Below, one piece after another: positions 1-64,000 of a stretch of 64,000 nucleotides of DNA. How positions within the stretch are numbered: position 1 is the first letter of the stretch; every line of letters starts with the position of its first letter. The DNA is taken from positions 12,028,001 to 12,092,000 of the forward strand of contig CM106586.1 in NCBI GenBank assembly GCA_048013815.1, given 5' to 3'. Origin of the DNA: Setoptus koraiensis (taxonomy: Eukaryota > Animalia > Arthropoda). A model generated the notes under the pieces. That model did no database searches and was not told the origin of the DNA. It saw only the letters and a program-made list of their open reading frames with translations. A program made the position numbers and the translations under genes.

Positions 1-502
1 ATAGTTGGTTTAATAGCGATACTAGTCCAATAGTGGAAGTTGTGCTGATTGTCATTAGTGGTCAGCTTGTTATTGTCGTCCTCATGGGGTTCTCGAGCAT
101 TCACGCCAACAATTGTTGTTCAGTTCAATTTAGTTCGTTCGCACCATCAAACTAGCACTGTTTGTCTCACCATCATAATGTCATCATCAATAGCTAAAAC
201 AAATCGAACGAGAACTGTATCGATATTTTGCGACCAACAGCAATTACCTAGACGTCAGCATAACAACAACAACAACAACAACAACATTTATTACTAAACT
301 CACAAACTATTTGAATATTCACAATTGACATTCACGCAAACATCGCTTGACAACACAGATATCATCATATCATCAGATCATATCCAGATATTCTGGCAAG
401 TCACAAAACACACAACATCAACAACAGCCACAACAACAACAAGCACGACGTACAACCGGAAACGTAGGAAACAAAATTACTAACAAAATAACCCTCACAA
501 AA

Positions 503-754
503 ATGGTACATTCAAATTCTCATCACGTTAACTTTAGAAGCAATAAGATTGCCATCAGTTTTATATTGTTAATAGTTATATCATATACAGTTTTAAATTC
601 TACAATGATAACAGTCGCAAATGGGGAGGAATTTGATAAAGAATGTTTTGATAAATGCACCAACGCGTGCAGGCCCGCCAAAAGTCAATCACCTGATGAA
701 AGAAGAACAAGAATAACGTGTTGGAGTTCCTGTACGGCGGTTTGTCTAAGGTGA
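503..754 (+). CDS. Small secreted cysteine-rich peptide (83 aa), CX3CX3C-X16-CX3CX3C
   Basis: The track ORF 347..754 starts at a TTG; the first in-frame ATG is at 503. Hydrophobic stretch IAISFILLIVISYTVL, a plausible cleavage after VANG, then EEFDKECFDKCTNACRPAKSQSPDERRTRITCWSSCTAVCLR with six regularly spaced Cys. Confidence 0.55.
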   Translation: MVHSNSHHVNFRSNKIAISFILLIVISYTVLNSTMITVANGEEFDKECFDKCTNACRPAKSQSPDERRTRITCWSSCTAVCLR

Positions 755-1057
755 CCCCAAGCTAATACACAAATTCGTACTATTAAAACGACAAATGAGA
801 TCAACGGCGCGCAAATTTTATGTATATGTATAATAATATCTATCATAAAATATAAATCTTCTCACATACGCTCACATATTTCCATGTATATAAACACCTT
901 TATCGAATCACAATTTTGATAAGCAATTATCAGTATTACAATATATAAATTATTAAAAAATATGATATGATTATTTTTATTTAATTCATCAATTGATTTA
1001 CATATATAATTTTAATATCATCAATTTTAAATCAATAATATTACTAGCTACTATCTA

Positions 1058-2968
1058 TTACCTTCGCAAGTCTAAAACAAATACTGATCCATCAGCCGCT
1101 GAGGCACCGACTTTGTCACCTCGCGAATTCCAACATACTTCGAATATACCTGAAGTTCCTTTGAAAGTATTTGTTAACTGGCCAGTATCTGTGGACCAAA
1201 TGTGAACGCATTTGTCAAACGAACCGCTGGCCAAATATTTACCGTCAGGGCTGAATGCGACACTATATACTGGCTCCGTATGCCTTGTCAATGTATATAG
1301 GCATCTACCATGTTCAACCTCCCATAATCGAACGGTTGAATCAAATGAGGCACTGGCTAAAACAAGATTCCTATTTGGATTATTTGTGCCTGGTCCGGTT
1401 GGGCTCCATTTAATAGTGTAAATTTCTTTCTCGTGTGCTCTGAGGTCGTGAATACAATTGTCCTGTTTGGGGCTCCATATTTTTAAGCTTTTGTCATCAC
1501 TACACGAAGCTAATAAATTACCTTGTGGATCCCATTTAATAGCGTTGACCTCATTGCTGTGACCTGTGAATGTCTTTATCGGAGCGTCTTGGCCCAATTT
1601 ACATATATGTATGCACTGATCGGTGGAACAGGAGGCAAAACTATTATTTGTTTGCCAGTCAACATCTAAGGCTGGGGCAGTATGGAAGCTAAATTGTTGA
1701 TGAGCTTCTCCAGTAGCTGAGTCCCAGATTATAGTTGTTTTATCCACACCGGCACTCAGAATGTAATTGCCCCTTTTGTTCCATTTTAGGGCAAATATTG
1801 GACCTTTATGTTGGCCTAATGTGGACACTAATTCACCATTACGCGACCAAATCCTGGCATAGCCATCATAGGAGCCTGTCGCTAATAGTGTACCAGCAGA
1901 ATTCCAGTCTAATGATGTAACATCCTTGTTAGAAGGCACTTGTGTACCACCCTGTTGTATACAATGTCTTAATTCAAGATGATTGACACCAGGTTGATTT
2001 TCATGAATGTTCCATATTCTAGCTGTGGAATCGCCAGAGCCTGACGCTAATAGATCATCAGTTGGATTCCAAGCACAAATGAAAACTTCTGATTCGTGTC
2101 CTTGTAATACTAAGGACCTTTCAGGTGGTATTAATAAGAGTTCAATATCATGAGTTGCTTGGTTATTGCCAGAGTGATTGAATCTTCCATGGGCATTAGA
2201 AGTATTTGAACTATTTGGACCGTTATTAGTCATGTTTCCAGGGGCGTTTGGTTGGAATTGATTATTATTTGTGTTAGCGTGATTTGAATTATTTTGTTGT
2301 TGTTGTTGTTGATTTGTAATAGTTTGGTTCTGTTGTTGATTGGCGCTGTTAGCATTTGTAACTGCATTGGATGTGTTATTACTTGTGACACTGCTGTTAT
2401 TATTTTGAATACTATTACTATCTTTGCCGCCGTTATCACCTGAGCCATTATGTAAGGGATTATCGGAGGTGGCATTATGTTGTTGTCTGTTGTTGATTGT
2501 ATTATTATTGTTGTTGTTATTAGGATTGTTGTTATTATTATTATTATTATTACTACTGCTACTACTATTAGAGACAGCTGAGGCGGAGTTGATATTATTT
2601 TGTCCCGATTGTGCTGAGGCTGGTGTGAATGTTGTAGTTGTGGTTGCTGAAGTTGATGACGATTGGTTTGTTCGTTGAGCCTGTTGCTGTTGTCTTTGGG
2701 CAACTACTTCGGGCATGACAGCATCAATCAATGATAATGATTCAATATAACGCTCTGATCCATCCTCGCCGACACTTATTTCGGCTTCGGTATATTGAAG
2801 GCCCTTTTGTATAATGTTTAATAAAGCCGCCGGCGGTATAGAGGCGCCATTAATATTACTTTGCGCTATGTGTGACTCAATTCCAAATGTGTAGGCTGAA
2901 TGAGTGAAACCAGATTCCTGTAAGTATCTGTATACCAAGAAATTAACTTCGTCGCTGGTGAAGCTCAT
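1058..2968 (-). CDS. TBL1XR1: TBL1/TBL1XR1 (ebi) LisH-WD40 corepressor subunit, 636 aa, intronless
   Basis: N-terminus [32 protein letters not shown] (LisH). WD40 repeats include [24 protein letters not shown] and [14 protein letters not shown]-rich linker between the two regions. Confidence 0.97.
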
Positions 2969-3739
2969 GACGACGATGACGAATGGGGTATTAGAATTTG
3001 GCTAATATGTAATGTTATGTTCGTGTATTATGGTTGTAATAAATGACGACTACCACAATGGTGATGATGATAATAATAATAGTTTTAGTAATAGGATAAA
3101 TAATATCATAGTATATCAACAATGATACAAGGATACATAGTTATACACTATAATATTATTATTTATCTTTTATCAAGTTTATTTCATGATGCTGGGAACA
3201 AAAGCGCAATTTACACAAAGCTCCTAGTCACTGATGATTGGTTGGTCCCTGTGCCATCCATCGGCAGTAGGCATATAGGCTGGCCCAAGGCAAATCAATG
3301 ATGGTACATGGTCTATAAAGCACACGCTCACCGCGCTGTGCTGCACAACAGCACAGAACGTCCGTCACACTCGCCGTGTGCCACCTTGGCCGTTATTGAT
3401 GTATGAGTAACACAAGTACAACGCATGCTTCAACATGTTACAATCTGTGCTGCCGCTGCCAAAATAAGTGCGTGTGTGAGTCAGAATGAGCGAAAATGAA
3501 TTACACTTTCAGCGTGTGCTTGTGTACGCTACATTTATGCCAATTTACCAGTGTGCTTGTGTACATTTTGCATTTGCTTCTAAAAATCTGCGCCAAATGA
3601 ATGCCACTGTGCATGTGCATGTGGTGGGCAAGTTTGCGGCATTTCGGTGGGGCGACACCTTTCGCTAGTTTTCGCTAATTTAAAGCGGGCGCCAAATTCG
3701 AACGGACGTTCGATTTTTTGTTCACTTTTTCTTGGCCGC

Positions 3740-3870
3740 TGCTGGCCGCAACCTGTCAAACTGACCTGTCAAACTTTTTGATCATAAACTGACAGTTGTT
3801 GTGTACTTGCGTCATACAACTGACAGTACGCGATACCGTGTGCTGGCCGCATTTTTGGGCCTGGCTGTCA
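3740..3870. promoter_or_regulatory. Cluster of five TGACAG/CTGTCA motifs with TGCTGGCCGCA direct repeats upstream of TBL1
   Basis: CTGTCA at 3753, 3766 and 3865; TGACAG at 3790 and 3821; 11-bp direct repeat at 3740 and 3841. TGACAG is the TALE-homeodomain (Meis/Hth, TGIF) consensus. Confidence 0.35.
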
Positions 3871-5011
3871 GGCCTGAAACAGGCCACAAATGAGCCCGCT
3901 TCAACTCAGGCGACGTAGAAGGCTCCGGCGAAGGATAGGCCGATCGCAATTAGGCAGCAAGGGCATGATTGTCGCTGCCGGCTCCACCAAACGGCCCGCT
4001 AAGACACTGTGATTGAAATGTTAGCCAATCACAAAATATTTGCATTGTGCGTAATTCTGTTTTGTTGTTTTAGGTTTGATGTTGCTTGCAGCAACTCTAC
4101 ACTAACAAGTAAAGTGTGTCTGTCAGGGCAGCACAGTTGTCTTTGACAGATGATGTAACCAAATGAAGGCACACCGTAAAGGAACAATGACACTGGCATT
4201 TCTCTCTCGCTCCTGTCTCATGCGGCATCACTCGTCGCCGCCAATGCATTGCGACTCACAATGCGCGTGGTTCTTTTCTCTCTCTTTCTCTCTCTGTCAT
4301 ATTCTGCTCTGACATGCCGTACAGTCGACTATCCGATACAGTACACAAACATTTTGTAAACTTCCAGTATTATGTAATGCACATGTAGTGTTTCAAGTGC
4401 ACAACTGTGTGTGATCAGAGCTCATTCCGAGCCACTAAAACAGTTTTGTGGCAGTGCAGCGACAAACGGATAACAACAATATTGCAGCGCCGAGCATCGT
4501 AATACTTGCGAAACGTTATAACGAAACCTATGTGTAGCCATAGACACCAATGGCAGCTCTCTATACATGTATATATATATATATCTCTATTTCTCTGGCT
4601 TTCACTGGCTGCTTGTTGTTGCGAATCGCTCACTATGTTTGCGATTGACTGACTGACTCATTTGCTCGTACAACAACACTGTCAGTGTTAGACGGCGAGG
4701 ATTACGCAATCGCAAAAGCATTCAAACTCACAAATTGCTGCAATGCAACAACAGCAGCAAATGGCCCTAGCAGTAGAAGTTTAGTTGCACAATCTGCCCC
4801 ACCGTCGCCATCACTACCGCAACTGGCACTACCACTACCACCGCCACCACTGCCTCTCCATCTACTACCGTGTATCGCGTTATGTAACTGTTGTAGTTGT
4901 TGTGTGAGCAGTAGTAGCTTGTGCCAGGTAGTATGTAGTCCATTCATGTGGCTTTTGTTCGGCTTAACATGTTGGTATACTAGGCGCTCACTCTCAGTGA
5001 AGCCTTGTACA

Positions 5012-5042
<31 letters not shown>

Positions 5043-5525
5043 GCGGCCCTCTTCGTATTGCATTATTTTCCTCGGAACAACTCTATGCACTCCATATTCG
5101 ACACAGTCTGTCTCTACTGGGCCCACAGTGACTTTTGTGCGCCGTGTGCAGTATTTGCACAAAATATTGATTCGAAAAGAACAGAGCGACGAGAATCACA
5201 GTTGATATTGGTGTGTCCTCAACAATTCACAGCCCGAAACAGAACAGATCACCACAAATTACGCACACACGAAACGCGCCCCCACGAATCAACACACTCG
5301 CTCACACTGTGTGTCACACTGGATATTATCATAGTCAGAGACCATCCTTTTTACCATCATTTCTTTTTTGTCATTATTTAAATTATATTATCTCATGGCA
5401 GTATAATTATACAAACACAATCACTTCACCTTGCAGTCGACGCATCGTTCGCCTCCATTCACAACACACTGCCACACAAAGGCCCACACCAACGACCACC
5501 ACCCATCAATCAGACACATTACGTA

Positions 5526-5560
<35 letters not shown>

Positions 5561-6394
5561 ATACCTTGTTACTGGCATTCACGTATTGTACCATTACAAC
5601 CATTCGTCGATTAGATAATTGAAAGGCCCTCTTCATTCGTCGTCCGAGGCAACGGCAAGAACAACCAGCGACAAGTTTTTTAAACCCAGCTTATCACCTA
5701 CTCCAATTGATTGTGTGTAGCAGTATTAATTAGCGACACATTTCTGATGTCTGATTCTGCTCTCAGACCATTGGTGTGTGTTTGCTAATTGGACTCACTA
5801 AATGACACTCACAACCTTTCTGAGTGGGTGATTCTTTGTACGGGTTGATATCAGCTCTGAAGTTCACATAATATGTTAACAATGCAATTTATTGGTAAAA
5901 TTCTCTTTCTCTATTCTGGTGGTGTGTTTACATGACATTTATAATTTGACAATCTTAACAGACCCTCGTAGGTGGTGAGCGCGTCAAAACTGAAGCGAGT
6001 GGCCAACGAGAAACGGGACAAGACAATTTGAGAATTTGATAAGAGAATGAGATCCTTGAGAAGGCAACATTGTTTCTCGGAATAACGAGCAAACGGTCAT
6101 TCAGTCGGTCAGCAGCGGATGTGCACGATCGCAAAGGTGAGCATTAGTCCCAACTGTCTCTCTGTTATCTAACTAGTATAACGTAAATATATAATAGTCA
6201 TAATAATAATAATATTAATAATAATAATTAATAATAATATTCCATAACATTAGGCCAAGGCGCGCTAGTAACGGGGCCTGTCCGTGTTCGTTGGGCTCCT
6301 CGCAGATAATAAAAACAATTAAACTAGTTTGTGTGTGTGTGTTTCCTGTTGCCACACTCCAAATTTTGTGCGTGTGGGTGTGAAACCAATTAGC

Positions 6395-6429
<35 letters not shown>

Positions 6430-6441
6430 TAGCTATACATA

Positions 6442-7157
6442 TTACAATTTTTTAACAAACACATATTTGTAATTGTCTAAAATGAACGCTGTGAAATAGT
6501 TGATACTGGCCGCCGACTCCAGTGTTAGGCCGTAATTTTTTGACCACAACAAATTGGGCCCGAAAACAATGGCCAAATTGGAGGCGGTCATCTTATTGAA
6601 GTCTTTCCTATCTAATATTTTAACCAAAAATTCAAATATAAACTTGAGCAGTTTATAATTATCATCTGGCAATCTCCTGGACACGATAGTTTTAGCTAAG
6701 TCCAATTTGGTGCTAGCGCCAGACGAGCTTGAGCTCGATGACGACCTGTTTTGTTTTGTGCAGTCGATTGTGTCATTGTTGTCGTTGTGTGCGTTGCTCG
6801 AGCCAAACGACTTAAACTCCAAAATATCCTGATAGAGGCCAAATGTCAAAAGGGGCTCCTCAAGTTCGCGTAGGAACGTCTTTAAGATGACAGCGGCCAC
6901 ATGAACGGCCTGTTCGCCGTATTCATCGAAATTAACCTCTTCGCCACTGTTGAACAATTCTTGGACAGTTTGAACAGTTTTTGTGTTGGCCGAACGCCTG
7001 AACAATCCCTCTGTTTGCATTGCGTTTTCGTTGCTCAAATAATCAATGGTGTGCTTAATGACTCTTGGTATGACATTTCCGTTGTTGTGATCCTTGATAA
7101 ATTTCAATGACACATGGAATTGTTGCGAATCAAGACGCCTGTGCCAAGTGGAAGAGG
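6442..7157 (-). CDS. ARHGAP1: ARHGAP1/Cdc42GAP (RhoGAP68F-like) exon 4: RhoGAP domain and stop
   Basis: QQFHVSL, TEGLFRRSA (arginine finger), AVILKTFLRELEEPLLTF and NKMTASNLAIVFGPNLLW. The only phase-compatible acceptor is AAAG at 7159-7158, so this boundary is the least certain. Confidence 0.88.
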
Positions 7158-7812
7158 CTTTTGAGGTGACATTGTTGGTGATGGCGGTTGAGGCAGTGCA
7201 AAGCGACGAGAGAATCATGGTTAGTTATGTAATAAGTAGTCTTAATTAAGTGTCTAAGGAATGTGTGTGTGTGTGAGTGTCGGCGGGACAAAAGTCGAAT
7301 GACTACCGACAGGCCAATTATGCAAATCATCACCAGTCTGCGATCACCGCCAGACGATTGGCCACAAATGGCTGGCTGCCCGGATAACACAATGATAATA
7401 TGCTGTTGTCGTCTCGATCGTTCAACCAGCTCCAGAGCAGACAGACAGACAGAGAAAGAGATCTTCCGCTCTCTTTCGACACACAAACCGCTCGACTTGG
7501 GACGAACGTAGCCAGTTAGGTATTGCACAAGATTGTTGAGATTGTTTGTATCAGTTGCGATCAATTGCAACCGCCCGCAACTTGCGTATGGCCCGATCAA
7601 TGTTATCTTGTTGTTGTTATCTTGTGATGTTGTTGTTGTTTGTGTGTAACACACACACACACACACACAATAACACAAAATAACACGAAATAACAAAATA
7701 ACAGGTTACGTAACAGGTCGACGAGACTGCAGTGAGGAGTGAGCTATAATAATAATAATAACGCGGCGATGAGACGAGGACAGGTCGACTTTTGAAGTTG
7801 AGAAATACTTAC

Positions 7813-7883
7813 GCTGTATCGCCGGCTTGCTGTACAGCCAGCTGGATTTTCTCTGTACCTGGTCCAGTAATCGCTTATCATGC
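7813..7883 (-). CDS. ARHGAP1: ARHGAP1 exon 3 (71 nt; (E)HDKRLLDQVQRKSSWLYSKPAIQ)
   Basis: Flanked by CTAATCTCTCAG and GTAAGT. Phases match exons 2 and 4, and splicing recreates VLEHD. Confidence 0.8.
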
Positions 7884-8878
7884 CTGAGAGATTAGTTTTA
7901 GTTTTTTGGTTTTTCAGTTTGTTGTGTGCATTTTGTGTTCCGTTTGGCGTCGCCGTCGTCGTGGTCGTCGTCGGTGTATCAAGTTGTTGTTGCCGGTCGT
8001 GCAGACACGACAAACAGCGACAGTGGACACAGGTCATTACGGTGCAGGTGGGGGAGTCGTTGTATCAAGGTTTAAAAAGGTTCAAGTGTGTGTTTGTTGA
8101 GCATTTTATTATTTGCATGTAGCCGGCCAGCGCCAGACGTTGCCAGATTAGATAGAGTCGGTAATAATTATACCAATGGTGTCCGGTAATCGTTGTTGTT
8201 GCAAGTGTCGAGATAGGAGATGGTGCGAGATTGTTTTCAAGATTGTTAGAGAGATATTGTCAGATCGCAGTTGTGTGAGTATTGTTGTTGTATTCATTGG
8301 AACGAGGCAATGAAGGGGAGAATTGATGCAAGCATGGCGATGCAATGCAATGAACAAAAACGAAACGAAACCAAACCAAATGAGACGACGAGAGGCAACG
8401 CGGCAGCGTCATTGTTGCGGTTGTGGTAATCGGCCGTTGTTGTTGGTTGGCCCAATGACAACAACGACAACAACCGAACGACGAGAATGAATCAATTAGA
8501 ATCAAAAAGAATCGGACACGAATGCACGGCATGATTGATATGGCGTGGGAGTGCAACTAACACAACGTGCTCAATGTCTAGCCAACGAGCGGTTGATCAG
8601 ATCAGAATCACCGACACTAACGAACAACAACAACGTCGCGCATTATATCACACGGATAACAATCTATCTGCTTGTTGTTGGCAGTGAAGTGGCAGCAACA
8701 CACTTGCGTCGGACAGATAATTAATGGTCACACTATTACGCAACAGCAAAGTACCGTTGTGATAGGCATGTTGCGTCCAATGGTGCGGGTTGCGCACCAA
8801 ACAAACATATGATTTGTTTATTGGAGCCATTAATCACACTTAATGGCTTCACCTGTGTCGTTGTAGTTGCTCTTAGTT

Positions 8879-8909
<31 letters not shown>

Positions 8910-9035
8910 CCATCACTACCAATAGCGATAAACTGATGTGAGCTGCGACTGCAACTGTCTTGTCAACATGCCCCGCAACACAAACTGAATTTACAGTTAG
9001 CTCAGGTGAGCTGGCAAGTGATCTTTTTTCGCTCA

Positions 9036-9085
9036 CCATGATTCGCCATGATTCGCTATTATTCACCATGGTTCACTATGATTCG
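9036..9085 (+). repeat. 10-bp minisatellite (CCATGATTCG)x5, degenerate, in ARHGAP1 intron 2
   Basis: ccatgattcg ccatgattcg ctattattca ccatggttca ctatgattcg. Confidence 0.75.
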
Positions 9086-11811
9086 GTCAACATGAGTTGC
9101 ACCACTATTGCAATTATTGCAAGCAGTAGTTGGCAGCCGATAAAGACAAAGACTCATTGCCGCTGCTACCACTGACCCTCACATAATCTCGTCGTCTAGT
9201 CCATATAGGCAAAGGTAACAACAACAGGTTGCTGCTGCTTTATCGGTGCTCCAATTGAAATCGAAATGTTCAATTGTGCGCTATTCTTTCTAGATGCAGT
9301 CTCTTCCTGATGATTACACACAACTCACATAGAGGAACACTTACAGTTACCTGGCTGCGATAACGGTTGCCACCATTACTTTCTTTTTAACTATTGCTGG
9401 TCACACACACTGGCACAGGTAGACAGCATTTTTTTTTCTCTTTCTCTCTCTCTCTCTCGCTTTCTATGAGACTTTCCAACCAACACACTGCTGTATACAG
9501 TTAAACGCTTTTCCAAACAATCTAACAGAAACAACAACGACAATAGCGCCGCTATAATGCTGCCGACACCAATAATAACAAGCGAATAACGAATAGAACG
9601 GCCTGAGAATGAGCAGTCAATCTGTGTATCTCTTTCGTTGTCTCAACCACAACAAGTGGTATCAGTGGTTGGTGCCACATAACAAAGTGAGACGCTGCAG
9701 GTAACGCTGCTGTCTTGATGTGACAAGTCATCATGATGATACAGCGGCGACCTGTCGCTGTTGTTGCCCACAATTGCGTTTCGGCTCAAAATAGACAGGC
9801 CCTATGAAAGCGTATCGAAGACGGTTACACTGCTGCTCTCTAGCTACAGGCCCAGATGGACGGCCGAAACTAAAAATGAGACACACTACGAAAGTGATCT
9901 CTGCCACAGAGAATTGATCTCTCTCTCTGGCAGAATTATTATCCAGCCAGATACAGCTAGCGGCGGCTACACTCAAGCTGACCAACTGACCCCAACCTGA
10001 TCATGATGCAGTCACTCAAATTGTGTTGGTGTGATGGTATCTTGATATCTCTTGACTGCACTCTCTGTTTATTGTCAATAATTGCCGAGTATGTGTGTTC
10101 AAGACGGCTGAGAAAAGAATCGTGATTAATCTCAAATTATGTTGAGAAGCAAAACACTCCATCCATGCTGCTACTCGTCAGATTATATCAGTTATGAGCA
10201 ACTGACCGCCGATCGCTTGACAGACAACAACAATGATAACACACACACACGTCAACGTTATCAATCATTTTGTCAATTACATAATAATAAAAATAAAAAA
10301 ATATCTAATAATACTAATGATAATAAAGAACAACGGACACTTGCACAATCATGTGGTCATATCCTCTACAATGGCCATACGACAATTGGCTAGCTGTTGG
10401 CCGGGTGTCAGATCAATTAACGCATAGCCAGGCATAAAAGAATTATGACCATGATGATGATGCAAATATCTGGCTATTCTTTATGATTGAAAGGCGATTG
10501 TTCTAGCCACTGTGTCCACACTATCCAATAATGGATTTGCACAACATGATTAGATCGTTACAGGTGATGGTACTCGAAGAGAATGCTCATTACATCATAT
10601 AGCCACACATAATGCTCTCTTGTCACTTTATGTGCATTGTCGCCACCGATAAAGTAACGAAAAGTTATACGAGAAAAGAAAAAGAATCCATCCAATGTTA
10701 CGTAACTTATTATGTTACGTAACTATTGGTGGTTTGAGTAGAATAACTAGAAATGCTGGTGGTTAAGAGCTCTGTGTCGACTGTTTGTGTGCCTATGTGG
10801 CACCAATCGATGATGATGGCGTTCTAGTTGGACTGCTCAAAAAGTACTTTAATGTCGCCATTGTTGTCTCTTTTCTTTTGACGTATTCTTTCGCAAGATT
10901 CTCTCTCTCTCTCTCTCTCTCTCTACCTCTCTTTTCATATTCTCGCTTCTTTTATAAAACCAATCGAGAGCAAAATGATGATTCAATGTGTAGCAGCCGG
11001 TATACGTCAGGTGAACAACGTACACTCTTATATAACATATAATATTACAAAAGCTACAAGTTGAATGACATTAAACTTGTCGGCCCAATCAATTTAGCAG
11101 TGCTGGTGGCTCTATTCACATTCACTGGTCAATGAACCTAGGTTTTCTGTTCAGAATCTTTTCATTTTCCTTATCCTTACAAATACAATAGCAATGAATG
11201 AGCAAGATAAGAAAAAGAAAAAAGAGTCTATATCTCAAACAACATGTTACATTATTAACGTATCATGGATTTTAAGATCATCGCCGTACCTCATATGCAT
11301 AATAGTTACATACGATGATACCAGCAACAATAATTGTGTTTCGGTCTTTTCAAGTCTACTTTAGTCAGTTATATGTGATGACAACAAACTCACAGCCATC
11401 AATTGTGTGGCAAATCAGAGTTTAATACGAAACATATATTGATTCTCTCTTGCCCTCTGTAATTGTAATGCTTTTAGTCATAATAATAGTAATAATTTAG
11501 TAATAATAATAACAAGTTTGTTTAGATGAGCACTATCAACAGCCAAATAAACTTATTATTAGCCTTATTCTGGGGCCGTTGTTTGATAAGCTACCTTCGA
11601 TCAATTGATAATCAGGCTAATGATAGCTTACATCTGCTTCAGCAACACAACAATAATACCGAAGAATATTGTCGACCAATGAGAAGAAACTCGGTGTCTA
11701 TTGTTGGAATGTCTCTCATTTAGCAACTTTGGCCAATAAACTAAGACCGTCATTTATCAAACAACAACTAAAGCTAGATTGCGACCATCAGACAATTAGA
11801 TTGGTACTCAC

Positions 11812-11910
11812 TCTAATACTTGTTTTGGTATGAGCAATTTCTCCAATTGCATATACTGTTCCAGTTCATTCAGATAATTGACATAGCGCATCTTGCGTCC
11901 AAACTTGATG
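11812..11910 (-). CDS. ARHGAP1: ARHGAP1 exon 2 (99 nt; (S)IKFGRKMRYVNYLNELEQYMQLEKLLIPKQVL)
   Basis: Flanked by TTTTAG and GTGAGT. Continues the BCH/CRAL-TRIO domain (KFGxKxxYVNYLxEL) in phase 2. Absent from the ORF track. Confidence 0.9.
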
Positions 11911-13009
11911 CTAAAATGAGTTCAGGTAACATTTATGCAACAGTTTCCAAGTGCCATTACAGGAGAACAACGGTTATCCAGTCCAGATGTAAGTGTTGAT
12001 GGATGGGTGGCAAAAAGAGCAAGAGTACACGTAAGAATGGTTAGTAAAAAAACGAGAGAGATATTTACACAGTTATTAGTATGAATATTAAAAGCGTTTA
12101 GCTGTATCAATAGCCCTGTGCCAGGCCTTCGTTCCAGGCTGTTATTAAAAATAGGAACTGACAAGTCGACAATTGTTCATTTTTATCACGGTCACTAATC
12201 ATTAAGGGCTGGCTCTATTTTGCGCCATAGTTAGTATTAAGCGCGCAACTTTTTACACACTTTGCATGATCAGGGACCAACAACAATTATTCACTAATTG
12301 ATGGCTAAATAGTTTTGTTTTTTCTTCGTGCGAAGCCTGTGGCCGCCATTACTAAAAAGTTACTAAATAGTTGTTTTCAACTGAATGGTATATTTCCACT
12401 GGCTCACCTCTCCGAAGTTTCAACCAACCTAGAGTTGGTTTCTTTTTGTCGTTCCTTTGTTTGTTTTGTTATTGTTGTTTTTGCGTATAATTTTCTCTTT
12501 AAAACTTGCTATCATGCAATTACTGGCGGTTAATCGTTTTTATTTCATTCTTTTATATCGTTGTCGCAATTTGTCGCATGTACGTTTGTCTCTCTGTCTC
12601 TCTCTCCCCATGTTTCTTTCCTTCCTTCCTCAAATTAAACTATCTGCAATTGTTGATTGCGTAAGAACAAGTATCTCTGCAACGATTAATTTCTCGCCAT
12701 CTCGCTGCACACGCTTCATGTTCGCCTGCAACGAATGAATTTTAATGCTCATTTGTTGTCTAATGGGCTCCAACAATAAAAAAAAACACAGCATTATTAT
12801 TCGATACACGAACTGGGCAGATATCTGTCTGGTTGCTAGGTGATCATTGGCTGTCATTTTGCATCGGCACCAGTGCCATGGCTGGTTCTTTATGGGTGCG
12901 ACACGAGTCTTTATGGTTTGATTTACTGTTAGTTTTAGAGGCTCGTACGTGCTGGCGAGCCCTCAACAAAAAAAAACGATACAAAAATGCTCATGAATAA
13001 ACAACTCAC

Positions 13010-13833
13010 CTGATGATGGGCTTGAACAATTGCCAAACAAAGCGTATGAAATTTGTTGGGTGGACTAGAAATAAGGCTTTGAGGTTTTTCTTGTATTTTC
13101 TATCGAAGGCTCTGTAGGCTTGATATAGAAAATTTAGTTTTGGTTTGTTTGAAGAATTGAGGCCATAATGGAAATAGACTACACAATAATCATTTTCAAC
13201 ATATTGGTTCAATGTGTACATGATGTAACGCAATAAACGATGATGATGTATTTTCTTATCTGAGGGCAAACGACAAGCGTAAATAGTTATGATACGCCGC
13301 CCAAATAAATCATCGCCTGCCACCTCAACAGTTCCATGTTGCGATATATCACTAAAATCTTCGTCTTGCATTGGAGTTTGACGTAACGCCTTGGCTAACT
13401 CATCTTGGCTTTCATCTGCCTGTTGGAATATATTTGATCTGAATGCTTCTTCAAAGTTTTCCTCTAATAAATCATTTGGTGAATCTAAATAAGGTGAACT
13501 AGTAGACGAGGAACCATCGCCGCTTATTAAATCAGTCTGGCCATTGTCAATATATAGATGTTCTATCTCTTCGGCAATCTCTTGTTTTAATTCTGAGTCA
13601 TCAAATTCCAAATTTGGCTCATAATCTAAACTCTGCAAATTTTGTTCATCCGAATGATAGCCATGACTGTCCATAATCGGGTGCCTAGCTAACATTCCAC
13701 CTTGGTGATGATTTTGTGTGGCGGTGGTTGTTGTTGCTGTTGTGCTAGCATTGTTATTTTCTTTTGGATTTTTATCAAAACTGTTATTGTTGTTGTTCAA
13801 TTTAACAACTTTATCACATCTAGACTTATCCAT
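13010..13833 (-). CDS. ARHGAP1: ARHGAP1 exon 1: acidic N-terminus and BCH (Sec14-like) domain; full protein about 569 aa
   Basis: [27 protein letters not shown] and [17 protein letters not shown]. Donor AG|GTGAGT at 13010/13009. Confidence 0.92.
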
Positions 13834-15278
13834 AATAGAGCGGTGTTGTTAATCTTGTTCTTGTTTTATCTTGTTGACTATATAGTGGAAAATTTAAATT
13901 TCAGAGGCCACAATAATTTAGCTAATAATTACAGACAATTATTGACCATTGGACGGATGGATTGATATCTTTTTAAGAGCACAGGTGACAATACAATTAA
14001 CGATCCTGTTGCACGTAAGCATATGTTGGTGTTGTTGTTGTTGGATCGAAGTGAGCTGATGTGTGTATCATTTCGTTGCCAATATTTGCGAACAAGAAGT
14101 GACGAGGCAATAGAAGGTGCCTTATAGTTCATATCATGTCGCACAATGCCGAATCATATTTTATAACAATAATAATATTTGATGATAATAATATTATGTG
14201 ATAATAATAATACCAATGGCAATGGTAATAATAACAGTGGTGCTCATACCAGTATTGCAATGCCGTGAGATGCTTCTGAATTTCGGCTATTATCCGATGT
14301 CACAGTATTTGTGTTGTTGTTTTCTCATTTGCCTCTGTGTGTGTGTGTGTTTTTTTGTAATAAAGCCGAACCAAAGCAGACCGATGAAACCCGAGTTGGA
14401 TGTTGAAGAGAGGCCCTATGATGGCTGTTGTGACACTTGTTGTTGTGGTGTTGATATTCAATTATATATTGCATAAGAGTTGGCTGGTTCAATGTTAATT
14501 GATATGGTTATTATTTTGAACTTATAAGTGCTGGTGGACAGCAACAACATGCCGATTGATTAATATCAAGACGATTCCAGTGATTACCACAATATAATGT
14601 TATGAATAGGGTGTTGTTATGCCAATAAGTTGCCTTCTTGGCAGCTTACTATCATTATGTTCGTTGTCTTGCTTTAGACAAATACAGGCTTTTGGCTCGT
14701 TGGACCAGCAGGTGGAAGAATATTGCTATTGGACATGGAGATAGCAATGTTGGCTGCAAAAATTAAGCCACAACTTGACAATAAACTCAATCTATGACTA
14801 ATGATGGCTTGACGACAATGTTACACTGTGGACAATTAGTTAGCGCTTGAGTATCCCAATATGAGATAGGAAATTCACTAGTTGTGATGATTGTTACACT
14901 AGTATGTAGACATGTTTCAACCAACAACGAATAGCCAATGGACTGACATGATAACAAGAATTGAATGAACTAGCAACAAACTAACAAACACGGGACATGA
15001 TCAACCAAGCAAGCTCAAAAATATACGCTAGACACCTCCTTCTTCTATTCACATTGTTATGTTGCGATGAATATAATATTCTAATGCTACGACTACCATG
15101 AATCCAACAACTACCACTAACAACAACAGCAAATCCATTCGGCCAGAACACTCTTGATTACCTGGGCTCACCTAGCCCAAACAGATAGGAAAATAATTCT
15201 AGCAGAGTGACTGTGAACTTTCACCATCACATTGTGCGAGGGCTGGTCGTCGTTGTCGTCGTCGTCGCACAGGTGACG

Positions 15279-15280
<2 letters not shown>

Positions 15281-15338
<58 letters not shown>
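15281..15338 (+). repeat. (AC)29 microsatellite
   Basis: Perfect dinucleotide run read directly. Confidence 0.95.
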
Positions 15339-15339
<1 letters not shown>

Positions 15340-15582
15340 ATGCGCCTATAAACTGGCTTTTTTACACTTAAGAGACATAGAATAACGACGACAACAATAA
15401 CAACAGCCACAACGACGACGACAACTGCGAAAACAACAACGGCAAGAGTAGGCCAACTTTTCCTACTTCTTCTCCAGAAAATTCGGGCGGACCTATTATG
15501 TCAATAAACTTGCAGTATAGATAGCTATCGCTAATAAGAGTTACGACACACACGGACACAGTTGTCATGGATACATGCTACC

Positions 15583-16980
15583 TTAACAGTGATAGTGCCT
15601 TGATAAACAAGAAGTCCATTCTTGCTTATCGGCAAAATTTAATGATGCTCTTTTTCTTTTTTCCCACAAACTGACTAAGTTATCAGGATCTATATCATGT
15701 ACGGCGATCCTAGTTGAATTAAGTAAATGCAGAGGATTCTCTAGTAATTCCTCAACTGGGGACATGAATTCATCATTATGCGTTGCCTTGATGTTTAATT
15801 TATAAGCAATCAAACCAATGTAGACATCATCGAATTTGAACGATTTTGTAAAATAGGATGTGTAATAGAAATGAGCCATGGTTTTTTTAGATAATAACGT
15901 TGCACCACCACTAACAAATGGAGGGAATTTGTTATAGGGGTAATCTGTGTAAGGTAGATACCATTTGCTAGTGAGATGCCTTAGGGGCTCCACATAAAAT
16001 CTTACGAATCCTGCCCATAGATAATTATTTGAGGCATGTCGCAATAGTTGAATAGTGTTGTTGTTGTTGGTATCACTATTGTCGGTTTTGTCATATTGAA
16101 CGATGGTAACATTTCTAATATAGTTGAGCAAATTTCCTGTTTCCAAAAAGTAATCATCATCTAAGGCCAAAATAAAGTCTGCTTGACGGCATCTATCATT
16201 GATCCAGCGCATAGTTGTGTAAGTTTTCAAAGTGTTGTTGTAATACATGTCAACAAAGGAACCCTGTATAATGTCACCAGTTTTGTCTGACTCTAGTTTG
16301 ATGTGGCGCAAACAATCATCAGTGGACCACGAGTGTCCCAAATCACGAGGTACATAGTTTCTTTCGTGACAATTGCCAACAACAAACACGGTCCGAATGG
16401 AAAATTCATCTAACATTCCATTGATGTACCACGATTGCCTTATTGCTTGTCGCCTGATATAGTTGTTGACTGCGCTCTTGACAACAATTAGCAGCCTGAT
16501 GGGTTCCTGGTCATGCCACTGCTGGTTGTCTCTGGTATCGGTAGCTTTGACTGTTCGGCTGCCGCGGTTCCGACTTATCCGACTGGCCGGGTTTGAAACG
16601 CCCTGGTGCTGGCGTTGCTGCGATAGTTGATGTTGGGGCCAAGTGAGTTCGCATGATTGTTTGAGGTCAATTAGAATATCAATATCTTCAAATTGCTTGA
16701 GTGGTTTAACATCGGTAAATTTGTTGATGGTGCTCACTATTGATGAATAATTAACAATGTAGTCTCTACCACTATTATCATCATGATGATGTCTATCTAT
16801 TCGGTCTATGAGAATTTTAATGTTCTCTATTTCCAACGGGTATGTGTATTCGGTGAAATCAATCTCGTATAGTAATGTTATAACTCCTGCTATGTACAAT
16901 ATCAATCCTAAGATCACAGTTAATGAACATAGTAAATATTTGAAGCGCCTATGAAACAGAATGTGAGACAATTTCATCAT
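15583..16980 (-). CDS. Beta-1,3-glycosyltransferase family GT31 (brainiac/B3GALT-like), 465 aa, intronless
   Basis: N-terminal signal anchor; LLIVVKSAVNNYIRRQAIRQSW; DIIQGSFVDMYYNNTLKT; DDDY motif; YNKFPPFVSGGA; FDDVYIG. Confidence 0.93.
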   Translation of the reverse strand: MMKLSHILFHRRFKYLLCSLTVILGLILYIAGVITLLYEIDFTEYTYPLEIENIKILIDRIDRHHHDDNSGRDYIVNYSSIVSTINKFTDVKPLKQFEDIDILIDLKQSCELTWPQHQLSQQRQHQGVSNPASRISRNRGSRTVKATDTRDNQQWHDQEPIRLLIVVKSAVNNYIRRQAIRQSWYINGMLDEFSIRTVFVVGNCHERNYVPRDLGHSWSTDDCLRHIKLESDKTGDIIQGSFVDMYYNNTLKTYTTMRWINDRCRQADFILALDDDYFLETGNLLNYIRNVTIVQYDKTDNSDTNNNNTIQLLRHASNNYLWAGFVRFYVEPLRHLTSKWYLPYTDYPYNKFPPFVSGGATLLSKKTMAHFYYTSYFTKSFKFDDVYIGLIAYKLNIKATHNDEFMSPVEELLENPLHLLNSTRIAVHDIDPDNLVSLWEKRKRASLNFADKQEWTSCLSRHYHC

Positions 16981-17664
16981 TTTAATTTACATTTATTATT
17001 ATTAATTCGTTAGGATAAAATATTATATTATTCATAGTGCAGAGATGCACTATACCACCCTAATAAAACAACAGTGTGCTATGCACTCATAGGAAAACTG
17101 CTGATCATGCACCCTGTTCGAAATGCGCGACAAAATAGCACATTACGCCCTAGATGCTACCGTGATATGGTGCCATCCATTCGTCCCCTCAAAGATAGAC
17201 AAACACTACACCAATTCGGATTATTAAATTTGCATAAAATCAGAGAATCTACCTGGACCGTATAAATACCAAGAAATAATTTAGGAGATGGATACAGAGA
17301 GATGTACCACATGTGGAATTTTGGAGAAAGTTGAGAATGCGGCAGCAACATAAAAAATAATAATAATTACTGCGCTACTTCCTGCCTGATCGAACATCGT
17401 TTCGCGCAGTAATATTTGGAAGATGACATTTTTTAAGCCAACTAAAACTATATAAACTTGGCGCCATTGTTGATCGATATTAATGCGCAGGCGCGATATT
17501 TATGGGATTCACGAGCGCAAGTACGTTTGATTGAGTCTCTGAGGATAATCATTGTTGACACCATCATTGCTATTATTACGACTCGAAACAATCACCAACC
17601 ATCAAAACCCCAGCATTTGAATTTTATTATTTGCAACAAAATATCTCGTCATCATCTATGAAAA

Positions 17665-19068
17665 ATGTCGACCATGAATCGACCACGGATATCGACGGGC
17701 CGCAGAGGTCGACCCTCCAATAGGATGATAGCTGCCGTTTTGGACAGGCCAGGATCGCAATTTTGCGCTTATTTGCACAGGATCTGTCTGAACAATCGTC
17801 TAGAATGTAGCAAATATTGCATTCAACACATTCTAGATGACAGAACGGCCCCATACAGATTGTGCACATACATACACCCCGTATCAGGAAAACGGTGTTA
17901 TAACGCCGCTCATAAAGTTGTGAGAAAAGAGTCACCATTATGTTCGCAACATCAACAACAACTGCAACAACAATTGGCCCAATCGCGTGCCGCCATAGTT
18001 AGTGGACCAAATTTATCTACAGCTCCTCCAAGCCAAGATGATCAGATAAGGAAGCATTTGGAAGATCTCAGCCACTACTGTTCCACTACTCATCCAGGTA
18101 ACAATTTAACATCCAATTCATTTTGGCACCATCAACCCGATAAATCGGCGAAGGCAAGCATCAAGCTACGAAGACTTATTTCAGATCATGTGCATTCAAG
18201 AGATGAGGATCTTGCCTTGCATCAATTGTCTTCCATGGAGGAGATGGCTGCTCGTCATCACGATGCTGATTCAGACACTGAGTCGGTGGACCACAATCAT
18301 GACATATTCAAACATGCCATGGTCTACACTGATGAAGAAGTCACCAGGATATTGAGAGAGAAACTCACTAAACTACGTGCTCTATATGTGGAACAATACA
18401 GGCACATTCAATATTTACTTAAAGAGAAACGTCTCAAATTTATTCAGGCGCAGCGTAACGAGATCGAAACTATGGGAAGTGAAAATTGTCTAATACAGAA
18501 CACAAACAATTTGTATGATAAGAAAGAGTACTCCAAACTGAGAGCCATGCTAAGATATCACAGGCACTTCGGGAGGCATGCCCTTTTACAAGAGAAAGCT
18601 AAAGAGCTCAAACAGAAGAATCTTGGTTCAAAGGTGTCTACATCTAACATAAGCAAAATCTCCACTACTAACCCTCCGACTCCCACTCCATCTAACACAT
18701 CACTACAAGCACCAACCAACACACCATCTGCTACAACGTCGTTCTTCGACGCGTCCGAAACCCTGGAGAATCACTTGCAAAGTAACATTTGTATATTTTC
18801 CAAGAACGCGGATTCATGTACCAGTCGGTCTCTACCCTTGTCACCTTATTGCCGTGAACACATATTGTACGATAGGAATCAAGTTTTATTTAGACCCTGC
18901 GCTGCGGGTAACCCCCCATGTTTGACGCCTGTTATGTCCTACAGGAGGCGTAACACATGTCCACTACATGCTAGCTTTTACTGTGAGACCACGGTGAACG
19001 GCACTCAGGAGGTCAATGATATCAAATCAGAGGAGCTCGCTCCTCTTGAACTGAATGTATTATCTTAA
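17665..19068 (+). CDS. KANSL2: KAT8 regulatory NSL complex subunit 2, 467 aa, intronless
   Basis: C3Hc3H-type Zn fingers at both ends (CAYLHRICLNNRLECSKYCIQHILDDRTAPYRLC; CTSRSLPLSPYCREHILYDRNQVLFRPC). Central HAMVYTDEEV...LYVEQYRHIQYLLKEKR. Confidence 0.9.
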   Translation: MSTMNRPRISTGRRGRPSNRMIAAVLDRPGSQFCAYLHRICLNNRLECSKYCIQHILDDRTAPYRLCTYIHPVSGKRCYNAAHKVVRKESPLCSQHQQQLQQQLAQSRAAIVSGPNLSTAPPSQDDQIRKHLEDLSHYCSTTHPGNNLTSNSFWHHQPDKSAKASIKLRRLISDHVHSRDEDLALHQLSSMEEMAARHHDADSDTESVDHNHDIFKHAMVYTDEEVTRILREKLTKLRALYVEQYRHIQYLLKEKRLKFIQAQRNEIETMGSENCLIQNTNNLYDKKEYSKLRAMLRYHRHFGRHALLQEKAKELKQKNLGSKVSTSNISKISTTNPPTPTPSNTSLQAPTNTPSATTSFFDASETLENHLQSNICIFSKNADSCTSRSLPLSPYCREHILYDRNQVLFRPCAAGNPPCLTPVMSYRRRNTCPLHASFYCETTVNGTQEVNDIKSEELAPLELNVLS

Positions 19069-20000
19069 TACTTGCATAAAGTTGCATCAATCTGTTCCAG
19101 GCTGGGCGCTAGCATCATCAACTTCTTGCGGTACATCACATCACTTTGAATGGGGTTGCGTTCAAGATATATTGTCTTCAACTTCTTCATGAATTTAATT
19201 ATTTCAACATCTTGCCAGTTCGAGATTTTATTGTCGTTGAGCCATAGATCCTCAATTTCCGTGAGGTGTTTAATATTTTCGATTTTGGTTATCTTATTCT
19301 CAGCCAAATCTAAGGTTGCCAATTTTGTATTTTCCTCCAGGTTTTCAATTTTCGACACCCCGTTGTGACTCAAATAAAGATGAGCTAATTGCTTATTTTC
19401 AGAAAGGTTCTCTATGTTTAGAACTCGATTACTTTGAATACTCAGGAGATCGAGGTTCTTCAAATGCGAGATATTTTCCAGCCGAGAAATTTTGTTCTTT
19501 CCCAAGAATAACTGTTTGAGTTCGGTAAGATGATCCAAGTTTTCTATTTTACGGATTCTATTGCCGCCCAGTTCAAGCATCTCCAGATGAACTAAGGTGT
19601 CTAGGTTTTCGATTTTTTCTATCCTATTGTTTACCAAAAAAAGCTTTTTCAGATTCACCAGAGTTTCCAAGTTCTCTATTTTCTGAATCCTGTTGAATGA
19701 AAGATCCAAAATCTCCAAATTGATGAGAGAGCCTAGATTTGTAATCGACGTAATTTGATTATCATACAGTTCCAACTCCCGCAAAGTAGACAATGTGTCT
19801 AAATTCTGAATAACTTTAATGAAATTATTCCTGAAACATAGTCTCTCCAATTTTTTGAGGTGATCCAATACGCCAATCTCGGGTAACCTGGAATGGCTCA
19901 AGTCAACATCAGTTTGATCAGGGTCTATCGAGGCGAAATCGAAGGCTTCTTCCTCGTTGTTGTCGCCGCTGTTGTCACCAGTGTTGTCATCTTGAGACAT
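19065..20000 (-). CDS. PPP1R7: Protein phosphatase 1 regulatory subunit 7 (sds22), 311 aa, intronless
   Basis: Tandem sds22-like LRRs (LRELELYDNQI, LEILDLSFNRI, LFLGKNKI) and an LRR cap IYLERNPI...YRKKLMMLAPSLEQIDATLC. Confidence 0.96.
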   Translation of the reverse strand: MSQDDNTGDNSGDNNEEEAFDFASIDPDQTDVDLSHSRLPEIGVLDHLKKLERLCFRNNFIKVIQNLDTLSTLRELELYDNQITSITNLGSLINLEILDLSFNRIQKIENLETLVNLKKLFLVNNRIEKIENLDTLVHLEMLELGGNRIRKIENLDHLTELKQLFLGKNKISRLENISHLKNLDLLSIQSNRVLNIENLSENKQLAHLYLSHNGVSKIENLEENTKLATLDLAENKITKIENIKHLTEIEDLWLNDNKISNWQDVEIIKFMKKLKTIYLERNPIQSDVMYRKKLMMLAPSLEQIDATLCKY

Positions 20001-20621
20001 CGCGATTATTTTGGACAGGACACTGTTGATGTTGAAATGTTATTATGTAAATTTCTTAATGTTCCTGAAATACAATGCAAATGGATATTCATGCTGCTCT
20101 GCATTGATTTTGCAGCAAAGCTATAGAGAGCTGTGTGTGGTGTGATGCAATTTGAGGGCATAAAGTGGGCGTTCACGGATAACTCATCATGCTCATAGGG
20201 GTATTTTAATTTTCGCTAAAACCACAGAGATATTAGGTTTTTTTTCTGCATTTATATATTTATTTTCATTCTTTATAATCTCCCAGCCGTCAAAGATATT
20301 TCACAGTGGGAATAAAGGCTCTGAAAAGTAGATAGAGAGTATCGGACGAAAAAATAATGCGAGCGCCCAAACACGCCCAATAGGGCACTACCTTAACCGT
20401 GATACGCCGTTTGTTAAAATAAACAACAAAACAACAAAAAAGAAAACAAAACATTTTCGGGCTACACGCAATATACCTAATAAATGAATGTGTGTATGCA
20501 ATATTGCACAATCACATTCTCGAAAGACGAAAACAGTAAATTTAATTACATTTACGAATTGTTAAAACTAACAATCTAATTGTTTTTAATCACATTGTAT
20601 TTATTGAGCGTCAAGATAAGA

Positions 20622-22442
20622 ATGAATCAGACCAACCAAGAAAACAGAAAGGATCGCGTCGAGGATCCGCCGTCAACCTCCCGAGAATACAAGCTTAAGT
20701 ATACATCGAAAGATGGTACCTATTTTAGCCAATTGTACAACAAACCGCTGGTAACTACATTGAATAGCTTTAGTCAGGTAGCAAATCTTGTTAGAAATCC
20801 ATATGAACTAATCAACAATGTGGACGAATTTGTCAAACAGCATGCAGCCAGTCATTCTGGCAGGCCAACAATCAACTCCCAAAATACAACGTCTCACTGT
20901 ACAAAGCCCTGCACTACTCAACCTAAAAGCTTCATTGCTGGCGATGTTGCACTCGCACAAGACAGAGAATTGGACGAATTTACCGGAGGTAGATTTCATC
21001 CATCAAAACAAAATAATGATATTGTTGATCATCCGATTCCTCCACCCGCTCTACCTCGGATAGAATGCACAAACAAGCAGCGCCGACTATCTCCATTGAC
21101 AACCAAAGAATTTATTGAATCGTTTCAAAACAATCCAAATAGCGACGTTGAGGCGCTAATCGAGCGCATATTCCGTGGAAGTATGGACTCCAACCTATTG
21201 CGATCCGTTCTATGGCCTGTGTTATTTAATCTTGTTGAACATTGCGATTCTATAGTTGAGGTGGACGGCGCCCATCAAATCATCGAGGATGAACGAAATA
21301 TCGAACGCTGGTCACAATTAAAAAACAAATTTGACATCTATCACAACCAATGGAGATCTATACTACCAGAGCAAGAGTCTAGATTTTCAACATTCAGAGA
21401 AAGAAAATCGCTCATAGAGCGTGATGTTATTAGATGCGACCGCTTGCACCCATTCTATGTGACAGATCCAAATCATTTAGATGCTCTCACAACAATGCTG
21501 ATGACATATATGATGTATGACTTTGACATCGGTTATGTGCAAGGCATGTCAGATCTTGCAGCACCAATTTTATACGTTTTCAATGGAAATTTAACTAAGG
21601 CATTCTGGGTCTTTGCAAGTGTCATGAAGTTATTTCGGCGAAATTTTGAATTGAGCCAGAAAACCATTCATTTCCAATTGGCAAGTCTGTTTAAGTTGAT
21701 CAAGTTGACGGATCCTTGCTTCGCTGAATACCTAACTCAGCAAGAGTCGTCGAATTGCTTTTTCGCCTTCAGATGTATTGTATGTCAATTTAAACGCGAA
21801 CTTATGAAAGAAGATGAGGATGAATATTCTAAGGTTTTATTTTTGTGGGACACAATATGGTGCGCCCAACGGATTGCCGATCTTAAAAAGAAAAGGGAAG
21901 AAAGCAACGTGAAGGATGCTGAAGCGGCCCACCTTGGTCATGTTCTCGAGAATGTTTGCAAGGCAAACTCCAAAATCACTAATGAAAGTTGTCCAGAGGA
22001 TGGTGGGAAGGATCAGGAAACTGATAGCCATGTCAAGATAGAGAAGCCGAAGGAAAAACCGATTGAAAAGTTTTCCAGGCAAGCATTCTACGCTTCTTTT
22101 GATCCAAACCAGGCAGATTTGCCTAGATTCACACTATCCGAAACTGAGAAATTCGTCTTGTCCTTGTGTTTATCCCTCATAAGACGAGAAAGAGATCGTA
22201 TAATGGCTTGTAGACTGGATGCAACCGAGATTCTGCAGCATTTCATCGATCCGAAGTTGAGTGAGGATCTGGACAATTTTATAGAGCATGCAACTAACAT
22301 ATACTCTTACCTACTAAATGATTTAGATATTGATAAGTTGATGTTGGAGGATGAGGTGACAAGTATCCCTAATTGTAACGCAGACGAAGGGTACGATTTG
22401 TTGAACGATTATCTTATTATTGGTGCAGCGACCGGGGATTAG
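20622..22442 (+). CDS. TBC-domain Rab GAP, TBC1D15/17-like, about 606 aa, intronless
   Basis: IERDVIRCDR (Arg finger), GYVQGMSDL (Gln finger) and FAFRCIVCQFKREL. The track start at 20580 is not ATG; the first ATG is at 20622. Confidence 0.88.
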   Translation: MNQTNQENRKDRVEDPPSTSREYKLKYTSKDGTYFSQLYNKPLVTTLNSFSQVANLVRNPYELINNVDEFVKQHAASHSGRPTINSQNTTSHCTKPCTTQPKSFIAGDVALAQDRELDEFTGGRFHPSKQNNDIVDHPIPPPALPRIECTNKQRRLSPLTTKEFIESFQNNPNSDVEALIERIFRGSMDSNLLRSVLWPVLFNLVEHCDSIVEVDGAHQIIEDERNIERWSQLKNKFDIYHNQWRSILPEQESRFSTFRERKSLIERDVIRCDRLHPFYVTDPNHLDALTTMLMTYMMYDFDIGYVQGMSDLAAPILYVFNGNLTKAFWVFASVMKLFRRNFELSQKTIHFQLASLFKLIKLTDPCFAEYLTQQESSNCFFAFRCIVCQFKRELMKEDEDEYSKVLFLWDTIWCAQRIADLKKKREESNVKDAEAAHLGHVLENVCKANSKITNESCPEDGGKDQETDSHVKIEKPKEKPIEKFSRQAFYASFDPNQADLPRFTLSETEKFVLSLCLSLIRRERDRIMACRLDATEILQHFIDPKLSEDLDNFIEHATNIYSYLLNDLDIDKLMLEDEVTSIPNCNADEGYDLLNDYLIIGAATGD

Positions 22443-22607
22443 ATACAATGTAGCGCTGCATAGTGCATTAAACCCAATCGAAATGTTGTTTAATTGACGC
22501 GCAATGAAAGAAATGAAGTTTCGATGATAGATCGATGATGAACGTGATCTGTTATCAGAGATCAGTAATAAACACAAAAAAAGAATTTATGGATTAGACC
22601 CTTTATT

Positions 22608-24875
22608 CTAGTTGATGCTATCATACAGTCGCTTGATGTCTGACTCATAAAACTTTTCAATCTCTCTTCTTCGCAACTTAAACGAAGCAGTTATTAGGCC
22701 TGATTCCGCCGTCCATTCTTCCGAGACTAACTGAATTCTGAAAGGTATCTGATTTCGTTTTAGCCTATGCTTGATACCAACTTCTTTCAAAAAGTTTAAA
22801 ACTTTCTCTGTGATTTTTTTATTTGCACACAAATCTTTTATAGTCGCATTGGCGAGAATTGCTTCCACGGGATTCTCTTGCTGTCTAAAATCACCACTTG
22901 GCTTGCCATCAATCACTTTACTCAAAGAATGCATGTCTATCTCGTTATTTTTGATCATGCTTCTCACCAAGTTCTTCAGTTCAGACTGGTTTGGAACCAC
23001 AAAGGCAATTAAATAGTTACTAAATTGATTACAATGAACACAAATGTTATCAACGATGGGGGCAATCTTCAGAACTGATTCCACTTCGACTAAACTGACG
23101 TATTCACCACTCAATGGTTTCACAATATCTTTCTTTCTATCAATTATTTGTAGGACACCATCCGGAAGGATCTGTCCAATGTCGCCTGTGCGGAAGTATC
23201 TCATATTGATCTTTGGGTCTTCGTAGTAGGACTCCTCTGTTAGTTTTTGTTGCTTATAGTAACCAAGTGACACTGGTTGACCACCAATGATGATTTCACC
23301 CCTTGGATAGGGCTTGTCTTTAATCGTATAGTCTGACCAGTCTTCCAATCGAATGTGCACGAATGGATAGGGTGCACCTACAACTCCGTATCTATACTCA
23401 TGAATATCAGAGAATGAGGCCGCCGCTGAAGTCTCGGTGAGGCCATATCCTTGAATTACATTGAGATTCATCACTAATCTAAGATATCTTTGTGTGTTTT
23501 CCGATAGTGCCGCTCCACCAGAGCAAGCTCCTCGACATTCGCCACCAAGGATAGCCTCAAATTTGCTACAAATCAACTTGTTCATGATGGGCGTTGTGTA
23601 ACATCGTTCGTACCAATAACTCTTATACTCTTGCACAAACTCAATCAATTGCTCAAAGTATGGACCTTTCGCTTTCACTGCCAACTCAATGCTTCGCTTC
23701 ATTCGTTCTAGAACTAAAGGTACAGTGCCAAGAATTGTGGGTCTTATGATGGATGCATCGCCTTTTTGGCCTCGCTTGATCAACGGTGATTGATCTGTTA
23801 ATGTGAATGGAGAGGAATAGCCTATTGTGGAGCCATTGTGCATAAATATACACTCGGCAGCCAGTTCCAACACGTGACCCAATGGAAGATAGCCAATATA
23901 ACGATCCTTGCAACTGATGTCGCCTGGTCCAGAGAACGATAGCGCGGTATAGACTATATTCTTGTGTGTTAACATGACACCTTTGGCGAGGCCCGTAGAT
24001 CCGGAAGTGTACATCAGAATGGCAATGTCGTCTGCTTTTGGTCGCGCATGATTCGTTTGCGGCTTAAAGTTGCCATTTTCCTTTAGGTCATTGTATTGAA
24101 TAACCCTGATGTGCCTATCCGGTTGTGAGTCATCATTGGTTTGCTTGAAATTGAAGCTTCTCAGATCATTTGTGACATCTTTTTCGCCGGGCAACGGTTC
24201 GTCCAACACTATTATTGTATCAATATTTTTGGCTCGCGGCACCAGCTTGTACAAGCGATGGGCAAACTTTTGCGATACAACAATTATCTTGATCTCGGTC
24301 TCATTCATGCTATGCAAAATGGGCTCGTCGTCCAAAGTTGTATAAGCGGTGGACACGGTGACGTTGATACGGAAACAAGCCTGTGCGAACAGAAACCATT
24401 GCATGCAAGTATCTGCTGCTATCATCACTTTGTGGGAGCCATCGTTGTTGATTAAGTTGTCCTTACATAAATTGAGCAAACCACTTGCCAGATCAATGAC
24501 AGACTTCTCAATCTGTGAATAAGTTTGCCAGGTATACCCATCATCGAATATATATTTTGAAACTTTATTTGAGCCCGGCTCATATTCTACCGCTAATATC
24601 TTTCTGTAACCAAGCGCATCTTTTGGCCCATAAAGTTGAACGGATTCTCTAAATAATTCGTCAACGGTATTTAATTTATTGTTACAAAACAATGATTTTT
24701 TCTTGTCATTATCCAAATTAACCCATGTTCTCTCGTCGATACGTTTTGCCCTTTCTCTGTGAACCAATTGTCTTTTTTTCCATGGTTGCATACAAAGATA
24801 ATATATCGGTAATGTTATAAAATCATACAGTGTCACGATTAAGCGTAACAGTTTCAACGATATGAACATTGACAT
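22608..24875 (-). CDS. ACSL3: Long-chain fatty acyl-CoA ligase, ACSL3/4 type, 755 aa, intronless
   Basis: AMP-binding motif IAILMYTSGSTGLAKGV; QGYGLTET; YPRGEIIIGG; FRTGDIG; IIDRKKDIVK; GEYVSL. N-terminal hydrophobic anchor. Paralog assignment (3 vs 4) is not resolvable here. Confidence 0.93.
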   Translation of the reverse strand: MSMFISLKLLRLIVTLYDFITLPIYYLCMQPWKKRQLVHRERAKRIDERTWVNLDNDKKKSLFCNNKLNTVDELFRESVQLYGPKDALGYRKILAVEYEPGSNKVSKYIFDDGYTWQTYSQIEKSVIDLASGLLNLCKDNLINNDGSHKVMIAADTCMQWFLFAQACFRINVTVSTAYTTLDDEPILHSMNETEIKIIVVSQKFAHRLYKLVPRAKNIDTIIVLDEPLPGEKDVTNDLRSFNFKQTNDDSQPDRHIRVIQYNDLKENGNFKPQTNHARPKADDIAILMYTSGSTGLAKGVMLTHKNIVYTALSFSGPGDISCKDRYIGYLPLGHVLELAAECIFMHNGSTIGYSSPFTLTDQSPLIKRGQKGDASIIRPTILGTVPLVLERMKRSIELAVKAKGPYFEQLIEFVQEYKSYWYERCYTTPIMNKLICSKFEAILGGECRGACSGGAALSENTQRYLRLVMNLNVIQGYGLTETSAAASFSDIHEYRYGVVGAPYPFVHIRLEDWSDYTIKDKPYPRGEIIIGGQPVSLGYYKQQKLTEESYYEDPKINMRYFRTGDIGQILPDGVLQIIDRKKDIVKPLSGEYVSLVEVESVLKIAPIVDNICVHCNQFSNYLIAFVVPNQSELKNLVRSMIKNNEIDMHSLSKVIDGKPSGDFRQQENPVEAILANATIKDLCANKKITEKVLNFLKEVGIKHRLKRNQIPFRIQLVSEEWTAESGLITASFKLRRREIEKFYESDIKRLYDSIN

Positions 24876-26722
24876 TTTGAGTTTTCACAATTCATGAGTT
24901 TAACAAACAATTGTATAAGTAGTTTAAGTCTAGTTAGGCGTGTGGATAAGAACGGTTGAATCGGTATCTCTCTTATAGAAAAAAAACCATTACTGTTATA
25001 TTAACAACGGGGAAGCATTACAAAAAAAGCTTGTCATACGATACTTGCAATAGTATTTGATTAACTAGATCAGATGTGATATGGAGTGTGTGGAAAACGA
25101 TATTATTATTTACTTGTTTATATTAGTGACGACAACTCTTCATTCCATATCATGACTGAAGGTTGGTGTTATAGATAGACTTATTTGTGAACTTGTTGTA
25201 TAGTTGTTTGTATTGAATTAACAATAAAACTTCATTACAGCGTTTGGTCACTAGTACTTCTGTTAGGTACACACTCGTGCCTTCAATTGTGAACAATCCT
25301 GCTACAAAAATCGTTACTCTCCGAATCGCTCTATCTTTCTCTCTCAATGAGCATCTCTCTTGTCAGTACATTTGCAACGATTGGCGCTATTAGCTCGGTA
25401 TTACTTCCAACTTACATGTTTGATCAATCATCGTTTAGATGAAACAACAACCTATAAACAACTTGTTGATAGCTTTCTTTCCTAGGCGCACATATATCCA
25501 CTAATAACAATGCATCAGCTCATCATTTAATCAAGATTGTTGTCACAGTTTATTGAAGGTTCTCTAAACAATCCAAATGGAGCCAAACAAAATACCGTCA
25601 TAGAGAGATGGGCCTGTTGAGTTGCATATTTGCAAAGCAGCGTTTGTTATTTGCTCAAGATTCTATATGTCGTTAGTAAAACGAAACATAATTCGTCAAC
25701 AATACCAGTGGCATACCTAAATATAATCATCAGTATTATTTGTTATACAATGCCGGAGATTCTTAGAATTTAAAAGAAACTAACTCAGAATTAGTTCAGA
25801 AAGAATACCGCAGGCAACTCTAAACACTATCTTATCGAAAGTTATTGAAGCCACTATCTCCGCTCTATCTCTCTATCTCTCTCTTTCTCTCTGAGTAGAT
25901 AACTGATGTACGACTTAATTCATAAAATCAATCAATTATTTACCACTTACTTACACTTTGTTCATAGTAAAGTAAGTCTACTATTGGTTCATACAAGCAG
26001 AAATTAAAGTATCGATTAGTACCATTAGATACCATCTCACCGGCTTATCAATAGATCATCTATACTTTTATATATTCTCAATTGATAATTGTTTATGTGA
26101 CTTTTTGTTGTTTAGATTTGGAAATGTGATGAATTAGGTACTATTTTTTTGCTGCAAATATGTCACTGAACTTATTATTCAGTTTCTGATCAGATTATCA
26201 TGTATTAGTGATCCATATCCTCTACACATTTCGGGTTGCCATTATAATGAGATAGAAATTAATTATTTTCTTATGAAAAAAAAAATCGGTTCGCATATCA
26301 AGTGTAATCCTGTGCCTCCTATATAATCTCGATGAGTCTGATTGCCGTCAGCCACTCACCGAAATGTGCTCATCTTGTAGAATGCAATATACAGACTTCT
26401 AAAAGTAATGATAACAACCATATTGAATTGTAGATAATAGCAACAATTCTATCTAGTTAGTATAATCATTGTTACACTTGGAGCTAATTATTACAATATT
26501 TTATTGTATTCTTATTGTATGATAGTAGTTTCCTGACAATATTGATCAATCAGTATTGTTATTTTATATCGATATATAATCATTAAATTACATCATTACA
26601 TATTGATATGTACATACATCGGTCGATAGTGAATATATATATATTATAATAACTTTATACATATAACCAAACATAGTTATCTGTATTTATATAATATATG
26701 TAAAGTCAAGTGATGAACCGAT

Positions 26723-27313
26723 TCAATCAGTGTTTTTTTTGGTGATATCTTCCTTGGATTCGTCGGTTTTGTTGGTTGAATCTTTGTCTATCGTCTTTAC
26801 AGGCTCTGCTGGCGGATCTCCTTCTTCGACATTGTCGGTTTTTTGTTCCTTTGTTTCTAAGGTGTCTGGATTTTCACTCTTCTCATGCGTAATCTCAGAT
26901 TTTTTTTCGGGAAGCTTACAGCTCTCCTCTTCAGATTGACTCTTCTCTTCGGAATGTTTGGAAATTTCTTTAGAGGGTTCACTCTTTTCCTCGGTAGTTT
27001 CGCTCTTCTCTTCGGCTGGTTCGTGCTTCTCTTCAGAAGATTTACTCTTTTCCTCAGTAGGTTCGCACTTCTCTTTGGAAGGTTCGGGTTTCTCCTCAGG
27101 AGGGCTATCTTTGACCTCTGCAGTCTCGCTTTTTTCCTTGGGAGGCTCTAGTTTCTCTTCAGAGGGCTTACTTTTTTCCTCAGTAGACTCAGCCTCTATC
27201 TTGGGCTGCTCAGACTTTGCCTCAGAGTGCTCGTTGTTTTTGTCTGGAGTTTCACATTTATTATCTTCCGATGATTCGTCGGATAATTTACCTTTCTTGT
27301 TTGCCGAAGATTG
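26723..27313 (-). CDS. Exon 2 of a disordered Glu/Lys/Ser-rich protein with 7-aa repeats (352 aa total)
   Basis: Acceptor (C)10TTATAG at 27315-27314. Stop-free for 196 codons to TGA at 26723. Missed by the ORF track because it has no start codon. Confidence 0.8.
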   Translation of the reverse strand, partial: QSSANKKGKLSDESSEDNKCETPDKNNEHSEAKSEQPKIEAESTEEKSKPSEEKLEPPKEKSETAEVKDSPPEEKPEPSKEKCEPTEEKSKSSEEKHEPAEEKSETTEEKSEPSKEISKHSEEKSQSEEESCKLPEKKSEITHEKSENPDTLETKEQKTDNVEEGDPPAEPVKTIDKDSTNKTDESKEDITKKNTD

Positions 27314-27444
27314 CTATAAGGGGGGGGGGAAGGAAAAGACAGGAGAAGTTGGGGAAAAGAAACATGAACAACAATTAAAACTGTGAACCATTGATGGCTA
27401 TTTTGAGAAGCAGCGACATCTGTAGAACGGAATAGTACACTTAC

Positions 27445-27912
27445 AGCTGAGTTAGTTCTCTTGCGTCGCTTGGTCTCCTGGATAATTGGTGTTGGTGGGG
27501 TTGGCGCACCACCTCTGGTTCGGCTTCTTGTCAGCCTGCGATTGTCGTCAGTAACAGCCGGTGATACATTAGTAGAATCTGCTTTCTTGTTTGTTTTCTT
27601 TACTTCTGCACAATCCATGGCCACTTCGCCGGTGCTGGCCGAGTCGCCGTTATCAGTTGTTGCTGTTTTCGAATGAGGTAAAGTTTCATTCTTTGTCGAA
27701 TTATTCATACTAATATCATTGTTGTTGTTTTGTGATTTATTAATATTGGTTGCTGTATTATTAGATTGGTGATGTTGCTGATTTGGCAATTTAACAGCAG
27801 CATCGCTAGTGGCCTTGCTTGGTGATTCATCTATACATGTTGCGCCATTGCTGTTGGCATCTGACGGTTTAATTTTGTCATTCGTTGGCTGCTGAACAAT
27901 CTCTTGCGACAT
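27445..27912 (-). CDS. Exon 1 of the disordered E/K-heptad protein (MSQEIVQQ...RRLTRSRTRGG...KRRKRTNSA)
   Basis: ATG at 27912. Phase-0 donor GCT|GTAAGT at 27445/27444. 131-nt intron. Basic NLS-like KRRKR. Confidence 0.8.
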
Positions 27913-28381
27913 AATGGCTAGAGGCTATGAGGTTTATGTTAATAGTATTGTTACACTAATGATTGCTAAATAAAACTAAAATAAAATGGTCAAATATTCC
28001 AAATTTGTGTAATAATAAAATGATCCAATATATCTCATTCCAAATTAGAGTTATCTGTTGTGTGTTATTGCTTGCAATCAATGTATAGTGCGCGTGTGTT
28101 TGTTTGTATTAGTGCAAATCAAATAAGCATCTAATAATTTGAGTTTAATTGTATTTGTCGGATAATTCAAAACGATTTTAATAATAATTAATTATCTATC
28201 TATGGCGTTTGTGTGTGTAGACATTACACCATTGCTTGAAGCCGATCCGCAATTGTATACAATGTGTACATAGGCAGCATTACACCACCATGGCCTATTG
28301 AGAGAATGTGTAAATTACGCTGTGCCAGTAGAAACGCGTGTTCACAAATGTGTTTGCGCTTATAAACAAACAAAAGCACTA

Positions 28382-28799
28382 GAGGGTGTCAGGAGCGAGC
28401 GGGCCGTGTACAGAAGCACTTACGTGGCGCATCGGCACACAACGTACAAAGTAACCTTGTGTGCCTCTCTCGTCGTATGAGAAAGATTGCACCAAATGAG
28501 CGCCAAACATGCTCACAATACTGCTGGAACACAAACTGTGCGAGCTGAGCAAGCTCAGTGTGGGTAAGGTTTTTCCGATGCACCTAATTTGGTTTGAAAA
28601 GAGTCCGCTAGGGCGACGCTGCACCTATTTTGCCGTGCGACGAACTACCGAGTAGCGCCTCTGGTGGATCACCCGAAAAACTATTCGGTGCACATTGGAA
28701 AATCTCACGCAGCATGCAGTGTTTTTGTGCGGGATATGCACTGTGGAAGGCAGCGTAGGGTTATCAGTAGAAAATTGCCCGCTTGCTACTGACACCCTA
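28382..28799. mobile_element. MITE-like element, 418 bp, 23-bp imperfect TIRs, TA-flanked
   Basis: Left gagggtgtcaggagcgagcgggc (28382-28404) versus the reverse complement of right 28777-28799, tagggtgtcagtagcaagcgggc: 3 mismatches. TA on both flanks (28380-81, 28800-01). No transposase inside. Confidence 0.65.
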
Positions 28800-29292
28800 T
28801 AAAAAAAAGAAGAAAGCGTTGCACCGTGCACTCTTTGGCGCTAACACCACCAAATCGCTACACAAGCACCCGCTCTCTGGACAAAATTGGCCCGTTTGGC
28901 GCGTTTGTGCTGTTGTCTAAAATTAGTGCCAACTTTGCTAGCATTTGATCTGCAGAAGGTACGCCCCAGATTCTGCAAAATCATGTCCAACATCGTGGGC
29001 CTCATTAAATGAAAGTGCGCGCGATCTTCTATCGGTAGCGCCACTTTTAAAATCTAATGGATCACATTCACCTGGGCAGGTTAGAGTAAATGTTGCTTCT
29101 CGAAATTCTATCCTACTGTGAATATGTTTCTGAATTCCCAGGATGGGAGAAGGTATCACACAACTATAATCTTGTGAGACATTATCTCGTTATTTAGTTA
29201 TCAAAATCGGAAGTTGGATAAAGAAATAAAAAAGTTCGAACAATGATTCACGACACGTTTGATTCGCATTCGAATGAAAAGTTTATTGAAGC

Positions 29293-32076
29293 TTAGTCGT
29301 GGTCTCTACGATGGCGCCCTTCGTGCCTATCCCTATCCCCTCGATCGTTTCTATCCCCTTTGTCATATCTATCGTTGCGTTCTCGTTTATTAAATGTACG
29401 ATCTCCGCCGGCATTATTACGTCTGTCTCCACCGCGATCGACACCGAACTGCTTGACGTCCCAAACACGATAGTTCTGATCTACAAGGTAGTTTATCTTT
29501 TCGGCCATCTGAAGAGCTAAACCTTGTAATCTCGAAGGCTCAGTACGGTGCATGACCACAGATTGTGTGGGCTCATCAAGCGAAGCCATTAGTTCCTCGT
29601 TGATTATCATCTTACTAACTATACTGTGAACAGTTGACTTTTCCAAGTCAAACATTTTAGAGAGGACCTCCATCGATATGGAGTCATATACATTACTATA
29701 GGTGAATAGGTATGCTCTTAAGGATCCTTCGCGTATTTTTTGCTCTAACATCGCACGGACAGAATCTGATTGGTGGAACAAGTTCCATACTTTCAAATTA
29801 ACCTTTTCATTTATAATCAGGTCTCGACACTGCTTCCAATTACCGACACGCATTGCCTTCGATGCAGCTACGACATGTTCCCTTGTTGTCTCAGGCAAAC
29901 CAACAAGTGGTTGCTCCTCACTTTTACGCAACTGATTGTAGAACAATCTGCTTATCATCTTCTTGCGAACACTGAATTCATTAGCGGCAACATCAGGCAT
30001 CTCAAGTAACATGCTAGATACAAGATAGACACATTCGAGTAGGTCCAAATTAATATGCTTATGGAAGGGAACCTGACGGCGGCGCTCCAACTTTTCTTGC
30101 TCCGGAGTTTTCTCTTGGTGGCGAAGAGGAAGTCCTTGTGCTAGAAACTCTCTGGCTTTACCCAAAATTTGTATATCAAGTAAAGCTGAATGGGAATCTT
30201 GAATATAACCTTGCCTGAAGGCACACAAACCTAACTGGACAAGGGCGCGATTATACATTATCTGTAGAGGAACATCAGCCTTGCCAATGTTACCTTGTAG
30301 ATGAGACATCAGCATAAGATCTCGAGCTTCGAAATAATTATCGTGAAGTGCGTGATGATATATGTGAGCCAGAATGGCGCGAGTAGTGGCTCTTGCAGTC
30401 GTATCATTAGAGTATATGTATTTGCACAATTGATTCATAACATCAACACTACTGTTGGTAATCAGGTCCTCATCCGATTTGCCTTGATCCTTAATAACTA
30501 TTTCTACTTGACGGAACCTAGGATCTTGATTTTTGGGTTGATTCTTTTCTTGCTGTTTCTTTTGCTTGATAACATTATCGTCGAACTTGTAGTAAAGATG
30601 ATCAATCTTAAGAAGATACACTCGACAAAGATCGTTTGGCTTTGTTTCTTTAGTTTCGACGTACTCCTGGAGTCGGTCTATGATTCGGCATACAGTTCTC
30701 TCATGTTTCAGACGTTCCACATATTCTGGGGAGTGCGCATCACTGTTCTGCAATATTTTGTTGAACTCTTCGTCCATGCGTTCGATCAACGCTATTGGAC
30801 ATCCACTAACTTGATATGGTTCCTTTTCATACGATTCGCCATCTTCATCTATGGTGCTACTAACATTCACGGTTAAGTTGGACATTAGTGTATCAAGCAA
30901 TATGTTTATATAGCGGAGGACCTCCTCCCAGATACTAACTTTTAGACAGTCTGACACGTTAGGGTTGTACTCGAATAAGGAAGCGATGATACCAAGAAGT
31001 ATCCTAATCTCAATTGCTGGTCCTAGCTTATACTGTCGGGATAAATTTAGTAGCTCTACAAGCATTTCGGTTTGGTCACTACGATCTACTCGTTTCTTTC
31101 CTCTCATGGCTAAAACTTCTATGAGTTTCTTGAGAACATTCTGATGATTTATCTCAGAATCGGAAGCAAACATTTTGGGCCTCTCCCCGCCGCTTATGAG
31201 ACCACCTCGTACTTGCTCCCATCCTTTGTCATCTTCATCTTCATGTCCTTTACGTTTGTCTTTTGCCGACTGTGCCTTGACCTTTTTGGTCCTTTTCACA
31301 GTAGTCTCTTTGTCCTTTTCATCTTGACGTTTCAAGAAACGAGCCGCTAAGTTATCTCCATACTTCTCATCATCTGAGCTCAAAGAGCTCTCGTCTGAGG
31401 AGGAACCCCAATCAGAGTCATCTGATTCTGATACGGAAACTTTGAATTTTTCTTTGTCATCTTTGACATCTGCCTCTCCGACATCTGACTCTGATTCTGC
31501 ATCATCGTCAGCTTCAGACTCAGATTCGGAAGCCTCAGCCTCTGACTTATCTGACTTATCGCCATCCTCATCATCGGGGGATTCCCGGTATGAATCGATT
31601 TCGTTTTGCATCGATTTATTGTATTTACGGAGCTTTTGGCGCAATGATGAGAAAGCTTTAGAGTTGTTCTTGTTCATACTCTTGCGGGCGACTCGGTCTT
31701 CCCAACATTGTTCAACAAAATCCTCCAGTTCCACTAGTGACCTGATCAAAAATCTGGGAGTTTTTCCATCCGACTCTTTGTCGAGAATGGATTTAACTTT
31801 AGCATATTTTCTCGTGAGCTCTTCGAAGTCAGGAAGAATTTTGGTAAAATCTTTGATCTTTTTGCTGTTCTTAATTGATTTGATGAGGTCGTGAATTTGT
31901 TCAGAATGTTTATCTTTGGCCGACCTAACTTGCCGCTTTGTGTCCTCTTCATCGTCACTGAACGAGTAACCTCCTCCGATTTGAGCACCTGCCGGTCTCT
32001 GTGGCAAGGCCTCGGCCTCTGGTTCGGACGACTCAGACTCCGAGTCTGATACAGCTTTGAAAAATCTGCTGCTCAT
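29293..32076 (-). CDS. EIF3C: Eukaryotic translation initiation factor 3 subunit C, 927 aa, intronless
   Basis: MSSRFFKAVSDSESESS; FSSLRQKLRKYNK; ARDLMLMSHLQ; RRQVPFHKHINLDLLECVYLVSSMLLE; C-terminal PCI domain; RD-rich tail. AATAAA immediately after the stop (29287-29282). Confidence 0.98.
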   Translation of the reverse strand: MSSRFFKAVSDSESESSEPEAEALPQRPAGAQIGGGYSFSDDEEDTKRQVRSAKDKHSEQIHDLIKSIKNSKKIKDFTKILPDFEELTRKYAKVKSILDKESDGKTPRFLIRSLVELEDFVEQCWEDRVARKSMNKNNSKAFSSLRQKLRKYNKSMQNEIDSYRESPDDEDGDKSDKSEAEASESESEADDDAESESDVGEADVKDDKEKFKVSVSESDDSDWGSSSDESSLSSDDEKYGDNLAARFLKRQDEKDKETTVKRTKKVKAQSAKDKRKGHEDEDDKGWEQVRGGLISGGERPKMFASDSEINHQNVLKKLIEVLAMRGKKRVDRSDQTEMLVELLNLSRQYKLGPAIEIRILLGIIASLFEYNPNVSDCLKVSIWEEVLRYINILLDTLMSNLTVNVSSTIDEDGESYEKEPYQVSGCPIALIERMDEEFNKILQNSDAHSPEYVERLKHERTVCRIIDRLQEYVETKETKPNDLCRVYLLKIDHLYYKFDDNVIKQKKQQEKNQPKNQDPRFRQVEIVIKDQGKSDEDLITNSSVDVMNQLCKYIYSNDTTARATTRAILAHIYHHALHDNYFEARDLMLMSHLQGNIGKADVPLQIMYNRALVQLGLCAFRQGYIQDSHSALLDIQILGKAREFLAQGLPLRHQEKTPEQEKLERRRQVPFHKHINLDLLECVYLVSSMLLEMPDVAANEFSVRKKMISRLFYNQLRKSEEQPLVGLPETTREHVVAASKAMRVGNWKQCRDLIINEKVNLKVWNLFHQSDSVRAMLEQKIREGSLRAYLFTYSNVYDSISMEVLSKMFDLEKSTVHSIVSKMIINEELMASLDEPTQSVVMHRTEPSRLQGLALQMAEKINYLVDQNYRVWDVKQFGVDRGGDRRNNAGGDRTFNKRERNDRYDKGDRNDRGDRDRHEGRHRRDHD

Positions 32077-32547
32077 TATTCGCTAATATGATTGACAATA
32101 ATAACGGGATGGTAGTTTTGTAATAAGTTAAGAGATATAATAATTTAATTAGTATGCCACCGAATGGACTGATCCCGTAGCCTAAAATTGATAATTCAGA
32201 AGTGTGTTGCTAACATTTGCTAGAATGTGGACAGGATGCGTTTGATGTCCGTCATGCTATGTTCTGAGTGCTCGGAGCGGGAACTTTGAATGATAATTTT
32301 TTGTGTGCGCCCTTAGATACAGTACAGCTTTTCGTCCTACAGTAAACTCGTCATCAAGAAAACAAGCTTTTGACTCATAGAAACTATACAGCTGTTTGGT
32401 CGTTGAAATTCTGACACGAAGGATGACGCGACTTTAAAGTTCTTTATTCTCTACATTGAACAGTCTTTATCTGGTCATTAGATGAAATTTGATCAATTAA
32501 CCACGAATCAACTAATAGTACACAGATAAAATACAACAGCATAAATC

Positions 32548-32893
32548 ATGGTGCTCCTAACTATGATCGGCCGAATCTCTGATGGACTCCCGTTGGCTGC
32601 ATCAGTGAATGACACAGACTTTGGAGGAAAGAGCTCCGTTGAATATCAAAATCAAGCGAAACAGTTATTCAAACAATTGGATAATAGATGCCCACCACAG
32701 ATGACTATAGAGACCGGTTCTTATGTATTCCACAATTTAATAGAAAATGAAATCTGCTATTTATGTTTATGTGATAAAACATTCTCCAAGCGGTTGGCCT
32801 TCTCCTACCTGGAAGACCTCGCCACTGAATTTCACAGACTCTACGGGAGCCGTATGTTAACTGCGACAAGGCCTTATTCTTTTATTGAGTTCG
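32548..32893 (+). CDS. SEC22B: SEC22 vesicle-trafficking SNARE exon 1 (longin domain)
   Basis: MVLLTMIGRISDGLPLAAS, AFSYLEDLATEF and RPYSFIEF. Donor G|GTGAGT at 32893/32894. Confidence 0.95.
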
Positions 32894-32996
32894 GTGAGTT
32901 TTTGCCTCATTCCATGAACTGTATCTATTGTTAATCAACCCTAAAGCAAAATTATAATACCTTAAATCGTTTAACAATATATTTCCTCAACCACAG

Positions 32997-33292
32997 ATAC
33001 TTATGCTCAATCTGCTCGAAGGAAGCTCAATGCTGCTAGATCAAGACGTAATATAAATATGCTTAGTAATGATCTACAAGACGTTCAAAGGATAATGGTT
33101 CAGAATATTGGCGATGTTCTTCAGAGGGGTGTAGCTATAAGTGACCTTGATTCCAAAGCTAGCAATCTATCATTGATGTCTAAAAATTATAAAAAAGGGG
33201 CTGGACTTCTAAATGCTAGAGCTACATACGCTAAAGTGGCCGCTGGTAGCGTAATACTATTGTGTTTCGTGCTTTATTTTTGGGTATTGTAG
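32997..33292 (+). CDS. SEC22B: SEC22 exon 2 (SNARE motif and C-terminal TM); 213 aa total
   Basis: Acceptor CCACAG at 32996. Splicing gives FIEFDTYAQ, then DLQDVQRIMVQNIGDVLQRG and a TM tail. 103-nt intron. Confidence 0.95.
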
Positions 33293-33449
33293 GACGAAGG
33301 TACAAGTATCCCCAGGGACCTCGCATGTTATTATTATTAATCTATTCCAATTATATCTTTAATATCACAAATGATTGTATCTTAGACATAGATACACAAA
33401 CACTGATGTATATAAACGACAAGCTAGATAATTAAAGATCAATTCTACT

Positions 33450-33800
33450 CTAGGAACTGTCACTATTGCTATTGCTTTTGCTTAATTCTCTATCTAGTGT
33501 TTCTTTGGCTCTCACTACTTTAGATTGTAAGTAGAATGACCCTCCCTTGCGTCTTTCGTTGACATCAAACAAATGCTTAAACTTTCTATCTATTTCATCT
33601 TTATCTAGCCGATTATTGATATCTAATATTCTTCTAGCCTCATCTAGGCTCATCCCATTCGACCTAGGGGTCGGGTTAGTGGGTGTCCTACCGGCGGCCT
33701 TCTGGGCTGACTGTTCAAATTCTTGTTTTATAGCTCGCGTGAATGCTCTAGCGACTATTTGACCTCCTAGAACGATGATTCGAGTGACAATTTTAGCCAT
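33450..33800 (-). CDS. PAM16: Mitochondrial import motor subunit TIM16/PAM16, 116 aa
   Basis: MAKIVTRIIVLGGQIVARAFTRAIKQE; GMSLDEARRILDI; HLFDVNERRKGGSFYLQSKVVRAKE. ATG at 33800 (the track start is TTG). Confidence 0.96.
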   Translation of the reverse strand: MAKIVTRIIVLGGQIVARAFTRAIKQEFEQSAQKAAGRTPTNPTPRSNGMSLDEARRILDINNRLDKDEIDRKFKHLFDVNERRKGGSFYLQSKVVRAKETLDRELSKSNSNSDSS

Positions 33801-34112
33801 AGTCAATAAAATGATTTATTAATCGATGATAAAGCTTCGAGAGATCAACTCATAGTTGAAGCAGTTGTAAATAGGACCATGTGAGATCAAACAATGTGAT
33901 CGATGTAATACTAAACAATGCACAAGAATTTGCGTTTTTATAATTTAAATTTCGCGCACCTTACTGAGCAAGCGCAATGGTGCTTTTTGCCACATTTAGT
34001 TCATCCGGTGCTGGATGAAATGTGTGCAAGATTTAGTTATTAAAGCGTGGTGATAAGAATTGATTGGTAGAGACAAGCCAAGTTCCCCTATTATTTATCC
34101 CTTATCAAATTA

Positions 34113-34257
34113 TCTTTTTTTCTCGTAAGTACTTTGATCAAACACATTGATGCTCACGATATTCTACATAAGTTTAGATAACTAATCACTTAATTTATCC
34201 GTCACATTGTTACTATATTGGCCTATCCACATAATACACCGGCTCTACTCATATTAG
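34113..34257 (+). promoter_or_regulatory. TCT/TOP-like pyrimidine start and 5'UTR intron of RPL6
   Basis: TCTTTTTTTCTC (34113-34124) followed directly by GTAAGT. Branch-like AACTAAT, then acceptor ATATTAG at 34257, 27 nt before the ATG. Typical ribosomal-protein gene layout. Confidence 0.7.
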
Positions 34258-34284
34258 GATTACATCCCTAGCTATAATTTAACA

Positions 34285-35256
34285 ATGGCCAGCAAGACCA
34301 CTGAAGTTGCAAAGAAGGCTCCGGGAGCTAAACCCAAACTGGCACCTAAACCAGCTAAGGTCACCAAAGCTGTCAAGGCCACAAAGCAAAAACAGGCCGG
34401 TAAGAGCAGCGTCACCAGAGCACTTAAATTAGCTCGCAAGGCCAAACGTGACGCATTCGCGGCCTACAAGGCAGGTACAGTTAAGAAACCCAAAGTAGCA
34501 CGCCAGAAGATCGTACCGGCTTCCATTAAAAAATTGATAGTACACAAGCGCACCAAGCCATTGTATGTCAAAATCAAGAATATTGCCCGCAAGAGGGGGG
34601 TACAACCTCAAGATGTGCTAGTTCAAAAGCCCAAGCATGTTGTCAAAGAGATCGGAGGCGCCGCTAACGGTGGCAAGCGAGAGGTTGAGGTTAAACGTAA
34701 ACCCAAATTCTATCCCACTGAGACTCGGCCTAAGAAGAGCAAAACTGGAAGAGTCACATTCAAATCTCACCCAAGGAGATTCAAGAAAGGGCTTGAACCT
34801 GGCAGAGTGCTCATAATCTTAGCTGGTAAACATCGTGGCAAGAGAGTAGTTCTTCTGAAGACATTACCCTCTGGTTTATTATTGGTTAATGGTCCGTTCA
34901 AGATCAATGGATGTCCTTTGAGAAGGATGCACCAGCAATTTGTGATTGTCACTCGTACCAAGATTCCCTTCGATGGCGTGAAAGTACCCGGTCATATAAA
35001 CGACAAGTATTTCAAAGCCAAAAAGGCGGCTGCTGTCAAGGGTAAAAAGAACAAGCAAGGTGGCAACATCTTTGCCAAGAAGAAGACAACAACCTACAAG
35101 CCCAACAGACAAAGATCTGAAGACCAGATTACATTGGACAAGGCTGTCATAAATGCTATCAAAACAAAGATGGGCGACAAGAAGACAATTTTCTCCTATC
35201 TTGGCTCCTTCTTCTACCTTAGAAATCATATGTACCCGCATAAATTGAAATTCTGA
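34285..35256 (+). CDS. RPL6: 60S ribosomal protein L6 (eL6), 323 aa, with a Lys/Ala-rich N-terminus
   Basis: KPKFYPTE; PGRVLIILAGKHRGKRVVLLK; LLLVNGPFKINGCPLRR; C-terminal YPHKLKF. Confidence 0.97.
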   Translation: MASKTTEVAKKAPGAKPKLAPKPAKVTKAVKATKQKQAGKSSVTRALKLARKAKRDAFAAYKAGTVKKPKVARQKIVPASIKKLIVHKRTKPLYVKIKNIARKRGVQPQDVLVQKPKHVVKEIGGAANGGKREVEVKRKPKFYPTETRPKKSKTGRVTFKSHPRRFKKGLEPGRVLIILAGKHRGKRVVLLKTLPSGLLLVNGPFKINGCPLRRMHQQFVIVTRTKIPFDGVKVPGHINDKYFKAKKAAAVKGKKNKQGGNIFAKKKTTTYKPNRQRSEDQITLDKAVINAIKTKMGDKKTIFSYLGSFFYLRNHMYPHKLKF

Positions 35257-35533
35257 GTACGTCTATGTGAATAAAAACTAAATTTCACGATATTTACTCA
35301 GAGCTGATTAGTGTCCTTGATAATGTGTCAGTTGACTGAGCTTATCTAAGTTTTCAGACCCACGCCTCGAAGCTAAACATTTTTCAACTCCTTTCCGAAT
35401 ATGATCCATCTCTTTTGAGCTTGCGAAATAGTACCTATCTAGAGGTATGTTGTTTAGAGCTTTGAAAGAACCCATTTAAAAAACTTGTTTTAAACCAGTA
35501 TCAATCGTCGATTGGCGTATAAACTTACTCGAG

Positions 35534-38500
35534 ATGGGACTAGACACGTTGTTATTGCAGATTGTTATATTAATTGCTACAAATTACGCTGAATCATCCA
35601 AAATATTTGACCACGCGAATCTACAAGATGCAAACCAAGATGGTTGCGTCATGGGATTCGAAGTTTGCGGTGAGATTGATGGGCCGACTGGTACTCCAAT
35701 TCCAATTCCCTGCACCTACGAAGGACCTCCACAGCAAGTGGTTGATAAAACTATCTTGAAGCAGTTGGACATTTTGTGCCCATCATTAGATGTATTGAAT
35801 AATGACAAACTGTGCTGTAATGTTAAACAAATAAGCGATTTTATAGATGGTATGGCTCAAGCGAAAGACATGCTTGGTTCATGTCCCTCGTGTTTGATCA
35901 ACTTTTCCTCTCTGTTTTGTTTGTTAGCTTGTAGCCCGAAGCAATCCAGCTTTGTCAAAATACTAGAAAAGAGTCCGTATGCAGGCACTCCAGACGCTGA
36001 CCCCGACCCTAAAGGAAAGTTTGTTGTAGATAAAATACAATTGGATATAAGCGAGAAATTCGTGGTAGGATTGTTTGATTCTTGTAAGAACGTAAACTAT
36101 CCTCAATCTCAAGTTCCTGCGTTGAGTTTGATGTGCGGAGACGACTGTCATCCTCATGAACTTGTTGAACATCTGGGCACAAAAGGTATGTCTCCTTTTG
36201 ATATAGAATACAAATATCATGGTGATGAGAGTAACCTTTCTGAAGAAAACGATATTTTGTCTGTTGAGCCAATCAATTGCAACCAAAGTGTCGCAAGTGT
36301 GTATCCCCGATTCCAATCGATCTATCCGTCACAGTGTAGTGCTGTGGATTGTCCGGTTGGTGAATTGAAACCGTTTCCTGAGGAATCTCAATCATGTATT
36401 ATATTAGGTGTGGATTGGATCTATTTAACAATGAGTTTGGCCAGTATAATAATTGTGGTCGCTATTATAACATTATACATTTACTCGGCAAATTTCAAGA
36501 GTGGAGTGACTATCAAAAACCAAACTGGCAACAATGCAGAGCTTGATGATACACCATCGTCAACGATGGCTGATGAAACAAAACTTTCTGAATCAATTCT
36601 ACAACGAGGCTTCACCCAGTTGGCCTTCCTGTGTGCCAGTAATCCCGTTTCAACTATTTTAATCGCCTCAGTTATGATAATTGTGTTTTCTAGTGGTCTG
36701 TTTAAACTACATATAGTAACAGATCCGGTCAGTTTGTGGTCAACGCCAGAAAGTACAGTGTTCAAGGAGAAGATGTACTACGACGAGACATTTGGTCCAT
36801 TTTTTCGCGTGGAACAAGTGATAATATATCCGGCTAACGACATGATTGGCAAATCTATACCATTCAATAGCAGCACACTTGGCGAGCTAGTTTTTAGTCC
36901 GGTATTTGGTCGGGAATTTTTGACATCGGTGCATCAATTCCAGGAATCTCTTGTGAATTTGGTGGCCAAAGTGGACGACGAACAAAGCGTAAGATTGGCA
37001 GATATTTGTGTGCAGCCGTTGAAGAATGACATCTGCTCTATACAATCGCCTTTGGGATGGTTCCAAGATGATGTGAAAAATTTGGATCTAATTCACATGG
37101 ATTCATCGAATAACACACAATATTTGCAACACTTTCTCGAATGTTTCAACAATCCCTACAATCCAAAAGACGCCAACTATGACAATTTGTCCTGTCTGGG
37201 CTCGTATAAGGGACCCATATTTCCGCATGTGGCACTTGCTGGCTATCCGGCAAGCAATCACTTTTGGGAGGCCTCTGCTTTGGTTATAACAATTCCCGTG
37301 AAGAATAACATTAATGGCGAACTGAACGCAAAATCTCGCGCTTGGGAAAAGGAATACCTGAGTTTTGTATCTCAATACAATGATACCAATTTGCGTTTGG
37401 CCTACTATAGCGAGCGAAGTATTGAGGACGAAATAGAGCGACAAAGTCAATCGGATTTGTCCACCATTGCACTGTCATATTTTGTGATGTTCGCCTATGT
37501 GGCCCTGACATTGGGCAACGCACCTATGAAATGTGACCGAGACACAGCTCGATCGTGTCTCATTGAATCGCGGATAGTTCTTGGTCTGGCGGGCGTTCTC
37601 ATAGTGCTGGCTAGTGTTCTGAGCTCGATAGGTATATTGAGTTGGCTGAATGTGAAAGCTACACTGATTATCATGGAAGTTGTACCATTTTTAGTGCTGG
37701 CAATCGGTGTGGACAATGTATTTATAATAGTTCAGTCGTTGCAACGATCCAATTGGCAACAGTTGTCCTCAGTGAACCACGAAACGAACAGAGACAATTT
37801 AGTTGAGCAGCACATCGCCCTGATAATGGGCAGGGTGGCCCCGTCGATATTGATGGCCTCACTGTCGGAATCTGCCTGCTTTCTCATAGGCACCATGACC
37901 CCAATGCCGGCGGTGCGAATATTTGCCCTTACGGCCACACTGGCCCTGATTATTGACTTTATCCTCCAGGTAACTGTATTTGTGGCCCTACTAAAACTGG
38001 ACTGCAGCCGTCAACTGGCCGGCAGATACGATTTGTTTTGTTGTATGAAATCAGCAGACTATGTGGACGAGAGACGGCACGATTCGGCCCCCGCCAGAGT
38101 GGTCGATTTGGTCATTGGTGGTCATCAGCAGCAACAACAACAACACCACCACCAACAGCAGCCACTCGGCGCCCATCAGGACGACAACAATGATTTGCTG
38201 TATAAGTTGTTCAGGGATTACGTAGTGAAATTTCTGATGCAACCAGTGGTGAGATTGGTGGCAATGTTGGTGTTTGTGGCGTGGTCGTGTTCCTCGTTGG
38301 CGCTAATACACAAAATTGACGTGGGCCTCGATCAGAAGATGTCTGTGCCAATGGACTCGTACGTATTGGATTATTTTGAGGCGCAACAAAACGATTTGCG
38401 CGTCGGACCGCCCGTGTTTTTTGTCCTGAAGCGAGGCCTGAATTACAGCCAATACGACGAAACAAATTTTGTGTGCTCCTCAGCAGGTTGTTATTCGTCA

Positions 38501-39595
38501 TCGTTGCTGGCACAAATATCGCAAGCCAGCAAGCAGCCACAACTGAGCTATATCGCCAAACCGGCCACTTCATGGTACGACGATTATCTGGCTTGGGCCT
38601 CTAGCGAACAATGTTGCAAAGTTTACAAGGATCCGCCTGAGGATAGATTTTGTCCCGCGAGCGAGCCCCAAAGCGCTGATTTGTGCACAAAATGTGATCT
38701 AGTTGAGGATTCGGGCCGCTTCAAGCCGGACAAATTCTACATGTTTCTGGAGGACTTCCTGCAGGATGTGCCCAGCAGTAAGTGTGCTCGCGGCGGAGCG
38801 GCCTCATATTCAAATGCGTTGAACATAACTAAGACAACAGGCGACGATGAAGTCGGGATTGACGCCGTCTATTCGTCGTATCACACGCCATTGAGCGATT
38901 CGCACGACTTCATTCAGGCGATGAAAGCGGCCCGATTTGTTGCGGACAACATCCAAGAGATGCTAAACGGAAACCTGAGACAAAAGGGCGGCCCCAAATT
39001 GCAAGTGTTTCCCTACTCGTTCTTTTACGTTTTCTACGAACAGTATCTCACTATTTGGAATTTAACCTTGCGCAATTTGGCCCTGTCGTTGGGCGTTATA
39101 TTTCTGGTCACGTACGTGTTGCTCGGATGCGATTTGTTTATATCGTCGTCAATAGTAATCTCGATAATGTTCATCATAATCAACATGATGGGCCTAATGT
39201 TCTGGTGGAACATCCAACTGAACGCCGTATCGTTGGTCAATCTCATAATGTGCATCGGTATATCTGTTGAGTTTTGTTCGCACATAGCGAGAGCGTTTGC
39301 AATAAGCGAAAAAAGTTTGCCCGTTGACAGGGCCCACGAGTCGCTGGTCAGCATGGGCAGTTCAGTTTTGTCTGGCATAACACTGACCAAAATAGCGGGC
39401 ATAAGCGTATTGGCCATGGCCAAGTCCAACATGTTTCGAGTTTACTACTTCCGCATGTACATGGGCATAGTGTTTGTTGGGGCCACGCACGGGATAATCT
39501 TCATGCCGATCGCGATGAGTCTGTTGGCGAGAAAGCGGCCCCAAGCGACGGGCTACTCTATGCGCGCCACGGAGGCCCGCGCAGCGCGCCACTGA
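35534..39595 (+). CDS. NPC1: Niemann-Pick C1 sterol transporter, 1353 aa, intronless
   Basis: Signal peptide; Cys-rich NTD (CPSCLINFSSLFCLLACSPKQSSF); TDPVSLWS; FGPFFRVEQVII; sterol-sensing domain (EVVPFLVLAIGVDNVF, MPAVRIFAL); GPPVFFV; NAVSLVNLIMCIGISVEFCSHI; GSSVLSGITLTK. Confidence 0.98.
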   Translation: MGLDTLLLQIVILIATNYAESSKIFDHANLQDANQDGCVMGFEVCGEIDGPTGTPIPIPCTYEGPPQQVVDKTILKQLDILCPSLDVLNNDKLCCNVKQISDFIDGMAQAKDMLGSCPSCLINFSSLFCLLACSPKQSSFVKILEKSPYAGTPDADPDPKGKFVVDKIQLDISEKFVVGLFDSCKNVNYPQSQVPALSLMCGDDCHPHELVEHLGTKGMSPFDIEYKYHGDESNLSEENDILSVEPINCNQSVASVYPRFQSIYPSQCSAVDCPVGELKPFPEESQSCIILGVDWIYLTMSLASIIIVVAIITLYIYSANFKSGVTIKNQTGNNAELDDTPSSTMADETKLSESILQRGFTQLAFLCASNPVSTILIASVMIIVFSSGLFKLHIVTDPVSLWSTPESTVFKEKMYYDETFGPFFRVEQVIIYPANDMIGKSIPFNSSTLGELVFSPVFGREFLTSVHQFQESLVNLVAKVDDEQSVRLADICVQPLKNDICSIQSPLGWFQDDVKNLDLIHMDSSNNTQYLQHFLECFNNPYNPKDANYDNLSCLGSYKGPIFPHVALAGYPASNHFWEASALVITIPVKNNINGELNAKSRAWEKEYLSFVSQYNDTNLRLAYYSERSIEDEIERQSQSDLSTIALSYFVMFAYVALTLGNAPMKCDRDTARSCLIESRIVLGLAGVLIVLASVLSSIGILSWLNVKATLIIMEVVPFLVLAIGVDNVFIIVQSLQRSNWQQLSSVNHETNRDNLVEQHIALIMGRVAPSILMASLSESACFLIGTMTPMPAVRIFALTATLALIIDFILQVTVFVALLKLDCSRQLAGRYDLFCCMKSADYVDERRHDSAPARVVDLVIGGHQQQQQQHHHQQQPLGAHQDDNNDLLYKLFRDYVVKFLMQPVVRLVAMLVFVAWSCSSLALIHKIDVGLDQKMSVPMDSYVLDYFEAQQNDLRVGPPVFFVLKRGLNYSQYDETNFVCSSAGCYSSSLLAQISQASKQPQLSYIAKPATSWYDDYLAWASSEQCCKVYKDPPEDRFCPASEPQSADLCTKCDLVEDSGRFKPDKFYMFLEDFLQDVPSSKCARGGAASYSNALNITKTTGDDEVGIDAVYSSYHTPLSDSHDFIQAMKAARFVADNIQEMLNGNLRQKGGPKLQVFPYSFFYVFYEQYLTIWNLTLRNLALSLGVIFLVTYVLLGCDLFISSSIVISIMFIIINMMGLMFWWNIQLNAVSLVNLIMCIGISVEFCSHIARAFAISEKSLPVDRAHESLVSMGSSVLSGITLTKIAGISVLAMAKSNMFRVYYFRMYMGIVFVGATHGIIFMPIAMSLLARKRPQATGYSMRATEARAARH

Positions 39596-39927
39596 CCAAA
39601 TTATCCGCATAAAACCAAATATAAATATCAGATCAACACCATCGAATCGAATCAAATACAAATATCTCGACTACAAATCAATCGGTCAGAGGAGCAGCAC
39701 GAGAGGGCCGATTGCGAAAACAGTGCTAACATTTTATTGGCGATATTCGAGCATTATTTACATATAACTGTGCTGTTGTTTTGTGTGATACAAATTCAAA
39801 AGAAAACAACAAACAAAAACATTCCGTGCCAGCGTCACGCTAACGTGACAGCGCCAGTCCCATGTGATAGATTATATTGTTCATTTTGCAATTTGTAGGC
39901 ACCTTTCCTTTCACAGCTATCACACCA

Positions 39928-40006
39928 TTAACGGTAGTAAGATTGGCCTCCATGAGAAGAGTACGATTGTTGCTGGTAGTAGACTGGTTGAGTTTGTTTC
40001 AGGATT
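39928..40006 (-). CDS. Probable exon 2 of a small secreted peptide ((P)ILKQTQPVYYQQQSYSSHGGQSYYR*)
   Basis: Acceptor CAAACAG at 40008-40007 is phase-compatible with exon 1. An alternative acceptor at 40087-40086 would end the protein PFI*. Confidence 0.45.
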
Positions 40007-40158
40007 CTGTTTGTTTGTATTGTTTTATAATGTTGGGGGATTCGAAGCAACAGTGTGAAATGAAAGAAGGAGATATCAGATGAATCTGTTGTATTGGGTG
40101 ATCGTATTTGCAAAACAAAAAAAGAAATCAAATATCTAAAATCGATGTCAAAACTTAC

Positions 40159-40352
40159 GGTATGGGCAACGGAATTGGAAACGGAAGTACTATTTTCTTG
40201 CCGCCGTGAAGCAGTAGAGCGGCCATGAGTGCCTTCTTTTTGAGCGCCTTCTTCCAGCCGGCCTCTACGCCTGTTTGTTTGTATGACATTAGGGTGGCCA
40301 TGACAATCAATGTCACAAGAGCTAGAGCTGATGCAGTTCTGATGATCTTCAT
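40159..40352 (-). CDS. Exon 1 of a small secreted peptide (signal peptide + KKALKKKALMAALLLHGGKKIVLPFPIPLPIP)
   Basis: ATG in a caaaATG context; signal-peptide-like N-terminus. The apparent stop overlaps a perfect donor CC|GTAAGT at 40159/40158. Confidence 0.65.
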
Positions 40353-40814
40353 TTTGATGCTGGTTGTTGTGCGTTGCTGTTGCTTGCTTTATTTGGAGTG
40401 ATACGCTGATGAATACTAATAAGCTGGTTGGTTGGTTTGTTGACTTTGAATTTTCTTGCTTGCTTGCTTGCTTTATTTATTATTATTCTTATCAACTCGC
40501 GAGTGAGTGCTTGTCGCTCAAGGTTCACCTGACAAATGCAGATAAACCCTTTACTGTCCCGCTTGTTTATACTCGTTTTGCGGACAAAACCAGCCAGCGA
40601 GCTTGCCAACCAGCACTACACACTGCTCACCTGTGTGGTGCTGGTCAGCGGGCAAATTGTGTCCGGCGGAGGGCGTCAATAACAAGAGCGCAATAGCAAA
40701 CGGTAGTGGTAGCTAGTCCAGTTTTTGTGTGCCTACTGGCCAGAGCTACACACACACGCACACACACACACACGCTGATACAGCTTGTGAAAGTTGTGCA
40801 AATCGACCAAGAAT

Positions 40815-40897
40815 ACAGCAACGGCAACAACGACAACGGCAACAACGACAACGGCAACAACGACACCGACAACGACAACAGCAAAAGCGACAACAAG
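40815..40897 (+). repeat. Imperfect (CAA/CGA/CGG)n trinucleotide tract
   Basis: acagcaacggcaacaacgacaacggc... read directly. Confidence 0.8.
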
Positions 40898-41320
40898 TTG
40901 CGTCAAGCACATCCTTCTCATTATACAATTACGCGTCGGCCAGACAGATCGGCCGTTATTATGATTGTTACCGCAAGCTAGCCAAGACGAGTTGAGTCGA
41001 CCAATCAACATCACCAAATCATCATTATTGCTTGTGTTTGTGTGTTGCCATGTTGGCCTTGCCACAATCAGCTGTTGGTCGCCGGTTGGCGGCGAGTTGT
41101 GGTTTCAATTGAGCTGGCCAATTGTGTCTGTGGCCAGCGATGGCGAGTGTCAGTTTGTTTATTTGTTGTTGTTGTTGTTTACTGGTCTCACGATGCTAAC
41201 GATAGTTTGTTTGTTTGCGCGCGCGACAGCCAGCAACAAACATCGGACATGACACATCAGCTGATTGGCGGAAGCGCACAACAGAAATGGCGCCAGTTTT
41301 TTAAGTGAAACAACATTGTG

Positions 41321-41392
41321 CAACAACAGCAACAGCAACAACAGCAACAACAGCAACAGCAACAACAACAGCAACAGCAACAACAGCAACAA
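41321..41392 (+). repeat. (CAA/CAG)n trinucleotide tract
   Basis: About 24 triplets. Source of the spurious poly-L, poly-C and poly-N ORFs in the track. Confidence 0.9.
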
Positions 41393-42729
41393 CGGCGACG
41401 GAAACACAAGTGTGCGTACCCAATGGGTAACACAAACATATATTATGTAATATGTAACATATATTATGTATCGGAATGAAGGGGGCGAGCGCGACTGTTT
41501 CCGATTATCAATTTGATCTTCATCATGACCTGCGCGCATTATCATAACTAACATTGGTCATCAATCTTGGCACCGCTATTTGCGATGCGTCGTGGCGGCG
41601 GTTGTTGGTGTTGTTGTCGTTGTTGGTGTTGTTGCCGTTGTTGTCGTTGTTGTCGTTGTTGCCGTTGTTGTTGCGGCGGTCGGCTCGCTTTCGAAGGCAG
41701 GTCAGGCGAACAAACAAGCGATCATGACCAGTTTCGCTTCTTCACGCCGTGCTCGATGTGTGCGTTCGAAGCGGATCGATACGGTTCTTTTCTGAGCCGT
41801 TCCCATTCGCAACACATTGCTATCAGTGTTGTTTGGCTACCGGCGTTGCATTGCTATTAGCCGAATAGCAAACCGAATAGTATTCGGTTTGCGCTGCCAA
41901 TTGGCGCAACACGAACCGATCAAACACCCCAACAATCTCTCCGGCGAGCTAGCTGTTCGGAGAGCCATTTGTTTGTCTTGTCACATAGCGAGGGCCATAA
42001 ATCACCTTTTATCGCAGGCATGCGCCCAGATAAAGGCAACAGGCGGCAGCTGCGAGCGGCAACCTGTTGCAACCATTACACAATTAGACAATCACAGCTG
42101 AACAATGTGGCACACTCATTGATCATCGTGAGCAAACAAACAACATTGTTTACATTCATGTGCCACTTGTTTGTCTGCCCGTTACTCCGCCCGTCGCCCG
42201 TTAACTGCCCGTTGCCCGTTGTCTGCCCGTCGCCCGTTTGTCGTGGCAAGCTGGGCCGGGCCGGCCGGGTATGTGTCATATGCGCTCACGTCCGCGACAC
42301 ATCGATCAATTGGCTCGCATCGTGGTCACGCCGTCATGATGACGGGGCTCGCATGCTCGCGTGATCAGCGCGCTCGTCATCGTCGCGGTGGTCGGGCCTT
42401 GCAGCGAGACACGATTAATACCGGCCTAATATCCGCGAAATATCAACCGCTATTAGTGTGATTACCATCATTGCCGGCCTAATGGCGGCACCGTTGGCCT
42501 AACAGGCCGGCCGTTGGCTGGCCAGTGGCCAGTGGTTGTTGTCTAGACACGGTTAGCGATGGACGTGAGGCTGCTACAAGTTGCGTTTCCTTCATTTACA
42601 CAAACACACACAGTGAATTTGAAGTCGCTCATTTAAATTCAATTTGTTGTTTGGTCGATGGCGTCACCTCGCTAATCGTCGTTTATCGGTCGCTTTTATT
42701 TTGTCTTGGTTCGTTTGTTGTTGATAAAC

Positions 42730-42776
42730 GCCGTTTATGCCGTTTATGCCGTTTATGCCGTTTATGCCGTTTATGC
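42730..42776 (+). repeat. 9-bp minisatellite (GCCGTTTAT)x5
   Basis: Five perfect units. Confidence 0.9.
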
Positions 42777-44139
42777 GGGCCCTCGATAACTGTCTCGATT
42801 ATACGATTACAACAGGTACCTGTTACAGAACGGTTACATAACGGTTATATTGTGCACGATATGTGTGGTTTGTAGTGAGCCTCGGGCGCCAATAATCGGC
42901 GCCATCAAATCGGCTGTTCAAAAGTGTGACAAGCCAACATTTGACTTGACGCAACTTGACCAGTTGCGCACTGCATGCAACTGGCGCTCGGCCGAGGTGA
43001 GACTGAACAAGATCAACCACTGACTGCATCATCATATCACATGATGCAATCACATTCAGTGGCGCCTCAACCGATGATAGGCGATGCACTGACTAACTGA
43101 TCGCTAATTAGGCGGCTGATGGTCGACGGGCCAATTAGTTGGCTGGTGGCAGCGGCCATCAATTGGCAGCTCGCAGTTGGCACGCTCGATTCGCATTCAA
43201 TTGGCTTCTCGCAATTTGTCAGGTGAGATTGTCAGGTGAACTTAGCAAATTGGCGCGCACGCCAACCGAGCGGACAATTGAGCCAACGCTGGCCAGACGG
43301 ACGGCCGGACAAGCAGCCGGACAAGCGGCCAGCCGGACAGGCAGACAGAGCTGCCGGCGAGACGGCAACAAATGTCTGGACGGTGCGCAGATTGTTCCGA
43401 TTGTGGCGCTGTCGGCGCTGACGGTGGTGGTCAGCATCAGTCGCCGGTCGTTGGTCGCCGGCCGGAAGCCGCACAACTGTGCCGGCGATGGTGCCGGTGA
43501 ACTTGAGCGGCGCCGGCCCGGCATCAGCACTGTTGGGCATTCTGTTCGCCTGTTGGCTGTGTTGCCAATGTTGCGCCATTTGAGCATAATTCGAGTTGCT
43601 CGACCGGCGATTGGCAACTCAAACTATCAAACTGCGAATTGTTGCCGTGAGTCACCCACAGCGAGTGTGTGTGTGTGTGGGCACATTTTGGCCAGCATGC
43701 AATCAGTTGATGTCAGTGTTGGCCTGTTGGCCGGTTGTTGGGCGCCGCAACAACAACAACAAACGCAACAATCAGTGCCAACCGACGACAACAAACTGTA
43801 ACTAATTGTTGCCTGGTGCACTGCCGAGACCCGACGCCGGAAGTGGAGCCGCATCCCCGTGTGAGAGCTGCATGTGAGCCGCATGTGTCAGATACATTGT
43901 ATCTGATGCGAGCGTCAGTGTGAGGCGGATGCAGTGGCGAGGGCCCACTCAAGGCTGTTGGCAGCGTCGGTGGTTGGTGGTGCCACCAAGCTCGGCCAGA
44001 TGATGGCCAGACGAGACGAGAAAGTGATTCCGTTATTTGTTATTTGCATCGCGCGCACATCGTTTGTTTGTACAAGCGACCGTTGGCGTTGGCGACCGCA
44101 ACACCGGCAACACAATGCGAACATCCCATGTGAACAACA

Positions 44140-44257
44140 TCATCATCACCATCAGCAACAACGACAACAACGCCAACAACAGCAACGACAACAGCATCAG
44201 CAACGACAACAACATCAGCAACGACAACAACATCAGCAACGACAGCAACGACAACGG
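44140..44257 (+). repeat. Imperfect (CAA/CAG/CGA/CAT)n tract with an 18-bp higher-order period
   Basis: caacgacaacaacatcag repeated. Confidence 0.8.
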
Positions 44258-44426
44258 TAGCAGTGGGCATAATGCGGCCACTTGTGGCTTATTCAGCTCG
44301 TAGCCAAGTGCTCTTATTAAGCTGTGAACGAAGAGAGAACGACGGCGACCAATAGGACGACGACGAATAAGTTAGTGAGTGGCCGCTATTAATCAACGTT
44401 TCCGTTAGCTGATGCCGGCCACTGCA

Positions 44427-44468
44427 ATTACGTAATGTGTGTGTGTATACACACACACATTACGTAAT
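44427..44468. repeat. Perfect 42-bp palindrome
   Basis: attacgtaat-gtgtgtgtgt-at-acacacacac-attacgtaat equals its own reverse complement. Confidence 0.9.
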
Positions 44469-45059
44469 GCATTACAAACAGCAAACAAGCAACTGTTACA
44501 GTGCAACAGGTGAGTGTTTGTTGTTGTCGACAGGATGCGTCTGGCAACTTGTGAGCCACAAGTGAGCGCATCAAGGTGAATCCTGTCTGTCGGGCCAACA
44601 ACATATGCAGCCTGTTAATCACACAGGCTGTGTGAATACAGTTGATACAGGCGAGCACAAGCGACTGCCAGTGTACAAGTCATATTTACAAGTGTCACTG
44701 ACTGAAAATAAAGTGGCTAATAAAATTGAATAATGATGCGATGAGAAAGTGGACCCACTTGACGGCTTCCTCGTCCCGCAAGCCCGACTGTGTGCCCGGT
44801 TGTACTTGTGCCAGTCCTGTCCTGTCCACTGTTGCCAGCAGCGAGTTGGCCAGCCACACTTGGGTGCAACACGACAGGGGCCACATCAACGAGAGCAGTT
44901 GGCATTGGCACGGTCGTGATTAGCAGCGGTCAATTGGCGTTTCGTGAGAACAACGCGGCAGCAACAACAACAACAACAACAACAAACAATGGCTAATCTG
45001 CTCATTGGCCGCTGTGTCGCCCTTGTTCGGCCGGCTGCCCCGGCGAGTCGGCCCACTGA

Positions 45060-45094
45060 CACCTGTGCACCTGTACACCTGTACACCTGTGCAC
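45060..45094 (+). repeat. 8-bp tandem (CACCTGTR)x4 containing E-boxes
   Basis: cacctgtg cacctgta cacctgta cacctgtg cac. Confidence 0.85.
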
Positions 45095-45896
45095 AATAAT
45101 TAACTGTCTGCCATAATTAACTGGGATAATAATAAACAACAAGGAAGAGTCGTGACGACAACATTTGCGCCAATCATTGTGTGCCGGCATTTGCATCAAT
45201 GCACTTGTTAATACTCGTACCTGCTGCATATAATATACGCATAATATACGCAGTGTATGCTGGCTACTGGCCTGCCGGGCTCGAGCGGGTGTCGGTCAGT
45301 GGGACAGTTACACACGGGCTGCACAGAGTTACATAACACGGTTGTGGTTGCGGTGGCGGGCGCCGCCACCGCAGCCAATGCCAAATGCACACAAACAATC
45401 GGTGCAGCAGCAATTGGTTCAGCAATCAAATTGATGCAATCAATGCCAATTCAATGGCATCCCATGCCCATTATGTAATGACCGGCATTGCATAATACGC
45501 ATGCATCATTCACAGGTGAATTGTCAGCGCAGTGCAGCTGTGTACCGAGTGGCCTTGTTAGTCATATGTATGTGTATGTCAGTATGTAATGTATAACGGC
45601 TTTATACGACTAACGGGGCACAGGTTGCATGACAAGGCACAAGATTCATATAAGGCATCATGGCGTATGATTCGCAGGCATGATTCGTAGGCATGATTCG
45701 TAGGCATGTCAAGCTGTGGTCAGCCAGTTGCGACACTCAAGCGGCACATCAACTGGAGATCAACTTGAGTGAGTTGGCGGTGACAATTTGTGGCGCTCTC
45801 GCTGACAAATTGTCACTGTCACTGTCGTATTGTTGTCGCTCATACGGCCAATTACAGCAACAGCGAGCGAGCAACAGCGGCGGCCATTGTTGGCCA

Positions 45897-45951
45897 GTCG
45901 TAACACAGTCGTAACACGGTCGTAATGCGGTCGTAATGCGGTCGTAATGCG
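45897..45951 (+). repeat. 11-bp minisatellite (GTCGTAAYRCR)x5
   Basis: gtcgtaacaca gtcgtaacacg (gtcgtaatgcg)x3. Confidence 0.85.
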
Positions 45952-46500
45952 GTTGCGGTGCAATTGTGATGCGGTTGTTGAGCAGTTGTCACACGGTTTT
46001 GAGTGACTGTTGGTGGGTCGGCCGAGCCAACTGTCAACGCGATCATGGGCACTCTCTCTCTCGCTCTCTCCGTGTGCGATATGTCACCGAATGCGAAAAG
46101 TCTGTGTCGAATCGATCGACAGAGGGCAAAAATCAAGAGCGGCGATGAAAAAAGATGAACAACGACGAGCGGCATCTGGTGCCAGTTAGACAGTGAGACA
46201 GCGGGTCGGACACGGTGCACAAGAGCGGCTAAAAGCGGATGAGGGTGGGCGCTGTTGAAATGTAAATGTGATGATGACAGGTTAAAACAATTTAAAACGG
46301 TCTAAAAAGTCGGTCAGTTTTGTCGGGTACGTCTGGCCATGATTCGCCGCCTGCCATGAATGATTGCGTCTGGATATTTGGCGATGCGGGTGGCTGGCGG
46401 GCTGGCGAGCGGTCGGTGCGGCTGGTGGGCGGTCAGTCGGTGCGGCTGGCGGGCGGTCAGTCGGTGCGGCTGGCTGGCTGGCTGGCGGGCGGGCGAGCGG

Positions 46501-46836
46501 TCAGTCGCGCTCGCTCAGCGCATAAGACTCCATGTGACTCTTGTAAAATTGTTGTATCCTCGTGTCCGGCCAGGCGAGTTTCATTATGAACAAACCGAGC
46601 CGGTATAACAGCATGGCGCCAGCGCAGGCGCAAACCAAAAACGGGCCACTCTGCCACCAGGTGAGCTTCTCGAACAACGGATAGGGCCAAATGGTGAGGT
46701 AATTGCCCAAGAACAGCAGCCAGCTTAGGTAGGCCGTTATGAATATCGCTATGGTGATTAGGTGCGTTCGCACGGACAGCACCCGGTGGTGGCAGCACAC
46801 GATCTCGGCCAGAATGATGGGCGCGATGACGGTGTG
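46501..46836 (-). CDS. AIG1/ADTRP (FAR-17a) family multipass protein, exon 2
   Basis: Acceptor GAAAAG at 46838-46837, phase 0. HTVIAPIILAEI...AYLSWLLF...WPYPLFEKL...*. Splicing creates QHLQHT, matching the family HxxHT motif. Confidence 0.88.
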   Translation of the reverse strand, partial: HTVIAPIILAEIVCCHHRVLSVRTHLITIAIFITAYLSWLLFLGNYLTIWPYPLFEKLTWWQSGPFLVCACAGAMLLYRLGLFIMKLAWPDTRIQQFYKSHMESYALSERD

Positions 46837-47010
46837 CTTTTCGGCGTTGCGCGTCGTTTACGAGTTTATGAGATTACATGATGATACGATATTATGTGAT
46901 ATTGCGTTGGTCAGTTATTATGTCATTTATTGTGTCATTGTTGCGCCAATGTTATGAAGCGATATTAGTCAATATTACATCACGTGATTATTGCGCTGTT
47001 AGCGACTCAC

Positions 47011-47862
47011 CTGTAGGTGCTGCACGTACATGGGCGTGGCGCGGCGCAGCTCGGGCGACGCGATCGCGTCCACGTCGATCAGGTATATGGACCAGAACAT
47101 AATGGTGACGAAGGTGCCTATTGGGTAGGCGAGGGCAGTGATGATGTTGTCGCGCAAGTCGAACAGTTTACCCGTGAGCCGGCGCGGGCCGGCGGGCTCG
47201 TCGGCGAGCTTCGTGGACGAGGACGAGGCCGCTGCGGTTTGGTCCAGTTGAATGGAATTGCGGCTCAGCGAGCGCGTTTTCACCGACTGGCTCGATTGGG
47301 CCGCCGACGACGCCGAAACGAAATTTGACTGTTGATCGGCGGCGGCGGCGTCGCAAGATCGCGAATAGTTTTGGGCCAAACAATCGCACGCCAGACACAG
47401 GCAAAATGTGAGCCATTGTATCCAAATGTCCCAATAGGTGAGGAATTTCCACGGGCCGGGAAATTCGGCCAGCCGGTCGGATTTGTATCTGAGGTATATG
47501 TCGCGCACTATGAGAAAGGTGTAAATACAAACGGCTGTCATATGCAACAAAATGCCACTTGTTCGCCACACGAGCCATATCAGGTGTTTGGGTGCCATTG
47601 CGGTGTTGCGGCCAAAGCGGTGTGTTTGGGCTGTCGATGTTGACGTTTGTGATGTCGATGTTGGTGATGTCAATGTTTGTGATGTTTGTGTTGTTGCGGT
47701 TGTTGGGGCATTTGTTGTTGTCGTTTGTTTGTGTCGCCTCTGTGTCCGTTGCTGCTGCTGCTGGCTCGACGCCGGCCGCCTGTTGACAATGTTGACAGTG
47801 TCGCTCGTCACAACAGTGTCGCTGGTGCTGGCGTGCGTTTTTCGGCCTAGCGAGACAGGCAT
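47011..47862 (-). CDS. AIG1/ADTRP family protein, exon 1 (up to 395 aa total; start codon uncertain)
   Basis: FPGPWKFLTYWDIWIQ (conserved Thr) and LAYPIGTFVTIMFWSIYLID. Donor CAG|GTGAGT at 47011/47010; 174-nt intron. The start could instead be the downstream MAPKH. Confidence 0.85.
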
Positions 47863-49166
47863 TCAGTTGGTGTTCAGCTCGTCGCTCTCCTTGGGCGCCC
47901 TTTGTGACACGGCGAGATAAATAGCGAGGATAATTGATACACTTGTCGCAATTGTTGTCGCTATCAGCATGCGATTATTACTGCTGTGCTGTGCTGCTAT
48001 CACAATGTTGCCTGCTGGCTCGAGTGGCGGCGTGCTGCGGGCTCGTTGTGGCGCGGCTTTTTGCGCGACCGGCCGCAACCGGCTGCAACGGCAACCACGC
48101 TCGCTCCGACCGCCAGCCGTCTAGCCGGCGGAGTCTCGCCGGCAGAGTCTGGCCGCCAGTGCGAGCGCCAGAGCCGCGCAGACACTCGGCAAATCGCAAA
48201 CAGACTGTAATTGTGAGGCGCTGATAAAAGTGCTGATAATATAAATACAAATACAAACATCGAGTGTGCTCATTATTTGCCTACCCGTGATACACAGTCG
48301 GCACTGGAGCGTCTGCATTGCAGACCCACCAGACTGTAGCACGCCGGCGTCGATGCATATCGCGCCGCCTATCAATGCGATCGACATTTGAACAACAATC
48401 GTCGTCATATGATCGACTCTTGGCAAGACTCCGGCTTGCCAACAGCGGCTTGCCACAGGCGGCTGTGCCAACGGCGCACGACAATCATGCCAAAACGATT
48501 AAAATCAATAGGCGGGCTGCGCAGCTATCGCACGTCATGAATGGATGCTCAGATGCATATCTAGCGATTTGTTGTCCCAAGCAGCGAGCATCAATACCAT
48601 TCAATCAATTCAGCGATTCAGTGGCGCCGCCACTCAAACTCATGCGCGGCACCGCGCATGAGTTTGCCTGCACCGCGCGCACGCCAGCGAAACATGATAC
48701 TAGCTTGCCAGCCGCCGGCCGGCGCGCTGCCTCGCCGGACCGTCGGGCCGTCGGGTCGTCGGGCCGCCGGGCCGCCGATCGGTCGCATTATCCGGCGTCG
48801 GGCGGGCCCCACGTTGGCGTGTGCGCCTCGTTGGCGTGTGCGCCTCGTCGCGAGCGGGCTGGCGAGGCGCAGGGCCGGCGGCCTGTTTGCCCTGGTGGCG
48901 GCGTCAGCGCGGCCGGACTTGCGACCGGCGCAGCGCCAACCGCAAACCGTCCGTGGCTGGGCCAGCGGCGTCGGGCCAGCGGCACTGGCACGGGCACGAC
49001 GGGGGCGACATGGGCGCACAATCAAACGGCCAAACATCTTGGGCCCGCCGACACAGCCGACATAGTCGACAGTCTAGACCCGCCGACACACAGCTGACAC
49101 GACGGTCGCTCATGAATAACCGGCCCGATATGCAGCGCGACGCGCGGGCAACACGCAGCGCCGTAC

Positions 49167-49222
49167 TCACAGCGCCAGACTAACGGCGCCATATTCACAG
49201 CGCCAGACTCACGGCGCCATAT
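49167..49222 (+). repeat. 28-bp tandem duplication
   Basis: tcacagcgccagact(a/c)acggcgccatat x2. Confidence 0.8.
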
Positions 49223-50565
49223 TCACAGGCGACGGAGTCGACGGTGACATAAGCACACAATGATAAATACACGCGCGTAATAAATGTACGCGCGCATGTT
49301 ATGTAATGTTATGTAACAGCGACAACTATGGCCACTGTGTCACAGTGACTGTGTGACAAGTGTGGCGCTAGATAAGCTGCTGCAATAACGCGCGCCAGAG
49401 AGATTGCCCGACCCAACGAACGGCTCTCTCCAAACTTGATGGCCACCAAGTGACAACAATGACTCGTGCTGTGTGCCCAACAAACAGGTGATACCGACAC
49501 ACAATGACAAACTGGGTCACTTGCCACTGTTACGCCTGCACTGCCTACATAATAAGTACAGCTGTACCCATGATATCAGCCCATTGTGCTGGCACCCTGA
49601 TCAGCTGACTGATCGGCCCACTGTGCCTTGCATTGCTGTGATTTGCAGCTCGTTACATAACTCATTACCATTGTCGCTGTTGTTGTTGTTGTTGTTGTTG
49701 TTGCTCACTCACTCACTTACCGTGAGTGAGTGGTAATAATAACGTGAGTGACTTACGTTATTATGTGCAGTACTGTGCAACGTTACGTAACGCGTCAGCA
49801 CGCGCCAACTGTGAGCCACTTCGATACAATCAATTATCGCTAATAACGAGACGCGACACTTTCGAGAGTCAGAGTTGTTAACCTTTAATTATACTCTCAT
49901 TATGCTCGCAGCTCGCAACTCGCAACTCATTGCGCATTACTAAATAAACTGTGAGCAACAACAGCTCACAGTTGGCAGTTGGCAGTGGCGAGCTTGGCGC
50001 GCGACATTGGCACGCATTTCATTCGCATGATCATTGCGCGGCTGGCCAGGTGATTTTTAATTGCAAACGGCACACTTGTACGAGGCTCACTTGTCGCCCA
50101 TACGCCCACTCACCTGTTAATGACACGATGACAGCACTCACGACGCTTAGCAGCACTCGATACGCTCACACTTGTCAGTGTCCGGGCGTCCAGTCCACTC
50201 TTGGCCCGATCGAAAGGGCGCACCATTTGTCGCTGTGTGTCTCGCTTGTTGTCGCTTTGGCTCGATGCGAGCACTGTGGACAAAAAATCTCGCCACAACT
50301 CGCACTCAGGGCCCCCAGCCGCGTCTCGCCGCTGATTGCATGCCGTGATGCCGTTGATTGTGGGGCCCGTCGAAAGCGACCCGCGACACAACAAGTCACG
50401 AAGCGTGATCCGTGTCGCTGGTGTCGTGCAACCATGCTCTGGCTCGTGTCTCGATCGCTGGCTGGCCAGTTGCACGGGCTTCGAATCAATTCAATTCGGC
50501 GTCGCTAATGGTCGCTCGTTTGTTTAGATGCGTGTGTGTGTTGTTTGTCGTTGTTAATCGCTCTA

Positions 50566-50640
50566 ATCAACTGTAACCGCTTTACATCGACTGTAACCGC
50601 TTGACATCGACTGTGACCGCCGTATATCAACTGTAAACTG
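50566..50640 (+). repeat. 20-bp minisatellite, about 3.7 units
   Basis: atc(a/g)actgt(a/g)accgc cores at 50566, 50586 and 50606, and a partial unit at 50626. Confidence 0.75.
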
Positions 50641-53392
50641 TAAACAGATTGAGACGCCATTCGCATTCATCGATGCATTGCTGATGGATGCACTTGTGTC
50701 TGGCTTCTCGTGATGGATTGGCGCCCGCTTGAAAAGAAATTGATTGAACGCGCACACCACTGAATGGGCCGCATCCGATAGCGGCACACCGTTCGCGAGG
50801 CCCATTTATTACAGTTATTGCGGGCCCCGTTGGCTCGAGTTCATTGAGCAATTGCAATTCCATTTGCATGCAACACCAGCACAATATGCCAATATTTGCT
50901 AATATTTTTGTTCCACTAGCACGAGCTACGTTTACGTGGGCAAAATTAAGTGGCAGCACGTAGAAGCCGCAAGTGCCCTATGCGTGGTGTTACGTTACGC
51001 ATCGCCAGCGAGCGGAAGCTTAGTTAGACGTCTGAATTGTTTAGGAGAGTTCGCAGGAGAAGCCATTAGCCTTGTGCGCAACAACAGTTGGCGGCCATTG
51101 GCTGCTAACAACTAAACAGCTAGCCCAGCCAAACAACTGAATGGATAGATATGAGCCGCACTGAAGTAGCACGGCGCTACTTGGGACCCGATGTAAAAAG
51201 GCGCCACGTTCTGATAGAACTCGCCTCCCTGTAGCCTTCTAAATGGTTCATCTATCATTTGAAAGGCGACATTTTGACAGCGACACGCTGAATATTGTGC
51301 GCGACCAACGTGTGCCCCCGCTTGTGGGCCCCACCGACGGCAGCCGAACAAAGCAAAACAAAGAGAGATAGAGAGAATGACAAAAAACTGCCTTTGTTTG
51401 ACAGTGCTGCCTTTATGTGCCCCAACCAACAACAACGACAACAACAAGCCCACAATGGGCCAAACCGGCCCCCAGTTTGGCCTAGTTGCGACACGGCCAG
51501 CGAGTGTGCGGCCCAGCGAGTTGGTGGCCGGCCGAGCCAACTTGACTGGCCCCCATCCCTTTGACCCGTTCCGCTGCGATCCGCTCACAAAGGCTCGCCC
51601 GTGAAGTTCGTGCGTGCGTTCGAAATCTCATTTGAATTAAAGGGGGAATCGGTGTAAAGGGTGCGCACTTGCAGTTGCTGCTTGATGCCAGTCTTGCCAG
51701 GAGGCGGCAGCGGCGTTGAGAGATAGAAAATAAATGAGATATAAATTGGCGCTTCTTTCGCCGGTGCGCCGCCTGTTTGCATTGGCCCCTTTGTGCCAAT
51801 TTGTGCCATCGCCGAAGCTGGCGGGCCCCATCGCGGGCCCGCTTGACTGGCTCGCTCTGCACTTGCAAGTTGGGCCGCACAAGTTGGGCCGCACAAGTTG
51901 TGCGCGCGTGCCCGCGTGTGTGTGTGTGTGTTTTGGTGCAGGCATCGGACGGGCCAGTCGGTGCGTGCAATGGGCGGTTGTTGTGGCTCGCCATTACCGC
52001 AGAGGCGCGCAGCCATAGCGGCGGCAGCAGCGGACTGACTTGTGAGTGTATGCGATGACAGAACAGAATAGAACAGAACAGAACGGAACGGAATAGAATA
52101 GAATGTCTTGGTGCAAGCACACTCATGCTCTATTTGACTAGGGTGCTTGCTTGTGTGTGTGCGCGCTCCAGATAACAGCGGACATCGGATTCGATTCTGG
52201 TGCCCCGCTCCATTCGATATTCATTTCCCCCGCCCCCCGTTATCGTCGACTGTCTACGTGTGCGTCTCGTTGCGATGCGAGCGAGCGAGTGAGTGTGTGC
52301 GTGCGTGTGTGTGTGTTTTGGTGCTACGTGCGTTTAGGCCTGCGTCGTCCTTCGCGCACACAACTCGCATTTTGTTCTCTCTATCATGGTCGGATGGTGA
52401 GACACACAGACACACGCACTAATATAGGCAGCATTATATGCGTTGTTGTTGTTACATTATTATTATTCGCTACTTGTGCGCGCGGCCCCCCTTCGGCCCC
52501 GCTGCCCGCGCTGAGGCTCGACCGCAGCGACTCGACTCGACGTGCACCCAGACGCAGCCGAATGCTGCTGCTGCAGCGCGCAGTGTGCGCGGTGCAGTGC
52601 ACAATTGGTGCGTGCTATTGGCGTCGAACAAACTGGCTGAGACCCGATCAGGTTGGTGTGCGTAACAAGCCGAGAGGCCCGACCGCGCTACCACAGCCAG
52701 CCCAGCGAATTGTTCGGCGTGTTATTTATCGGCGCTCTTCATTATTATTATCGAATCCACAAATCATGCTCCATTTATCCGTATAAATTGATGAATTTAT
52801 TTTGCATGCGACCAGCATTGTGTCACAATAGTTTTAAATCATAATCATATTTATTTATTTATTTTTACACGCACACACACAAACACACAAATTGTGTGAC
52901 ACAATCGCAATCATATGAGACGGTCACACTAAACATGGACACTGGCACGTAACCGTGTAACCATTTCAATATCAATTTGAGCCGTACTAGCATTTTATTA
53001 TTATTACCCCCAATATTATCATCGTTATTATGCTTTTGGTTAGATAAATTTTGATAGACACAGCATCGCGGAAACAATGATCTCGCCAAGAAGCGCACAC
53101 CTACCAGCTTTGGCCCTGTCTCATAACTAACAGAGAGCAGTGTGTAACTAGAGCAAAGAACCGGTACTATTCATTTAACAAGCCCACCAGCAACGTGAAC
53201 ACTCACATTTATTATACACACGCCAAATCAAGTCATTCACTCGATAGTCTCCTAGCTAGTCATAAAAATATAAATTTATTATCGTCATCATCATCATCAT
53301 TATTATTATTATTATTACTACTATTATTATTAATTTATCAAGATTTATTTAGATTTACAACGGTCATTAAATCGCGCACACTATTATAAATC

Positions 53393-56300
53393 ATGAGTGT
53401 CTCGTCAGGAAGTCAGCTAGGCACTCCTGTTAAGCAATCCAAACAGGGGGTTACATCCACCAAGTCGCTGCCACCGCTGGCCTCTGATTGCAAAAAATTA
53501 TTATTGGAACAACATCAACGTTTATGGTTGAAGCATCAACAGGATCTAGATCTTATTGATGACATCAAAAGTTATGTTAAATCACGTTTAAACATTGAAC
53601 GTGACTACTGTTCGGCGTTGCAAAAATTAGCTAAACAACATTCGGTTATTGTAGCTAAAAAATTTACAAATATTGACGCCGATAACAACAATGCCACAAT
53701 AAATCAACCAACAAACATAACTGGTGACAACACCAACAACAGCAATAGCGCCAATAATAGAGTAGATGCCAATAACAATAATAGGAATAACCTTGTTAAT
53801 AGTTGTAATTCTAATCAAAGTTCATCAAACTGTACAAACAATACCAATAGCAATAGGAAACAACAACTAATCAATACTACTACCAATGTTAACAACAACA
53901 ATATTAGTGATAGCGAAGCCGCAGATGATAGGCTTCAAAAGAGACTCGCAACTAATGGGGTTCTAGAACCAGAGCCATGCACCTTGTATAAGGTCTGGTG
54001 TGAGCACATCAATAGGCTCATGTCGACATCAAAATATAAATCTGAACAATTTGAATCTCTGCTAATAGTAGTTGAACGCCTGAAAGATATCAGGCAACAC
54101 AAGTCGGCTATTGGCAAAAAATGTCTAGATAATTACCTTAAACGAATCCATGAAGATCTAGTCACGGGATTGGCAGAGATTGAAAAATCTCGCAAATTAT
54201 ATTACGAAGATGAAAGTCAAGCAAAGAAGGCCAGAGAAAATGAAGAACGAATCAAAAAGAAAAAAAGTGGACTACTTACTAAATTCACAGATTTACAACT
54301 GAAAAAAGAGAAGACAATGGCTCAGAGAGAAGCTAATGATATACAATCAACACAAGCCAGAAATGATTATATAATGGCCCTTGCTGCTGGCAATGCTCAC
54401 CTGGAGCACTACTATCAACAAGATTTGCCGGACATCATGCAAACAATCGACGATGGCGTACTAGACCAATGCAAATATTTCATGGCCACCTTAAGTGAAT
54501 GCGACATAAATTCCCTTAAAGACGCGTTGACGGGTGCTCAGTATTGGTCCAAGATGATCAGTTTAAGTGGCTCCCATGTAACTAATAATATATTCTTAAA
54601 AAGTAAACAATCAGCTTGTCTTCAAGAGAACCCGAGAATACCATACGAACCTTGTAACAATGATCCCATTTGCAATATATCGTTGGAGCACAATGCTGAT
54701 TACGCACTCCAACATGAAATAGATAAATGGTTTACGTGGTTTAAAAAGGAGTGCCGCAATCTATCCCACCTAATTCATCATCTTGAAACTTGCCAAAGAG
54801 CAGTGGCTGAGGGAAAACGAAGTATAGAAATCAACGGTCAAACCACAGACGATTTAGAATCCAAAATAATTGACCTCAAACAACAGATCAGAAAAAGTGA
54901 GGCAGCCAAATTGAAAGCCCAAGCCAGATTAAAGGTTATCAAAGAGGGTGGTATGCAAATAGACGAATGGAGTACAGTAGAATTAGAAATTAAAGCTGAC
55001 ATGGCAAGAATACAAGAGTCTATTAATTCAAGGCGACGTGGTAGTGCTAGTGCCTTGGAGAATGAACAAGATTCTGGTCATGAGTTCAAGCAATCTAAGA
55101 CAAGCGCGAATCAAAAGAGAACAAAATTCAGCAATCAGACCACGGACTATACACATGACGAGAGCGCATCGCATGGTCGATTGAGCTCATCCAGAGGTGA
55201 TTCTGAAGATCATCATTCCAAAGAGGAGGCCCAAAAGAATCAGATTCTCCAAACTTCCACAAGTAGGCCTCATACCAGCATTGTAACTCAGCAATCTCAA
55301 CTATCAACCAGTAAAACAGATTATGCTGCTCTTGCTGACTCCGACCTAGCTTGGTCAGATTCATATGATGCGGCCTGGCAAACCCAGAAGCATAGTGATG
55401 GTGGCATGCACGATGACGAAAGCTCTGATAGGAATCATACGCGAGATGGAGATGTGGCTAATAATAAATATCAATTTTTAGGCACTGCAGCAGCAAACCA
55501 GCATTATCCCAACCAAAGCAACTCAATGACTGTTCAATCATCTAGTCCTCTATCTGCCATAGTTGACGGTGTCCAAACTTCAGCCAGTCCTTATCAGCAA
55601 TCGATTGACGCTTACAAAAGTGATTACGAATGCGACTATAATAGAAGTGGTAATGGTCCTCATGCTGATCAGAACAGCAGTACCTCCGGAAGTGCCGAGC
55701 CCTATCAACACCAGCAGCGTCTTCAGAATACGGATTGGGGCGTATCTGGTCACAACGAGGTAGATGTTGATGACTATGGCGAGTCGCAACACGAAGGTGA
55801 TGTCACACCAACACCAGTTGACGCGGCACAACTACTGGGCAAGCACGTCATAACCCTCTACCCGTTTGAGAAAGCCACTAATGGCGATCTGAAGTTTGAT
55901 GAAAATGAACTGCTAGTTGTCTTAGAAATCAATGATGCTAACTGGGTCAAAGCTCGTAACTTACGCACAGGCGAAGAAGGGTTTGTTCCGGTATCGTATG
56001 TTCAAATCCAGGAAACTCAATCCAAGGTTTCAGATTCTCTTGCAATGACCTCTACCTCAAGCAATGATAGTGGCACACTTCAAAGAAGTGTCCATAATAA
56101 ATTGACATATGATGGTTCTGACGCCAGCGCTTGGGATACCCAGGATCTTCAGCAACAATCAAACGTATTTGATGACGGTATTCTCTATGGTCGTGCGTTA
56201 TATGACTACACGCCAGAAGATGAGGCCCAAGAAGAAGATGGTTTACCTCATCTTAGTTTGGAGCAGGGTGATCTATTGAAAATAATTGATCAATCCTCAG

Positions 56301-57262
56301 ATGATGGTTGGTGGACAGTAGAACGAGAAAAAGATGGCGTCCGTGGTCATGTGCCTTCAATGCTGGTAGAAGAGATGTGTGAGGGCGATGAGGAAGACGA
56401 AGAGCTCGACAATGACGCTGAAGGCTCAGATAATGACGAATATGAGTCTATTGGTGCTATGCCCAGTTTCGAGGCACCCAAATTGGTCACTGATGATGTT
56501 TGTTCTCAAGAGACATCATCTCCAGCAAACAATGATGAAAAAATCAAGCCTCCTCCTGACTATTCACCACCAAAACCAAGCAGTTTAGCACCGACTGCTT
56601 TTGTTATCATTCAGCCCACTCCCGAAATAGAGTCGAGGCTCATAACTGATGATCCTAAGACAGTCACTCAAACTGTTGAAGTTGAACAGACTGAACCTAA
56701 ATCCAACACGGATGATGAAACTCCTTCCGTTTATCCCACTTCTTATTCTGTGGTAAATGAAAGTTTTATTTTAGAGGGCCCGACAAGACGTCCGCATCAT
56801 ATACCAGAAGAATTAACTCCTCACCATGATACACCAACAATACTCGAAGAGCCCTACGACAGCATAACAGAGCAAAATGAATCCAGACTTCAAGATGATG
56901 ATATAAAAGCTGCTAATTATGAGCCTCTATCTGAAGTAGACAGTCTGCCAGAGATGCCGGCACCACCCTCTCTCGTGGTGGATAGTTTTGAAGACGATCT
57001 AGCTTACGACAATGAAGATGAACTTCCAGCGCCAAACTTTGAAGATCCTGTCGACACCTCAGTTGACTCCAAGTCTCCGCCACAGCCCTCAACATCAACG
57101 AAGCCCCAAACTTCCAATCCGATCCCTTCAGCTGGAAACAAGGCAGTAACAGATCAAGGTGGTAAAATGAATCAGATACTCATTGATCGAGCAAATTCAT
57201 TCAGCGAGCAGATCACACGCGAAGCCATCCAAATGGCAACTGGAAAGACGGAGTTCGGTTAG
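53393..57262 (+). CDS. nwk: F-BAR and double SH3 domain protein (nervous wreck/FCHSD), 1289 aa, intronless CDS
   Basis: F-BAR (HQQDLDLIDDIKSYVKSRLNIERDYCSALQKLA, QARNDYIMALAAGNAHLEHYY); coiled coil IRKSEAAKLKAQARL; SH3 motifs LYPFEK...WVKARN...EEGFVPVSYV and ALYDY...DDGWW...GHVPSMLVE. Confidence 0.93.
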   Translation: MSVSSGSQLGTPVKQSKQGVTSTKSLPPLASDCKKLLLEQHQRLWLKHQQDLDLIDDIKSYVKSRLNIERDYCSALQKLAKQHSVIVAKKFTNIDADNNNATINQPTNITGDNTNNSNSANNRVDANNNNRNNLVNSCNSNQSSSNCTNNTNSNRKQQLINTTTNVNNNNISDSEAADDRLQKRLATNGVLEPEPCTLYKVWCEHINRLMSTSKYKSEQFESLLIVVERLKDIRQHKSAIGKKCLDNYLKRIHEDLVTGLAEIEKSRKLYYEDESQAKKARENEERIKKKKSGLLTKFTDLQLKKEKTMAQREANDIQSTQARNDYIMALAAGNAHLEHYYQQDLPDIMQTIDDGVLDQCKYFMATLSECDINSLKDALTGAQYWSKMISLSGSHVTNNIFLKSKQSACLQENPRIPYEPCNNDPICNISLEHNADYALQHEIDKWFTWFKKECRNLSHLIHHLETCQRAVAEGKRSIEINGQTTDDLESKIIDLKQQIRKSEAAKLKAQARLKVIKEGGMQIDEWSTVELEIKADMARIQESINSRRRGSASALENEQDSGHEFKQSKTSANQKRTKFSNQTTDYTHDESASHGRLSSSRGDSEDHHSKEEAQKNQILQTSTSRPHTSIVTQQSQLSTSKTDYAALADSDLAWSDSYDAAWQTQKHSDGGMHDDESSDRNHTRDGDVANNKYQFLGTAAANQHYPNQSNSMTVQSSSPLSAIVDGVQTSASPYQQSIDAYKSDYECDYNRSGNGPHADQNSSTSGSAEPYQHQQRLQNTDWGVSGHNEVDVDDYGESQHEGDVTPTPVDAAQLLGKHVITLYPFEKATNGDLKFDENELLVVLEINDANWVKARNLRTGEEGFVPVSYVQIQETQSKVSDSLAMTSTSSNDSGTLQRSVHNKLTYDGSDASAWDTQDLQQQSNVFDDGILYGRALYDYTPEDEAQEEDGLPHLSLEQGDLLKIIDQSSDDGWWTVEREKDGVRGHVPSMLVEEMCEGDEEDEELDNDAEGSDNDEYESIGAMPSFEAPKLVTDDVCSQETSSPANNDEKIKPPPDYSPPKPSSLAPTAFVIIQPTPEIESRLITDDPKTVTQTVEVEQTEPKSNTDDETPSVYPTSYSVVNESFILEGPTRRPHHIPEELTPHHDTPTILEEPYDSITEQNESRLQDDDIKAANYEPLSEVDSLPEMPAPPSLVVDSFEDDLAYDNEDELPAPNFEDPVDTSVDSKSPPQPSTSTKPQTSNPIPSAGNKAVTDQGGKMNQILIDRANSFSEQITREAIQMATGKTEFG

Positions 57263-57826
57263 ATTGGAAAATCAAGTTTTGATCTGCTGTTTCAAATTAG
57301 ACAATTTATTCTATTTACTTCTTCGAACATATTTGAATGTCGATCCAATTGTTTGCGTTATGTTTTGATCTAATTTTTAGTAATAAATTAATTAAAGAAG
57401 CCTAGAAGATTTACTCTATGTTCATCTCTCCGCTACAAGCAGTAACTTACAACTTGCTAGTGTTTTTTTGATTGTTGTCTAAAAGTGTGTCTTCGTTAGT
57501 TCCAGGGAATTGGTTTTGCTGGCTTTAGTTATGAACAGGTAGTTGGCTCTATGTACTTGGATACGGACAGAGAGTGGTTGAGTATGATTTTTGACAAAAG
57601 TTAAAGTGAAGGACAAAACAAAGCTCTCTAATCTATATGTGCGTACCTCTATAATAATCTCTGCATGGTGGCTCACAAGACATCGATGTTATCAAATGAT
57701 GGCTCGCCAACGATATCGTCCCATGACGCAAGGTTGTGTGCCTGATTTCAAATAAAAACAGAAAACCAGATTATCTGATGATAGTATTTGTTCTAGAGTG
57801 CTTCAGTGCTAGGACTCAAAATAACC

Positions 57827-60800
57827 ATGATATTCGAGAAGGTTTTGTCGACCTCGGCACTAGTTGCCATGTGTTTGTTTTACCAGGCCTATTGCATTTC
57901 AGATGACTTTCAGCCACATACTGGTTTCAGATTTGAGCGTGCAGCAACAACGAAAGAATTAAATGGATCTCCAACAGGGGGCTCGCATAACCATGAGGCA
58001 AAATGTGCCCCAGACGAATTCTATTGCAAAAGTGATAATTTATGTATAGCAACCGAGTATGTTTGCGATTTCACTGCCCAATGTTCTGACGGTAGTGACG
58101 AGGCCGAATGTACCAAAGATGATTGCAATTTCGAGCTAGATTTGTGTCGGTGGAAAGTTGAAGGAAAATCAGAAGATTTCACCTGGAAAAGATATTCTTA
58201 TCGATTGCACCAAGATTTTTCGAACACAACAACCGACTCCAAGATTAGTATTGACCAATTGCCCAGAACTGATCACGACAACATCGCCAAAGGTTGGTTC
58301 GTGGCCACTGAATCATCGGCCACGAATGCGCCAGTGGGCGCTCAATTGACCTCTATGCTGACGACGACACCGTTTGGCCGGACATCAACAAAGTGCGCCA
58401 TGCGATTTTGGTTTTATTGTAGCCAAATGGATAATTGTAATCTCTGGCTGAGTGTCGTTGGTCAGTACTCGTCGCATCTTGTTTGGACTCCCAACCAGAG
58501 CTACACGACACTGAATTCGTCTAGACGATGGCGTTCGGCGCATGTATTCTTAGGAGAGCTTAAAAAGGGCTCTAAATTGGCGTTTATTTCCAGTTTGGAC
58601 CCCATCAGCGAAGGTAGCGACTCAATAATTGCACTAGATGAGATATTGTTTCAAGACTGCGCTTGGCCTCTGACAAAAAAGAGTGTCCAGTGCGACACAC
58701 ACAGCCAGTTCTGGTGCGCTAGTGGCCATTGCATCGACCAAAGTCTTGTGTGCAATTTTGTCGACGATTGCATGAATCCGGCGTCTCTCCATCACGAGGC
58801 CACTCATTTCGACGACGAGGATAACCCAGATTGTTTGGAGATGTTAGGCCGCGAAGACTTTGAATCGGCCCAAGCCGTGCAGATACTGCACACAGCAGCC
58901 GAGCGAGACGGCAACCAGTACATCGATCTGGAATTGACTGCCATTGAATCAATGAGTTACTCGCTTTTTGCTAACGAGACAGTGAGACGATTTTGGAAGA
59001 TACACAATTACCTAGATTGGGCAATCTATCAGAATGTAAATGGAGACAGATTGAGGCCGAGCAAAGATCACACACACAACTCGGGCAGGGGCCATTATTT
59101 GAGTGTTAAATTTGAGAACGTTAATGTGAATGACGGAGGCCACAAGGAGATGCTAGTGTCACCGTGGCTATCGAGTGATATGACGTCGTATATGGACCAA
59201 GAGTGTCGCCTAAAACTGTTCTATAACATACTGAGCGATGCAAGGGATGATCAATTGGATAAATTAAATGCATTTGTGCAAGTGGAACACGTGGCAATGT
59301 TTAAAGATGGCCACACTGCCAGACATTTCTATGGCGAGTTCAGAATTCAAGATTCAGGCAACGATTATTGGTTTCCGGTGAACGTGAGATTGGAACCGGG
59401 CGACAGTGAGCGCTTCTATGTACTTATTACGATGGTAAGTGAATTGAAGAATGTCGTACGAGAAGAATTGTGGCACAGCGATGGTATTTGGTATAATGGG
59501 GGCGATTATTTCAATGGGGTCATCGATTACGACGGCGGAGAAGATCCAGACGACGCCACCGACGACGATAGCGACGCGAAAGAATCGGGAGGCAACAGAC
59601 GCAAAACGGTCTCTACCACTATAAATGTAGATGATATTTCGACGCATCTTGGGTGTCGTCTGAGCAAAGAGCAGCCACCGTACAGAACAGACGACATTAG
59701 TTGCACTGAGATGGGTAAACTGGCGTGCCGATCGGCCAAGCGATGCTACTCTGAGCAGGATATTTGTGATTTTATCAATCAATGCGGCGACAACACCGAC
59801 GAAATGCACTGTCCGGCCGAGTGTAGTTTCGGAAATAATCTCACTGCCTCAAGTGATCCGTGGTGCGGCTGGCGATCCCAAATAGAGCTGCCTCGTTACG
59901 AACATTCGTGGAGAGCGACGGCGAGCTTTATTTTGACCGAAGATACTAGCGGGGGACACCACCTGAGCACTTGTCCAGCCAGAGTCAATGGAACAAACAA
60001 AGGACGAACGACAAAAATAGACGGTTGGTCCAGCACGGGCGACATGGCTGTGCTAGTGTCGCCAGTTTTTCAATATTCGGGCCCACAATGCAAACTCAAT
60101 CTACACTACAAGAATCTAGGCGAAATATTTCCAATGATACACGTACATTTGCGTACAGCTTCGACAAATACAGCAATCTATAGATCGGCCGACGATAAAA
60201 ACATTAGTGGTAGTGGCGGTGTTCTGGTTGCGCCAATCGGCATGCAACTGGGAAAATTTCAGCTCTTACTCGAGGTGCATCATGGACCGGGCACCGGAAG
60301 TGTTGATGTTGCGCTAAGTAAATTTGAATTTGTTTCATGCGCATTCAATGAGAAACATTGTGATGATCATGAATTTAATTGTGATGAAAAAAAGTGTTTA
60401 GATAAAATTGAATATTGTGATGGAAAAATTGATTGTGAGGACAAAATGGACGAACTCAAGTGTGTGCCCTCTTTGGGCGATTGTGACTTCAACAACAAAG
60501 CTCTCTGTTCTTGGTGGTTCACTAGCGAAAATCTGCACGACGATCACTATGGCAATGTTAGCAAGAGCGAGGGCGAATCAAAGCTTTCGGACTCCTCTGG
60601 CGATAGTGTTGGACTGGTTCGGCTAACGTGGCAACACTACGACAAGTCTTGGTCTAGCTCATCCACCGGACCCCAGATGATGTTTGATTTTGTGAACAAC
60701 AGGCTGACTGAAACAACAGACTATTATCTGGCGCTAGAGTGTGATAGAAAAGACCCAGCGAATGCAAATTCTTTTGCATTTCTAAATACAAAAGCACACT

Positions 60801-61693
60801 TAATATCGGAGAAATTTCGGGCCAACACGGCGCCACAGTCTGGCCAGCAAAAACAAGTTGATGCCTACTGCGAGATGTCATTTGCCTATGTTATGTTTGG
60901 AGATGACGAGCCTTCGCTTAGAGTATTTGCCGTTATCGATGACAAGACCAATCGTGAGGCAGTGAGACAACACGAAGAGATATACCTTTTGGAATTGATA
61001 GGCAACAAGGGTTTCATGTGGCAATGGGCTCGTGTTAGAATCAGCATCAATCTAGATTATAGATTGGTGTTCGAGGGACGATGCGACTTAGGACCGAATA
61101 GTGTAATAGCAATAGATCAGGTGCATTTCACAAAAGAATGCACCGGACAACATCAACAACTAAACAAAAATCACTCAATCACAACTGCAATCTGCAATCC
61201 TTTAGATCAGTTTCAATGTGTCACAAGTGGACAGTGCATCAAATTGAGGTTTGTTTGTGACGGTTTTATAGATTGTGTGCCTGACGGAAGTGACGAAGTT
61301 GGTTGTAGCAAGATGATGGATGACTCTACAGAAAACAAAAACCATGTCGACGGTGCCGACAAGTCATCTGCTAATGAGGCTGAGTCTCTTGACAGCGATG
61401 GCCTATTAAATCAGACACCAAATTCAGCATCTTGGTTGCTGATAACAATAGCAATCGTTGCCTTGGTAATTGTCGTTGCTCTGTTGAAGCACGTAATAAT
61501 AAAATCAAAAAATAATGGACACGCGCAACATACTAGATCAGATAATGATTCTAGAATATACATGGACAACGAGACCGAGAACAATGAGACCGCAGCCGGT
61601 ATCATATTGAATGATATGCCCCCCCCCCCCACCTCCCCCAAGATAATGAGCAGGATAATCCTGAGTTACGGCCGGAACATTACAAGGAGGTAA
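57827..61693 (+). CDS. MAM and LDL-receptor class A domain single-pass membrane protein (MALRD1/MAMDC4-like), about 1288 aa, intronless
   Basis: Signal peptide; five LDLa modules (e.g. CAPDEFYC...CSDGSDEAEC) alternating with four MAM-like segments (CNFELDLCRW, CDFNNKALCSW); TM WLLITIAIVALVIVVALL. A C12 run at 61619-61630 makes the tail frame slightly uncertain. First ATG is at 57827. Confidence 0.88.
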   Translation: MIFEKVLSTSALVAMCLFYQAYCISDDFQPHTGFRFERAATTKELNGSPTGGSHNHEAKCAPDEFYCKSDNLCIATEYVCDFTAQCSDGSDEAECTKDDCNFELDLCRWKVEGKSEDFTWKRYSYRLHQDFSNTTTDSKISIDQLPRTDHDNIAKGWFVATESSATNAPVGAQLTSMLTTTPFGRTSTKCAMRFWFYCSQMDNCNLWLSVVGQYSSHLVWTPNQSYTTLNSSRRWRSAHVFLGELKKGSKLAFISSLDPISEGSDSIIALDEILFQDCAWPLTKKSVQCDTHSQFWCASGHCIDQSLVCNFVDDCMNPASLHHEATHFDDEDNPDCLEMLGREDFESAQAVQILHTAAERDGNQYIDLELTAIESMSYSLFANETVRRFWKIHNYLDWAIYQNVNGDRLRPSKDHTHNSGRGHYLSVKFENVNVNDGGHKEMLVSPWLSSDMTSYMDQECRLKLFYNILSDARDDQLDKLNAFVQVEHVAMFKDGHTARHFYGEFRIQDSGNDYWFPVNVRLEPGDSERFYVLITMVSELKNVVREELWHSDGIWYNGGDYFNGVIDYDGGEDPDDATDDDSDAKESGGNRRKTVSTTINVDDISTHLGCRLSKEQPPYRTDDISCTEMGKLACRSAKRCYSEQDICDFINQCGDNTDEMHCPAECSFGNNLTASSDPWCGWRSQIELPRYEHSWRATASFILTEDTSGGHHLSTCPARVNGTNKGRTTKIDGWSSTGDMAVLVSPVFQYSGPQCKLNLHYKNLGEIFPMIHVHLRTASTNTAIYRSADDKNISGSGGVLVAPIGMQLGKFQLLLEVHHGPGTGSVDVALSKFEFVSCAFNEKHCDDHEFNCDEKKCLDKIEYCDGKIDCEDKMDELKCVPSLGDCDFNNKALCSWWFTSENLHDDHYGNVSKSEGESKLSDSSGDSVGLVRLTWQHYDKSWSSSSTGPQMMFDFVNNRLTETTDYYLALECDRKDPANANSFAFLNTKAHLISEKFRANTAPQSGQQKQVDAYCEMSFAYVMFGDDEPSLRVFAVIDDKTNREAVRQHEEIYLLELIGNKGFMWQWARVRISINLDYRLVFEGRCDLGPNSVIAIDQVHFTKECTGQHQQLNKNHSITTAICNPLDQFQCVTSGQCIKLRFVCDGFIDCVPDGSDEVGCSKMMDDSTENKNHVDGADKSSANEAESLDSDGLLNQTPNSASWLLITIAIVALVIVVALLKHVIIKSKNNGHAQHTRSDNDSRIYMDNETENNETAAGIILNDMPPPPTSPKIMSRIILSYGRNITRR

Positions 61694-61861
61694 GGTTGCT
61701 CGAGATGTTAATCAATAGGTCCAACAAAATCGGTTAAAAACCGATCCACAACGAGTGGAGATGCAGTCCTGAAAATTTGTAAGGCGACATGATACAACAA
61801 TGGCTCATTGAGGCCTTGGAATTGCTCAATCGACGAATTAATGTGAAGTAAGAATGTATGT

Positions 61862-62881
61862 TTAGATCAAAAAAGAATTGTAATTTATTATATAATTTTT
61901 CTTTAAATTGTCAGTAGTAATATTACTTCGATTGTCAGAGAAAATTGATTTGGTCTTAGAGAAGGATCGCTCTACATCACATGATGTCAAAGGTGCGAAT
62001 TTGAACTGTATTTTCTCTTCTAAACTAGTAAGGTTGCATAATTTCCGAAAGTCAGGATTCTTGTCCAATGCTTTCTCCAGTTTAAGGCTAGGTTCTTTGA
62101 GTTTAAGCTGGTCAATCTTGTTTTTTGTGTCTTCGACAATCTTTAATGCTTCATCCATTCTCAAATTCTGAGTTTCAAGTCGCTCAATTACATCAGCGAT
62201 GAATAGATAGTCTGAGATACTATAGAGTTCCGTCTCCAAATCACCATCTTCGATGGCCGAGAGACACACTTTCAAGCAGTTAGGTGGATCCTTTGAATTT
62301 TGTGAGGCCAGATATTGTTTAACAGAGGAAAGATTTGAGCAATAATAGTCCGCGGTCCTCAACCAAGTTCCCCATCTGGTAATAACAGGTTTGGGAGGGC
62401 ATAACAAGCCAGTTATCAACATAAATTCTTTTTTCCTCTTTATGCTGCCTCTAAGTATCTCTTTAAAAGCTCCGATAAACCTGTCGGCTACGGGATGCTT
62501 CGCTCTAATACATTCGGCAACTCTTTGCAGGCCGTAAGCTAAGCAGGTGATGTGATATGCCTGAGGTGAGAATTTTTTCATTTCTCTTACACTCTTCACC
62601 ATGTATGGTGCCTGGTCGCTTACAAATAGTTTTACCCGCTGGTATGGCGGCTCTTCACTATCTGGCCAAATTCTTCTGCAACATCTGAGGAATAATTTTT
62701 CCATTTCTACGCTGTTGGCAGCCTCGATGAAATCCACATACACTAACATAGACTTTGACGGCCTCCCATTGAGAGGTCCTACAATTACATTCACTTGTAG
62801 ACGATCCGATCGGTCTGTTGTCTCGTCCATGATTAAATAGATGTCATCATTTGCAATCGATTGACGGATAGTATCCATCAT
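61862..62881 (-). mobile_element. hAT-superfamily-related (DUF659/CGGBP1-like) transposase, 5'-truncated
   Basis: DETTD, SDQAPYM, PVITRWGTW and TSCDVERSFS give an apparent DDE triad. CLAY replaces the usual CxxH. An in-frame TAA lies about 15 codons upstream. No TIR/TSD identified. Confidence 0.82.
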
Positions 62882-62976
62882 AATATCATATAATGAATCC
62901 AGTTTTTTAGCGCTTAATTTTAATTAAGCTGCTATTGATGTGGGTCGGATGGATACGTTTATTCACGTGACTATGT

Positions 62977-63128
62977 AATCCTATGGAGGTTTGACTTAGT
63001 CAAATTTGTGAGAATCCTGCTAGACATAACACACGTATTCCTATGTAGATTCGACTTGGTCTATTATCGCTTCACTCGAAAATATTTTGTATGCAATCCT
63101 ATGGAGATTTGACTAGGTCACATTTGTG
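62977..63128 (+). repeat. Three degenerate direct repeats at about 59-bp period (AWTCCTATGKAGRTTYGACT...GTC)
   Basis: Cores at 62977, 63037 and 63095. Confidence 0.7.
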
Positions 63129-63130
63129 CG

Positions 63131-64000
63131 GAGTTCGGTGGTGACAAATCGAACTTCAAAATTGAAAATTCGAATTTCTTATAAGAATTTCATCTGCCCG
63201 TTCGATGTTCGATGGTCAGAGTTCGATGTTCGATAGTCATAGTTCGATCGTCATAATTCGAACTTCGAAATTCGAAAATTGAAAATTTGAATTCCCAATG
63301 ATAGTTTCAGCTGCATTGTCGGAATTCGATGGACAGAGTTCGATGTCCGATGGTCATAGTTCGATCGTCATAATTCGAACTTCGAATTTCGAATTTCGAA
63401 ATTCGAAATTCGAAAATTGAAAATTTGAATTCCCAATGATAGTTTCAGCTGCATTGTCGGAATTCGATGGACAGAGTTCGATGTCCGATGGTCATAGTTC
63501 GATCGTCATAATTCGAACTTCGAATTTCGAATTTCGAAATTCGAAAATTGAAAATTTGAATTTCCAATGATAGTTTCATCTGCTCGTTCGATGTTCGATG
63601 GTCACAGTTCTCAGTTCGATGGTCACAATTCGAACTTCGAAATTCGTATTCCTGATGAGAGTTTCAGATGCTTGTTCTATGTTCGATGGTCAGAGTTCCG
63701 TGGTCAGAGTTCCGTGGTCAGAGCTCGAAGGTCACAATTCGAAGTTCGAAATTCGAAATTGAAAATTCGAATTCCTGATGAGAGTTTCAGCTGCTCGTTC
63801 GATGTTCGATGGTCAGAGTTCGATGGTCACAATTCGAACTTCGAAATTCGAAATTCTAAATTGAAAATTCGGATTTCTGATAAGAGTTACAGCTGCTCGT
63901 TCGATGTTCGATGGTCACAATTCGAACTTCGAACTTCGAAAATTGAAAATTCGAATTTCTTATGATAGTTTAATCTGCTCTGTCGATGTTTGATGGTCAG
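63131..64000 (+). repeat. TTCGAA-rich tandem satellite, about 8 units of roughly 80-140 bp, running off the window end
   Basis: Recurring AAAATTGAAAATT...GTTTCAGCTGC...GTTCGATGGTCA...AATTCGAACTTCG. Anchors at 63158, 63275, 63413 and 63544 give spacings of 117, 138 and 131. Confidence 0.92.

Follow-up and report, generated by a model that had tools for sequence, protein, structure and literature searches.

The stretch of DNA analysed here, hereafter the window, comprises 64,000 nt of the gall mite Setoptus koraiensis (GCA_048013815.1, CM106586.1, 12,028,001–12,092,000). It harbors TBL1/ebi (1058–2968, minus strand), an ARHGAP1-like gene with CRAL-TRIO and RhoGAP exons (13006–13833, ~11811–11921 and 6442–7218, minus strand), NPC1 (35534–39595, plus strand), the small gene AIG1 (46501–47862, minus strand, 5' end at ~47862) and an F-BAR/SH3 gene (53393–57262, plus strand); the names TBL1/ebi, ARHGAP1-like and AIG1 had been assigned earlier and hold on checking. 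Judging from the same-strand CRAL-TRIO and RhoGAP exons, the ARHGAP1-like gene probably contains a second intron of ~4.6 kb. Two long non-coding domains were delimited, one at 2969–15582 and another at 39596–53392, the latter with a GC content of 51.6% and AIG1 as the sole gene inside. Searches of both domains for known RNA genes yielded neither Rfam matches nor tRNAs.

All RTTAYGTAAY decamers of the window, 18 in number, are confined to 4369–10723 and 41442–49791. The original prediction had listed 18 starts with seven CG-centred and 11 TG-centred sites and three close pairs, each of which proved to be an exact match, and it had described the 15.5–40 kb block as free of sites; by exact matching, the site-free interval extends over 10724–41441, and no further decamer occurs downstream of 49791 in the 64-kb window. 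Three sites (4369, 4879 and 5518; 4369–5527) lie in the intergenic DNA that separates TBL1/ebi (5' end) from the ARHGAP1-like gene (3' end), and five (7224, 7705, 10276, 10697 and 10714; 7224–10723) fall in the putative second intron of the ARHGAP1-like gene. Six (41442, 42833, 44427, 44459, 45328 and 45470; 41442–45479, GC 47–55%) are located between the convergent genes NPC1 and AIG1, and four are packed into 494 bp (49298, 49308, 49652 and 49782; 49298–49791, GC ~55%) between the divergent AIG1 and F-BAR/SH3 genes. Every site lies outside coding ORFs. The palindromic form RTTACGTAAY is found at 5518, 7705, 10697, 10714, 44427, 44459 and 49782, and 11 of the 18 sites are RTTATGTAAY, which is TG-centred and matches on a single strand.

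Both R and Y flanks are present on 18 of the 21 TTAYGTAA cores in the window. Related words are sparse: an RTTGCGTAAY hybrid (4701) and an RTTGCACAAY word (4784) share the intergenic stretch of the D-boxes at 4369–5527, a hybrid site at 8735 falls into the putative ARHGAP1-like intron 2, and C/EBP-like variants are found at 41315 and 45487 in the NPC1–AIG1 region. The C/EBP palindrome RTTGCGCAAY is absent from the 64-kb window and hybrids number only two; both fields are almost pure D-box. The close pair 10697/10714 is a direct repeat with a 7-bp spacer, 49298/49308 consists of two abutting sites, and 44427/44459 delimits a perfect 42-bp palindrome (44427–44468) spanning a (GT)n/(AC)n spacer. 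Two of the window's close pairs are recent local duplicates and do not count as independent events.

Counted by strand, the window contains 25 matches, compared with 1.31 ± 1.24 (maximum 6) across 100 dinucleotide shuffles and with 1.0–4.6 expected under Markov models of orders 0–5, so that the predicted enrichment survives a k-mer count against a higher-order background. Twelve of these matches fall into the first domain and 13 into the second, where 0.3–0.4 and ~0.2 were expected, respectively, a per-domain excess over chance of 30–60-fold. With microsatellite words excluded, TTACGTAA is the most over-represented 8-mer of the window, and TTACGTAA and GTTACGTA lead the ranking both here and in an independent 200-kb sample. 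The Markov models, together with a reversed-word control at chance level, rule out an artefact of composition or higher-order background. We also considered CAGGTGAG as a co-enriched E-box and rejected it, since its occurrences represent 5' splice donors, as at exon ends of the ARHGAP1-like gene and AIG1.

Site density in the window amounts to ~0.54 per kb of non-ORF DNA, compared with values of 0.12 and 0.22 for two samples of 100 kb each. Among 64-kb windows in 1.18 Mb of contig 1, the window stands at approximately the 95th percentile; site-density distributions are based on 264 kb of sequence and the first 100 genome positions listed. Averaged over the genome, 64 kb contain 11.6 strand matches; the window reaches ~2.2x this mean, which rather than chance is the relevant baseline for its density. 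The objection that the motif might occur at the same frequency throughout non-coding DNA is thus justified in one respect, since the motif is common genome-wide, but not in the other, as the two domains are still 2.5–4.5x denser than the non-coding DNA of the two 100-kb samples.

In the entire 48.8-Mb genome, RTTAYGTAAY occurs 8820 times versus 1356 for the reversed control (6.5x), and comparable site clusters are found several times per Mb; the enrichment is therefore no peculiarity of the two domains, contrary to what had been assumed. The 8-mer core is found 13493 times versus 5551 in the reversed control, yet cores devoid of R..Y flanks reach only 4673 versus 4195 (1.1x), so that the excess resides entirely in the complete consensus as published. 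Accordingly, 65% of cores carry both flanks genome-wide compared with 24% in the reversed control. Among one-mismatch words, enrichment is restricted to the alternative half-sites already known (14 vs 2 and 19 vs 3 for TTGC, 11 vs 2 for TGAC) and does not extend to flank mismatches. Close pairs (gap 0–30) total 438 versus 10 in the control and ~25 expected under independence, many of them being short tandem duplications with periods of 14–20 bp. RTTGCGCAAY is enriched 25x (5640 strand matches) and the C/EBP/PAR hybrid RTTGCGTAAY 10x (3188 strand matches), amounting to ~17,600 strand matches for the three decamer classes, which co-cluster within 1–5 kb in sample B. The D-box enrichment is part of a wider excess of C/EBP/PAR-class decamers. 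Two dimer specificities, for A..T and G..C flanks, were considered in view of 16 of 18 window sites being symmetric, but were dismissed because mixed flanks make up 46% of sites genome-wide, with 50% expected. The pattern and its statistics are established, and our literature search on the motif words found no account of such an excess in mites.

Coding and repeat artefacts were likewise addressed. ATG-ORFs of at least 200 aa hold only one of 41 sampled sites, though they cover 34–48% of the DNA; sites avoid long ORFs, and a coding or codon artefact is therefore rejected. Blastn of the 200-bp flanks of the 41 sites returned matches only to overlapping neighbours and CAA-type low complexity. 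The flanks being unique, an origin from a dispersed repeat or MITE is rejected, and the concern voiced with the original prediction that all copies might belong to one dispersed repeat family is removed.

Related genomes offered a restricted comparison. In five further eriophyoid-like genomes, the TBL1 loci, 79 kb of gene-dense, non-syntenic sequence from distant relatives, contain one strand match versus seven for the control; this comparison of low power revealed neither conserved sites nor a shared excess. Fragariocoptes setiger, the nearest available relative, is 89% identical in the WD40 domain of TBL1 and has other neighbours around TBL1, which made an alignment of orthologous non-coding DNA impossible; at this gene-dense locus of a distant relative, four of four bZIP-type cores bear R..Y flanks.

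Suitable proteins are encoded in the genome. L021 has a Vrille/NFIL3-type bZIP architecture, and L023 is a small second bZIP protein, PAR/Giant-like, with a C-terminal bZIP domain; the best match of both (E 7e-20 and 3e-11, respectively) is the human NFIL3 bZIP solved on TTACGTAA DNA. All seven base-contact residues listed for NFIL3 (R80, N83, N84, A86, A87, S90 and R91; PMC10941009) are kept in both. The view that the word is the PAR-bZIP/NFIL3 decamer is thus substantiated by an exact consensus match and by the matching bZIP proteins. Two further loci, L022 and L024, encode C/EBP-type basic regions (N-x-x-A-V). In binding TTACGTAA, C/EBP proteins match NFIL3 (PMC10941009), so that more than one class of protein is a candidate reader.

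We consider it probable (roughly 70%), on the strength of these sequence analyses, that the 18 decamers are selected, putative binding sites of C/EBP-related bZIP dimers, marking regulatory DNA in the ARHGAP1-like intron and on both sides of AIG1, and that the two fields are instances of a genome-wide class, whose ~8800 strand matches lie in gene-free, often GC-rich DNA of this compact genome, mostly in company with C/EBP and hybrid decamers. The decamers would act as high-affinity sites for bZIP dimers of the class reading TTAC|GTAA half-sites, with the Vrille/NFIL3-type L021 and the PAR/Giant-like L023 as the likeliest readers. Selection would keep the sites in long regulatory non-coding domains, and new sites might often arise by small local duplications. 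Activating and repressing bZIP dimers may then compete at clustered sites and thereby set the transcription of nearby genes; such binding, the enhancer or silencer activity and the genes controlled are what we infer from the pattern. Control of TBL1, ARHGAP1 and/or AIG1, as originally proposed, is not borne out: because the window reaches only ~2.2x the genome mean, nothing ties the sites to these or any other particular neighbouring genes.

The dimers might instead consist mainly of the C/EBP-class proteins L022 and L024 or of mixed dimers, with D-box, hybrid and C/EBP decamers forming one vocabulary for one set of readers. The genome-wide excess of RTTGCGCAAY (25x) and RTTGCGTAAY (10x), the co-clustering of the three classes in sample B and the two encoded C/EBP-type basic regions all favor this, as does the affinity of C/EBP alpha and beta for TTACGTAA, which is at least equal to that for TTGCGCAA (PMC10941009). 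Yet the window contains 18 D-boxes and no C/EBP palindrome, for which the genome mean is ~3.7 per 64 kb, pointing to a reader that discriminates TTAC from TTGC, as NFIL3 does ~19-fold (PMC10941009), and 11 of 18 sites are TG-centred, the classical E4BP4/PAR type. We therefore regard predominantly C/EBP-class readers as unlikely. Alternatively, bZIP-bound decamers could serve chromatin architecture (boundaries, tethering or, in the few large non-coding domains of a streamlined genome, licensing of open chromatin) rather than gene-specific enhancers, which would fit their very large numbers (~8800 strand matches for the D-box in 48.8 Mb, 5640 for C/EBP and 3188 for hybrids), the position of the fields in long GC-rich blocks without genes and the reduced transcription-factor repertoire of a published eriophyoid genome (PMC7738191). 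Sites in the window are, however, spread across both domains without positional regularity at the domain edges, and our literature search found no known architectural role for the bZIP class concerned, making this account very unlikely.

A neutral origin, in which the decamers are by-products of sequence turnover (through micro-duplication, slippage at minisatellites, repair that forms palindromes, or a mobile element not recognised as such) and have no regulatory role, draws on the 14–20-bp tandem duplications behind many close pairs genome-wide and, in the window, on the direct duplicates 10697/10714 and 49298/49308 and the perfect palindrome 44427/44459. Duplication accounts for pairs, but not for ~6000 dispersed single sites. 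Moreover, the flanks of the 41 sampled sites are dissimilar beyond overlaps and CAA repeats, the excess exists only in the exact protein consensus with R..Y flanks and not for the core alone, the mismatch spectrum tracks known bZIP half-site alternatives, and coding DNA is avoided. We judge neutral turnover highly improbable.

An association with circadian programs, suggested by the identity of the motif, is unlikely as well. A profile search of the 48.8 Mb for FAD_binding_7 (cryptochrome/photolyase) gave no match, and a single TIMELESS-family gene is present, probably timeout rather than timeless; for these reasons a reading as clock output is doubtful, and the canonical clock that circadian D-boxes presuppose was not found by these searches, which covered cryptochrome and the TIMELESS family. 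Likewise, the genome of another eriophyoid, A. lycopersici, is devoid of per, tim, cry and Pdp1 (PMC7738191). Selected bZIP sites remain our preferred reading, and a bolder version of it is conceivable, though we hold it only tentatively: one small bZIP clade (C/EBP, NFIL3/Vrille and PAR-like) might have become a dominant genome-wide reader of regulatory DNA in this gall mite, perhaps in eriophyoids at large, its ~17,600 strand matches (6.5–25x) being concentrated in those few long non-coding domains that streamlining has spared and acting as a clock-independent layer of licensing or repression, not as a gene-specific switch.

Taken alone, the window matters little, being one more field of a genome-wide motif next to genes without an obvious common theme. 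The genome-wide excess of D-box (6.5x) and C/EBP (25x) decamers, limited to the full consensus, is a signal of selected binding sites that is unusually clean for an animal genome. This miniature genome would lend itself well to studies of the organisation of a bZIP regulatory code, and would help to show the role of Vrille-type factors in an animal apparently without a canonical clock.

The best-known role of D-boxes in vertebrates and flies is that of clock-output elements. The mite motif is identical to the 10-bp D-box or V/P-box consensus of DBP/HLF/TEF, Pdp1 and E4BP4/NFIL3/Vrille, including the R and Y flanks, and TG- and CG-centred versions are used in those systems as in the window. The D-box serves there as an element of DBP/E4BP4 competition (PMC6687812), and the mite encodes cognate bZIP proteins with all NFIL3 base-contact residues (PMC10941009). 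Unlike classical D-boxes, the mite sites lie mostly in introns and gene-free blocks rather than promoters, and their density is far beyond the need of a few clock-controlled promoters. C/EBP (RTTGCGYAAY) and hybrid sites have the decamer frame and R..Y flanks in common with the mite D-boxes and co-cluster with them elsewhere in the genome, whereas the window has no C/EBP palindrome and two hybrids only. A further parallel is given by the homotypic transcription factor site clusters of animal enhancers, which likewise contain many copies of one motif, with close pairs, in non-coding stretches of a few kb, and the local density of the window indeed exceeds the values found elsewhere in the mite's non-coding DNA (0.54 vs 0.12 and 0.22 per kb). 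Homotypic clusters usually mix weak and strong sites, whereas the mite decamers all match the consensus perfectly.

A pattern search for the D-box, the decamer RTTAYGTAAY that forms the consensus of PAR-bZIP, NFIL3 and Vrille proteins, recovered 18 sites in the window, 7 palindromic RTTACGTAAY and 11 RTTATGTAAY, reproducing every start position and the 7/11 split of the original prediction. The sites extend over 4369-10723 and 41442-49791 only, within two long non-coding domains (2969-15582 and 39596-53392). None was found in the 24-kb gene-dense block separating these domains, described from the start as site-free. Summed over both strands, they yield 25 matches compared with 1.31 ± 1.24 (largest 6) in dinucleotide shuffles. 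The exact count proposed as a check against a Markov background gave the same picture, with 1.0-4.6 strand matches expected from models of order 0-5 fitted to the window, those of higher order taking up the motif itself. Taken separately, the domains contain 12 matches versus 0.3-0.4 expected and 13 versus ~0.2, and TTACGTAA is the highest-ranked non-microsatellite 8-mer of the window. All three predicted close pairs are present: two copies in direct orientation 7 bp apart (10697/10714), a perfect 42-bp palindrome with a GT/AC spacer in between (44427/44459) and two abutting sites (49298/49308). Symmetric flanks (A..T or G..C) occur in 16/18 window sites, while mixed flanks account for 46% genome-wide, a surplus due in part to two of the pairs being duplicates. 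An apparent window enrichment of TTCGAA/GAAATTCG/GAAGTTCG 8-mers results from a tandem array at 63100-64000, whose units of ~110-140 bp are rich in these words.

Enrichment is not a peculiarity of these two domains, as had been assumed. The 48.76-Mb genome contains 8820 D-box strand matches versus 1356 for the reversed pattern used as a control, a 6.5-fold excess. Its mean of 11.6 strand matches per 64 kb is exceeded ~2.2-fold by the window. Across 64-kb windows in 1.18 Mb of contig 1, the span of the first 100 listed forward-strand positions, forward matches average 5.3 and peak at 16; the 14 of the study window are reached in 4.3% of cases. Two 100-kb genome samples harbor 9 and 22 strand matches; per kb of non-ORF DNA they contain 0.12 and 0.22 D-boxes, compared with ~0.54 in the window. 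Both domains thus belong to a class that is common in this genome, as rich rather than unique cases. GTTACGTA/TTACGTAA again head the 8-mer ranking in these samples, 200 kb that are independent of the window. Genome-wide, D-box pairs with gaps of 0-30 bp number 438 versus 10 for the control and ~25 expected under independence; many are small tandem duplications, suggesting a route by which new D-boxes arise.

Genome-wide counts of the 8-mer core TTAYGTAA are 13493 versus 5551 for the control, yet after subtraction of the decamers, cores lacking R..Y flanks are only 1.1-fold enriched (4673 versus 4195). The whole excess therefore sits in the full published consensus, and the word had been correctly named as that of PAR-bZIP/NFIL3 proteins. 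A one-mismatch spectrum over 264 kb points in the same direction, the enriched changes being known bZIP half-sites only (TTGC, 14 versus 2 and 19 versus 3; TGAC, 11 versus 2), with no enrichment of flank mismatches. Enriched centres within RTTNNNNAAY are ACGT, ATGT/ACAT, GCGC and GCGT/ACGC. The sites are non-coding: only 1/41 lies inside an ATG-ORF of at least 200 aa, although such ORFs make up 34-48% of the sequence, and 14 gene-centred 3-kb loci (44 kb) contain none. Two other origins were rejected. Compositional background fails on the Markov expectations and on the flank dependence of the excess, and descent from one dispersed repeat family on the flanks of 41 D-boxes, which share no similarity beyond overlaps and CAA repeats.

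A bZIP_2 profile search of the genome identified 14 loci, two of which are candidate readers: L021 (contig 2, 3.445 Mb), with an N-terminal bZIP of NFIL3/Vrille type, and L023 (C1:16651167-16651328, 16.65 Mb), a 187-aa ORF that carries its bZIP, of PAR/Giant type, at the C-terminus. Both match best the human NFIL3 bZIP on TTACGTAA DNA (8K86; E 7e-20 and 3e-11, respectively), and both retain 7/7 NFIL3 base contacts (R80, N83, N84, A86, A87, S90, R91; PMC10941009). L023 may be orthologous to Pdp1 or giant or be lineage-specific; Pdp1 was not found in Aculops lycopersici (PMC7738191). Two further loci, L022 and L024, carry basic regions of C/EBP type, and such proteins may also read the window sites, since C/EBP alpha and beta bind both TTACGTAA and TTGCGCAA, while NFIL3 binds TTACGTAA ~19 times better than TTGCGCAA (PMC10941009). 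Genome-wide, the C/EBP palindrome RTTGCGCAAY (5640 versus 222 in the control, 25-fold) and the hybrid RTTGCGTAAY (3188 versus 315, 10-fold) are both more enriched than the D-box, and all three decamers co-cluster within 1-5 kb in one of the 100-kb samples (L011-L020). In the window, however, where the genome mean would predict ~3.7 C/EBP palindromes, there are none, and hybrids are limited to two (4701 and 8735). This composition favours a reader that tells TTAC from TTGC half-sites.

The S. koraiensis genome is compact and intron-poor, and its assembly into two ~24-Mb contigs agrees with the two chromosomes of eriophyoid (gall) mites. An ARHGAP1-like gene on the minus strand comprises a CRAL-TRIO exon (13006-13833), a small exon (~11811-11921) that completes the CRAL-TRIO domain and divides an apparent 5.8-kb intron into ~1.1 kb and ~4.6 kb, and a RhoGAP exon (6442-7218). 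The ~4.6-kb intron holds 5/18 D-boxes, and 3/18 lie between this gene and TBL1/ebi (1058-2968, minus). NPC1 and AIG1 (46501-47862, minus) face each other with their 3' ends across an interval that holds another 6/18, and 4/18 lie upstream of AIG1. An F-BAR/SH3 gene (53393-57262) and a MAM/LDLa gene (57806-61693) follow on the plus strand. The housekeeping block (15.6-39.6 kb) encodes galactosyltransferase, zf-C3Hc3H, LRR, TBC, acyl-CoA-synthetase-like, eIF3c, RPL6 and NPC1 products. It includes 4.4 kb (24900-29300) without D-boxes, whose only ORF (27196-27912, minus, 238 aa) has no Pfam match. GC content reaches 50-57% in gene-free domain 2 (42000-52000) versus ~40% in window coding DNA, which encodes N/Q/T-rich low-complexity tracts, reversing the usual contrast; D-boxes of sample L011-L020 likewise lie in DNA of 50-60% GC. 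No Rfam families or tRNAs were detected within the window. CAGGTGAG owes its place among the genome's most enriched words to being the 5' splice-donor consensus, found at exon ends of ARHGAP1-like (13005) and AIG1 (47006). Further copies inside the 'non-coding' domains, at 40626(-), 50109(-), 43220(+), 44507(+) and 9003(+), may mark unannotated, possibly non-coding, exons, such as an AIG1 5' exon near 50.1 kb.

The closest TBL1 relatives are those of Fragariocoptes setiger (89% identity, WD40 part) and Aceria tosichella (82%). Five TBL1 loci covering 79 kb, from F. setiger (L035, JAIFTH010000368.1) and four more eriophyoid-like assemblies, share no neighbours with the window, and the assemblies other than F. 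setiger differ again (EMP24, HLH/E2F/TTL, HECT, others); gene order around TBL1 is not conserved among these mites. These loci contain 1 D-box strand match versus 7 for the control, a count that, given their gene density and distance, speaks neither for nor against a shared excess. R..Y flanks on 4/4 bZIP-type 8-mer cores of F. setiger are a weak hint at the same site grammar.

A clock-output role, suggested by the known circadian use of this consensus, is unlikely, because the cryptochrome/photolyase domain FAD_binding_7 has no match in the whole genome, the TIMELESS family is represented by one gene (C2:22099202-22100026), presumably timeout, and the A. lycopersici genome retains vrille, Clock and cycle but is missing period, timeless, cryptochrome and Pdp1 (PMC7738191). 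These data fit a loss of the canonical clock in S. koraiensis, as reported for A. lycopersici. The best-supported mechanism, to which we assign a probability of roughly 0.7, is that the D-boxes are kept by selection as clustered putative sites, which Vrille/NFIL3- and PAR-like bZIP dimers would occupy to act on transcription nearby; binding, activity and targets are predictions from sequence. The original interpretation stands insofar as the sites mark regulatory-looking non-coding DNA; the special status of the domains and the ties to particular neighbours do not. The window is a rich instance of a genome-wide D-box class, not tied to named neighbouring genes, and, as motif and bZIP factor class are already known, the locus adds another instance.
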